Assembly: GCA_000708835.1 (NCBI GenBank)
Contig: DF237386.1
Coordinates: 1 to 64,000, forward strand
DNA from: Klebsormidium nitens
Lineage: Eukaryota; Plantae; Klebsormidiophyceae
DNA length: 64,000 nucleotides
Reading direction: 5' to 3'
A program made the position numbers and the translations under genes. Each line of letters begins with the position of its first letter. The stretch's first letter is position 1. The notes under the pieces are model-generated. The model was not told the DNA's origin. It saw nothing but the letters and a program-made list of their open reading frames with translations, and searched no databases. Shown in pieces: positions 1 through 64,000 of the stretch.

Positions 1-506
1 AACATTCTCAGATCACACAATGGACCGTAGCAATATAGTTCTAACAACCACGCCAAGCACGTGCTTATACCCCACAACGGAGCTTGATTTTGAGAGTAGA
101 ATCTGACATTCAAACAATTGTCCGGCCTCCGCCGCACCCGAACAGTTGGTGAGAAGAAAGTTTGCTCACCCTTGCTTGTCGTCACAGCCAAGATGGTCGC
201 CGAGCATCGTTGTCGTGTGTCCGTTTGATCCAATCGTGTCTTCTAGAGGAAGGACGGCAGCCTCCTTTTATAAAAGGGTTTGCACAACAAACGGAATGAC
301 AATAGGGAAGGCTTCGAAACCAATCGAAAAAGACCAATCACAGTGTCCTTCTACGGGCCCCTACGTAGGTATACGCAAAGGGCATCAAACATTGAAAGAC
401 GGCATCAAAGTTTGAAAGAGCAGCACAGACCACCCCTGCAAATCTCCTGACGCTGTCCGACCAACTTTGATGGACGCACCACATGATGCAATATTGCACC
501 ATCAAT

Positions 507-553
507 CTTTGGGTCCTATTTGGGTTCTATTTGGGTCCTATTTGGGTCCTATT
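507..553. repeat. Short tandem repeat, about 4 copies of an 11-bp unit (TTTGGGTCCTA)
   Basis: Sequence reads tttgggtcctatttgggttctatttgggtcctatttgggtcctattt. Confidence 0.85.
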
Positions 554-2899
554 TCAACTGACATGCAGAGTAGATCGACCAGACTTGTCAGGCTGTTTAA
601 AAGTGGCAGGCCGGCGCGCTGTAGTCCACGAGTTACATGATGATGGAAGCAAGACCAGTTGAAACACATAAAATGGCGCGTCTTACCCATCTAGGCCGGC
701 AGATGGGGCTCAGTGGCAATGCTGTTCTTGTCTTGATTGGATGACATCAGCAGCTACCATCGTTGCCGATTGTTTACTAGGCTGCAGATCGAAACTTTGA
801 ACGGCAGTCCATCTAATGAGTGCATAAAAGCAATACGCAGCCGGCGAGACTACAGGGCCTTTGGAATTTTGGGCTGAAAAGACAGCCATGCCCGCTACCT
901 TTAAAATCATCTCCTTTGAAGTACAGCGCGTGCTTCTGAAGTTTAGACTGAGGCATCCCTGCCACCTGTTGACAAAACTCGAGTGGGGCTCGATGGCTCA
1001 ATGGAGGCTGATTGTGCATTGGTTTGAACGCAGATCAGGACGTTGCCAAAGCCAGATTCTAAGTTCCGTAACGATCGAAGGGTGGCCAAGCCCGCGCGAA
1101 GTTCGTTATTACTTCGGGCCAGTATCAGTACGCAGATAACTCTTGAGGAGCCTGAGTATGCTGGGAGTAATACTAGTTCGGCAAACTGTGGAGAAAACCT
1201 TCAAGAATGGAGTTCAATGGCTTCACTAGGGATGAGCTTCTAAGTTGAGGAATCGACTCCTCAACCAACCGCCCATCACTGCCTCACCGTCCAAAAGACC
1301 GCTAGCTCCACTTTGATCGACGTGCCTGAGTCCGTCTTCTCCTGGCAAAGCAACCATGACTGTATGCCAAGCGATAACGGTGTCTCTCCTGAGACGTGTA
1401 ACACACTGCTACGGCCATGTTGATGAAGTCCGCAAGAAGAAAGACAACATCAAGCAGAAAAAGGGAGCCAAAAAGCAAAGGGCTATCTCCGCCATCGCGT
1501 AAAGGCAACAGCCAGCGCTCGGGAATGCGCAAACAAGTCACGACGTACCGGTTAGTCACCTCGTCTGACAGCCATAACAAAATCCAAAGCTAGTTGAGTG
1601 GCTCATTCTTCTAACGAACCTTGCGTATCGTGTATAGCGCAAAAAAAACTGTGAATTCGCAAAGAAGTGCCAGTGTCCAGAAGCTTCACGGCCGCACACG
1701 GACCACGACGATGACGTCATGCAGAAAAGCTTTTCAGATCCCAGCGCCGGACAAGTTGCGCTTGCAACCTGACGCATTGCTGAACATTGCCCACTGTCTC
1801 ATCCTGCAAGGTTAACCATTGCGAAGTTGTGCACGTACAATGGAAGCAAAGCTACGAACTTTCGGACCTGAGGACCTGCACCCGAAATCGTAGCCACTTT
1901 GACGTGGAAGGAAACAAACCTACCGGTCAAGCAGAGTAGAGACGTTTGGCTGTCGATATACGCAACACGGAGCCACCCGTCCATAATAGGCATGTAATAA
2001 GGCATGCAGTTCAAGCATCAGACAGGTTAGCTAAGAACAGACGGACGTTTGGTCCAACTAACTCGGGCAATACCCTTGCACCGGGAAATCACGTCCAGCC
2101 CGCTTCCTTTGGTCCAGATCGATGTACTGAAGATATGAAGGGATTGTATGGCCGAACCGGTTATATCAGAGGCGAAAAAATTGGCGAAGCTGCCAGCAGA
2201 TCGTGAAAGAGCGGTCAAACTTATATCAGAGATGTGCAGCAGAACAACGTCCAACAAAGCCAGCAGTGATCAGACATGCAAGTAGACAACCAACAGCGCG
2301 CGCAACTTTGCTGAAAAACATACAATTTCGCTCAAATGGCACGTCAGAATTAGGAGCAGAGCAGCTTCGCGCTGGCGCTGTTGAGCCATGCCCTCTTGTC
2401 TTCACTGCCTGATTCTGGCGCCATGAATGCTTAGTACTGCTTCAAACCCAGAAAACCTTGGGGGTCAAACACACCGCGTTCCTGATCCGTCACCGACTGA
2501 AGTGGTCCTCTAACAACACTAAGACGCATGGTAGTAGACATTCGGGGGTAGTATCGGTGCAAACGGCTTAGACCTGTCGACCACGGAGAATCAAGTCTCT
2601 GTCAAAGCGAGACCTTGGGCTTTGGCAGTAAGCCGAGCAAGGACTGACAAATGTTTGCGTCCACTGGCTTCGCACAAATAGGCCAAGCAGTGAGGAACGT
2701 TAAGTAGTACCGCACAACGGTTTCTGCTCATAGTCAATGACAGCGCGCAGCAGAACAGCGGAGGAAAGCACACCGCTCGATTAAGAACGGCCGGCCGTCG
2801 GAGATTCGTTCCCGTTCTTAGACACCGAGAAAGGGAAGCCCTGAAAAGCGATAGGTTCCTGCAGGACCAAGCCTCCTAGAATCCCGGTCTCAGCATGAA

Positions 2900-4050
2900 A
2901 AAAGGGGTCACACAGCTAGTCCCGATTGGGGCCAGCATATACATCCTGACGCTCGCGAACCGGACAGCCTGTATTGCAACCACAACCAAACCCGACAGTG
3001 GTTTGAACCAATCATCTCAGCAGGCCCGACCGTCTAGCTCAACAGCAAGCGAGTCGCCGGGCTCAATGTTCGAATACATGGACCCCGTGTTGTGCTAGAT
3101 ACTTCATGTAAAGCCGCGTGCACACCACATCTTCAGTGCAGCTTAACGCACTTTGGTTAGCGGCCCGAAACACATCATCATTGCACGTGTGAAACAGGTG
3201 ACTATAGCCTAGTAGGCACTCCATGCGTGCAACTCCACTGCAAAGCTCTAAGCAACTTGATGCAGTTTGGTAGACGGTCGCCATACCATTCCACATCGAC
3301 GTGATTACCTTGATAGTCGCATACTTATGGCTAGCTTCAGTCAGGCATTTGGTAGCCCGGCGTTGGACTCGTGAGAATCCATGTTGGCCGTCACTTCATG
3401 GCCATCATTAGCCTCATAATTGTGTCGTCCCGACTAGCTACATTATCAGATTGAAACGTTGGGTGACTCCCGTCCAACGCAAGCAAGACACACGGAGAGC
3501 AAGACGCGTGCGGCTGAGTCGATGGATGGAGGGTTAGACCTTAGTGCCTCAATTGCTGCACTAAAGCCTCGAACTTTGATGATCAGCACTTCGACAGCTA
3601 AATACATCCGACTGACCACTTAAAAAATTCACTCACCCCACTTCAGAAGGGACGGGCGTGTTGCGTGGATATTGTGCCGAAGTTCGACCATTAAGCCCGT
3701 GTACAACTGTTCCAGCCGCTCCGCTCAATACCGACGTGCAGACTCACTTTGGGCAGCAACGTGGAAACCTCAGAGACAAGGCCTTGACGGCGCTGAGGGT
3801 CATACATCAACTGTGTGACGCCTTCTTTTAAGAATATCCAATTACTAAGCCCAATTTCGATGGCAAAGCCGTCCAGAAGAGAAGCAACCAACAGGATGTG
3901 AAACATTTCTGGTGCGCTCAGAGCCATTGGTTGTCAGTATGAGGATCGGGCGTTTCGGCGTCAAGGTTGACAATCTCTGGGAACGAAAAGCTCCCCGGGT
4001 TTCGCGGACTATTTCATGGCCACGTGCTTCGACGAAAATAAGCAAACGAG
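2900..4050 (-). mobile_element. Possible highly degenerate non-LTR (LINE-like) retrotransposon relic
   Basis: Broken minus-strand frames give RT-like fragments: RPILILT (cf. RPIsL), GLSNWIFLKEGVTQ (cf. GVRQG), RVQRRATK, and CLELC...SHLFHTC (cf. the C-terminal zinc-knuckle C-x2-C...HLF-x2-C). No intact YADD found; many stops and frameshifts. Confidence 0.3.
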
Positions 4051-5946
4051 TACCCGTGTCAAAGGCAACACAAATCCTGAGCAGAACTCAGTATTGACTT
4101 CCGAGCCAAAAAGTGGAAAGTCCTTCAGCAATTCGCAGCAGCGGCGTGCGACGGACGAGTCTTCTCTGTTGCATTTCAATCTGTATTGGGTATATATCTA
4201 TTCTTTGCAGAGGCTCTTTCTCATGAGGAGTATGGATCAAAGGTTACAGCCGTTGAATTCAGACCGACTCAGAGCGCTTGTCGCAGTTCACCGACTCTTT
4301 GCCAACCCGCTGCTCACAGAAGTGGCTGAAACGACGAGAGAGGTCGGTTGCTACAGCAGAAATTTAAAACAAGCTTCGCAACTGTCTCGGCAATTTCATT
4401 TCTGCGGAGCTTGGGTCTGGCCTTCACGTCTTGTAAACGAAAGACCCACAGAAAGTGCGAAAAGTACATAGCGTTGAGCTCGCTTCCACAGCAGACCAAC
4501 TTATGCATCTGCTGTGACTGACGTACACGGAATCATTCGAGAAACGTCAGGCGAATTGACGGACACGAAATGATGCAAGAACACACAACCAGGGAGCAGA
4601 ACTAACACATCCGGAGCAACTATCTGATAGACACGCATTCACAGATACTGAGTCCCTCTTCGTTGCTAAGGGCCGACTTGTCAAGAGGTTAGGTCACCAC
4701 AAGTACTGCCTCAGGGCACTAGCAAGAAGTTAGTGTTTCCGGACCAGCAAAGCAAAGGGGGGCTGATCCCGGTAACCCTGTCACCACCCACCCGAGATAA
4801 TGGTGGTGACAGACGTGTAATGAAGGCCACGCAGCTCTGCGTGGCTCTGATAAATCAAAAGACGAAGATTTGCAGATGTGGAAAGGCTGGCATCAAGCGG
4901 AGTAATCCAGGACCTAAGTCATTCAAACTTAGCTGGACCCCGTCTGCTCAACATCACGACCAACCGCGCAGGTTCTAATTGCGAGGACGACACTGCTCCG
5001 AACAATGGACAAAGAAATGGGGCGCACACATTAGGCACTGCAGTAATGGCACAGAATAGAAAGAATCTGTACAACAGACATGAGCATCGATTCGTCCCGA
5101 GGTCTCGCTCAAGTCGGACCGGCTCACGCTCTTCCAGCTATAGACCAGCACAGAACTCACATGCCAAATACACAGGTTTTTCTTTAGCTTCGAAAACATG
5201 ATGTTGACGAAGCTTCGAAACCAGAAGCGCGCCATAAATCTTACCAACACAAAATCGACGACTTTTAAAGCTAGTCCTTCAAAAGATGGAGTCTGCAAGT
5301 GAGCGCGTCAAGATGTTTTTGGATTTTACGGCACTAGAGGCCTGAGAAAACACGCACACGGTGCCGCAGTGCAGATACTCCAGCATAGGGTAGCTACCAT
5401 GGATGAGACTTGGTCTCTCAAACCTTCGGTTCCTCCTTGCTTTCGTGGTAGACTCGCCAGAACTCACAGAATCAGAATTAACAATAAACCGAGACAAGCC
5501 ATGCAGATCGTAGCAGACGATGTGTTGATGCTGCGCCCGTGAAAATATGACGCAGTCGCAACCAAAGGCCCGCATGTTTCACAAGCGAGTGTTTGTTAAA
5601 TCGGAGCTCGGGGGAACCAGATGCCATGAGACCTTTGTCTCTGCATACATGTCGAAAGCTGAAGGCGCTTTCGCCAATGCACATGCACACACCAGAGAAC
5701 TTTTGAAGCCCACTCAAACAACCGTCAATCTCACTGATTGGGCTCAATTGAAAGCATCAACGTACAAGAACAATTTTGGCAGGAAGGTCACTGGATATAT
5801 GTACACTTCTTTCGATCACGCTGTAATCCCACTTTTGTCCCCATCACACATACTAAGGCAGTCGCTAGCTTTTCTGAAGATCTTCCGACTTGACAATGAG
5901 CAATTTTGTTGAAGCTAGTTCCGAACTTTCGACGAACCTAGCCCTT

Positions 5947-8900
5947 TTAGTGCCGCACCTCTTCCGGCTGCCCCGCGTGGGTCAGCGAGAACTTGCCGTC
6001 CTTGGTCCGGTCCACCACCACGGGCACTGTCTCCGTCCGGTTGCCGTGCTGCAGCTCGAGCGTGAGGTGGAACGTCGTCGACTTGGACCCCACCTGGAAA
6101 GAACGAGAGCGGATTCAGTGTTTAGATCCAATGACATACTCCAGCTACCTAGGGTTTCACAGAGATGCACGCAAAGAAAGACGTTTATGTCACCTTCGCC
6201 GCTGGCAATTGATCCTTGCGCCGATCGTCACCTCCGTACTCAATCTCAAGAGCGAGGATATAGTCAAAATCCTCGCTGTTCCAAGTTCAGTAGGTTCTGA
6301 TAATTGGAGTCAAAAAATATTGTTGACCCTCCGAGGCAGAGCAGAACACTATCAACTTCGGCCTTAGCCAACCAAAGTTATGACTTGAATCACAATCTGA
6401 AGAATGCATCCAGTAGACAGCTCATTAATTGTGGCTGAAGCAGCGCGCGTGTCAGTGGAAAGTAGTGTCCTCTTGGGACGGACTGACCGACAAACGAACG
6501 GACGGACCGACAGACTAAGCAGATTTTACAACGGTATCCTCAATCCGGAATGATTCCTATGGGCCCGCCTGACAACGGGTAATCGGATGGACAGCTCCAC
6601 CAATCCGCCACAGCGTACGACGAACTACAAAGTGCGAAAACACAGACAAAGACCTAACGACCCCTCACCTGAGCTTTCGCCTCCTTAACTTTCTTGAGCT
6701 CCGGCTTCACCAACGAGTTGGACCGCGCTTGAAGCTGCTTGATCGCAAACTGTGCCGCATCCTCCACCGCAGGATCTTCCGGATCGACGGTCCGCAGGCC
6801 AGCGTCCGCTGAGCTGGCGCCCCCCAGGTGCGCGCCTAAATCGGATGGAGTTGCATCGGAGTCGCCGTGGCTGGACTTGGGAACCAGCTCGTACTTCTCA
6901 AGCGACCTGCAGAAATTTTATCGAGTTTTAGCAAAGTGATATTCAAGAACGCGCCACTCGCAGAGGTGAGTCACAAAAACTTCATCTGGTGACGTGGTAC
7001 GTTTCGCCTGTCTGAACGTCGGGCCTGAACTGTACATCTCCCTGCAGGAATGCTTACAAACTTGCAAAGCATCCCTCGGCGAAGCTTAGACCTCAACCAC
7101 ATATGATCCGACGGACATTGGTGCCTTTGAATATTCCGCTGTGGCTGGACTTCAGAACGAGCCCGTATGTCTCTGATGTGCTTCAGAAAACATCTCAAGA
7201 ATGGGAATGCCTATAGACTGTGGGAGAGTTCCTGACTTGGACTTGAGCCTAAACTTCCACTTCGATCAAAGCCGCGAATCGCCTTGCATGGAGTCTGCCC
7301 TACTGGTCGTGACATGATTTATGTCTGCCCACAATCCGGACAACAGGGTATTTGTTCCGAAAGGTTCGTGCGTTTGGACGGGCAAAATCTACTGGATTTG
7401 TGAAGGGAAAAGGATGATGTCTGGAGGACTCAAAACGAACACAACAAGCGCAGTATACATAAGCAGCCAGTTAAGAATTCAAGTCGAGGCGTCACTAACT
7501 GGTTTGACTTGTTTCTGGCTCCGATTGGAGCATTGCATCGATGAGGAAATGCATCTCAACTGCTTCTCTGTCATCGCCAGCTGCTTCTAGGTGGACGGCT
7601 CTGACAAGCCCCACTTGCTGGACTGCCTACCATAATGAAGAAGCCAAACAGACACGCAAGGGCAGAGAAATACGAAAGAGGGCAACGTTCAAGCATTGTG
7701 AGGATACGCCACGTTGCAAAACGGATCACGTGGTTCCGCTTCCCATTACCTGTTAAACTGCTAAAGAAGCGTTTACAAAGCACACACCAGTTGCGAACCT
7801 GCTAACGCAGCCGCCTTTTTTCTTTGCCAGTGGAAGAAAGCAGCTCTGCTGCAGAGACACTAGTTGCTGAACTGGAGTACAGGTTCAAATCGGATCGATC
7901 ACACTAGACAACGGGGGTGATTCTGATTGCCAAAAGAGCGCGCTAGAAGCGCTTCTTTTCTTCTTCTTACCCTTTCTACTTTTTCCCCTGGCAGGGAGAA
8001 AGGTGGGCAGTAACCCCCGAGCCAGGGTTCCCCGTGAAACCACACCAGCTCGAGTCCGGGTGCTAGGAAGGCATATGAAAGGAATTCACAAATTGAGGCC
8101 TTCGTTTAGGTGAAAGATCGCTGCATTAGGAGGCATCGGAGGAGCCTGCATTCACCGATGGGAAGATGCCCAATTGACAGCTCTTCATAGCCCGATTTCA
8201 AGACAGCAGCGACGTAGAGAACAACCACGTTGGTGCATGATAGCCAATCCGTTGTATGAATGCTTCACATATGTCAAAACAACCTTGTAGTGTTTGAAAA
8301 CGACTCCTGAGCTTGGTTGATGTCGAACACACAAGAGATCCACCAACTTGCGTGAACCCTTTCCAGTCTCCAGGAAACGAAACGCAGAACCAAGCATCGT
8401 TGCGACTTCAAGCAAAGTCAACAAGTAGGGAGGAAACCCAAAGCAGAGGCCGTTCAAGGATCTCAGGCCGTCCCAAGCGAAGGCGGAATAACGAAAAGTA
8501 GACCACGTTGAGGAAGTCAGAAGGTGAACGTGTGAAGGTGCAGTGCAACAAAGACCGTAAATGGCTAACACATTTCAGGTAGCTGCGCTGGTCGGACAGT
8601 CTGTTTTCTTCTTCTTTCAGCAAGCTCGAGCTGATAGCTCTAGCAAGATAAACGCTCAAAGATGGACATTGGCTGTGAACTAAGACCAACTTCCCAGGCT
8701 GATCAGTGAAACTCCGGCTGCCAACAATTTATCTCCCAGTTCCCCGTCGCAGGCTGGCGCTCCCTTGCTTCCTTTGCTTGTGCTCCTCATATGGCTCCGA
8801 CAAAGGGACCTCCAAAGCAGGTCTGCCGCTGCCACGTTGGCAATATTTTCAGTATTAGGTCTTAAGGGCCTGTCGACGGGGACCCTTTCCTTGTTACCAA

Positions 8901-11495
8901 GAGGCCCATGGCAGCCTCGGCCTAACCGCACTAGTATTCGAGGGCAGTTCAACTCATAATTACCTAGATTGGAATTGGAAGCATGGCCCTTGAGGGTTCA
9001 AACCCCACGTTATGGGGAGGGGCTAGTGTCTGCTTGACCTCGACAAATACAAAGAGATCCCTACAACTAAGCTATCCACCTCAAAGAGACCCCAACAACC
9101 TCACTCACGGCATCAGACCAGAGTTTGAATGCTAAAAGCAATGTCAGGATGGCTGGTCCGTGCAAGGCAGCAGACTCGACAATCAGAAGCGCCGTCTCTT
9201 AACATGAGCAGTCGAAAACAGCCACGTTCAAAGCATAACGGCGTTGATCTTGAGGGAAGACGGTGCCAATGTCCATTGGCACCGGAACTTCATTGGCAGG
9301 AAAGATATCAACAAAATATGTGAAGTAGGTTCGAGCAACCAGCTCTATTTCACAGGAGCTGCAACTTCAACCCACACTTCAACGCCAAGCACTATGTTTC
9401 TTCATTTTAAGACTCTGGGAAAGTTGTTCCATAAACCATCAACAACTTGCAATCGAAAACCGTCAGTGTTGCTGGCATCAGCAGAACCGAGAAATGTTAT
9501 ATCAGATGAAGCACCATCGCCGCAGAACGATAAGTGCCAGCCATAGGAAACACAAACTGCCAGCCAATTTCTGGGTTCTCCTGGAAACCACTTGGACGAC
9601 AAGGGGAGCAAACATGCCACATCAACAGCGCTTTCGCCCAACCATTGCTTGCACTGAAGAAAAAGCGTTGAGGACTCTGTCCGTCCACTTGCTGGACTCC
9701 GTTCGCTTGAAGGAAGAGAGCAGACACTTGTTGTAGAAGGGAAACGGGACATTTACGTTCATCGATGTATCGACAGAGCCGACCAGAAAGGAAGACACCC
9801 ACAGACATTTTCCTGTGCCTTCAAGTGAGAAGAACAGTCGGAAAAACCGATTGGCATCGGAGCAGCCTCAAAAAGTCCTGGAACTGTGTCCCAGTAGTAG
9901 CTCGTCATGGCCAAATGGCTAACAAGATATCCGAATGTTTTTCCAAGCGAGAAGATGCCAGCGCCCAACCAGAAGGTGCATATCAGTAGCGCATACTTCA
10001 ATAAACCATGCGCGCTCTAGGATGGGTTCAAAGCCCAGCTACGACCCCCCCAAAAAAGGAAAGACACGCACATTCAGGCACTCGTTACGCTCGGCTCTTT
10101 TCCTTCGTAAAAACAGTGCCCCTTCTCCAAGGCCCGGGAAAATAGAAACACTGCCCCCCTTCCGATACTCTCGGGACGCAACACACAAACACTATCTTCA
10201 AGAGTAAACTTTGCCAATTACCTGGTTGCATCAGGGCCTGGGGGCTCGTACACCGTTGCCTTGTACTCTGCGGGCCCCACGGGCGTCTTCACCTCCACAG
10301 TCAGCCGCCACATGAGACCGGCCACCACTTGCTTGGTTGCAGAGACAACGCGGACGAACTTCAGGTCGGGCGCATTCTGCACAGAATACGACAATCTCGT
10401 TTCAAGAGGTACAAGGGGCAAAAAACCTTCTAGCTGGACAACTGCGTGCATAGCTACCACTAGCTTGGTTGCAGACAACTCGAGGACGGACGTGAGGTCG
10501 GTGAGTCTGCAGAGGGTACAACAATCTTGTTATCTATAGAAAGACTGCCAAAGTACCTCCTATATCTGGACGACTGCGTGCATGCAATGGAGTTTTGTGG
10601 TGCATTCCTGAAAACGAAAAAACCCCTCGTTCCTTGCAAGGAAGTGGTGAAGCGTCAATCCTCCAAAATCTGGCTGTTACGCTTGAAGAATCCTGGCAGA
10701 ACCAAGTGACTGGTTGCTGGCATCGCTTGTCGATGCCAATGCACAGCATGCCACTTACACTCCTTGAAGTTGGACCGCTGTCACAGTAGAAGATCAATTG
10801 CATTGAGCTCCTGCCGAAGAAGTTGCAGAAAGAAACAATCAAGGACACCTGAACAGCCCAGCTTTTCGTTTCCAAGGAATAGCTTTTCTGTGCCAAAGCT
10901 TACGGAAACTCTTCGGACAACCAGGCAGAATCATCTTTGCAAAATGCTAATATTTCCGTGCCGACAATAAGAAAAGCAAACATACAAAACCAGCGGCTAA
11001 GCCAAGCAGAACTCGCCCTTGCGCTGCGCATGACGCCTTTTAAATCATTCAAACACCAAGAGTCCAGTAGTTTTCACATCTTCTTCTCTAACATTGCACT
11101 GAAAAAGACTTACATTGCAAAAAACCCTCCTGCACGGAGACACAAACCTCTGGCAAGAAAGAAACATGGTCTCTCGTCACCGATGAACAACAGCCTGAAA
11201 AGTTCCTTGCAAATGTAAGGACCATTTAAACACTACTTAAACAGCGCACCTGCTCTTTGGCAATTGTCGAGACCACATACTTCCCAACCTCTTCCGCGTC
11301 AGGATCATTGCTGCCGCCGACATCCACCTGACCCCCCGGCATGGGAACTCTCTGTGCCATTGGACTGCTCTTCCCAGAGTTCCCAACCAAACCAAAGGCT
11401 AGAAGCAGAACAGCCAAACTTCCGACCAGTGCCAAACCTATCAACCCGGAGCACCCTCTGCTGGATGCCGGTCGCTGCGGACCGCCTGCGTGCAT
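5947..11495 (-). CDS. Carboxy-extended phytocystatin (cysteine protease inhibitor), 4 exons, ~261 aa
   Basis: Exons 11495-11250, 10376-10222, 6906-6669, 6093-5947, all GT-AG and phase-consistent. N-terminal hydrophobic segment, PMPGG, QVVAG reactive loop (ATKQVVAGLMW), and a second cystatin-like domain with the ARSNSLVK (SNSL) motif typical of plant C-extended cystatins. Confidence 0.9.
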
Positions 11496-11499
11496 GACC

Positions 11500-12020
11500 T
11501 GGAGGGGGGTCTTCTCTGGACCAATTGCGTTCCCTTTGCTGTTCTGACTACTCAGATGCTGAACAACTGTAAAGAGCTAAAGAGCGAATCTTCAATTTTA
11601 CATGGAAGAATTGGAGCTGTGATGCCTTTCCGAAGCAGCCTTTGATCAGCAGTCGCAGCAGCAGTGCATGCTTGATCTCCCTTGCTGTCACACTAGCGCT
11701 TCTACCTGAAGAAGAAGAGAACTGAAGAACAGAGAGCTCTCTGGTCTCTCTTCTCGTCCTCCTGTGCTGCACGCTGTGCTGGATTCTGTGCTGAACATGC
11801 TGCGCGAGCTTGAATGCAAGCTCGCGCAGTTGCAATAGCGTAGTCTGACGTCTACATTCTAGACTGCTCAAAGTGCGCAAGTTGTTGAGCGCTCGCGCGC
11901 GTCAGCTCGATCATCATCGTCCTCCCTCCAGCCGTCTTCTTCCTCTTTCCGGCGACCAGGCAAGCAAGGGGCGGCCGATCGCCAGCAGCGGCAAGCGGTG
12001 CACAGGCGGTCTTCCCTGTG
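11500..12020. promoter_or_regulatory. Putative divergent promoter between the cystatin (-) and RPS7 (+), including a probable non-coding RPS7 first exon
   Basis: Head-to-head arrangement; CG palindrome gagcgctcgcgcgcgtc near 11888; pyrimidine tract cttcttcctctttcc near 11936; donor-like gag|gtgagg at 12021 and acceptor-like ttcctcag| at about 13304, just upstream of the RPS7 ATG. Confidence 0.5.
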
Positions 12021-13322
12021 AGGTGAGGAGCATCTTGTCTCCGTGCCATCTGCCCCTCTCGTTGGACGTCAGCTTTTGAGCTGGATTAATGGTTGCTTGG
12101 GGCTCCTTTACTCAGTTGAGGGGCGTCGCTACATTTTGTAGGCAAGAAGTCCTTTTGGTGTTTTGTTGCCAGCGTCTAGGGCTGGGCTCTTAGAGGGGGC
12201 TGCAGGTGCCCTGAAAGCTGCAGAAGTGACTGGAAGCTGGAGTTGAAGTTTGGAAGGGTAGCGTCTAGCCAGTTTGCCGTTTGGTAAAGGTAGTTCCTGC
12301 CAGCGCTCTCGGTCTTTGTGATTGCCCTGGGATCAATCAGGAGTTTTGTATTGCGTCATGACTCTTAGACAGCTTTGGATGGAGGCAGCAATACATACGG
12401 TGGGCCCGTATCCCCGCAGCAAGCCAGTGTTTGCTTGTATTGGGGAACCATACTTCGTGGATTACTTAGCTGTAGAATGCACTGCCAAGGAACACTCATC
12501 GACAATTTGATGGGGTTGCACATACTTTGAAGGAAAGCTTGTAGAAGTGGCAGTGCCTTCATCAAGTAGTTAGCGGACGGAGAGCAGCTGCGACAAGGCT
12601 TCTGAAAGGCCTGTTGAGAGACCACTCCACATCGACTTTGAATCATCAGGCTTAGTGGTAATGGTTATCTGCGGATGCCGCAGTATTGAGGGGCATTTAC
12701 ACCATACTTGGCATGGCAACTGCAAGCCAAGGGCATGGCGATTTGCGACAAGTCTGTAGTTGGCAACTGCGCCTTGGTCTGTTTGCCTTGCATCGGTCAA
12801 GTGAAGTGGCCTTTAATTTCCTCGGCTCATTTGTTGGGTTTGGTTAGTGGGGGCATTGGAACATCCCTGTTGGGACGAATACCGTTACCTCTAGAGCAGA
12901 GACACTGAAGGATTGGGAAGGATGGCTCCAACCTTGAACAGCGACATCTAGCAGCTCCTTAGGTTGTGTCACTGCAGATTGTTGGAAAGCGAGGTGCGAC
13001 AAGCAGCTTTAGTCATAGTTTTCATCAGCCAAACCGAGCGAGCTGCGCAATCTGCAGACGCTGTTCCTCGCTTGGTTCGCAGTCCCTTGTTCAGGGTTGT
13101 CTGTTGACTATGGCGGCGCTCCATTGACACCGCCAATGCAGTGTTCCTGGCTCCAGCAAATGCATCTGGTGAACTCAGCTGTGTGTCCGCCTGGAAATTA
13201 TGATACGGACAGGAATACTTGGATGGACACACGCTTCTGTTATCAAGGACTTTCCTCATTGGGCTTGCCACCAGCAATTGACGGTGCGTTTGTGTGATTC
13301 CTCAGGACGTCTGCCAGCAACC

Positions 13323-16262
13323 ATGTTCACGGCAAGGAGGAAGATCCAGAAGGAGAAGGGCCAGGAGCCCGATGAGTTTGAGGAGTCGGTGGCCCAGGTA
13401 AGCCGCTGGATGCAACACATGTGTTCCTTGTCAGGACGCTTGGTTTTTGCTGTTGTAGGATACTTATGGTTGTAAGGGTTGACGGAGAAGAGCAGTGGGC
13501 AAACAGGCACGTGCAAGAGCGACCTTTTGCGGAATGCACCGACAGAGTTTGCATTGAAGGTTTGTCCTTCAAAGAATTTGTTTTGGTGAATGCATGGTCT
13601 GTGTCGGGAAGCAAATGATCACCTGTTTAGATGCGGAACGAGTATTTGTAGTGGTGTTGGTTATTACCACCAGCCAGCCCTTGTGTTGTATGTATGCTGG
13701 AGGACAAAATGTTTTGCTTTTGTGTGACGTTTCATAGGAGTCGATCGTTGTTGGGGTGGCGCAAGTGTTGTATCCTCGGAAATGATGAGAAACTGTCGCT
13801 CTCTACCAAGGGCTTGCTTACGCAAGTCGCTGCGGATTTCGACAATTTGCACGTCAGTCTGATCCATTGGAGCAACCATATTTTGAATGACGTTTCATAG
13901 GAGTTGAGTGTTGTTGGGGTGGCGCAAGTGTTGTATCCACGGAATGATGAGAACTGTCGCTCTCTACCAAGGGCTTGCTCACGCAAGTCGCTGCGGATCT
14001 CGACAATTTGCACGTCAGTCTGATCCATTGGAGCAACCATATTCTGAGTTTGTATTCTGAACCAGAAGTTGACTTTTCAACCTTCTCTTTATTTCGGAAC
14101 GGCTTTTCTCAAGTTGCAAGAGTTGAAGGGGGTTTTTTGGTTTCCCTTGCACAGGACCTTGTTTTTCCTGTCAAGTTGGTTGTCAGGTACGGGTGCTATG
14201 CCAGTTAAGGGATTTGGGATTAAACCGTTCCATTCTTCTTGGTGTGCCCCTACCCTCGACCACATGCTAAGCACATTCGAACGGTGTGAAGTGGTTCTTA
14301 GCCCGCCTCACTGCCTTTGCAAGTGTGCGAGATTCCAACAAGCTAAGCTTCATAAATTACATTAGAGATCGTGGATTTGGTTGCAAGCCGCAGCTTGCAA
14401 TTGCACTTGAGCCTGGTTGCACGACTGTTGCGATGTGCCTGATTAACATTCAAGAAAAGCAGGTGAAGAAAGTGTGGGGCTTAAAATTCACGGCCTACAC
14501 TGTTGGAGCAAATCATAAGGGTCAGGAAGAGAGAGGTTATTGAGTCTCCAAAGGGCATCACAGGAGTGGTTTGAAAGCTTTGTAAACCTCCACACGTATT
14601 TCATATGTACCTGCACTGGAAATGCTGCAAAACCGACTTCAAGCCGCCTCAATGGGTTGTTAGAGTCCACGAAGGACTCCTTTCTGTCCCGACAACCTTT
14701 TCCTCGTTGTGAAGCAGAGTTTTCATTCCTCTTAGGCCCTGTTCGATTTGGAGGCGATCAATGATGAGCTCAACATTAGCCTGGATGATCAAATTGCTGG
14801 CACTTTTGAACATTCTGACAGCCGGTTTTCCCGTACACTTTTGCTTTCCCTGGCTTGGTGTGAAGGGCAGTGTCAATATTTCCAGGCCCTGTTCGACCTG
14901 GAGGCGACCAACCAGGAGCATAAGGCCGACCTAAAAGACCAGGCGGAATTGCTGACACTTGGTTCCACACAGCTTTCCATGCAATTTGATAGGTACCCTG
15001 TTCTGAAGCATAGTGTCAATATTTCCAGGCCCTGTTCGACCTGGAGGCGACCAACCAGGAGCTGAAGGCCGACCTGAAGGACCTGTACATCAACACCGCG
15101 CGCGAGATCGACATCACGAGCCAGCGCAAGGCCATCATCATCCACGTGCCCTACCGCCTCCTCAAGGCCTACCACAAGATCCACGCCAGGCTCGTACGGG
15201 AGCTGGAGAAGAAGTTCAGCGGCAAGGTGAGGGGTTCGGGTCCATGCTTTTTTAAGGCTTTGATTTTGTGGATACAGCTCTTTATGTCAATCGCCTTGCT
15301 GATTATAATACTCGTTCCTCAAGATCCAGGCCAGGGCTGTGGGGGAGCTTGATAAGAATTTAGTGGCAAGGTGAAGGGTTCGAGTTACATGAAATTCAAG
15401 GGGTCCGGCGCCCTCGGGCTCCAGAAATATAGAGCTTAGGAGCCCAATGGGCTTCCCGTTTCTAGGAGGCGCATGGCAAGAGGCACGTTAGGTTTGTGCG
15501 GGAGCTTGAGAGAAAGTTTTAGCAGAACGGATGTTCTTATCTGCATTACCAACGTGGAGTGATGTTCTTCTCGAGTCCCTGGTGTCTGAACAGTCATCGG
15601 CGTAGCCTGGATAACAGGTCGATAGGAACTCTCCTTATACGCTACGAGCGGCCGTGGCTGTGCTGCGGAGCTAGAAGCCGTCTTCACGACTCTGTCTGCA
15701 GGATGTTGTGTTGGTGGGCACCCGGCGAATCATGAAACCCCCGAAGAAGGGCTCCTCCGCGACGCGCCCCCGCAGCCGCACCCTGACGTCCGTCCACGAA
15801 CAGATCCTGGAGGACCTGGTCTACCCCACCGAGATCGTCGGCAAGCGGATCCGATACCGCCTAGACGGCACCCGCCTCCTCAAGGTACTACATTTGAGGT
15901 CCTAGAGCTGAAGGGCTAGGTCTTTTTTGTTCTCGGGTCTTGGAACTGTGAATGTCTTAGATTGTTTGCTACTTTAAAAGGCCTTGTTGTGCGTTCCGTT
16001 TGCATTTAGTATGCCCAAAGAGTAGGTCGGTGGTTCTGTCTACTCGCTAAATTTGAAGTTTCCCGCCCATGCATCCGATCAGCAACTTCTGTAGAGCTTG
16101 TTGCTGAATCACGCTCTTCGATTGCAGGTCTACTTGGACCCCAAGGAGCGGAACACGACGGAGTACAAACTAGAGACTTTCGGGGGGGTGTACAAGAAGC
16201 TTACTGGAAAGGAGGTTACCTTTGAGTACCCCCCTGAGCAGCAGCAATCCACTGTTGCCTAG
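13323..16262 (+). CDS. RPS7: 40S ribosomal protein S7 (eS7), 4 coding exons, 196 aa
   Basis: Exons 13323-13397, 15029-15226, 15702-15884, 16128-16262 translate [187 protein letters not shown]. This is the recognisable eS7 sequence. Confidence 0.97.
13778..13865 (+). ncRNA. Intronic box C/D snoRNA, copy 1
   Basis: Terminal stem gga/tcc, box C ATGATGA (13782-13788), box D CTGA (13859-13862). The 14 nt ATTTGCACGTCAGT immediately 5' of box D are complementary to the conserved LSU rRNA motif ACUGACGUGCAAAU. Sense orientation in a ribosomal-protein intron. Confidence 0.85.
13941..14026 (+). ncRNA. Intronic box C/D snoRNA, copy 2 (tandem duplicate)
   Basis: gga-ATGATGA (13944-13950)...ATTTGCACGTCAGT-CTGA (14020-14023)-tcc; near-identical to copy 1, offset 161 bp. 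Confidence 0.85.
14725..15028 (+). repeat. Two decayed tandem copies of the RPS7 exon-2 acceptor and exon start
   Basis: cttag|GCCCTGTTCGATTTGGAGGCGATCAAT (14736) and ttccag|GCCCTGTTCGACCTGGAGGCGACCAACCAGGAGCATAAGGCCGACCT (14886), versus the true exon at 15029. Confidence 0.9.
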
Positions 16263-16701
16263 GTCGTTGCGCATCTTTGCTGGAACAGTTTTCGACCTGG
16301 ATTCTTGCCGGGTGTTTGAGTCATGTGGATTTAAAGCCGGTGCTCTTCTTCGATGTCATTGCATCTGCGGTTGGATGTTGGGCGCGGCAAGTAGACCGGA
16401 TGAGGCCGGGCTCTGGGGCGGAATTAAGCTACTTCTTCCTATGCCAATGCTTTCTACATGTGTGCGTCTAGTGATGGCATGCATGAAAGGTGAGTTCGAT
16501 CACCTGCAGATTGCAACATCGTGCAAGTTATGGTTTATAAGCCGATGCAAATATACCGTCAAGTACACTCTGTTCTATAAAGGCTTGAATCCCAAGAGTG
16601 TACTTTTCCATTCATTGGGTCACTGCCGGAGTACGTTTGTAGAGCAAAAGGGCCGGCCTCTTCTCGACCAACATGGACCCATGAGACATCATGTCAAAAA
16701 C

Positions 16702-17150
16702 CCCTGGCGACAGTATTCATGCATAGAAGCTGATAGCAATGTTCGTGGCGAAACTAGTTCTTTTCGCCAATTTGATTTTCGCCAGATTTTCGCCATTTAG
16801 TGTCTGGGAAGGGAATTTCGCCGGCCTGGCGAAAATCATCAGGCCGTCAGCCAGTTCTTACATGCTCGGGTGCTCCCACCCGCTTTGACGAATCTGAACC
16901 CTGCTCAGAACCCCGTACTTTACCTTTGCCTGCACATTGTCAATTGACTCTCCGCGGAGACAACGAAAAAACTTGGTCGGTACAAGAATTTCTGGTGCCG
17001 GGACACTCTACCGGCCACAAGTGCCGCTGGGATTTTCGCCATTAGTGTCATTTTCGCCAATTAGTGTCTGGGAGCTCCTATTTAGTGTAATCCAAGATTT
17101 ATTTTCGCCACGATCACTGGCTGATAGCTCCAAGAGCCAGTCAGCCAGGG
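16702..17150. mobile_element. Possible non-autonomous DNA transposon (MITE-like) with clustered TTTTCGCCA subterminal motifs
   Basis: Imperfect short inverted termini CCCTGGC(GAC)...(GTCA)GCCAGGG; nine (T)TTTCGCC(A)/TGGCGAAA motifs in two clusters (16746-16835 and 17033-17110); ttagtgtctggga repeated at both ends. No clear TSD. Confidence 0.45.
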
Positions 17151-18424
17151 TCTCAGAGGTCACTGACCTCGCAAAGCGTGGGGCGGCCGCCGTCCCCCAC
17201 GGTCCGACAGGCAGGGCGGCCCGCTCACACTAGCACCGAAACTGCGCGGCCGGCCGGCTCCATGACCTTGTGGCTATCGGCACTCTTCATCTCATCGGAC
17301 GGTACTTACTCACCAAAACAATGTGCGCGCGCGTTACAAAATTGTTTGGTACGAGCAGCGAGATATTGCCTGCTGACCATGTCGAATCCTGCACCGAACT
17401 ATATTAGGGCCACGGCCAACAGTACTTTGGACGGCTGGTTACAGCCTGACAGTCTGACAAGTTTCCAAAAGGTACATGCATTGCTCGGAAATTGCTGGAA
17501 CTTGCAAGTAGTCCTATTTTCAATGTCAGGTTGAGATAGAGCCTACCTAGTTCCAGTGAATGACATGTCCTCGAAAGCCCGGCCTCTCAAGAGTCAAAAT
17601 TTACAACAGTGGGTCAGCAGTACTGTCGGACTGGTACGTCAGCAGCGGACTCGGTTCGGGCCGGCTGCGCTTCAGTGTCTGCTTCTGACACGTGCTGTCA
17701 ACATGAAAGACGCTCTCATCAAGGTCACCATTGCGGCAGGCTCTGAAAAGTCAGTCCAGCTTAGTAGATTAGAAACGGGGCGAAGCACAATAAAACTCGT
17801 TAATCGCCAGCTCTAAAAGAGCTCTCCTACTTTCAAGCTGCGATTGCATGAGGTGCACTCTTTCTCCGTTTGCCTGCCTACAGCCGCAGGCAAGGAACCG
17901 GAAAAGGAGCTCGATTCTGGAGCTGCTCAGATTCTCTCGGAATCCAGCTTGATCACGACGGATCAAAAACTTGGAACAGGGTAAACTGCTCAAGAGAAAG
18001 CGGGAGATTGTCCTGAGATTGTAGCTCAACAAGAAAGGGCTAAAAGTAAACATGCTACAACGTTGATGGCCCCTCGCAGAATGAGAAGTCTCACATGGTC
18101 TACTGATTAAGGGGCGGGCATGCTTCTGGCAAAAGGTGGCTGTGACAAGTTGAGCCGCCAGGATTGTGCACATTGGTCCATGTACTGCTTCAGGCCATCA
18201 GCTTATCAAACGGTTCGCAGTTAAAGCATTGACTTGCAGGACGAATTGTTTTGCCTACGGGACATCGGTTTGCTACAATTGAGTGGGGATGGTGCAACAG
18301 TAGCTCAAAGTGCGACTTTCACGAGAGAAATCTCGCTTGTGAGAGACTTGATTCGGAAACAAGTAGGGGGGTGCATCCTGAGCTTGATGTTCACCCCCCT
18401 GAACAGGAATGCTAGGGTCTCTTG

Positions 18425-21400
18425 ATGGAAGAACCCCTGCCCGGGGCTTTCCACCGGGACATTGCTGACGGGGACCAAAGACTTCTGGATGAGCTGGAGA
18501 GCCTGCGGAAAGAGAACCTGCTGTATGCAGAAAAGCTCAGCAAGTGAGTGATACCTCCTCAAGTTCACATGGCAGATGAGTATCCAGTGGTGACCCGCTG
18601 TCTCCTATACCTGCATGGCTCTCTTCATGCATTCAGCACCACCTGAGTACCTTTAGTGTCCATCCTTTCGTCCATTGTACAGCAATTTACCATGCCTGAC
18701 TGGCCACTTTGACAGCTCGGAAAGCGAGTCAAAACTCCGCGCTTGTGGATTTGACTTTTGGGTATAGCAGATGATGAAGAAGCAGGAGTGGGAAGGAGAT
18801 AGCTTGGGCATGCTTTGGCATAGGCGGCTCCACTTCTGCACGAAGGCCTGCCTAGCTTCCTCCAGCATGTCGACTGCACATGACCAGCAGTTTGCACCAA
18901 CAACTCTTCGATCCTCTGAAAGCAAACAGCCTTCACAAGTATCTAGCCTGCTCTTGCACATTGTTCAACAATACAACGTTTCAACTAAGAAAGAAGAGGG
19001 GGAGATAGGTAAAATGTCATATGAATTAGAGGCATTAAAGCCTGGCCGACTGAATCAGAGTCATTACCACCTTTTAGCAGCTGCTGGATACCACTGATCT
19101 GAAGCAGTCGACATAGCTGCAAGCACGTGTATTGTCTCTGGTTTATGGTTGTTGAGTCAGCTGCATTATGCACCTCCCATCCCAATCCTTTCGTTCAAGA
19201 TATCTGATCACTGTGCCCATTTTACCACTTATAAAGTCCGCGCTACACCTACAGCTTCCTATAGCAGCAAATAGCCAGCAGAAAGCAAGCCCTTGTCAAT
19301 CTGCAACCTGGCGGCAGAGTGTTACGAAGCTGTTCCTAGCAAAGTGAAAGATCCCCAATGTTCCACACCTTTCAGACCCTTGACATGTTCACACCAACTT
19401 TGCAGGGTCAACTCTGAGAACGTAGCGCTCTGGGACCAGGTCGCCACCCTCAAGCGCATCCTGCTAGAGAACCGCATTCCCTTTGCCCCTCGCACCGCAA
19501 ACGGTGCTTCCAAAGCCTTCCAAATCCCCTCCCGCCGCAACAGCAACGATGGAGGCAGAATCTCCGATACTACTGCATCTCGACGGGAGAGCCTGTCGTC
19601 GCGCGAGAGCCGGTTGTCGGTCAGCAGCGGGGGGACGGAACGGGCAGAGGAGTTGTCCCCCCAGAGCGGCGGCGCCAAGGATCCGGGGCAGTTCCCCCCG
19701 ATCAGAAAAGCGCCAAATAAGGAGCTCACTTTTTCAATGGGGGACCTGTCACCGATTGGGGAGCTGACTCCGTCGGGAACCCCGCTGCCGGGGGGGGTAC
19801 CAAAAGAGTCTCCTCCTGCGGGGGTCACCAAAAGCAGGCTGCCGAGGCCCCAGGAGGGGGGGCATTCATCTGCTGCCAGCACGCCTAACGGACACCCCCC
19901 ACAAGACTCACCGGGGAGCTCTTCCGATGCAGCGGGGAAGGGGCGGACGTCTTCTTGGAAAGGATTCCAGGTCAGAGGCAGCGCAAAGATTCATCCTTTG
20001 GGGGGGGATGAGGAGGTGGCTGCGTCAACAAGGGAGGGCCGGGGGGTAGAGCAGCATGTTTCTCACACTTCGGGGGGATCGAGATTGCTGGGTTTGCGGA
20101 GGGGAACGAAGTCGAAGCTCAACTTCAAGGAGCTTTGGCGAAGGGCGGCGCACACGGTGGTCAGGAACAAGCAGATGGGAAAGACCGCAGTGAAGTGGAC
20201 GGTGAGGATTCCTTTGCTTCGGCCTCTTTCCCAGCTTCTAGGTCGTTGGCAGAATCGTGGACAAGTGGTCTGCCTCTTTAACGGGCAGCCAAACGGGTCT
20301 CCAATCGATGCAACAGCTCCATGCAACTCAGCCAACGTGGCTTGCAAACCGCGAGGCTCTACTCCCGTCTCGAGTTGTTTTGATCGATGCCCCAAGGAGG
20401 CCCAGTCTTTGCAGCTCAGCCAATTCCGACGCTGTGGCGTCCGACTCCCCGTAGCCATCTTTGCTAGCTTCTTCTCCCACCCTCCCTTAGACAGCAATTT
20501 TCCTAACCAGACAAGATTTGTCGGGACACCCAGGCTTCTACCCGTAGGTTGCTAGAAAACTTCCTTATCTTGCTGGCCACCACGATTTATTTCGGTAGGA
20601 TCTTCTCCGCATGATGGCGGCTATAGAACATTCTTAGAGGTGAGTAGTTTGAATGCTTTTGACGAGAAGGAATGGTGATCGATTGGTCGCCTATACGGGG
20701 CTTCCGGGCAGGGTCCAACATCAGATGCGAACGTCCTTCCCCAGACACGAAGTGAGCCACTTGTAGATCCACCGAACGTGCTACGGTTCCGTTCTTCACT
20801 TTCCTTTCCGCTCTGTCATTCCGCTGCAGATCGTCATCGACCAGGTCAAGGCACAGCAGAACACTTACTTGGCGTCCCTCCTGCGACCAGTTTCGGCGGA
20901 CGGGCGGTTTCGAAAGTCCTGGGACCTCTTGCTGACGGTGGGTCTCTTCAGAAACGTCGGTTATTCTACTTCTTCCAATTTGAGCTTACCAGTTGAGTCC
21001 ATTCAGTCGAGGGCTACAACTCGGTCTACTTGAGCATTGCGACGGTTTCATCCGATCGTGCGCTACGCACACAGCTGTCGTTTTCAACACTTTAAAAGAC
21101 CGCCTTGTGAACGTCACAACAAACTGTCGGTCCCTCATGAGTTTCATAGCCCTATACCCCGGAGATGAGCGCTGAATCTGTGTGGTTATTTCCAGCACCG
21201 TCAGTATGGTGTTGTCGAGCAATGGTTAAGTATATTTTCTCGAGCACTGATTTGATGCTTTTCTTGAGCCCGCAGATTTTCTCTGGTCTACATCGTGATT
21301 GTCGTGCACTACACGGTCGCGTTAACATTTTAAAACACAAATTTTTGAACGAACCAACGAAGAAACGACTGTAAGTATCCTCGGTTTCTCAAACCTCGGG

Positions 21401-24400
21401 GGTGCTAGGTTGTGTTTTCCTCGAGTCCCGCAGGTTTGTCTAGTGTACATTGTTATCGTCGTGTTCTACACGGTCGCCTTCAACAACTCACTAGACAAGG
21501 TCGCGACCTAACAAAGATAGTCACTTTAAGAACCTCAAACTACGGAGGTGCTAAGAGTTCCGAGCTTCTCGATTCTCGCGAATTTGTCTAGTCTACATCG
21601 TGATCGTCGTTCCCTACACGGTCGCCTTCAACACTCAACAAAGAAAGTTATAAACATATCAATTAACAAAGAATCGAGTCCAGATCTCCTCACTTCCAGA
21701 ATGTTGAACCTCAGAGGTGCTCAGATTGTACCTCAGAGGTACTAAGAAATGATTGTTTTCGGGTCTCGCAGGTTGGTCTCGTCTACATTGTGATCGTGGT
21801 CCCCTACACGGTTGCCTTCAACATCTCAAAAAGCAAAGCGACGAACATGTCAATGAAAAACGAATCGCACATCTCCTGTTTTAGAACCTCAGACTCCCGA
21901 TCGGATTCTAAAAATGTGACCTTCGCGAGTCTCGCAGGTTTGTCTAGTCTACATCGTGATCGTGGTCCCGTACACGGTCGCGTTCAACATCTCAAGCGAT
22001 CACAGAGACCAGCCCGGGCTGTACGCGATCAACTGGATACTCGACGTCGTCTTTTTCCTAGACATACTAGTCAACTTCCGGTCGACCTATACAACCGGTC
22101 GAGGGAAGGAGGTGCGCGACCAGAAGAAGATCGCGGTGCACTACCTCAAGACGTGGTTCGTGCTGGACGCGATCTCGGTGAGTGAATCTGCCTTCGTTTC
22201 CGTTCTTTGATCCGTTTCCGTTTCCGTTTCCGTTTCCGTTTCCATTTCGTTGTTGTTTCTGATTGTTGTTTCCGTTATGTTTCCGGCCCGTCGGGGTTTC
22301 TCTTCCCATCTGGTCTTTCTGGCTCCCCAATCTGTCCATCTGTCCTATTCCATGTTGTCAGAAGGGCGTTCTACAATCGTCTGCTTCCATTTCCTGATGC
22401 CGCCTTGCGAGACACCTTTTCTGGATTGTTGCGGCATCGTAACGAACTCGTCATTCCCATAAGCGACCCAATGAGCCCGCCTGTCAGAATGGTTGATGCT
22501 CCTGTCGTTTCTGAGAACTGGTGAGCAGACAGAGAAGCAGTGCGGTAGTTGGCTTTGCGCGGAACTGAATGGCCATACGCAAAGCTGTCAACTCAGTGAA
22601 GATCCACTCCAACTCGCCATTGGAACGACGAGCCACAGCAAGGCGTGAACCGAACAGCCGCATCTTATAGGGTAACTTGCTTCGCTCCAAATTTGTGCCA
22701 CTCATGTCCTGAAAACGGCAGTCGAAAGCGGGCCGCGGACTCATATTGTGACCTAAGTGCGGGCTTTCGTTCGCAGGTGATGCCGCTCGCTTTCATGGTG
22801 CCGAGCAACAGCGCAAACCACAACCTGCAACGGCTGCCGCTGCTGCTCAAGATATTCCGCCTGAACAAGCTCGTCAAACTGGTGAGCTTCTCACCCAATC
22901 TGCAACTAGAATGTCCTCCCCCGTGAAACTTTTCCGTTAAAGGGTTTGGGATAGCGTCAGTTGTTTCGTTTCGAAGCGCGGGGAATTTGCTGCGTTCAAT
23001 AGGGGGGTTAGTTGGCTAATTCGACGTCGGTCAACCCGGTCCACCCGGTAAAGGTTTCGGCGAAGAGGATCAAAAGGAAAAAAGCCTTACCGTTTTGAAA
23101 AATGTAACGTCAACAAAGGAGGCAAAACCAATCTTCTCCTCCTTCGCCTCTGCGTCACACTGATTCACCCAGCTTGATTTTCCGTCTTGCCACAGTGCAA
23201 TCATCCTGTTTCATACCGACGGAACGGGATGATCAAGCTTGTGTAATCTGGATCTCTTGTAGGGTTTAGTCTCCGTTAAATCGAGGGCGACGCAATGCAG
23301 ACTCTTTCGATGCAAAAGTGCAATAAATGTAGACCAGCTACCGCTTGACAACGTGAGCTGTCGTCCCCTGTGGGTGTTGATGTGAAAAAAAGCACTTCTG
23401 CTCCCAGTTGCGGGTGCTGCGGCTGAGTTAGACGTTCGAGGCGCTGGAGAACCACGTGCCCGCCGGGCTGCTTACTCTGCCATCCCGCACTGCAAAAGCC
23501 GCTTTGAATTCTCTTTCGCGTAACTTATCAACGTCGAACCTCCCAGTTGCGGGTGCGGCGCCTGAGTTCGACGTTCGAGGCGCTGGAACCACGTGCCGCA
23601 CGGGCTGCTTACTCTGATCATCCCGCACTGCAAAAGCCGCTTTGAATTCCCTTTCGCGTAACTTATTAACGTCGAATCTGCTCCCAGTTGCGGGTGCTGC
23701 GGCTGAGTTCGACGTTCGAGGCGCTGGAGAACCACGTGCCACACGGGCTGCTGACGATCATCAAGTTCTTCATGCTAATGGTTGTTATCGGCCACGTCAC
23801 CGCGTGCCTCTTCTACTTCATGGCTGTCGTCGACAATCTGAACCCCAGGTCCTGGCCTGCTGAGGTAAGGATTCTTTCTTCTTGATTATTGTCTAGATTC
23901 GAGTTACTAAGTCCTCTGGGGCGCTTGAACTGCGTTGAAGCTCAGGAGGGAACGAGACTTCGCGCTGTTTCTGCTTCAAGGCTGTCGGCAATAACCTGAT
24001 TCCAAGTCATGGCCGGCTCAGGTGGGCCAACTTTATCACTACAATCTCCTAGCTTGCAAATTTTTGGGGCGATCGCTCTGCGTCTTGCACCTGTAATATG
24101 AGCTCAGGAGGGAGCCTGCCGGCAGCCTTCTTTATAGCTTATAGGCTTTGGTGAACGGGAACCTCAAGAGCTGAGGGACTACTTGACGTGTGAAATTCGT
24201 CCAGCGGTGAAGGTAACTTTGGGTTTTGAGATACTTTGGGAGAGGTACAAACAAGAACGTGAAAAGAGGATGCATTTTTGTTCGTGCCTCTTCCAAGAAC
24301 GTGAAATGAGGGGGGCATCCGTATTGACTTCCGAAAGCAAAGACGGATTCGGTAAGGTTGACCGCGCTCAGAGGAGGCCACAACGTGATATTTGAGAATT

Positions 24401-27400
24401 TAAAGGAACACGTCTCCGCGGGCAGTAACCTTGAAGGGACAGTGACGTGATCGATGACGTGACCGGAAGTTTTGGGGAACCGAATTAGTCGACGGTATAC
24501 GAAGAAGTGCATCCCTGAAGGGAAAGGAGGATCCCTGGGAAAATGAAAGGCACCTTGGGAACTCAAAACAAGAACGTGTCTTGAACGCAACAGCTGAAAG
24601 CAGCAGGAATGGTTTTGCAGGAAGGGGTAATGAACGACAGTGACCTCAGCAAGTACGTCATCAGCCTGTACTGGGCCTTCTCCACGCTGTGCACGGTGGG
24701 CTACGGGGACGTCGTGCCCAACACGACGCTCGAGCGGATCTTCACGATCTTCGCCATGCTAGTTGGGGCGACCGTCTTTGCGTACTTCATGGGTGAGTTG
24801 GACACGTTTGATTGATCCTGCGAGCTCGCAATCTGAGGCTCTCCCTTCATTACACAGAAAGCTTTTACCATCTTTTCTACACTAGTTGCGTCCACTCTAA
24901 TCAGGCAAATTACATCCGCTTTTGCCCGCGTCTGGTAAGCCCCTCATTTTTGGAAGTTTGTGTTCAGATGGACAGAAGCGGTTGCTATTGTTTTGGGTTT
25001 AACGAGGGCAAACGTAGTTGGATCTTTGGACTGAGGAGTCATAATCCTTAGAAAATGTTTTTCTCTCCCGCCCAAAACCCGGAGCGATTTTACAGGAGGT
25101 CCCGTCACCTTTTTCCGTTTCATCGGCCTTTTCTTTGCTGGGGTCGCTTCTGCCGACAAAAGGACACATAATTCTGCAGCAGCGACGCTAATTCAAAGCG
25201 TCAATTTGGTTCTGCGCCGTACTTTTCTGATGATCTCAACTTCCCCTATGATGTCAAACTTGCCCATGTGTGAAGTCAGCTCTGGGTCGAAGCCGGTGGC
25301 ATACCTGAACGTACGTGGCGGAGAAGGTGTGCCAGGAGCGGAATGGAGGTTTTTGAATTCTTTCGAAACGCTCGCGCATCGAAGATTCTTACTCAAGGTT
25401 CAGACGTCGAGATGGAGTGCTCACGTCATTCTTGTCTTGACTGACGTCAAGTAACCAGTTGTTACAGCGGCGGATGTGGACCGAAAAGCGGCGCGCCAAG
25501 AGCGATAGGTGGAGGGCGTCAACTCGTTACCGCGCTCACCTTCATTCTTTAAAGTTTCGATTTCCAGAGAACAGAGGGTGACGTTATCATCTTTTGCGTG
25601 ACATCAGGTAATATGTCAGTGCTGGTAGCGAACCTGGACCAGGAAGCGGCGCGCCAGGAGCGGCAGACGGAGAGCATCATTCGAGCCATTGCTCGAGCAC
25701 CAAAAGCATTCCTTCTTGAGACCCTACTTTCTGAAAAGGCATGGGCGTCAGCATCTCTTTGCGTGACGTCGGGTAACATGTCGGTGCTGGTGGCGAACCT
25801 GGACCAAGAAGCGGCGCGCCAGGAGCGGCAGATGGAGAGCGTCAACTCATTCTTGCTCTTGTGCTCAAAAAAACTTTCACTCAAAATTTCCGATGCCTAA
25901 GGAAGTGGAGGCTGACGTCGTTGTTCTTTCACGTGACGTCAGGTAACATGTCGGTGCTGGTAGCGAACTTGGACCAGGAAGCGGCGCGCCAGGAGCGACA
26001 GATGGAGAGCGTCAACTCGTTCCTGCGCTCGCGCCACATCCCGAAAGACCTCCAAACGCGCGTGCGGGACTACTACCGCTACCTGTGGCGGCACCAGGTG
26101 AGAAAAATGAGGACTTCAGCTTTTTCCGTTCGCTTAAGGGTAAGGTTAAAGGGTTTGAGCCTTCTGGGGTTGGAATCTCCGATCAAGGGGTTTGACAATC
26201 TGCAAAGTCTGGATTGTGCGCTGGCTGCAAGGACTCCCTCGTTGCAACACGGTGTAGGTCCTTGGCTTGAATTTGCTGCCGGAAAAACTATCAGATTGAG
26301 CCGCCCAAGTGCTGCGGTTGCATAGGCTTCCGCGCAAATTACAGCGTATGGTCCAGTCAGGCGCCTAGGTTTGAGGACGACATTGAATACTCTCGAGTTG
26401 ACGTCTTTTCGGTCGTCCTTCTTCAGACGATTCGGGAAGAACAACCCATGTCTTTTGTTGCCAATCGCATGGGCGTCCAGGGATAGAAGCGAAAAATGTG
26501 ATTGACCCAGAAAAGACCGAATTTCTTCTCCTGAAGTTCAAAGTTTGTGCTTTGCAGGTGCACAGCGAGGAGAACATGATCATTACTGGTCTGAACGCCA
26601 GCCTTAGAACGGACGTAGTGCTTTACATGTATAGAGACATGTTAGAAAAGGTGGGTCTTTCTCCCTGTTGTGACGTTTTCCCATCTGCCTTCAAACCTTT
26701 TCATTGCCTGCATTATGTTTTCAACACTGCGAGAACGACTTTGTTACCCCTTTTACCCTAAGGTTGGGTATTGAGTACAGAGTGCCATGTAAGGTTGAGA
26801 AGATCTGGAGTAAGAGGGCCGATCGATATATTCTCTGCTCCGATCATTTTCTGTTAACCAACCATCTACCATCCACGTACGTCGAAATTGAATCCTCTTT
26901 CTAGACACCTCAGGTCAAGTGCTCCTGCAGCCGCTTTGAACTCCCGGTCGTCGACTCTAGCTTCTACTGGAAGCATCCCCACTTCAACTTCTTTCGTCTG
27001 CACGCCAACTCCCTTGCGCTTCAACCTTTCGGATAGCCTACAAGCAGCTTCTGTCGGAAAGTGCAGGCTAATCGCACTAAAGCCCCTTTTAACCGTCGTT
27101 TCTTCCACGGAAAGTCCCCCAGTTCATCTCCTTCCTGATCCTAAAGTCTTTGACTGAAGTTCACTTTGTATCTAGGTTACATCTTTGTATAGCTTGATAA
27201 AGATCAATTCACAGCCCACGCTTAAGCCGTCGTAACCCAGGTCCCATTCTTCTGGGAAACCCCCCCAGTTCATCTCCTCCCTAGTCCTCTGCCTGCGCCC
27301 CGAGTAGTTTCGTTTTCCAACTTTTCTCGACCAATTACAGGAGGTTTCCGGATCCAATAGCAAACTTGTTTCAAACTCCGGGAAGCCCAGCCTAACCTGA

Positions 27401-29909
27401 TCCCTAACCTTCCTTTCCAGGTCCCTTTCTTCCACGGGAAGCCCCCCCAGTTCATCTCGTCCCTGGTCCTCTGCCTGCGCCCCGAGTACTTCGGCCCCGG
27501 CGACTTCATCATGCGCGAGCATGACATCGGCAAAGACATGTACTTCATCGTGGAGGGCCACGTGCACGTTCTGAGCGCGCGCGCTGGAACATTTGTCAAG
27601 AAACAGGGGGAGTACTTTGGGGAGATGGCGCTGATCACCGGGATGAGGAGAAGCGCTTCCTGTACCGCGCAGACGTACTGCGAGCTGTACAGCCTGAGCA
27701 AGGAGAACCTAGAACGGGTCCTCCAGGTGGGTGTGAATAAGCCCTTTCAATCCGTGTTGCATGGGCTCTTCGTAAATGGTACAACAACCCTAATGAGAGT
27801 CAATCTGGCTGTGAGTTGGAAAGCCTGAACAAGGAGAACCTGGAGCGGGTTCTGCAGGTGGGTGTGAATAGGCCCATTATCAACCGTGTTGCATGAGCTT
27901 CGTTCGGAATAGATATCACACTCCAAATCTTCAAGAGACGATTCTGGCTGGGAGTTGTACGGAGCAAGGAGAACCTGGAACGGGTCCTGCAGGTGGGTGT
28001 GAATAGGCTCTTTCCATGCGTATCGCTATCACTATCGACATTCTTCGATATCATTCGGTTTGCTTGACGATTTGGAATTCTATTCCGTCCGCGAGCTGTA
28101 AAGCCTGCGCAAGAAGAATCTGGAACGGGTCCTGCAGGTGGGTCTGAATGGGCCCTCTGCTCGAGTATCCATTGCGTTGGAGTTGGACGACTCCTGAGCT
28201 CCGCAGATGGGTATGGTTGGGCTAGTTCAAGAAAGAATCCAAGTATTTTGGGGTCAGAGTCCGCTCGTGCTTTGGTTCTGGTTAATGTTTTTCTTGACGT
28301 TTGACCGCTCAGGTCGGTCGAGCAAGGAGAATCTGAGTCCGACGCCACCGCGCCCTATATTCCTTTTCGATGTGACAAGATTCTTCCCAGCTTGATCAAG
28401 TCAACCTCCCTCCCGCAACGTTGCGCCACGTGACTCGTGACTTGGCGGCGCGGGTCCAAGTTCAGATCCATTCTCTTTTTCGCGCTTCTCATTCGCCGTT
28501 CCTCCGACTTTCCTTCCGCTTTGCTCCTCTCGAGAACTTCATCTCCTCCTCCGCAGGAAGGGCCCACATCTGGATGCGGTTTCCCAAGCGAGGGCCCGGC
28601 GGATCACGGCCCTCCCATGAGCGTCTGTTTTTGACCTGGTTTCTGCTCGAATTGCGTCTTTGCGCCCTTCATTTCTGAATCTTTGCATCCCCCGCCGCCC
28701 AGGTCGGGGCCGGAAGTGCCCGCGGCTTTTCCTTTCAGGTCCTTCGAACCTTACTATTTCCCGCGGTCCCGGAAAGTCAGGAGTGTGCTCCAAATCGTAT
28801 TCCAAAATCGAAGCGCTTGTTTTCACACATACTCCGCTGACCGAGGACTGACCCCGAGATCGCGCTCGACTAACACGAAGCGAGGACCTTGCTCGTATAT
28901 TTGCGTCAGATCGTTATCCTTGCTAAGCCTTTCTCATATTGTCGTTTCGCTCCTCTCTTTCAACTCTATGAAGGCTAAGATGTTCCCGCCCTTCCGCCGG
29001 ATTGTTCGAGAGTCACGCAGATTACCTGAAGAGAAGATGGCCCGCACGCATGCGTCAGCCCGTCGCACTCGTTGAGGTTTTCCGCCCTGCCGTTCTGTTC
29101 AGATCTTCAAAAATTCCGTCGCAACACTCGCTACCGCAGGACTGGCTCAAGATCGCCTTCGACTTTTGTACCCAGGCGCTGCCCCGCATGCGTCACCTCG
29201 TCCCTCTCGCTTCAGCATCCCCCACGCGAGTGTTGTTACACTCCACTCTTCTCACCCCTCCCCGCCGAAAACGCTAACGTCCCCTTCTCCCCCGATCCCC
29301 GCCCAGCAGAACTGCCCCGACAAATGCGCGCAACTTTTGACAGCGGGGGCTTGGCCTCTGTGCGCCAGCTCATTGATCGTCCAAAAATTCTTCCCTTGGA
29401 AATTTGAGTCCCACCCTTTCCCCCCATAAAGCGCAAACGTTTTCCGCCCCCCTGCAGGACTGGCCCGAGATCGCGCGCGACTTCTACAGCGAGTGCTTGG
29501 CCAGTATCCGTCGGCTCTTCTTTCGTCCAAAGTGGTTCTCATTTGAAGATCCGTCCCACCCTTTCCCTCATAAATCTCTAACATTTCCTCCCCCCCTCCG
29601 CAGGACTGGCCCGAGATCGCGCGCGAATTTTACAGCGAGGGCCTAGCCCGCATGCAGGACGCGGGGCTGACGCCCAAATCGAGCACGGCCTTGCAAGCGG
29701 CGGCCGTGGAGGAGCAGCGCGCGCTCACAGGCGCGCGGGGGCGGCGACGGACGGGCGACGCGGCCGCAGCGTTAATAGATGCCGACGAGTCGTCGTTCCG
29801 GGCCGCGCTGGTCGGGAGTCCGTATGGCGCGATCGGGGTGTCCGAGCGGAGCCTTGTGGAAGGAGGAGACGCGCAGACGAGACACCGGGGGAGGCGAGAA
29901 GGGAGATAG
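18425..29909 (+). CDS. Voltage-gated-type K+ channel with cyclic-nucleotide-binding domain (6TM-1P, CNBD superfamily), 11 exons, ~858 aa
   Basis: Exons 18425-18543, 19406-20201, 20830-20937, 21938-22177, 22777-22881, 23688-23864, 24621-24792, 25943-26097, 26558-26650, 27421-27726, 29604-29909, phase-consistent. S4-like LLKIFRLNKLVKLLRVLRLS; pore SLYWAFSTLCTVGYGD; C-linker; CNBD (DFIMREHDIGKDMYFIVEG...YFGEMALITGMRRSASCTAQTYCELYSL). First and last exons are less certain. Confidence 0.9.
21265..21937 (+). repeat. Array of 4 decayed copies of the channel exon-4 acceptor and exon start
   Basis: Variants of (c)cgcag|gtttgtctagtctacatcgtgatcgtggtcccgtacacggtcgcgttcaaca at about 21275, 21433, 21582 and 21771, before the true exon at 21938. 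Confidence 0.9.
22210..22247. repeat. (TTCCGT)n microsatellite just inside the channel intron after exon 4
   Basis: tccgtttccgtttccgtttccgtttccgtttccatttc. Confidence 0.9.
23398..23687 (+). repeat. Two tandem copies of the channel exon-6 acceptor and exon start
   Basis: ctcccag|ttgcgggtgctgcggctgagtt...gaggcgctggagaaccacgtgcc with acceptor AG ending at 23407 and 23546; true acceptor at 23687. Confidence 0.92.
25440..25942 (+). repeat. Three decayed copies of the channel exon-8 acceptor and exon start
   Basis: Variants of gtgacgtcag|gtaacatgtcggtgctggtagcgaacttggaccaggaagcggcgcgccaggagcg at about 25450, 25607 and 25772; true acceptor at 25942. Confidence 0.92.
27090..28150 (+). repeat. Junction copies on both sides of channel exon 10 (2 acceptor-side, 3 donor-side)
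   Basis: Acceptor side: ttcttccacggaaagtcccccagttcatctcc (~27100) and cag|gtcccattcttctgggaaacccccccagttcatctcc (27240). Donor side: caaggagaacctggaacgggtcctgcag|gtgggt ending at 27857, 27992 and 28137, versus the true donor at 27726. Confidence 0.92.
28835..29603 (+). repeat. Array of up to 5 progressively decayed copies of the channel terminal-exon acceptor and exon start
   Basis: Variants of cgcag|gactggcccgagatcgcgcgcga with junctions at 28845, 29020, 29139, 29309 and 29457; true acceptor at 29603. Confidence 0.85.
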
Positions 29910-32607
29910 GGTCCCGGACGTTTGCTTCATGGTGCCGCCGCGAACGCCGTCAGGCGCCGGGCGTCGTTACCTGTTAAAACTCACGTCTAACACTCGGCGA
30001 CTTAGACTCGTGATGTAGGTTAAGGCTAGGCGAGTTGTAGACGTACGTTGCGGGTGCTTGATCGTCACCACAGAAGTGCTGCGCCTGTTCTCAGGTGGAT
30101 CGTTGACACTTGAAGAGAAGTGAATGTCCGTATTTCAGGACTAAATAATCCTTAGTACTAACTTGCTGATTGTGACGTAGAGCTGACGGATACAAACTTC
30201 GAACCAAACTTTGAACCAGTTGCATAATTGCATTCCAGCATTAAAGTCCGTCCCCTAAATGACACACCTTCAGCGCAGGGCAAGAGGTTTCGAGACACAG
30301 CCTGGCCACATTGACACCGTCTCTTGGTCACATGACTCGACCCGAGTGCCAACGACATCGCTTAGTCATTGTCGTTAATGAAGGCAACCAGCATCCGATC
30401 TATGCAATGTACTAGAAGATCGATTCTTACCAACGTCCGCCGACTATGATCCAGCTGCTAGCTATTGCAAATAGTGGTATACTGTAACTGCATGCTACTT
30501 GAGGGTACTTGCTTATCGCTTCAAAACGTTCCTTGCTGACCTCGGGCTCTCGGGCATAAGCTTTTGATCGGAGGTGGCCGCCATCAAATGAATGATGATG
30601 CATATAACGTACAAAGGATGCTAAGTTGATCGACGTTTCTTGCATGAGGACAATACGGTCAGTTGAGAGCCATGTTGACTTGAACCTAGACATCTTTTAG
30701 ATCGCAACCGGCCGAGCTGAAGTTGGACATGTGATCATACGATCAATCTAAGCTGCAAATTGAAGATTGCTGAGTTCGTCTAGAGAACCGTCCATTAAGA
30801 GTACATTAAAAAATAGTGGGCCGGGGTTCGACGCCATGCCTAACTCACATGCATGCGATGCGTAATGAGTTAGTATCGTTGGAACTCAGCGCATACACTG
30901 ATAGTTAGCCGCGGAATAAAATCCGCTGAGTTGAGGCCTGGGCGGCCGCGCAACCCCGTCCCATGCAATCATTCAGTTCCGATCGACTATACATCAATCG
31001 ATTGCAATCACTGGCATGATCGATTAAGATCGACCAGACTTACACACAGAAGCGCCGGCCAAAGTTCGATATCATGTATGTTTTGCAATAACTAAGCTAT
31101 ATGCGTTAGTACATGCCATGCATGTATCATACAATATATAACAGATTGGATAGGACGTCGAAGCTCCGGACCACATGCACTCAGTGAGCGGACCGGACTC
31201 GGGGTTGGATACTTTAGGCACGCGAAGATGCAGATCGTCCGCGGTCATCAGATCTTGATCGCAAAATGAACTTATGATATCATGCATGAGCCGGCCACTA
31301 CACCATCAATTACGCATCATTGGTGGACTCGATGGACGGTCCGATCGTGTGGGGCTTTGTTGCCACCGCGGAATCATCGGATCATCCGATCCGATCAAAA
31401 CTCTTTAGCTCGTTTGGATGGTCCGATCAATGATAGCTTTGATGAGTCATGCACTCAAATGCATGCCGAATATAACCGAGTCGAGATTACATAAATACGA
31501 GCTACCCAGCTAGCTAGCTTGGTATTTTATTAGTATGTTAGACACGAAATCTGTTATTTCTGGTACAGTGACGATCATATAACACTTAAGTTAACAATGA
31601 AGACATAATTCTATCACCGTTCAATCAAGCGGCGACCATACGGTCCATACCCAACTCAAGATGCTGAAGGAAAACGGGGACCTGGACCCTTTGAATGGCG
31701 ACCCAAACCGGAAACTCTGGCCCGTTCCGAGTCATCAATCCTTAGAATCATATGTTGCGAGCCCTAGCTGAGGTTCCAATGCATCACCTTGAGCACGACA
31801 AACTTGAAAGGCCGCCGCTGCAACACAAGGAGCCGAAATGGTATATTGATCAACGGTGCCTTTCCACGTCGGAAGCAAATGAAACCGTTTCGTTAGTAAG
31901 CAATTTCCGCTCCAAGCAATGCAGATATCTGGGGGAGAGGGCACGCCACTAGAATTCGGACTATCTTCGGACACGGACCCTACTACAATTGTTTCATCCC
32001 ATGCACCCGATGCTCGCTCGTATTTGCCAAGCAACTATTCGAGAGGTTCCAATGAGGCTGGCTGACATGGTCAATCCCGAAACCGATTGCTGTCGAACAG
32101 CTTGTGGAACTCCAACACGTTTGGTTCCACTGCAACCACAAAGGGGAAAAAGGTGGTCAACGATCAACTCTATTCTTGCGGGAGTTCAATCAACTCTGGC
32201 ATGACTACTTGACTTGACATTCACATGGGGCTGCCCGAAACTCATCTTGTCTCTTTCCAAGGATGTGTTCATAGGTTCTATGGGCACTGAATGCTATTTT
32301 TGAGGCTCGCTGGCTTTGCTACGGACGCTCTATCCAATATTACGCTTGCAAACTAGGCAAACGAGTACAGTCATGGATGCTCCTTCGAGAATCAAATCGG
32401 ACAAGTAGACAAGTAGACTTATGATCCGATCTAAAAAGGGTAAGCACCGATGCGTGCTGACGCAATCGGTTTTCAATTAGAAATTACTCTTTTCACTAGT
32501 ACCTCTCGGATCAGCCGTGTTTTTTCAGGGGTAGCCCTAAGTACTGAGAGCAGATTGGGGAGCAGAACTTACAAGTCCTCTTTGTTATAATCTGCTTTCT
32601 TGCAATG

Positions 32608-34161
32608 TCAACTTTCCTCGAATCGAAGTCCACTTCCAAGTCGCGATTTCCCCTTGACAACAGGGAGGCCACTCGCAAGGAAGCCAAATCTGTAACTCCA
32701 GGAGTGACTAGGATGCCAACCATAAGGGATGCCAGAATGAGTCAAACCGATGCACATGGTATATGCAAGCAAAAGACTGACCCGATACACAATCTCACCT
32801 GGGAATTGCGGGGTCACGATCTGGAGCAGCGGGTACTTTGTGGGCGCCGCCATCAGCCACACCACCATGTCCCTTTGCACAAACTCCCCTAGATGCAACT
32901 CGAGCCTCTTCAAGAGCGGCGCATTGCTCACGAGCCAAAGGAAGGTCTTGAAACACCGCCCCGTCAGGGGGTGCGGCAAAGCTAAGCACAAGGTCTCGAG
33001 GCGCGGCATCTGGTGTTGATGCACCCAGCATCCGGGGGTTGCGGTGAAGATCTCAAAGACGGCAACGTCCATTGTCAGCTGCTCCAAGCGCCGCAGCGTT
33101 TTGAAACATTGGCTTATGCAGATCTGCTCGCCAGCGTAGTCCTTGACACCGGAGTAGAGCTCCGAGTGACCATCGATCAGACACCACCGGGGCCAGCGGA
33201 GATCCAGAACTTTCAATCTTGGAAAAGGGTGCACCACCTGGTGTAAAATGGGGGCCCAGACTATGATCTCGTCATCTTCTGGTTCTTCGAAGTAACCAGA
33301 TATGGGACCTATGGATAAGTCCTCTATGGATTTAAAGTCTCTCCTTGATGCAGCTTCAAGAACAACCCCGGGGCAAAGCCGAAGGTTCTTGAGCATCTGC
33401 GGGGTCTCTACCTTGAGAGTTCCATTGAAGTTCTGCAGGATCAGCGTCTCCAGCTCTGGCATGTTAAGAGTCAAGATCTCAAGCGGTTCCCCATCAATCA
33501 AGACAACTTGTTCAATGACAAGTGTCTTCAAGGATGTACCCTCCATGAGCAGTCCCGTGGTATCCACCTCAAGCACGCCAATCTCCAGGTATACCAGGTT
33601 AGGGCAGGCAACTTGGAGAAGCAGATTGAAGGGATATCTAGTCCAAAACGTGCCTACTTTCAAGTGCGACAATGCTCTTAGCGTCTGTAAAAGGGTACCT
33701 CCTGGCCCTGTTAGGATTGCCAAATTTGGGACTTCTAACATTTCAAGTTGAGGCCAGCCTCCTGCCAGCATTTCCAGGTCATGAAGACCAATCTCCCGAC
33801 CTTTTTTCCCCTCAAAATGTAGCTTCTCCACCGAGGGTAGCTCCCTCATCAGTGCGTCGAAGAACGCTTCCAATGTCCCCTCTGATGAAAGGTCGATGTT
33901 CTCTGCGACACTGACCTGCAGCTTTTCAATCTGTTTGGAAAGAGTCCTGAGTTGCTTGCAGACTCCCCGATACTTGAAGACTTGTTCTGCGGTGGCTGGC
34001 AGATGATTCAGGATCTTCAAGAGAATCGCCTCCGGGAGGTCCAGCAGGCAACCGCTGAAACAACCCCTTGAACCAGTGGCAGTGCTTGGCGCCATCGTTA
34101 GCAACAGTGTTTTCTGGAACGGCAATGCTGTACCCTGCTCAATCCCGCTCAATGCTGTCAC
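32608..34161 (-). CDS. F-box / leucine-rich-repeat (RNI-like) protein, single exon, up to 517 aa
   Basis: Uninterrupted 517-aa ORF; F-box-like LLDLPEAILLKILNHLP...FKYRGVCKQLRTL near the N-terminus; followed by LxxLxL-type repeats (LPSVEKLHF, PQLEMLEV, LSHLKV, PNLVYLEI, PELETLIL, PRLKVLDL, PLLKRLEL). Start could be the downstream Met (MAPSTATGS). Confidence 0.85.
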   Translation of the reverse strand: MTALSGIEQGTALPFQKTLLLTMAPSTATGSRGCFSGCLLDLPEAILLKILNHLPATAEQVFKYRGVCKQLRTLSKQIEKLQVSVAENIDLSSEGTLEAFFDALMRELPSVEKLHFEGKKGREIGLHDLEMLAGGWPQLEMLEVPNLAILTGPGGTLLQTLRALSHLKVGTFWTRYPFNLLLQVACPNLVYLEIGVLEVDTTGLLMEGTSLKTLVIEQVVLIDGEPLEILTLNMPELETLILQNFNGTLKVETPQMLKNLRLCPGVVLEAASRRDFKSIEDLSIGPISGYFEEPEDDEIIVWAPILHQVVHPFPRLKVLDLRWPRWCLIDGHSELYSGVKDYAGEQICISQCFKTLRRLEQLTMDVAVFEIFTATPGCWVHQHQMPRLETLCLALPHPLTGRCFKTFLWLVSNAPLLKRLELHLGEFVQRDMVVWLMAAPTKYPLLQIVTPQFPGEIVYRVSLLLAYTMCIGLTHSGIPYGWHPSHSWSYRFGFLASGLPVVKGKSRLGSGLRFEES

Positions 34162-34606
34162 AATCAGTGTCAGCAGGAAGCATTCTCGTGGGCGAAACGC
34201 CAGCTTCGCCCAGAAACTGAGAAAGGAAGAAAGGAAGCGGCAAGTGAGAAAGCCCTAAATCTCGAATTTCCCTAGCTCCGCAAAAAGAAGCCTCCAACTC
34301 CTGAGCAAATAGCGTCGGTGTGACTCGTTCCTGTGACTCTGCATGCATGCTTGCCAGCACGCGCAGTCAAAAGCCAGCCAGCAAAGCAGGAGGAATGAGC
34401 GCAGAGAGGCTTTGATGGGGTGTGGATTTGGATTTTCGGCTTGACAGAGCGTTGCGATCTCAAAGATTGCTGCTGCAGTGCATGTTGCAATGCTGAGGAG
34501 TCAGTCCGGAGGCCATTGATCTAGCAACTTAGATTGTCCTCTAGAGCACGCTTTCGAGTGGGACGGTTTTTGTACATGTGAACCCCTTGTATTGAAGGTG
34601 CTGATC
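34162..34606. promoter_or_regulatory. Short head-to-head intergenic region, likely a shared promoter for the F-box gene and CSB
   Basis: Only about 445 bp separate the two divergent start codons. Confidence 0.45.
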
Positions 34607-37600
34607 ATGGATAGGGGATATAGTGAGGAGGAGTGGCGGCTCATTGAAGACTCTGACACCGAAGTGGGGCCAGGTGAGGGAAACGCAAAGAAGTCCAAGT
34701 CCAGCAGGGAAGCTGGCGGCCCGGCTGGTTTTCAACGGGAGGCTTCTCAGAGCGGAAGAAGAACTAGTACAAGCGAAAGTAACAAGGAGACTGACGCTGA
34801 TGTGCTAGCGGAGCTGGGAGTGACTTCTATTGCGGAGGCTGATGTCACCAAGCGGGTCATAGAAGACGTGGAGAGGGAGAGGGCAGAGACTGAGAAGCAG
34901 GTCCGAGGCGAGGAGAACAATGAGGAGGAGGGAGTCTCCGGTGGCGAGCTTGACAGACGAAGGATCAAGCAGCAGCTGTCTGTGCTGCGCAAGGAGATCG
35001 CGGCAGTCAGGGCAGGCTTGGAGGATGAGGCAGCTGAAGATGGTGTCAAGGTGGAAGCAGAGGACATTGGCACAGCCGGAGTTGACACTGCAGGCACAGA
35101 AGGTGATCATGCGCAGGAAGATGGGGCGCAAAAGCCATCTGCCACTCAGGGTGAGAGTGCTTGCTCCATTCTCTGTTGGCGGCTTCTTCCTTTTCGCTGC
35201 TTGGGCAACCGCCAATGGTTTTGGATTGTGTTCAGCTCTATTCGACCAGTTTGCAGACTAGCGGGCCCTACGTATGCTAAAGGATTTTCGGCGTTTTGGT
35301 TATCTCTTCTCCAGGGTGGTTGCCAGAAAAAAAAAGAACTGTCTGTAATCAAGTCAACGTTGCTGATTACTCGAAGTTCGCTCCTTCAGAAATTCTATTG
35401 GCGGTACGTTGTACTCCCTTTATACTGTCTGCCGTGTTGCGTTGCAAAATTTCAAGATCTCAGCTTTCCTTTCCGGTGCCTTATTGACTTTTACTGGGTC
35501 ATCCTTTCAAGAGCGCATCTTCAAGAAACCAACAATAGCCCTCTTGCGTTTCCAGCTCTTGTATGGATCTGAACGTGATTGACTTGAAGGCATCTTGGAG
35601 TTTTTAGTCTCGTTAAGTCTACTAGAACCTTGTGAACATGAAATTTGTGTCATTCTGAGGCCCCATGAACAATCAAAGATCTGTGAAATGAGTCTTACAA
35701 AGGTGTGATTACGCCAAGCGATGCTTTTCTGGGTCTGAAATGGTCGTCTGCGTTTTAAACAGATCCTCAAGCCGGAGTGTCCCTTCAAAGAGCCCTCGCT
35801 TCGCAGCGCCTGCAAGACCTGAAGGCCCAACGGCGCCAGCTGAGAGAACAGTTAGCTAAGCTAGAATCCTCCGACGCTGAGGGTCTAGAAGACACAGAAG
35901 CAACCAGATCCTCAGAAGGGAATGCTCGAAATCTTAGCGGAGAGAAGCGGAGAAACAGGGAGGGAGCACCAGGGATGGGGCTCAATGGGAGCGGTCTGGG
36001 GGAGAAGGAGGGGGGTGTCGAAGAAAGGGGGAAGAAGCGGGTGCGTTTTGAGGAAGGGCCGCGGAAGGAAGGCCCGGCGGCGAGTAGGCTGGGCGAAGCA
36101 ACTGGGATGCTCGAAACGGTAGGTACAAGTGAGGGTACTTTCGTCCAGCAGGTTGCAGGCTTAGTGGGAGATTGGACTTTTGAGTTCCCCGCTTTCTCTC
36201 TTTTGAAGTCAGTACCCAGTCTCATGACTGTTGAGTTGTCACAATGGTAAGTTCGTATTGTGGAGCTGGACGGTTATAAACATCTGGTCTCTTTGCAAGG
36301 TCGGTTGTCTTCCAGTCGATAAGTGGGACCTTTCCAGACGACGGTTGACTTCTCTCAGCTTTTGAGAGTCTGGACATCATGCTTGTTGGACATCTCTGTC
36401 TCGGTTCGGATTCTGATCTTCTCCGGATTCATGTATTGGGAAAGAACCTGCGAACTGCGAACTTGACTGGGACTGTCTGGTTGTTTTCCGAAAGAAGTGC
36501 TTGCATCCTTGACAGGAACGGGACCGCCTGATTCGGACAGGCGTCCTGACGCCTTTCAGCAGCGTCCAAGGGTACGAGAAGAAGGTGACGTCATCCGCCC
36601 CGAAGGCGACGTCATCAGCTCTCGAGCGGCGTCGGAATGGTTTTGTCGAAGACGATGATTTCGACACCGTTTTTGAGCCGCGGCCTTCTCAGAAACTGCT
36701 GACAGCACCGCGGCGAAGCGCGATCGAGGACTTTGGCGCGGGCGCGGAAGGTCTGGGAATCTCGGGCAGCTTAACCACTGGAGGGTTAAGGGGTTCGGAC
36801 GGGGAGAATGGCAGCGAAGACGAGCGGCTACAACAGGCGATCGCACGCACTGCGGCGCAGAACGAGGCGATCTACAAGTCGAAGGGCGTGATCAAGGTTC
36901 TGACGGGCGGCGACGTCCCAAAGCAAGAGCCGATCGCGCGGGACTTCCGGCGGAAAAACCAGAAGTACATACGACGCATTAGCGAGAAAGAGGAGGGCGT
37001 CGGCGGGAAGAAGTTCCGGCGGCGGCGGCCAGTTCCGGCGGCGCAGTTCCGGCTGAAGCGGGAATCGGGTTTGGAGGATTTGGGCGACGAGGGGGTTTCT
37101 GAGGAGGGGGATATTGAGGGGGGCAGAAGGAAGAGACGGAGAAAACTGGCTAAGGTTAAGAAGGAAGAGGGCACGGATAAAGAGTGGAGTCCGGGGAGTG
37201 ATGAGGAAGAGCTTTCGGACGAGGCCGGTGAGTCCCGCAGGGCTTTTTGACGACCTTCGGGCGTTTTGTATCGTCTGTAGTCTGCTGGTCGTGATATCTT
37301 TTGAAAACTCTCGTTTTCAACATCTCCGTTTGGCGTTGTCTCACCCCTATCGTGCGGAGCGCATGTGAAGGTCACTTACCTAAAAGGCGCCCGGAGTCTG
37401 ATCTTGAAATATACGATCTTTTTGAGCGTACAAGTCGCGATGCAGTCCCAAGGGTGGTGTCGTCGGACCGGTCGGATGGCATCTTGAAACTACGTATTGG
37501 GATCCGTTTCAGTGCTTATGGCGGATATTCTTATGTTTAATTCTCAAAGAAACTCGTGCTTTGAAACACTGGAACCAGCTTCCTTTTTGTGTGTTTGTGA

Positions 37601-40600
37601 ACGAATTCTTCCAGCCGTTCTATTTCCTTTCTTTAGTTTGTTGAGAACGTACATTCTCAACATTTCCCTTTCAGACGCCGGCGCGCTCCTCCCCTTGGAA
37701 GAAGCCAAACCCGACGTCGTCATCGAAGGGGGCCTGCGCATCCCGGGGGGCATCTACGACCGGTTGTTTGCGTATCAGCAAACGGGCGTGAAGTGGTTAT
37801 GGGAGCTCCACTGCCAAAAAGCCGGGGGGATCATCGGGGATGAGATGGGCCTCGGGAAAACGGTGCAACTGGTCGCCTTTTTGGGAGCGCTACACTACTC
37901 GGGGCTGTACCAACCGAGCATCGTCGTGTGCCCGGTGACTCTACTCCGGCAGTGGAAGCGGGAGGTGCAGGCGTGGTAAGTGTCAAGCTTGCGGAGTTGT
38001 TTCGCTCCGGTTGATATCGCCGGGCGAACTTACTTCAGTCTAAACGAGTGTGCTCTTCCCGGTCATTCAGTCGTACTTCTTTAGAGCTTGATTGCCTTCT
38101 TAATGCTGCTTGTGCTTTTGGCTGAAGTACGCCTTTGTGAAAGTAATCCGGAGCAAGCCCGTTGGTCCATGCCTGCTCTGCATGACACTAGAACGAGGAG
38201 GTGAAAGGACTTAAGGTTCCGCGTGTCCGAAAACTGCTGGGCTCACAAGCTTTGCATCTCCGGTCCGCGTACAGCTTTGTACACTGCCTCTCTAGCAAAA
38301 TTCTGTACCAGGTCTGTACTCCTCATGCCACGTGATCGATTGAAGCGTTCTCATTGGTCCGGAGGACCGGAGATGAGCGCTCAGCCATTTCGGTCGACGC
38401 GAAACCTTAGACCTATGACTGATGGCTTCTGTCGAATGCTGCCGCTGATGCTTCGGCGGGACATTTGTAACACTAGTGCTCTGTATGATCCAAGAGCCGC
38501 GGAAATGAGCTTACCTGTGTTTGTAACCCGATTGCTTCTGGGAGCTGTGATCCCGGTTTGTCACCGCTTGACAGCTTCAAAGATTTCTGGAGTACCTTCT
38601 CCAAACAGAGTCCTGCTCCTTGAAATGGCAATTGAATGCGATTCCGCAATCTCTACGTGGTGGTAGACCTGGCGCTCGATCACGTGGTCATCTCTTTAGT
38701 TTCCTTGCCTTTTTCTGCCGCATGTCCGGCAATCGTTTTTATCCCCACCATCCGCCCAGGTATCCGCGATTCAAGGTCGCCATACTGCACGACTCCGCAA
38801 CACCATCTGGTGGCGCTCCGAAAGATGAAGAGGATCCGCGGAGCAGCGACGACGAGAACGAGAGCGAGGAGGAAATCCAGACGGCGAAGTCCAAGGCTGG
38901 AAAGAGCCACAGGTAATGGTTCGCAAGTCCTTTGACGCATTGAATAATAGCCGATGGCGGATTTGAGTCAAATCTTTCGTCGGCTAAAACCGTGTGGTCA
39001 TTGATGACGAACTTTACCCGCCTCTTCTTGTCTGATTGTCAAACTAAACCCACACCTTCCTCTTGGGCACCCACGCTACCGTACCAACACGCCGGTTGGG
39101 CAGATTTTTGCCCAATAATCAATTACGTACGTTCTGAAAATTGGGCAACTCATTTTGGAATTTTTGGAAAATTTGAAATTTTTAAAATATATGCAGAAAA
39201 CCATTTTTTCACCAGCCAAAAAACGTCAAAGATCAAATATTGGAATTTTGGTTCATTTGAAATGTTTGGGCAGAAAAAATATAATGGTATTGAATGTATT
39301 GAATTTTTTTGGGCAAAATTAAAAATAATTAATTGATGCCCAAACGGCGTGTTGGTACGAGTACTTGAGTAGCATCCCTTTCAAATGAAGGACAATCCGC
39401 AAGCTGTTCTATTACACACGCCATGCCTTTCGGGCCGGTTGCACCGGCAACAAAACAGAAGAAGCTAGCTTAAGAAAGGAAGATATGAAACAGAGAAACC
39501 TCGCCTTTCGCAGATGGGACGCTCTAATTGCTGCCACGGTGAACCGCCCCGACGGGCTGCTGCTGACGTCATACGAGCAGCTGCGGATCCAGCGGGAAAA
39601 GCTGCTGGACATCCCCTGGGGATACGCTATCCTGGACGAGGGCCATAGGATACGGAACCCGGACGCCGACATCACGCTGGTATGCAAGCAGGTGAGGGAG
39701 CGGGTGAAAGCTGACGTCGTGGTCGTTTGTTTGTGGCAGGTGCTCATTGCTTCTCGAAGTTCCCTAAAAAACATAGCAGCAGAGAACGGCGAGTGATCCA
39801 TTTACAACACTGTCTTTTTGGAGCACAACAACCCTTCTTTCATCGTCCTTCAGTTCAACTTCTGCCAGCTACAACCTGTGCAACTTGTGACGAATCCACT
39901 ATTCGTGGGGATAGGCTTTTGGAATGCTCCATCTGGAAGCTGCAATCTCACAGGATCTTGAGAGGCTACGATGGACTTTTGGAGCTTGGGCGTCTTCTTG
40001 TCCTCTGCTCGAAGTTGATCAGTATGTGTCTCCTTCTGGTTGACGTCAATACGACTCTTTCGATCCGCGTTCTGCAGGTGCACAGATTCATGGGATTTTT
40101 ATGTCCGACTCCGTATGTCACTACCACAGGAGGTCGCAAAACAATGTACTTCTGGTGGTGGAATTGTCAACTCCCAAAACGTTTCAGCGGCAACTGACAT
40201 CAAACCTCCAAAGACCTGTTCTTGCAGCTGCAAACGGTACACCGTATCGTCATGTCCGGCGCTCCCATCCAGAACAAGCTGCCACAGTCCGCTTTCCAAC
40301 ATCGCAAGTCAAAGGCAACACGTGATCATCAAAATCAGAAATTCATGACATCCATAAGCCTTCCAGCGAAAACCTGACATTCTCAAAATTCTGTTTTGCA
40401 GCTGCAAACGGTACATCGGATCGTCATGTCCGGCGCTCCCATCCAGAACAAGCTGACGGAGCTCTGGTCGCTCTTCGACTTCGTCTTCCCCGGAAAGCTG
40501 GGCACACTGCCCGTCTTCCAGTCGCAGTTTGCGCTGCCGATCGCGATTGGCGGGTACGCCAACGCGAGCCAGCTTCAGGTAAGATTTTTTCCTGATTTCA

Positions 40601-43600
40601 TAAGTGGAGTCTTTGTTATGATTCCAAATTCTAGGTTAAACACTTCTGCTGGTTCGTATTCAAGAGGCAGGATACTACTACGCAGTTTCTCCCGCCGGTT
40701 GCATTTGGCGGGTGTGCCGTGCAACACGCTATAGATAGGTCCTGTTTTCACCAGTTTGCATTTGATGATGCTCGAGAAACAGTCCGTGCTGAAAGCCAGT
40801 TTTTGGACGGATCAAAAAGCCGTTGTTTTAAAGAGGAAAGGAAGAGACCACGGTAGAGAGCATGGATTCTTGCGGTGGCCCACAAAGCGGCTAGGTCGTT
40901 CGGCATGTAATTCTCCAATCGTGTGTTCAGGACTGGTTTTTATACTGCAGATTTCGAGGATCCATGCACTGGAGTTGGGTCTTTTGGTCGCAAAAGGCAA
41001 CCTTCTTGACCAGTAATTCCAAGGCGCAGCTTTTTTGGCTCCTGTAATTGTTTGCTAACATTCCGCGCATTGAAACACCCACATGAGGTTCCATATGTCA
41101 GTTTTATGACGCTTTTTCCAGTATTATTGATGTAGTCCATCTTTTTGTTGGGGGGAAAGCGGAGATACCTAAATTAGATTCAATATTAAGGTAATTACAG
41201 AACCCGAATATCCGTTCCGCGTATGCTTTAACAGGCAATGATAAGTTACTCGTCACTGGTGCAGGCGAGCACGGCTTACAAGTGCGCAGTGGTTCTCCGC
41301 GACCTGATCATGCCGTACCTGCTGCGGCGCATGAAGGCCGACGTAGAAGCGCAACTTCCGAAGAAGACGGAACAGGTAAGGACATTTGGCAAGGTCGTAA
41401 TTCAACTCCATCAAGCGTCCCTGGAGAAGCCAATCAAAACGTAGAAAACATGCACACGGTTTGCGTACTGCCAAGCTCTTTATCGGCTTTGATGTCAAGA
41501 TACCTTTGACAGTCAACGGCTATCACTTCTAACGCTCGGAGCGAGAGTAGAAAGGATTTGCAAGAGCGATTGCACGACGTCACATGGATGCGAGGGTGCT
41601 CCATTTCTGTGAAATGGATTCTTTTGGTGAGGGCAGATCAAGGTGTCTTCACATGACACCTTCACAATCTGCCTGGTTTTTATTGGGACGATGCTGAGCG
41701 CTTATTTTGGGCAATCGCAACGCATTGGCTTCCCCTTTCAGCGACGCTTGCCCTCAAGTTACGGCTAAGTGATGTGATTGGCTAACTGTTCCCAAGTATT
41801 AACTCCTCCAACATTGACATGTATTACCACGTGCTCTTTTCCAGCGTCGTATGAGGTCTAGGGAATGCTCTGAGAGGATCGGGACGCGGTACTTCCAGCC
41901 TGATGACGTCAAACAGTCATGTCGTGCTGGCGTCGGCTGTTGTAAATTCTGGTAGGTCCTTTTCGTCTCGCTTACGGAAGAACAACGACGGGTCTACCGC
42001 CCTTCCTGGCGTCGAACGAGGTCGAGGCGATTATCGCTGGAATCCGGGATGCACCTCTGAACTTGTGGATGCTGACGTCACCTCCTGCACTTGTACCAGG
42101 TTCTCTTCGTCTCGCTGACGGAAGAACAACGGCGTGTCTACCGCTCCTTTCTGGCGTCGAACGAGGTCGAGGCAATCATTGCTGGGGACCGAAATGCGCT
42201 GTACGGAATTGACATCATGCGCAAAATCTGCAACCATCCCGACTTGTTGGAAAGGGATGAGATGGCGGCGCATGAGGACTACGGGAACCCGGAGCGGAGC
42301 GGCAAGCTGAAAGTTGTTTCAAAGGTATGGGTCAATTCTTCAGAACTTGAGAGTCAAGAGGGGAAGGCGGAACAAAGCAGCTTCCGCTTTGACATTGCCA
42401 GATTGTTGAAAGGAGCAAAGTGAAACGTGTGGTCAGGTACAAGTTTTGCAGGTTGTCTTCACATGCTTAGGTATTACAGCTTCTGCCAACCAGGTTGCTG
42501 ATCCGAATGAGAATTCAATGCCAATCCTCACTGTGTCTCCGTGCAACCCGGGCCTGTAAAGGGCATTTAGTTCTGCTTCTCTTTTGCAGGCTCGCAATTG
42601 ACAAGATTTCCGTCGCTGCTTACGTCATCACGTAAATCGTGTCAGCACCGGGTCTCCCCGTAACACTCTCGAAAAGTCGCAGTGCTGTCGCACGTTCCTC
42701 CTCTTCCAGAAATAGAACATGCTGAACCCTGTACATTACATCCGCCGACGTCAGTGCTAAGCTGACTTCGTCACCGTGTCCCACTGCAGATTCTGCCCCT
42801 CTGGAAGGCGCAGGGTCACCGCGTTCTTCTCTTCTGCCAGACGCAGCAGATGCTCGACATCATTGAGAACTTCGTGGTCAATGTGCCGTTTGTGTATCGG
42901 CGGATGGACGGCAACACGCCCATCAACCAGCGCATGGCGATCATTGACGAGTTCAACAACTCGGATGCCGTCTTCATCCTTATTCTGACCACTAAGGTGA
43001 GGATTTTAGGTTCGGATTCAGGATTTGATCTGGTTTTTAGCCTCGGTTTAGCTTTGGCCGAACACGCTGAAGTAGCGCTTGTCGAATATCGACAGTTCAA
43101 CAAACCGGATGCGGTCTTCATCCCTATTTTGACCACTAATGTGAGGGGTTTTTCACATCAACAATTGGGTTTGATTCTCCGTTCTCTTTGTCACATGCTG
43201 AACTGCGGATTGTCGACAACTCGTGTGATTTTCTTAGTGGCTGTGGCTAACAAGGCCGGGAAAATCATCGATCCCATGCAAACAGACATTGCGCTTGTCT
43301 TGATGCTCTTCTTTGACCTTCCCAGTCAGAGCATTGGAATGGCTGATGAGAATAGTCCAGATAGAGGACCTATTTGACAGCTTGGAAGCAACCATTCCCT
43401 CTCTTTTGGTTCTGCGATTGACAAAATGCTGCTTTAGGATCACCCGCATTCTGCCTTCTATTGTAAGTAAACTTGGTTGATTCCTGGCAGTAGGCAGTAA
43501 CTTCGACCTCCTGAATCTATATGTTCTTTCTTGGCAGTGCGTTGATCATGCGCGTGAGTTTTTACCGTTTCTTTTCTCCAGGTCGGTGGGTTAGGCACTA

Positions 43601-45057
43601 ACTTGATTGGCGCCAACCGGGTTATCATCTTCGACCCCGACTGGAACCCGTCCACGGACATGCAAGCCCGCGAGCGCGCGTGGCGCATTGGCCAGAAGCG
43701 TGACGTCACCGTCTACCGGCTCATAACCAGCGGGACGATTGAAGAGAAGGTTTACCACCGTCAGATCTACAAGCACTTCCTGACAAACAAGATTCTGAGG
43801 GATCCCCGGCAGCGGCGCTTCTTCAAGGCCAAAGACTTGACGGATTTGTTCATGTTGGGGGACGAAGATTCCGGCAGGGGGACGGAAACGAGTGAGATTT
43901 TTGGGGGAGGGGAAGAGCGGGCCGAGCGCGGGCCGAATGTGAGGGCGCGACTATTGAACGGGATGAGGAAGGCTAGAGCTTCCGGCGCTGTGGGTAGCGA
44001 CGAAGAGAACGGGAGGTTAGCTTTAGAGGGGCCCAGCCGGAAGGGGAAGGAGAAAGTGTCGGACGACGAGGAAGGTTTAGAGGGGCTCTACAGGGAGGAC
44101 GCAGTCGACGAGAAGCCTAAAGCTTCCGGGGAAGAAACCGGGCTTCTGAAGAGTCTTTTCGAGAGCACCGGGGTGCATTCGACGATGGACCATGATCAGA
44201 TAGTTGGGGCGAACGATCCGGAAAACGTTATCGTGGATTACGAGGCGAATCGCGTCGCTAGACGGGCCGCGGAGGCTCTGAAGCAGAGCCGAGCCGCACG
44301 TGCGAGTGCTGACGTGGCAGTGCCCACGTGGACCGGGCGCTCGGGGGCGGCGGGCGCACCGGATGGGGTTAGGCGGCGGTTTGGGGCGACGGTTAACTCG
44401 CGGATTGTGCAGCAGACCCGGGTTAGCACGTCGCCGGAAGGGTCTGCAGGAACTGGAGGGTTAAGTGGCGGGTTAACTAGACCCGGAGGCCTGGGCGGAG
44501 CTGGTCGGGGGGCGCTTAGCTCGAGCGCTCTGTTGGCGAGAGTAAGGGAAGGAAGGCTGGCGGCGGAAGAAACGCACACTGGGGCGGAGCCAAGCGGATC
44601 GGGGTTAGCGGGCGGGTTAAGGAGGTCCGCGAGCCCACTAGCGGGAGGGTTAAGGGCGTCGTCAAGGGAAAGCAGTCCCATGGTGCAAAGTCCAAGCAGT
44701 GCACTGAAGGGAGCCTCTAACGGGTTGAGTGTGAAGAGCGAACCGTCAACGAGCGGAAAAGAGGGGGTTGCGGCGGGTGGTATAGCCAACGGAAACAGAG
44801 GCGGAAGCAAAGCGAGCGGGAAACGGAAGGTGGGCGGAGGGTCTTTGCAGCCAGAGATTTTGATTCGGCAGATATGCACGTTCTTGCAAGAGAGGGGCGG
44901 AGAGGCTCCGTCGGCTGAGCTTGTGCAGCATTTCGCGGAGAGGGTGAGGGAAGAAGACATGGCGCTTTTCAGGCAGCTGCTGAAACAGATAGCGACTCTG
45001 AAGAAGAGCGAGACGGGGGGTCCTTCGACTTGGGTGATCAAGCCAGAGTATCAATAA
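34607..45057 (+). CDS. ERCC6: SNF2-family ATPase CSB / ERCC6 / Rad26 (plant CHR8 type), 11 exons, ~1479 aa
   Basis: Exons 34607-35150, 35763-36118, 36516-37227, 37675-37975, 38760-38912, 39514-39691, 40402-40578, 41265-41375, 42100-42324, 42790-42996, 43582-45057, phase-consistent. Motifs [99 protein letters not shown], and a C-terminal winged-helix-like [16 protein letters not shown]...WVIKPEY. Confidence 0.95.
39079..39361. mobile_element. Tc1/mariner-type MITE in CSB intron 5
   Basis: Terminal inverted repeats cgtaccaacacgccg(g/t)ttgggca match at 22/23; flanked by TA on both sides (39077-39078 and 39362-39363); very AT-rich non-coding interior of about 280 bp. Confidence 0.85.
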
Positions 45058-46689
45058 GGTTGAGCTTGCTGTTGGTACGAGAGTATCATTGTTATTGCAC
45101 ACGCTAAGACAACGTGGACGAACAGCGTCAGAGGTGCTTGCACGCAGGTCAGAGTTGCCGAGTCGGGTCTCTACATCTGTACATGATTGAGATATTCCTG
45201 GTTTGAAACACGGGGCATGCAATGCTGTCTGTAACCTCCAACCGGCCAGCCGTGCGCCGTCACAGCAGGGGCGTTGGCGTACGGTCCAGTGATAGAATTA
45301 TCACTTTGGGCCCAATTCGTGGCTGGCGGGCGGCCGCCACCTTGACTCATCAGGGCGTACTTTTTACATGCGCATACAGCAAGTGCGTCAATGTGGCATT
45401 AGTGCACGCTTGAGATAATTGAATGACACGTGGTCTCTGCGGCTCCCTAGCAGGTTCACGCGTGCGCGGATGCCGCTTTGCCTGATACAACATGTACGTC
45501 ACATTTTGAACGAACTTGTTACGTGCTTGGCCGTCGCAAATAACACAAGTAAGTTTACCAGTGCATGTACCGTGGTAGGCCGTTTTGAGTCCGTTTCGCA
45601 CTTGATCGCGACCGGCTCCATTCTCGAGCTAGCTAGCAATTCAGGGCCGCGCTTTCCGTGTAAGGCTCATGCATTCAGTGATTCACTTAGACCCGACGTT
45701 AGTACAGCCGATTTTGGCAACGATCATATGAGCAAATTGTACGTACCGTCGCGGTCACGATATATAATTACCTCAGGGAAACTTGTAAGCTGTCACTGCA
45801 TGAAGCTAGATCGAGACCGAAAAGCGCGTGAGGGACTAATTATGGACACATAGACTGAGCCGCGCTCCCACAGGCGGCTCATGTTCAATTAGCTGCACCG
45901 CGTGGATGCAGCTCCGTGCGAGAAAGCGGGCTCCAGTGTTTATCGATCTCAAGGACGAAATCAATAAGCACTTGCGCATGGTATAGAAAATACCGTTGTC
46001 ATGCATGCAAAGCACTCCCTAAGCACATAGCTGCAGTTGATTACTGTAGTATTTTTACTGTAGTATTTAGTATTTACTGTAGTATTTCTACTGGCGGCAG
46101 GGCGCCCAAGAAACATACCCGCTACCCTTTCTGGCTCTTCTTGAGTTCAGAAGGAAGCTAGCAATGCTGAATGATTCCTCAAAGGATGTTTGGTAAGCAA
46201 GGTTCAAAGACGTGCAACAACTGCATGAACTGCATCTCAGAGTGCACAAAATCCTTTGACAAACGGATTTGCGGGGAAGAGGGGCCGTCTCAAAAAGAAT
46301 GTATCGTCGAGATCCATAAAGAAGGAACCTGGTGGCCTGGCAGATACACGGAAGGTTGACGGCAGGATCCACCCATACAAGCACGGCGAAATCTGCGCAG
46401 AGCGGACTGAATATTGAAGAGAAGGAGGGGAAACATCAGTCGAGGAGGAGGATGCGCTGGGCGGGCGGATTCGAAGACTGTGATTAGCGCAAGTATACAG
46501 AGGGCGTCAATAGCTACCGTCAAGGCCTAAATGCAGCTTAACGACTTTACTTTCCGCTACGCGTTTCTTTGAGTATTACAGAACCTTCATTCGTGCTAGT
46601 CGATGTTTAGAATCTAACAATCTACTCAACCTTGGTCTTTGAGCTCCGTTCTCTGACCTATTCAGCCGTAGTGTTTCGATGGCTCCGAA

Positions 46690-47080
46690 ACATGGCTAAC
46701 ATGAAAGTGCAAGGACGAAAACTTTTTCATTGCCCTCACGTGTTTCAATCCTGCTTTGTCCAAACTCTGATGACGTTCTCTTCTGCCGGAGGGTGAGCTG
46801 TCGGTGGGGACGCTTTTGTGGCGAACTGCGTTGCAAACGGCGATCGCATAAGCTATGGCATGAGCTATGCGAAATTGAAGCCAGATGGGTCTGCTCGTGA
46901 ACCAATGAGACAAGACGAGTGATCGGTGCATGCAAAGTCGAAGGCGACCCTCCCATTCGAAACGTACATCTTTGCCAAGAGTAGGCTTTTGTGAAGCACT
47001 AGAGAAGGCAGTAAAAATTCCGAATGTCGTTCGGATTCGGCACCGTCTCTAGTTTGGCAACAGAGAAGTACGTGCTTATA
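46690..47080 (+). pseudogene. Decayed coding-like fragment, paralogous to 56865-57215
   Basis: Colinear by eye with 56865-57215 (ttgccctcacgtgtttcaatcctgc..., ctgtcggtgg...gcttttgtgg, taggcttttgtgaagca, ttggcaac.gagaag). Reads FIALTCFNPALSKL**RSLLPEGELSVGTLLW with in-frame stops. Confidence 0.5.
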
Positions 47081-47319
47081 CTTGGAAGCCAGCGCTGAAA
47101 TGGACTCTTCGCTTCACGTTAGAAGAAAACAATGTAGACAACCTTTCTTCACAGGAGAACTATATAATGTAACGGGCCCGGTGCAATTGATCAAGTATTT
47201 GACTAGTGACACCGGTCCCATCGCCTATCAGATTCTACAGATTTGGACAATATCTGAACCCCCTTTGAGCCGGAAAACAATCTGAGAGAGACAGAAGTCC
47301 TTACGAGCAACCAGTTGTG

Positions 47320-50300
47320 CTACCGCATATGCACGTCCACCGGAAGGTCTCCGGCTGGTTTCATCACGATCCCGGCCAGCACTTTCATCGGCCACGCGGG
47401 CGTGTCTGGCCGGGTTGAGAATCTGAAGCTTTGATAGAGCATGATCAAGGCTAGTTGCGCCTCCTCCATTGCGAACCTGAAGGATAAGAGTGCACCAGAC
47501 CCAGTTAGAAGAAGCTGAAAAGGCAAGAGCCAGCATGCCATAGGCAACTTTGGCCGTTAACCACGGATGGTTATGGGCTGGTCAAGAAGTGGTTATCTGT
47601 CCGATTACCAGATTTGGGCGGTAAGCAGCCTTGGAGAAAGGTTAAAAACCGGCTACTTATCCAGTAACCTGAGATTGAGTCTGGTAAACAGCCCGGTTAG
47701 CGGCCGAGAATTCCTGTGATGTAGAAGAGGGTGGTGCAAGGATACCGACAAATATTTTGACACACGCCAGCATCTAAATATGCAACGCCTGGACTTCTTC
47801 CAGGGCAGTCTCTAAAAGCTGCCGCTGCAAAGCGAACTCGCTTGTTTATTTCTCGTCCGCGAATACGTCAGGCAGAGCTGTTGCATAACAACGCCTCAAA
47901 AAGTTCACCGCCTATGCTGCCTATGCTCTTACTATCCTAGGTGCTCGTTAACTCAGATGATGGAAGAACGGTCCCCTCGAATGTACAGAATCCTGGTCGC
48001 GCAAGGCAATAACGTGGCAAGAAGGGGCAGGGCAAGCGCTGACTCACTTGAAGCCCACACACATACGGGGGCCCAAACTGCAATATATAAAGTGAAGCGG
48101 ACGTCAGAATGAGAAGCCTGTCGGACTCACACCCTGAGGAGCTTCCGTCACCGCTCCGCAGATAAAGGCTCAATCTGGACTTTGCCTGATTGATGTGACG
48201 AGCAGGATGAAAAGGAAGCCCCTCGTTGCATCCTAAAAGAATGAACATAGCACAGAAACAATGTAAAGCTGCCCGTTGCTTTATGCACTAAACGTGCGTT
48301 CCGGTCCATGCAGGTGAAGTAGGAGTTAAGCTGCTCTCTGTTTGGGAAAATTAATGTGAGATAAGCCAGCGACGACCCAGGACGCTATCAATTCAAGGCA
48401 GCAGGCTAGTCACCAAAGTCCATTCAGCTAGAGCCAAACCGAAGCGCGCGGTTGTAAATTCGATCGCGCCAAGTAAAAGGGGGATGAATGGAAAGCTTTG
48501 CTTGTACAGGGATAGGGAGGAGCATGACACCAAAAGGTAAGAGAAGCAGGGGGAATGCGTGATCAAAAGCGGATAAGCGGAAGGGTGCCTCAAAACCTGC
48601 GCTTCCCAGATCGTCTCTGCCAGATGTTCAGCTTCAGCGAATCAAGCTCGTAGTATGGAGCCATCGTCGTTTGAAAGTCAGAGCCGCGAGAAGGGACAAG
48701 AAGGAACACAGGAAGATTTAACCAGGCTGGTTACCAGACCTGGTTGTCAGGTTGCTGGACAGATAACCGGGCTTTAACCTTGTTCAAGGCTGGTTGCCGC
48801 CCAAGCCTGGTCATTGGAACAACCAACCAATTTTTAACCAGCCCATAACCATCACGGTCAAGGGCCAAAATGTCCTATGGAAGATTTAGATAGCTTACCC
48901 AAACGGCAGATAGGCGTACGGGTGCCTTCGAAGTTGCTCCGCTCCCTGGGGGTCAAACCGCTCCGGCCAAAAGCGGTCGGGATCCGCAAAGTAGAGCTCG
49001 TTGCGGTGCATGTTATTGATCGCCAGCCACACTTGGGTGCCCTCGGGAATGCGGACGCCCGCAACGTCCAACGTGCGGTTGGCTGTCCGCGTGACCATGG
49101 GAGCCACCGGAAAGATCCGCAGCGTCTCCTTCACAACCTGCAAACGTCCCGACAGAGAATTTGGGTACGGCGTCCGACCATAAGGGCACGATCTGCAATT
49201 TCAGGACCGCGCTGTCCGTTCTAGAAGGCTTCTCACAGGAGTCAGAAGGTGAAGCAGATACATCGACAAAACAAGAGCAAAAAGCGCATGAGGGCTCCGT
49301 CGAAGTCGGTGGACGATTCGAAACGCAAATCCTGTTTAGTTTTTCCGGGTTAATCGTGTGCAGCGGGTTCCACCTCCAAGGAACGTCCGTTTTTCTGGGG
49401 GATGAACAGGGGAAAGATCGCATGAGCGTCTCTGTAACAACCTGCTCGGAAAAGAAAGATTATAAGGTTCGGTTACGAGGATGGTTATCCACCTCCGAGA
49501 TGTCTCGCCAGTTCGTAGAGCACTGAGAGGTCGGATACGGGACTCTATCAAACGTGATGCGAGTAGAGAGTCATGGGTTTTCATGAGCACTTGCAACAGT
49601 TCTGACCGAGTTTTTGAAGGTCCCAATCTCTGAGGCCTGTTCATAGGTCCGGCTGAGGGGAACTGTTTAAAGGACAGCAGCATAGGACAAGCTGAGGGAG
49701 GAGTTTCCAAGTTGAGAGCAGAGCCGGTCTTCAACACCAACTACATGTTACTCTAGGCTAAGGCTGAGTGTTGACGTTTTGGACCAACGGAAGGTGCTAG
49801 ACAATTCGAAGTAGCCGCACTTTCGGCCCTTGCACGCTTATTGGCAGATCAAATCTGTAGCCTGTTAACCTACTTTTGCCTGACCCACCAGTCCAGCGCA
49901 TTACGAATTGGGTTACGAAACCTGACGTGTATGGCACAGGCCAACACATGTCAGCTTTCGGACGCACCTGCTCAACGTACGGGTACTTGGACAGGTCCGA
50001 ATAGCGCGGCTCCTTGATGCCAGCCTTGGCGTTCCGGTCAACTTCCTCATACACCTTCGCTTGCGCCTCTTTGTTGAGCGTCAGGAAATAAACTGCGGGA
50101 AGAGAGAGCTTTCATTGACTACAGAACAGTTGTGGTCATGAGGCATCACCCAAAGTAAATCGGGACCCGGTTTTGAGTACACTTCTTAGTATGGGCAGGG
50201 AGGAATACGTCCGACACCAATCTAAAAAGGGAGACTATTCAGTACTGCTCTTATCATTTGGAGTGAATTTTCCAGTCGGATCCGTTCTTAGAGTCGCGTC

Positions 50301-53300
50301 AAGATCGTAATCAATCCTGGTCCTCATTAATAAAGCGACCGACTTGCTTGAAAAGGAGGACCGGTTAAGAAACTCTCCTTGCTTTCAACGTTGCGAGCCT
50401 TCTTGGAACTCGTGAAATGCGACTGCAGCATCAGCAGCTGCCCTCGTTGTACCTTTGTCCGTAAAACTTGCTGTTCTTCCAGAATTTTGTATCCCGCCTA
50501 GGGAGTACGCTCGCAAGAGTGAAATCAAACTCAAAGGAATTGGCGGGAGCCCGCACAAGCGGTGGAGCATGTGGTTCAATTCGATGCAATTGTGCGGCAT
50601 GATCCGTCGAGCGGCGCGCAGCTTTGAGCCCAATCGAGCGAGAAGAGCACTCAATACTTTACGGTGCGTGCCTATCGTCTCTCCGGGTCACAATGAAGTA
50701 ACAAAGGTCTGGGCAATGACGACCAACCTGCCATCGCAATCGTCGTGGCAGTTGTCTCTGATCCCGCCACCAGCACTTCCATTGAGATGGCGCGGATCTC
50801 CTTGTCAGACAGCTTCCTCCCCGTGTCCTTCACACGAGCCGTTCTGAAATAGGAATCAAGCAGGTCGTTCTGAGCCGTTGATCTCCGCAGGAGAAGAGAA
50901 AGTTTCCAGGCAGGTCAATGTGCAGTTTTCGACATCGGTGTTAGCCGTTCATAAGGTGCGTTTGGAAGGCCAGATTGTTCAAGCAGGTTCAAACAGCCAC
51001 TGGTCAAGCTACCTTGTTTGTGGGATCTGCGGAAGTGGTACACATGTTGTTTTCGAACCAGTAGATCCCCTTGGCTCAAAACATACGACGCATATTGACG
51101 GATCTGCGAGGTGGGTTTCAATGTGGCTTTTTTGAAGGGAAGGTAAACATGGCCAACTGCGCGCAAGAAACTTATATGCAAGAATATAGAGGAAGAAGGG
51201 GGCACGTACCTCGCCAGATACGTCAGAAAGTCTCTCTCCGCGCTGCCACCTGTCCTCCTCTCATGCGCTGTTTGCTGCGCCACGTCCATTAAGATCCTTC
51301 GGTTGACATAACCCATGTTCGCAAGGGTTCCTGGAATCCGCTTCAACACCTCGGCCGTCCAGTCTTGGATGTACTTCGGGAAGAAGAGGCCGACGATTGT
51401 GTCAAGAGGCGCAGCCTTGCCAAACTTCATGGCGTCAATGACACCGTTCCCGGCAGCAACGAGAGGACTCGTGGTTGACTCGTTCTGGGCATCAAACTGC
51501 AGCACACAAACGCGAAGAAGACATCACCGAATGAGACGTTAAGCTAAAGGGAACGTTGGTAGTTGCAACCGTTGCCGCTCCCCAACTGCTGACGCATACT
51601 GGCTTTGAATGAGTTCGGAGAGACTTGGTGCGAAAAAGTCCGGAAATTACTACTACACACAATTGCCCTGAAGGGCTGCAAGTTAGTCCTAACCGGGGTT
51701 CGCGAACCGGAAAATCCAAAGAAAATATGTCTCGTAAACGGCTGCATGGTGCAGACAGGGCGGCAAGAGATGAGGCCCTGCGGTGTTGCGCAATGAAAAT
51801 AAGAGCGTTCCTGACTGATGCCCAATGCAGGCTGGGTCTAGTAATGTTTAACTGTGTCTCAGGTGGCAGAGCGATTAAGTGTAGACCATTCTTTCGTCTG
51901 GCTTGTGACACATTCTCGTCGGATGGGAGATTCTAGCACCCCTGCACTTAAGTTGAACCCTTCCGACGAGAGGTCACCTTGCGCTTTGCATTCAGAATGA
52001 GAAGGGAGAATCTAGAGGTATGCCTACAAACTCCCCTCAGTGGACAAAGCGAAACCAAGACTTTTAAAGGGCAACCTATAGACATTCAGGAGAAGCAGGA
52101 GTCGCAAGCTCGCCCTAATACCAGGTTCACTTCAGCTGATCGCATGTTTTTCACTAGAACACTTTATGCAAACGCGCCCAAAAGGACGATCGCTCACATC
52201 GACCCCGAAGGCTGCCCTCCCAATGATGTCAATCGCCAACTGCTGCGTCAAGCGCTTGAGTTCAATCGGCTTTTCCTCAGAAATGGCCGATGTAAGCCTG
52301 GCTTGCATCTTATGGAGAGCCCCGTGGATTGCGAGCGCGTAAGCCTCTAGTTGCTCGCTGTGGAAGAGGGGCATGACAGCACTTCTAGCGCCAGCCCAAT
52401 ATGCACCTCTGCAGAAAAGAGTCTGTGTTTGAAAAGCTTTCAATGAGAACAGGATGCGACCTATTAAGATGTGACGAGACTGCAGGCCCCTTCTTGACTT
52501 ACTGAACGCACTATCTATGCACATATCTCATACACAACCTGAGAGAAGGTGGTTTGAACAGAAGCTGGAGGGAGGAGAGTAGGGAGGATTTAATGATTTT
52601 TGGATGCTTTGAGATGCCTTTTCACCCTGTCTCTGAACTTGTTACTGGCCCAGCATCCTATTCTGGTACATGTCAGCTTCAGTTTTCAGCAGTGATCTCG
52701 TAAGTATTCCACTCTGAAACGGCAGGGCTTGACCTGCTTTTGTTCCGCCTTCACCAGCTTCAACAATTAACAGGGGGCAGCCCTTCCCGCCACTAGCTGT
52801 ATCCATTTTCTAACCTCCAGCTTTAGAAATAAACCTCTCCTCTTGTAAGCACACCACTTTGAAGTCTTGAAAAAAGAAAAGATCAACAGCGCCTAGGCTC
52901 AATCTTTTCTGAAACAACGCGCTTTTCTTAATCATCATATCGCAATTCTGTGTAGACTAAACAAGAGAGGTTTTCCTAATAAGCAAGCGTACTCAACCCT
53001 GACCGCTCTTGTAATGGCATGCCGTGGCTGATAGAGAAGCGAAGGACAAAGAACCTACTTTGAGAAGACGATGCCGACCGGTGCTGTCTCAGTGGACTGC
53101 ATGGGAGGCCGTGTATGGAAGTCCTGAAAGAGCTTCACTCCCACAGTCTTGATGCTCTCAGCGTCACTGAGGACCACAATTGGAGATGGCCCCATGAACA
53201 AGCGGAACACAGGGCCATACTGGAGCGACCACTGATAGATCAGCTCAGGATACTCCTTCTCCGCTAATTCTGGGAGGTTTCCGATGAAGGGGCGGAAGGA

Positions 53301-54365
53301 GGGGCCTGCAGATTTTTGAGAAACAGATTGACGGATGCGGCATTTGACTAGTGCCTGATTGTGGTGCTTTCAGAGACTCAGCTTTAACACTTCGGCTTTC
53401 ACGTTAGCAGGGGGAGATTTAGCTAGGGGCTGCGCTTCTCCTTTTTAGAGAATGCAAGGGTTTTACAAGCTGCCACTATCTGAAAGCTGAGGGGCCTAAA
53501 CAAATGATTGTCAGGTTCCAGCCCCCTCTGGCATCGCTTTCCTAAAGGATATACAGCTGTGCAAAAATTGAGAAAGCTGGATAGCATCTGAAGTGGCAGC
53601 AACTCAATGAAGATACTGCTCATAACGAAGGTTAACGCAGCTCTTTGATTTCTGGCACAACTTGCGAGGCCACGCATCAACTCAACCCAAGAAGCATGTC
53701 TCTGCAGTTGATAGGACAGGCACCGTAACAAATTTGCCAGGGGTTTTAGGTGCATTGGTTTTGAAAGACGGGAGGTGGTGCTCAGGGGTGGGGTTGCGAG
53801 AGTGATGAATGACCACACGCACGTAGAAACTCAAGGTTGAAGGTAGAGAGAACAACAGATTGAGAGTTCTTGACTTTCTGAAATGGGTGTACCTGATCTC
53901 AAGCTTTGGAGTGTTCAATGCTGCTCAACAACTAAAAGAAGCGCAGCTTTACATGGCTCCAGAAGCTCTCACGAACACAAATGCTGGATCACCGGCCTGG
54001 AAGTACCAATTGTACTCAACCAGAGGTTCAATGCTCGTGACCTCAGTTCAAACCTCTCTCAATATATGCTACTCACCTGGAATATGCCGAAACCTGACTG
54101 CAGGTGCCAAACCCCAGTGAAAGACGGCGGTCAGAATCAGGGTGGTCAAGGCAGCCAGCCAGGAGCCCCAGAAGACAGTGCACAGGAGACAAGCTCCTAG
54201 AAAAAGAGCCGAGACGAACTGCCTCGCGCCTTTCTGCCGCTCTAGTTTCTTTGAACCAGCTTTCATGGTTGCCCTGTTGAACAGGCCAAAGCGCTGCAGG
54301 ATGCCAGGAGGCCGCCGCCAGGAAAAGATGCAGTGATGCTGCGCAAATTTCTTTAGCCAATGCAA
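47320..54365 (-). CDS. Cytochrome P450, CYP711 (MAX1)-clan-like, 9 exons
   Basis: Exons 54365 (or a downstream Met)-54077, 53305-53059, 52408-52198, 51496-51210, 50843-50728, 50092-49968, 49137-48899, 48077-48048, 47476-47320, phase-consistent. N-terminal TM then IPGPSFRPFIG; DIIGRAAFGVD (cf. CYP711A DIIGQAAFGVD); I-helix VAGSETTA; ETLR; PERF; heme motif PFGLGPRMCVG. Confidence 0.9.
47538..48880. repeat. Pair of ~163-bp inverted repeats (47538-47700 and 48718-48880) flanking P450 exon 8
   Basis: The left arm (ccatagg...gatggttatgggctgg...ttgggcgg...cagccttg...ggttaa...ccgg...ccag.aacctga...gtctggtaa.cagcc.ggtta) aligns to the reverse complement of the right arm, roughly 70-75% by eye. The right arm is bounded by a direct repeat aagattta (48713-48720 and 48881-48888), a possible TSD. 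Confidence 0.85.
50489..50589 (+). pseudogene. ~100-bp fragment of plastid/bacterial-type 16S rRNA (probable NUPT) in a P450 intron
   Basis: gtatcccgcctagggagtacgctcgcaagagtgaaa[tcaaa]ctcaaaggaattggcgggagcccgcacaagcggtggagcatgtggttcaattcgatgcaa matches the universally conserved 16S segment CCGCCTGGGGAGTACG...AAACTCAAAGGAATTGACGGGGGCCCGCACAAGCGGTGGAGCATGTGGTTTAATTCGATGCAA, with a few substitutions and a 5-bp duplication. Confidence 0.9.
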
Positions 54366-54953
54366 ACTGCAACTTATGTAGATATGCTTTCCTGCGGCAG
54401 CAACAGCCGAGATTGACAGAGTAGGGCTTGCCGGGTGTGTTTTCCTAGAGGATACCGTACTAGCTAGAATAAGTGCACTGGCAGATAGGAGAATGGTAGG
54501 TTGAAAGTCCTCTTCAAGCTAAGCAGAATGCAATCACTTGCAGGGGGTGCACAGGATCTTTGAAACCGTGGTGTCTTATGTCAGCGTAGCTCGTTTGCAA
54601 CAAGAATTGTATAATGAGCTTTGAAGCTCATCATGCAGCTGAACAGCTAATTAATAGAGCCTGCTCTTTAACTATTAGTAATTGGTAAAACTTTACATAG
54701 TGCATTATTGACCTTGCCAAGTAGTATTTTCAACCTTTGTGCGCGGAGTGTTCAAAGTTCAAACCATCTGTACCGGACAACGGAGGCGAGCGCGGCGCGC
54801 GCGCGCGAAGATGGACTTTCAGTCGTTAATAATAATATAGCGTATTAGCGGGTTGATTGATTAGAGCCCGGCGCTTATTGCGGTCTCTTCTTCTGTTGCT
54901 GCTGTACACTTGCCTGCACTTGCTTAGAATAGGCTACTGCGGATTGACTAGTG

Positions 54954-55360
54954 TGTGACGACATTCCGACGAGAGGCGCGGCCACTCAGGGCCGCAACAC
55001 TAGGACTTGCCCATACCGGTAAGCCGGTATGCAGATTTAGTAGCAATTTTATCGAGTATACAGCCTGACTGCATGCAGACCTTGATGCAGACTGTTAGAG
55101 TGTCTTGCAGACTAGTACTTGTAAACTTGACACTAGACTGGTTAAGGGACTCATAGTAAGTTAGCAGACTTACTGCCTTAAGAGACTTGCATCCCGTGCA
55201 AGCTTCGAGCCTCTATAAAAGACAAGTAATTCTAGGGCCCTTGTTTCAAATTCAAGCCGCAGCACTCTTCCAGAACATCACTTTCGAGCTCGAGTCACAG
55301 TGACCTCCCTAGTGGACTCCCTAGCATGGTTCCGACTTCCAACTTTGGCAGTCCTTTACA
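54954..55360 (+). mobile_element. Possible solo or orphan LTR
   Basis: Begins TGTGAC and ends TTTACA, with an internal TATA (ctctataaaag, ~55251). Followed by gtggtacgactcagc, which loosely resembles a tRNA-iMet PBS (TGGTATCAGAGC). No second LTR or TSD seen. Confidence 0.35.
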
Positions 55361-56289
55361 GTGGTACGACTCAGCATTAGTAATTTGACGTGCTATTATC
55401 GTTCGCTCTCGTTACGGCGCCAGTCTTCACAGCGTTCCCAGTGCGCGGCGACGCTGCAGATTGCAGCATGGTGAAGGACCCAGTAACGGATCACAGCAAA
55501 CGTGAATGAATGGTTAGACGTGTGGTCTGATAGGAATGGAAGATAGGATCGACAGTCCTTACCATGAGATGTGCTGATCATGAAAGCATATATATACAGG
55601 ACTAGTAATACTGCATGTGATTGATACTGTAAGGTAGTTTTCAGTCGAACAGTGCACTGATCGTTCTGCAGTTCTGGGACATGGTTTGTATGCATTGTGG
55701 CTGTGCATACAGTAAATGAACAAATCAAACTCTTATAACAGCATCTTGCAGTCATTCAACACACTGAAACACTGACCACCGATTGCACCACCGTCGTTGT
55801 GTAATTTTTATACAAAACAGTGACAAGTCAATGCCAGGTGAAACCCGTACACAGAACTGACTGGTCCGTATCCACATCCGACAAAGTAGGACAGCCGACT
55901 GTCCTAACTGGCGTCCCTGTGCATCATTCGATCACGGGCGATACCCTTCATTGGCGATAACCCTCATTGCCAGCCTCAGTGGTATGGGACAGTGAGGGTT
56001 CATTGAATGATACGCATCAGTTCAACAAGCTTCCGCACTCTCAGCGTAAACCCGCAGTTCCGAAAAGTGACTGGGGTACAGATCTGTAGAAAATCGACCA
56101 ACGACGCGCGCTACATTTATCGACGGGCCAGCGATTGGAACACGTGTCCCCGGCAAGTTTGGCACGCCCGTCCAGTTTGGCCTCAGACGAGTTTTCGGAG
56201 CGCTTTTCCATTAGCACCCGTCCTTCCAACAGTGGGTCACCACGATTGGTAAACGAATTGACTAAAATGGCCAGGCTTGAGCCCAACAG

Positions 56290-57215
56290 ATGAACTGTCG
56301 CCATCACGGCAGAAGAGAACGCCGGTCTGACGAGGGTCCGGAGCCCGTTTTAGGACGAGAATGTCGGGACAACCTGAGGAATTGGTTCCTGAGATGCTGC
56401 CATGCATGGGGTCGAGGAAAAAGTCCCCTCTCCTCAGCATGCCGACAGCGTACTCCGTTTGAGAGAACACGAATCAAGGAAGAGAGATCAGTCTTTGGGG
56501 GAGGGCTTTTACGAAGCCATTAACCCCCAAGAAGAGGTCGCCTTGAGCGTGAACGATTGGATTTTAAAGAGGCCCGACCCCAGACTGGAGGGGGCCGTCC
56601 ATAGAACGGTGGCCATTTCTGATGAGTCTGCTTGGCACGTGCTTTGTTCGCTCGGGGTTTTTCGCTTCTGTTTCATAACTCTGCAAGTGATTCTAGCCGT
56701 ATGATGCCAACTGGCTTGATCAAGCCAGATGATCGTAGGGATAGCCCACCCTTACGCGCTCAGATGGAGCATTGTATGGAATTTGGACGACCTAACCGAC
56801 CTCGCGATGGGTCGAAGATATTTCCCGGGGGTAACAGCTACTGGCGCGATCGGGATTGAGACACAAGCGTACAAGCACGAAATGTTCCCTGCCCTCACGT
56901 GTCTCAATCCTGCCTTGTTCAACCTTCGAAGACGTTCTCTCCTGTCGCAGGGTCGGCTGTCGGTGGCGGCGCTTTTGTGGGCGAACTGCGATGCAAAGTG
57001 CATGAGCTTTGCAAAGTCGGAGCGAGATGGATCTACTCCGTGAACCAATTTCGCAAGACGAGTGTTTGGTGCGAGCTGTGGCGACCGTCCCGTTTAGTAA
57101 AACGCAGATGTTCATCTGAATAGGCTTTTGTGAAGCATAAGAGGAGCTTCCAGTGTCGACCTTCCGGTACCTTCTCTATTTTGGCAACGGAGAAGAGTTT
57201 ATACGTCAACGCCAT
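56290..57215 (+). pseudogene. Interrupted coding-like region of unknown family, paralogous in part to 46690-47080
   Basis: Protein-like frames (EGFYEAINPQEEVALSVNDWILKRPDPRLEGAVHRTVAIS; IVGIAHPYALRWSIVWNLDDLTDLAMGRRYFPG...HEMFPALTCLNPALFNLRRRSLLSQGRLSVAALL) end at a stop; the 3' part is repeated at 46690-47080. Confidence 0.35.
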
Positions 57216-57490
57216 CTTTGAAAGGACTTTCGCAACACTTCGAAGTAGAAGATGTTAGTTTACCTTTCTGTGCACGAGACTGTTTAACGTAACAGTCGGC
57301 GGTAAGATTTGACCAGTTACTCCTGGTTCCATCGCCTGTTAAAGTTTACGAAGTCTGACAACCTTCGAACCCCCTTGAAGCCGAAACAAGATCAGAAGGA
57401 AACAGAAGTTCATATCTCGAGCCAAGAGCCGAACTCAACAACATCAAAAGCACGCAGCTGTGCTTAATGACAAGAGGAGTTTGCTTGAAC

Positions 57491-60400
57491 TCACAGCTGT
57501 GGGCAGGTCTGGTGCAGTCGTCGAAGCGCATCCCACGCTCTAAACGCACTCCCTTGCGCGCCGTAGAACCGCTCATCGCAGCCCGCGTGGATGACTTCCA
57601 CGTGGCGCTCCGCCGTCGCTTTCCGCCATTCGCGTTCCGTTATGGTTCCGTCGATTATGGTCAGAAACGCGTGCAAACCCGGGGTTACGGGCCAGGTCGT
57701 TCCGCTCTTCCGGAGCGTTCCGTAGGCCTCTGACACGGCGGAAGGAGCGAACAACCGGACGCTTGGGCGAGGGCAATGAGTGGAGGTAAAGGAGAAAGGG
57801 GTCGCCGGTTACGATCTCTCGCTTCGCATTGACGATGCTGGTTTGGAGGATGACCCACGCTTCCGGCGCGGTTCCGGTGCCGTGCCGCCGGAACGCCCAC
57901 GGACCGCCGGATCGGGACTCGTCGATCCACCTTGAAGAAATCACAAAAGGTGACGTTTGATTTGGGCTCTCCTCGCGAGACGGTGATGCCTACTGCTCCT
58001 TGTAGGTTGCACAAATGTTAAACGTGTACCGGTCTAGCTCAAGCCGATCGCTAAGCGTGCGTTCTTTGACCTTTAACCCCTTATAGATTGCACAAAGTGA
58101 AAGCGCAAGTGGCTCCGCCTTCCTGAGCTTCCTGGGTGATTGCTGTTGGTGATCTTCAGAGTAAGAATTTGATGCTTCCAGTAGCTGTCATAGTGTCTGG
58201 AAATATTGACTGAAGGCAGCAGATATTATTCGTGGGTAGCTTTTGTCTAGATGCCTCGCTGTCCGCCCTTGTTCCACTGGGGGCATCTACGGTCTCTGCA
58301 AAACGTCGGAAGGTATCTGCTATCTCATAAGGTGCCCAGAAACTTTATGATCAAAAATGCATTGCGTCCTCATTCTTGACGTCTTCGAACCCTATCCGAC
58401 AGTGGGATCAAGCTTCCTGCTTGTATGTACGATTAGAGAGACACGCCTCCGTCAGTTTGCCTTTAGGAGAACAGCAGAAAGAAGCCCACCTTTGCACGTC
58501 GCCGGCATTGACGCTTCCTTCAACCCGGTGAATCTCGAAATGGGTGGAGGGAACCTTCAGGATAAGTTCCTTATACGCCGTCAAGTCGCTTAGGGGCCCG
58601 ATCAGATCGTCCAACAAGCAGAAGTCCTCCTCTAAGAATCGCTTCGCTCTCAGCTTTTCCACGATTACGCCCACGTCTCGTTCCAGTTTGTCTTTGTAGA
58701 CTGGAGGCGAGACGGTGTGAAGCAAGTCGCTGGTCAAAAGGCCGCTTTTCTCCTGCATGCAAGAGGAAGAATATTTTTGCGCGCATCGTTCTTGACGGGA
58801 TCGAAGCGGCCGTAAGATGCCTGAGAACGGCTGCCAAGCTGTGCCAAGGCCCGAAGATTTGGAAGATTGGTCAAGCTATCGAGGTTATGACCTGCAAGTC
58901 GCTTGCTAAGGCAGGAGCTGTCGCAGCCGCGAATCAATTTGTTCCTCATCGGGCGATTTTACATTGATACCTTTTGCGCTGCACAGTTCAGCAATCTGAA
59001 TTGCAGAGCCGCTTAGTTAAGACTCACCATCAGAGCGTGTACCGCAAGCGGACACACCCTGACCAGCTGCGGATGTAAATACGCATTTGCTGAGGGCTCA
59101 TGACGGTCCCCGCACCACAGGTCGGTTCTCCGGCGGGTAACCGCGAAGCGCGCGTCAATCAAAGAAATCAACCCCGCGCATTCCAGGTCCTCCCATTTCA
59201 GGCCCTCTTCGGCGCCGCGCAGAATTGTCTTCTTTCTGTAAATGCGCGCTTCAACCGCGCTGTAGCTGAAAACGGTCCGCAGGAGCTCCGCTGCGGGGCC
59301 CGGTTCCGTAGGGAGGTTCCGGAGCGGAAGTTCCGCAGCAGAAAGTTGGCGCGCGGCCGCGGCGGCGAGGCGCGCGGCCGCGTCGGGGAGGTCGCGCCCG
59401 CGGGAGGACCAGAATCTCAAAAGCCCCTCGACTGCATCATGAGGAAATCCAACTGTAACAAAATGGGGTTTCTAAGACACGGTAGCCCCTTGAATCTTTC
59501 CTCAAACGCTAACGGTGTCCACCACAACTTGTGCTGGCGAGGCTCTGGCGCAGATGACATACTCGAGAGAGATAATAATAAGCCTGGACATAAATATGAT
59601 CCAACTAACTCAAAAATTCCTAACCCCTAAACACTACCTGCTCCGCACCGGTGCCCACCTAGCGCCCAAAGTAACCCTATCCTTATTATTATCTTGGCTT
59701 ATTACTCTTTGTCTTGAGTTCGATGCAGAAAACGCGTGCTAGCCATTCTACGGCTAGAAGAACCCTAATCTTTTAGCTGTCCCGTACGCAGTTCTTAGAC
59801 AAAGGCGAAGAACGATTTTGATTCACGTAACTCACCATGCTAAAGAGGGAAAAGTGAAGGAGACGTAGCACCTCACCATCTAAAATGTTTTCCTTCCCGT
59901 CGCCTCCGCTCATGCAGACCAGTGCGAGCTCGAGCAGACCAGGGTCACCCTGAACTAGATCGAGGATGACGTCGACGTGTTTGGGGATGGTCCGGAAACG
60001 CCGTCCGCCGATGCGTTGGACGAAGTCGAGAACGATGTACGACACGTCTTCCTGTGAAACCGTAGAGTGAGAACATTCAACTTTCCTTCTCTTTCAGATA
60101 TTGAAGGCTTGAGGATCGTTCAAATTGCGAAGAGCACAGCAGGGAGGTAACTTTCAGGGGGCAGTATCCACCCAAAGGGTTTCTTTTGATGGTAGCGAGT
60201 CACGCTTTGATCAATAATTGAAGGCTTGAGGATCCTGCTTTAGAGGCCCCAAGTAAGCCCGTCTCGGAAAGTCTTCAAGCTGAAACCTTCGAGGAAAAAA
60301 GAGAGGATATTCATCAAACAGAGGGAACGAGGGAACGAGCGAACGAGCAAACAATCAGAAAGGAGTGGATGAGAAATGGATAGAAGATACTTGAGATTCT

Positions 60401-63051
60401 GTCCATGCAGTTGCGATAACAAGACAGCGCAATTACCTTGGAGAGCAGCGGAAGCGGAATCGTCTTGGACTTCGCATCGTTGCGCTGGCCGAGATCCGCC
60501 ATCCCGACCCTGAGCCGACAAGAAAGAAAGTTGAAAAAGGGACTTCTCTTTCGGGAAAACAATTGAAAGGTGCTCTTTCAAGACTGCCCAGATGACGAAA
60601 GAGTTTTTGATTTCTTTTGGCGGAAAGTGAGCACTCCTCACACTCCGGCAGCGAGCGGAGCTTTTGCACGTGCAGAGATTGATCAATATCGCAAGTGCCA
60701 ACTTTAGGATCAAATACGACGCTCACGGAGAGAACGTCATATGCATCTATCACGTCAGATAAGGACCACTAGATTATAAAGGCGGTGGGTAGAGAAGCCA
60801 GCTACTCTCCCGTATGGATTCAACGACTGGAATCAGATGTTTTCCAGCGAATCGGATGTGACGCGTGGCACTTCACCGTTCGCCCCCGTATACCAACGCC
60901 GTAAAATGCGCGTGCTCGCGCGTAGCCGCGCCCCCCTTGAGCAGTTGCCTATCGAAGATGACGTAGTCAGTGTACGCGCGCATCATTTCCTTAGCAAAAG
61001 TTTGGTCCTCCACGTGTGCATTGTCCCAACAGAAAACGACCATTCCTGGGGTGTCGGGGGACAGGCCCGAGCACTGCCAGATGAACCGGAAGACGTCTCG
61101 CGGCTCTAGTTGTCGGAGAAGCCCGGAGGCGCGGTCGCAGAAGAAGCGCAGGAAGTCGGGGTAAGAACCCCACGGCCCAGTGCCTAAAAGACGAGGAGAA
61201 ACTTTTGGAAAACAAAGGCAGAGATGAAAAGAAAGCGTTTTGGATAAGATTTGGATGGACAAACATTGGTGTGAGTACGCTGAATCTTAACAGAGTTGAG
61301 GCAGGGGATCCCTCCTCCAATCATTCACTGAAGGACACAGTCCGATCCCGCGCTGCATAATTTGACGTGGACGCATTGACGAAGGGACACCGACGAAAGC
61401 GGTGAAGTCCTGGCTAATGTAAGGCCCGTCCGTCTCTACCGGCATTCGCGTGGGCGTTTTGCGCTGTCAGCAGAGAGTTGCAACCGGTTCTTATCTTTAC
61501 CAAGCTTCTCAGTATCGGGACTTCCGGACGTGTGACTGAACAAAACAACAAGCCCGCCAAAGAAGTGCTTACTTCTGACGGCCGCGTAAAGCATCCGAGC
61601 GGCCAGCACGTGGCACCCGATATACCCGCACACGTCACGTTCTTCGGAAGTGGGCCGATCGTCTGGCATTTGAAACAAAAGCCGCTTTTCCAACATAACC
61701 TCCAGTCGTCCCTGAAAGAGCTCCACGTCCCGAGGAGAGTCCAAGTGACGGCGCCAAAATTCTCTCGACCCCAACAGGGCTTTCAGCCAGAGTGTGAATG
61801 CTCCGGGGGAGCGCGTTTCCATAAGCCGGCGGCGCGTATGGAGCAGGGAATGGAGCTCGCGGAAGAAGGTGGTTTTGCCGAGGCCGGCCGCGGCGACCGC
61901 GAACTGGAACTGCGTTTCTCTGTCAACAGACAAGGGGATTTAGAAGGCAGTTTTACGCAGAATTACGAACAGACTTATGTTTATGTCGAAAAAGGAAAGC
62001 CTGCGGACTGAGTTCTGACCAAGCACCTTGAAAGAGTAGCTACCGGTTGATTCGAGCCTCTCGCTTTCTGCAGATTTCACTTGGATTACAGACCGGTTAT
62101 CAGCTCTCTCGAGGAGATCCTCTTCGTTCGAATCCGTCCAGTCAGATCTGGCTCTTTTCCGTTTCCTTCTCTTAATTATAACACGCACTCGGTTTCGTTG
62201 TCAATTCGCATGGAGAGCGCAATCTGACTCTCAGATTTGTCCAGACGTTTGGATTCCAGAGCTTCGTATAGACGGGCTTTAAGGGCTCCATAAACCGCCG
62301 AAGCTGGATGTCTCACCCCCTAAGGTGTTCCATCATACTTCCCATATTGACGCCCTTTTTTCCGATCGTACACGTTTCAAAGAACCGAAACGATGCGTAG
62401 ACGTCAGCCAGGTTCTCGATGAAGCAGTCGACTGTCGCGTCCCGCCCGCTTATGGCAAAGTACCGGCCCGGCGACTCGACCAGTTTTGGGGCGACAGAAT
62501 CACCGTCTTTGCCAGCGATTCGGTCGCTGCGAAGAGCCTCGGAACGAGAATTTTCGGCGGGCCTGAAGAACCGCCCAAAGAGGCTCTGTAATGTCTCGTC
62601 GGGATTGTCGGGAGGTAGGATCCCTGGAAGCAGAGTAGTACGTCGTTTCTTTCTAGACCATAACGAAGTAGAAAGCGGTGAAAGCTTTCCATACGACTAA
62701 CCTTAAGTGGTTACTCTAAATAGAGGACGAAGCACGACGTAACGGGCTGCTTATCTTCGATTGCTAAACGACGCTGCCCCTGAATAATGCAAAGAGCACC
62801 ACGATTTAGCCCAATGTTAAGAGGAAGGTCGCGGTTTAGTCTGACAGGCATTGAATGCTCTAGAGACGGCGCGGTTCTTTACCTGCGGCAACTGCAGCCG
62901 CTTCCAATCTGCTGGTCGGAACAGCCAGATCTTCGGGAATCGGTGAATCTATGTAATTGAGTTTGCTTCGGAGCATGTAAAGCTCTTTCCGGAGAGTGTC
63001 ATATAACCTCCAGCGGTCCTCGAAGCTGAGCTCGTACAACCTCGGAAAGAG
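57491..63051 (-). CDS. Crinkler (CRN)-like P-loop NTPase + restriction-endonuclease-fold protein; 5' end unresolved, 3' end needs a frameshift or a small intron
   Basis: Phase-consistent exons 63051-62883, 62623-62317, 61919-61501, 61183-60894, 60768-60644, 60509-60437, 60051-59877, 59452-59028, 58752-58490, 57930-(57859/57761)-57491. Motifs: YFAISGRD; Walker A AVAAAGLGKTTF; LAARMLYAA; Walker B MVVFCWDNAH; TIPLPLLS; VQGDPGLLELAL; WEDLECAGLI; KLERDVGVIVEKLR; GTGTAPEA; VEVIHAGCDERFYG. Order and spacing resemble CRN NTPase-REase proteins (recognised from memory, not from a database search). Confidence 0.65.
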
Positions 63052-64000
63052 CTGCAAAATAAACTTAACTTGTTGTTTTCATGGCTAGCTTTTGGTCACT
63101 TTGACCTGAAGCCAGGTGTCGAGAAGCATATGCTCGCCACGTCTTTTTGTTCAGGTCTGCTGCACTGTTTACGAAGGTTACTTGTTCTGATTCTGATACG
63201 TTCGGAAGATAATCAACAGGCAGTCGTGATGAAGGTTTCTAACCGCTTGACGTCCTTTTAACGAATCCTGAGGCAGTGGCAGAGCTGATGTGACGACTTT
63301 CCGCGATTACTTTCAGAAAGCAATTCACTCCGGGCTGCGTCAAAGCCTACCAAGTATGATTGCCTCGGGCTATTAACTAGATCGAGCAGATAGGCCGCGA
63401 GGAATTCGCCTGCTCATCTGGAAATTCTACGAGTGCACCCATTGCTCACTTTCGCGGCGGGCAAACTGACTTGCGACTCTTCTTGGTCTGAAGCGCTGTT
63501 TGCCTGCCAAAGAGGGAGAAACGTTTTCTCGAAAGAGGCGCTGGATCGTAAGTAAAGGCTTACGATACATGGAACGGACAGAACAAAGCCTTTACAAAGT
63601 CCTTTTCGATCTGCAAGTCCGGGGATTCCCGGTGACTACAACGGCCCTACTGACGGAGAGCTCTGCTGGCCTGTCCGATGAGGTGTTTAAGTGCCCAGAC
63701 ACAGGTGCAAAGTACAATCAAAATCATTGCCTCGTCGAGTCGGAAAGGAAGACGACGGGTCAATGCCGCCAAACTCTTTGAAGATCTTATTGTCCTTCTA
63801 CCTATGTTCGCATGCTGCCGGGAGAATGCAAAGCTGGCCCCAGTCAGTTAGAGCTCGTTGATTGCCCTTCTACTGCAGATCTGATGTCGAGTACGCGTTG
63901 GATTACTAAAGGTCATTGTGAAAAGGCCGAGTCTCATTTCCGCCACTGAGGATCTGCTTTCAAGTGGGTCGAGTCCCCTTAAAACCACACTGAGTTGTGA

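Follow-up and report, generated by a model that had tools for sequence, protein, structure and literature searches.

Two open questions in genome evolution are by what route introns lengthen and what gives rise to new splice sites. Here, we describe four neighbouring genes of the green alga Klebsormidium nitens in which head-to-tail, decaying copies of the genes' own exon-intron borders, each about 150 bases long, account for about 29% of intron sequence (approximately 5.0 of 17.3 kb). An intronic copy of a gene's own splice junction is termed an echo, and "the window" denotes the whole 64,000-nt stretch of DNA analysed. A preliminary description had claimed decayed tandem junction copies in cystatin, RPS7, K+ channel and CSB genes, which raises the question of whether these copies are real, what restricts their size and how they arise. 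The gene identities agree with profile domain matches: cystatin, Ribosomal_S7e (RPS7), SNF2/Helicase_C (CSB-like), and ion-channel plus cNMP-binding domains (K+ channel).

Repeats were detected across the whole window by self-BLAST and Tandem Repeats Finder, yielding 14 local direct-repeat arrays within 10.3-43.3 kb with base periods of 131-180 nt. Local direct-repeat offsets are 130-191 nt or multiples thereof, with none intermediate, and neither tool found a local repeat with a period of 25-120 or 200-1000 nt in the window. For the junction scan, 64 modelled junctions were probed (junction +/-50 nt) using the introns of other genes as null (99th percentile score 24.5, maximum 29, 1,652 comparisons) and a score of at least 26 as the echo threshold; one microsatellite match was discarded. 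The scan yielded 31 echoes at 14 of the 64 junctions, bearing out the claimed copies, and all 31 lie on the side predicted by tandem duplication and given in the preliminary description, with acceptor copies upstream in their own intron and donor copies downstream. No echo was found on the wrong side (41.0 versus 33.0 kb searched). The other 50 junctions have no echo; among them are all those in the 5' half of the CSB-like gene and in a gene of six exons. A scan blind to annotation found 16 arrays, 15 at junctions and one formed by a snoRNA-like pair. The arrays and echoes are listed by position.

6863..7173, minus strand: weak junction echo, first cystatin paralogue; edge of exon 6669-6906 versus a copy 274 nt upstream, about two units
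10321..10583, minus strand: cystatin-2 acceptor array; real exon 2 start 10376, one echo with junction at about 10506; unit 130-132 nt (56 nt exon plus 75 nt intron)
13718..14047, plus strand: C/D-box snoRNA-like tandem pair, RPS7 intron 1; units 13774-13869 and 13937-14030; period 161-163 nt, copies 93% identical
14680..15083, plus strand: RPS7 exon 2 acceptor array; real exon start 15029, echoes 14886 and 14736; spacings 143 and 150 nt, exon part 55 nt
15168..15560, plus strand: RPS7 exon 2 donor array; real donor after 15226, echoes 15370 and 15528; spacings 144 and 158 nt
21253..21995, plus strand: K+ channel acceptor array; real exon start 21938, echoes 21772, 21582, 21434 and 21277; spacings 166, 190, 148 and 157 nt, exon part about 58 nt throughout
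23397..23763, plus strand: K+ channel acceptor array; real exon start 23688, echoes 23547 and 23408; units 139-141 nt
23790..24030, plus strand: K+ channel donor echo; real donor after 23864 (RNA-confirmed), echo 24021; spacing 157 nt
25286..26034, plus strand: K+ channel acceptor array; real exon start 25943 (RNA-confirmed), echoes 25773, 25608 and 25451; spacings 170, 165 and 157 nt, exon part about 88-92 nt, older trace farther upstream
26900..27491, plus strand: K+ channel acceptor array; real exon start 27421 (RNA-confirmed), echoes 27241, 27094 and 26953; spacings 180, 147 and 141 nt, exon part 71 nt
27678..28170, plus strand: K+ channel donor array; real donor after 27726 (RNA-confirmed), echoes 27857, 27992 and 28137; spacings 131, 135 and 145 nt, exon part 49 nt, CAG/GTGGGT intact in all three echoes
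28528..29655, plus strand: K+ channel last-exon acceptor array; real exon start 29604 (RNA-confirmed), echoes 29458, 29310, 29140, 28846 and 28557, with weaker copies in between
40030..40455, plus strand: SNF2/CSB-like acceptor array; real exon start 40402, echoes 40228 (exon part 96% identical) and 40078 (weak); spacings 174 and 150 nt
41790..42197, plus strand: SNF2/CSB-like acceptor array; real exon start 42100, echo 41956 and an older echo near 41790; spacings 144 and about 166 nt
42913..43216, plus strand: SNF2/CSB-like donor echo; real donor after 42996, echo 43140; spacing 144 nt
49109..49445, minus strand: weak acceptor echo, P450-like gene; exon edge 49137 versus a copy about 302-304 nt upstream, about two units

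The two weak echoes (6863/7137 and 49109/49411) fall beyond the range first described (10376-43150). The largest array, at acceptor junction A29604, has five clear copies, the stated maximum per junction, plus two weaker ones. The snoRNA-like pair, whose matches to the C/D-box family snoZ122 are below threshold, is alone among arrays of this size class in lying away from junctions. Array 23397..23763 is the youngest in the window; its upstream-most copy has just 11 nt of intron in common, and a source for the 55-nt stretch between its copies was not found anywhere in the window. Echo-bearing introns have a median length of 788 nt versus 465 nt for those without echoes (P=0.0002), which together with the echo share of intron DNA upholds the claim that introns grow. 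The last K+ channel intron (1,877 nt) is mostly occupied by its donor array and the last-exon acceptor array together. A MITE-like insert at 39080-39359 is the sole element with terminal inverted repeats and is unrelated to the arrays.

An artefact of assembly or collapse is extremely improbable as the source of the arrays, as the preliminary description had argued, and we found no evidence for one. An independently assembled DNA contig, from another assembler, spans 23700-29646 (5.9 kb) with 0 differences, the sole caveat being that DNA run X1 may share its sample with the genome assembly. Copies within an array (2-8 per array; 52-96% identity between their exon parts and that of the real exon) diverge from one another by 5-45%, which excludes collapsing or doubling, and RNA contigs of intronic parts agree with the sequence. 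Two related algae (relatives A and B), with assemblies of their own, carry arrays of the same kind, partly at other junctions. Boundaries in relative A match (+89/83/81 versus +87/88, and +72 versus +71), and at junctions with arrays of equal boundaries in two species the copies look independently derived (star-like). Arrays also turn over between close relatives: the RPS7 acceptor echoes are missing in relative A, donor echoes at 26097 are found in relative B only, and junctions are conserved in relatives without the echoes.

Unit length varies within tight, nucleosome-scale limits. The 30 echo spacings have a median of 149 nt (mean 153, sd 14.6, range 130-190), reproducing the earlier unit lengths (median about 148 bp) with the exception of a 119-nt unit, which was not found in the window. 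The exon part of the unit measures 49-92 nt (mean 66, sd 15), which puts the junction near the middle, and within the middle third in 13 of 13 measured arrays (variance test against uniform placement, P=0.003). Periods do not differ more between arrays than within them (ANOVA P=0.28). Homology extends over the full unit in nine of 14 arrays and over 54-88% of the period in the other five. At exon 23688-23864, the acceptor and donor units lie side by side, 27 nt apart and each with a junction at its centre; at RPS7 exon 2, the gap between them is 88 nt. Within an array, the boundary on the exon side stays constant (58/58/57/53, 49/49/47, 87/72/88). Since the copies of an array have one such boundary, fitting one founder followed by copy-number change, the 28 lengths originally listed represent about 14 independent events rather than 28. 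The copies are real tandem duplicates of the genes' own junctions; the recurring process that had been proposed is not required at each of them. A nucleosome or Okazaki origin would agree with the unit in size only, and the same length class is seen in satellite-type arrays (150-180 bp; PMC7290377) and in small DNA circles (microDNA; PMC6511871).

The copy nearest the exon is usually the best preserved, as claimed (20 of 22 ordered pairs concordant, permutation P=0.0003). Decay is about three times slower in exon-derived than in intron-derived parts. On the exon side, echo-to-real identity stays level at 0.82-0.88; it drops at the junction and is about 0.5 beyond -20. Dividing the divergence of the intron part by that of the exon part (K_intron/K_exon) gives about 2-3 in older echoes and 4-23 in many of the nearest ones. 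Comparisons between echoes again find the exon-derived part better kept, with certain echoes closer to one another than to the real exon, and diagnostic sites of exon 25943 reveal no recent transfer from the real exon into its echoes. The AG or GT is retained in 22 of 28 echoes versus 15 expected under neutral decay (P=0.009), with about a quarter dead; decoys are therefore not purged, and the seeding of decoy splice sites is confirmed. The last 10 nt of intron are likewise better kept than neutral decay predicts, and four of nine acceptor arrays start with AG followed across the junction by GT, resembling a recursive site.

RNA contigs from three runs confirm five K+ channel introns by their GT..AG joints (23864 to 24621, 24792 to 25943, 26097 to 26558, 26650 to 27421 and 27726 to 29604), with the echoes skipped by the main isoform, the form covered by these assembled Logan contigs, which drop rare ones. 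Contigs inside introns occur only in the echo-filled last K+ channel intron, one of the five, at about a quarter of exon depth. In RPS7 and SNF2, Pfam profile positions are continuous across exon borders. Separately, echoes keep open reading frames and codon bias, and a simple gene finder called echoes exons, so the automatic annotation of the K. nitens genome likely holds false exons.

The best explanation, to which we give about an even chance, is that size-restricted tandem duplications spanning junctions are tolerated and then persist as small exon-anchored arrays. Each would be founded by a tandem duplication of about 130-190 bp of genomic DNA that spans a splice junction by chance, after which the copy joined to the rest of the exon would serve as the real site and the other would become intron. 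Strict polarity, intron growth and spare splice sites follow because one copy stays with the exon and the other turns intronic; the polarity rule, being a matter of tandem-duplication geometry, is no evidence on mechanism. In introns of 250-1,900 nt, splicing would take the pair of sites closest across the exon, always the real pair, and the extra sites would thus be harmless. The real sites are used; the selection rule is one we infer from work in human cells, where sites closest across the exon are chosen when flanking introns are large (PMC9225289).

Array copy number would then shift by ordinary repeat dynamics, the exon-derived part being compared with, and probably sometimes converted by, the exon held by selection, while the intron-derived part drifts. 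The exon-derived part would remain recognisable for long, making junction arrays long-lived and conspicuous where duplicates of neutral DNA fade quickly. Gene conversion is suggested by divergence patterns only, and faster intrinsic decay of intron-like sequence could replace it, since introns of the two closest species are 55% identical versus 79% at third codon positions. A single founder per array is supported by the constant boundaries, which are the same in relative A, and by the echoes that are closer to each other. For the founding length of about 150 bp, the leading candidate would be a nucleosome-scale process, possibly staggered linker breaks flanking a single nucleosome, or a small DNA circle re-inserted; by homology, such re-insertion would result in an exact tandem duplication.

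In keeping with this account, every array contains a functional element, a junction in 15 and a snoRNA in one. Against it, uniform duplication with detection bias predicts about 6 purely intronic arrays on the most conservative numbers, or about 24 with intergenic DNA included, and one was observed (Poisson P about 0.012 and 1e-9, respectively). Chance duplication must therefore assume that junction arrays are far longer-lived than neutral ones. It accounts for central junction placement by a branch-point requirement as upper bound and detectability as lower bound, both post hoc. A strictly inherited unit length would also predict bigger differences between arrays than the ANOVA finds, which obliges the account to appeal to indels in the intron part.

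A rival explanation is mutation targeted to junctions, in which a transcription-, splicing- or chromatin-coupled process would preferentially and repeatedly duplicate about 150 bp centred on the same border, through breaks flanking a border-positioned nucleosome, R-loop ends or polymerase pausing. This strong form of the preliminary reading is possible though not probable. Neutral introns and intergenic DNA are depleted of arrays even when detection bias is allowed for, and the annotation-blind count, the central position of junctions, the narrow nucleosome-scale length class, the side-by-side units of exon 23688-23864 and the star-like copies with shared boundaries in two species would all be expected. 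However, most junctions are without echo, a single founding event explains constant boundaries more simply, the snoRNA pair has the same length class away from junctions, and the spacing of the RPS7 exon 2 units is a poor fit to a regular nucleosome array. Of similarly modest probability is a version in which Klebsormidium would undergo ongoing, chromatin-templated and junction-coupled duplication of one nucleosome's DNA centred on exon-intron borders, building a large share of its intron DNA and its spare sites; the routes might be linker breaks around border-positioned nucleosomes or small circles excised from them.

The over-kept exon parts, terminal intron nucleotides and AG or GT would also fit selection that keeps echoes as decoy or recursive sites or as splicing-factor platforms, tuning splicing, intron retention or unproductive splicing. 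Three perfect CAG/GTGGGT donors lie downstream of the real donor at 27726, the recursive-like acceptor starts and the RNA contigs inside the last K+ channel intron point the same way, and in human cells decoy exons are reported to regulate intron retention (PMC6097662). We nevertheless consider selected function unlikely: arrays turn over between close relatives, identity declines away from the exon, one site in four is dead, most junctions are echo-free and the main RNA isoform skips echoes in three runs, minor isoforms lying outside the reach of the contigs. Copying or refreshing from transcripts (reverse-transcribed pre-mRNA, splicing intermediates or RNA-templated repair) would explain the kept exon-derived sequence and the sharp identity step at the junction, as well as the conserved intron stretch of array 25943, which stops at a branch-point-like motif (CTGAC) located about 35 nt ahead of the acceptor. 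This is very unlikely as an origin, since young arrays are homologous across the whole unit, including 60-90 nt of intron, and the 4-25 intronic nt contained in the young block of the nearest echoes exclude spliced mRNA as template. The arrays lack poly(A) tracts and target-site duplications, the regular spacing of about 150 nt is left unexplained, and the young echo at 23483-23763 is homologous to intron upstream of the branch point; RNA survives only as a refreshing mechanism.

Size-restricted tandem duplication has partial likenesses among known systems. Introners form mobile families that have sequence and terminal features in common, and Huff, Zilberman and Roy reportedly found in 2016 that those of Micromonas and Aureococcus insert between nucleosomes. 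As with introners, an alga here gains intron DNA in nucleosome-scale quanta, but each echo array matches its own junction only. An introner or transposon origin was rejected: cross-gene probe scores are at background, never above 29, and the MITE-like insert is unrelated. Tandem exon duplication with mutually exclusive exons likewise copies exon-derived sequence into the adjacent intron, yet echoes hold 49-92 nt of one exon edge with one site and are absent from the main RNA contigs. In the Rogers model, tandem duplication across a (proto-)splice site is a source of introns, with cases in Drosophila (Lehmann et al. 2010; PMC2891723). The echo arrays share its short head-to-tail duplication with splice signals, copies of intron plus part of an exon, and an intron partly derived from exon; the exon-contiguous copy is used and the other spliced out (RNA joints in three runs, polarity 31:0). 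They differ in stacking 2-8 copies, in their narrow unit, in affecting about a fifth of junctions and in recurring across the genus. Intron gain of the Rogers type does not apply, as no new intron or position arises; existing introns are lengthened at junctions conserved in echo-less relatives. Satellite and minisatellite arrays (150-180 bp monomers; PMC7290377) are also head to tail, with copy-number turnover and a length class into which the median echo unit (149, range 130-190) falls. Unlike their long, homogenised, one-family monomers, echo arrays are tiny (2-8 copies, 52-96% identity), intragenic and unique to their junction, taking their sequence from the neighbouring exon border with a gradient of decay away from it. 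MicroDNA, small extrachromosomal circles with nucleosome-length periodicity that are enriched in genic regions (PMC6511871), share length class and genic origin, and the circle link is a purely mechanistic lead.

No published description of junction echo arrays was found in the literature, and they are a real, apparently undescribed way of intron growth. Their growth can be read directly, as border copies added in quanta of about 150 bp that make up 29% of the intron DNA of four genes and vary from one close relative to another. Should chromatin prove to set the length, nucleosome-scale intron growth would have a second example, one free of transposons, and the arrays would offer a tractable system for how cells ignore dozens of perfect decoy sites.

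Self-comparison of the window revealed local direct repeats in 14 arrays, located from 10.3 to 43.3 kb and repeating at base periods of 131-180 nt, and no local repeats with periods of 25-120 or 200-1000 nt; the first 10 kb and last 20 kb contain only a few micro- or minisatellites of at most 22 nt and no comparable arrays. On reading the sequence by eye, all arrays but one were found to terminate at a real exon border, and arrays are named here by that junction, for example:

15029, exon start, RPS7
21938, exon start, K+ channel
25943, exon start, K+ channel
27421, exon start, K+ channel
29604, exon start, K+ channel
15226, exon end, RPS7
27726, exon end, K+ channel

Probes of 100 nt centred on 64 junctions were compared with the adjoining introns, using introns of other genes as a null (n=1,652 comparisons, 99th percentile score 24.5, maximum 29). 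This yielded 31 true echoes (decayed tandem copies of a gene's own exon-intron junction, inside the adjoining intron; score at least 26) at 14 of the 64 junctions. All 31 occupy the intron expected from tandem duplication, and none was found in the intron across the exon (41.0 vs 33.0 kb searched). Such strict polarity is a matter of geometry, because after tandem duplication only one copy continues into the exon, namely the downstream copy for an acceptor and the upstream copy for a donor. The sole false match was a (TCCGTT)6 microsatellite at 22211-22248, starting ~30 nt past donor 22177.

A small Viterbi gene finder, with the window as its training data, supplied gene models that were then hand-corrected with RNA joints and Pfam coordinates; they are approximate except for RPS7, the K+ channel and the CSB-like gene. 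RNA contigs from 3 runs define five GT..AG introns in the K+ channel gene (ion-transport and cNMP-binding domains), with no echo copies present in the main isoform, at the following joints (exon end/start):

23864/24621, K+ channel
24792/25943, K+ channel
26097/26558, K+ channel
26650/27421, K+ channel
27726/29604, K+ channel

Pfam profiles continue exactly across the RPS7 border 15226/15702 (S7e, positions 20-85 then 86-148) and the SNF2 border 39691/40402 (positions 102-150 then 151-209). Pfam also bears out the cystatin, SNF2 and Helicase_C identities, the SNF2 gene being a CSB-like candidate only, and the best named relatives of RPS7 are land plants (~75% identity). Exact-sequence look-up of an F-box ORF for public gene ranges gave no match. 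Used ab initio, the gene finder fused some genes, split others and took echoes for exons; those at 25608-25840, 27816-27861 and 27913-27992 were called coding because they have kept open frames and codon bias. Other elements of the window are:

5950-7037, minus strand, cystatin-like paralogue whose exon has a weak junction echo, two units further upstream
10222-11495, minus strand, second cystatin-like paralogue, 4 kb from the first
39080-39359, MITE-like insert of ~280 bp in intron 5 of the SNF2/CSB-like gene, with 23-nt terminal inverted repeats (96% complementary) and an AT-rich interior
46707-47303 and 56869-57414, dispersed direct repeat of ~600 nt (identity 69%; copies 10 kb apart), one copy 3' of a P450-like gene and one 3' of a Crinkler-like gene

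Including a snoRNA-like pair at 13718-14047, 30 spacings have a median of 149, mean of 153, sd of 14.6 and range of 130-190 nt, and four longer gaps (274-304 nt) are about twice the unit spacing. These spacings reproduce the 28 hand-measured unit lengths of the preliminary description; as an independent sample, those values shrink to ~14 founding events, because copies within an array share one boundary. Exon-side boundaries are constant inside arrays (58/58/57/53, 49/49/47 and 87/72/88), which is evidence for a single founder per array, and the mean unit lengths of the ~14 founding events span only 130-165 nt. Assuming that a junction-spanning duplicate needs ~40 nt of intron (branch point) and ~40 nt of exon (recognisability), this narrow range cannot be set by splicing constraints, since units of 80-130 or >200 nt would be tolerable and detectable, yet none is seen. 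The ~150-bp quantum may have a nucleosomal cause, as proposed previously along with Okazaki fragments; its length matches that of a nucleosome. The usual satellite DNA monomer falls in the same length class (PMC7290377), and small DNA circles that originate in genic regions show a matching length periodicity (PMC6511871). The boundaries of the units flanking exon 23688-23864 (23622, 23763, 23790 and 23947; 141 nt, 27-nt gap, 157 nt) resemble a phased array, as do those flanking exon 27421-27726 (27312, 27491, 27678 and 27808; 180, 187 and 131 nt), unlike those of RPS7 exon 2 (143 nt, 88-nt gap, 143 nt).

The majority of arrays are plain tandem duplicates, homologous across the whole unit. In the youngest (23397-23763, acceptor 23688), only 11 nt of intron are common to the upstream-most copy, and the copies are separated by a 55-nt stretch without a source in the window (no convincing match; best 22 nt, 26929-26950, E=0.03), which is either repair filler or the remnant of a later deletion. 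Unit joints share at most 1-3 nt, the arrays being too old for microhomology to be read. The palindrome TGACGTCA occurs 9 times in the window vs 1.1 expected (1712, 25442, 25934, 36586, 39564, 40041, 41904, 42073 and 43701); several of them overlap a CTGAC branch-point-like motif, 27-52 nt ahead of an acceptor, and are duplicated with the echoes. It was rejected as a unit-boundary mark, as it occupies branch-point-like positions within units.

Contigs of two related algae were retrieved with exon peptides from two independent public assemblies (exon identity to the window 90-93% for relative A, the closer one, and ~82% for relative B). Both carry junction echoes, at spacings of 119-196 nt, and some of the RPS7 and channel arrays are lineage-specific. 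In relative A, echoes occur at the homologues of acceptor 24621 and RPS7 donor 15884 (intron of 798 nt vs 243 nt in the window) and are missing from the RPS7 acceptor; in relative B, the donor homologous to 26097 carries them (intron of 879 nt vs 460 nt). Two arrays common to the window and relative A have equal exon-side boundaries (+87/88 vs +89/83/81 and +71 vs +72), and each of their copies is closest to its real exon, in a star-like pattern. This fits old, continually renewed arrays and also a fixed local determinant; exon parts of 70-92 nt offer too little sequence for judging orthology, the distances being star-like yet the boundaries common.

Identities of echo parts to the real copy were taken from MAFFT pairwise alignments. 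As had been described for the acceptor arrays, the nearest copy is usually best preserved, identity dropping with distance from the exon (20/22 ordered pairs concordant, P=0.0003). Within the unit, the exon part has a flat identity of 0.82-0.88, the final 10 intron nt have 0.75 and positions beyond -20 have ~0.5, so that identity steps down at the junction. With a frozen partner, intron-part divergence should be 2x exon-part divergence; the ratio is 2-3 in older echoes and 4-23 in many of the nearest ones. In three arrays, the intron part of the second echo resembles the real one more than that of the nearest echo does, and between echoes, where neither partner is constrained, the exon-derived part is still better kept by 0.11-0.30 identity. 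This slow decay of the exon-derived part, the main puzzle of the arrays, would most simply mean that the constrained exon occasionally converts the echoes. Alternatively, intron-like sequence may by its nature decay faster; orthologous introns are 55% identical vs 79% for third codon positions: this holds for echo-free introns (26098-26557 vs L001:2631-3108 of the closest relative; shuffled control 45%), in a comparison where exons are 90-93% identical. Introns in the K. nitens lineage show much faster turnover than synonymous sites.

AG/GT dinucleotides are intact in 22/28 echoes, where local identity predicts 15 (P=0.009), so decoys are not being purged; three perfect CAG/GTGGGT donors stand behind real donor 27726. 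In every array, the real sites are the pair closest across the exon. Work in human cells has such sites chosen when flanking introns are large (PMC9225289), and the same selection probably operates in K. nitens, which would render the echoes harmless. The last K+ channel intron (echo-filled, 1,877 nt) is the only one of the five with RNA contigs inside (27735-29332, two runs; depth 2-4 vs 11-12 for exons, about a quarter), none being present in the other four. This intronic RNA could reflect slow or incomplete removal, intron retention or minor decoy-donor use.

An annotation-free scan, in which the whole window was tiled with 100-nt probes, gave 83 local matches, 74 of them inside the catalogued arrays; the others comprise a MITE-like insert, short motifs and three further junction echoes:

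6863/7137, junction echo
41833/42143, junction echo
49109/49411, junction echo

The sole non-junction array of the ~150-nt class is the snoRNA-like pair, both halves of which match C/D-box family snoZ122 sub-threshold; at gathering thresholds, Rfam gave no match anywhere in the window. Under uniform duplication, ~6 purely intronic arrays are expected and 1 is seen (Poisson P ~0.012), even granting junction arrays a generous 4.3-fold longer visibility, or ~24 with intergenic DNA counted (P ~1e-9), expectations that depend on approximate gene models and assumed decay rates. These counts show enrichment at junctions, with which targeted mutation and longer survival are both compatible as causes. 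Exon parts measure 49-92 nt (mean 66, sd 15) and intron parts 52-120 nt, the junction falling within the middle third of every unit (variance test vs uniform placement, P=0.003). This is no proof of targeting, as branch-point and detectability limits can mimic centring: the exon part is capped from above because the downstream copy must retain its own branch point, and limited from below because short-exon arrays are visible only while young. We give even chances to the arrays being survivors of ordinary size-restricted duplications, and consider a duplication process targeted at junctions rather unlikely; the remaining rivals are much less probable than either.

The process is tandem duplication at the DNA level, confined to a narrow range of lengths and with a single phase per array, and the arrays turn over between species. 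Introns with echoes are longer (median 788 nt vs 465 nt, P=0.0002), and echoes account for ~5.0 kb out of 17.3 kb of intron in the cystatin, RPS7, K+ channel and CSB-like genes, which upholds the view that they lengthen introns. New introns are known to arise by tandem duplication spanning a proto-splice site (PMC2891723); the searchable literature yielded no description of existing junctions copied in stacked, decaying units of nucleosome scale that constitute a large share of intron DNA. New points are the shared-boundary evidence for single founders, the conservation step at the junction, the centring caveat and the lineage-specific RPS7 and channel arrays. False exons derived from echoes may sit in the public annotation of the K. 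nitens genome.
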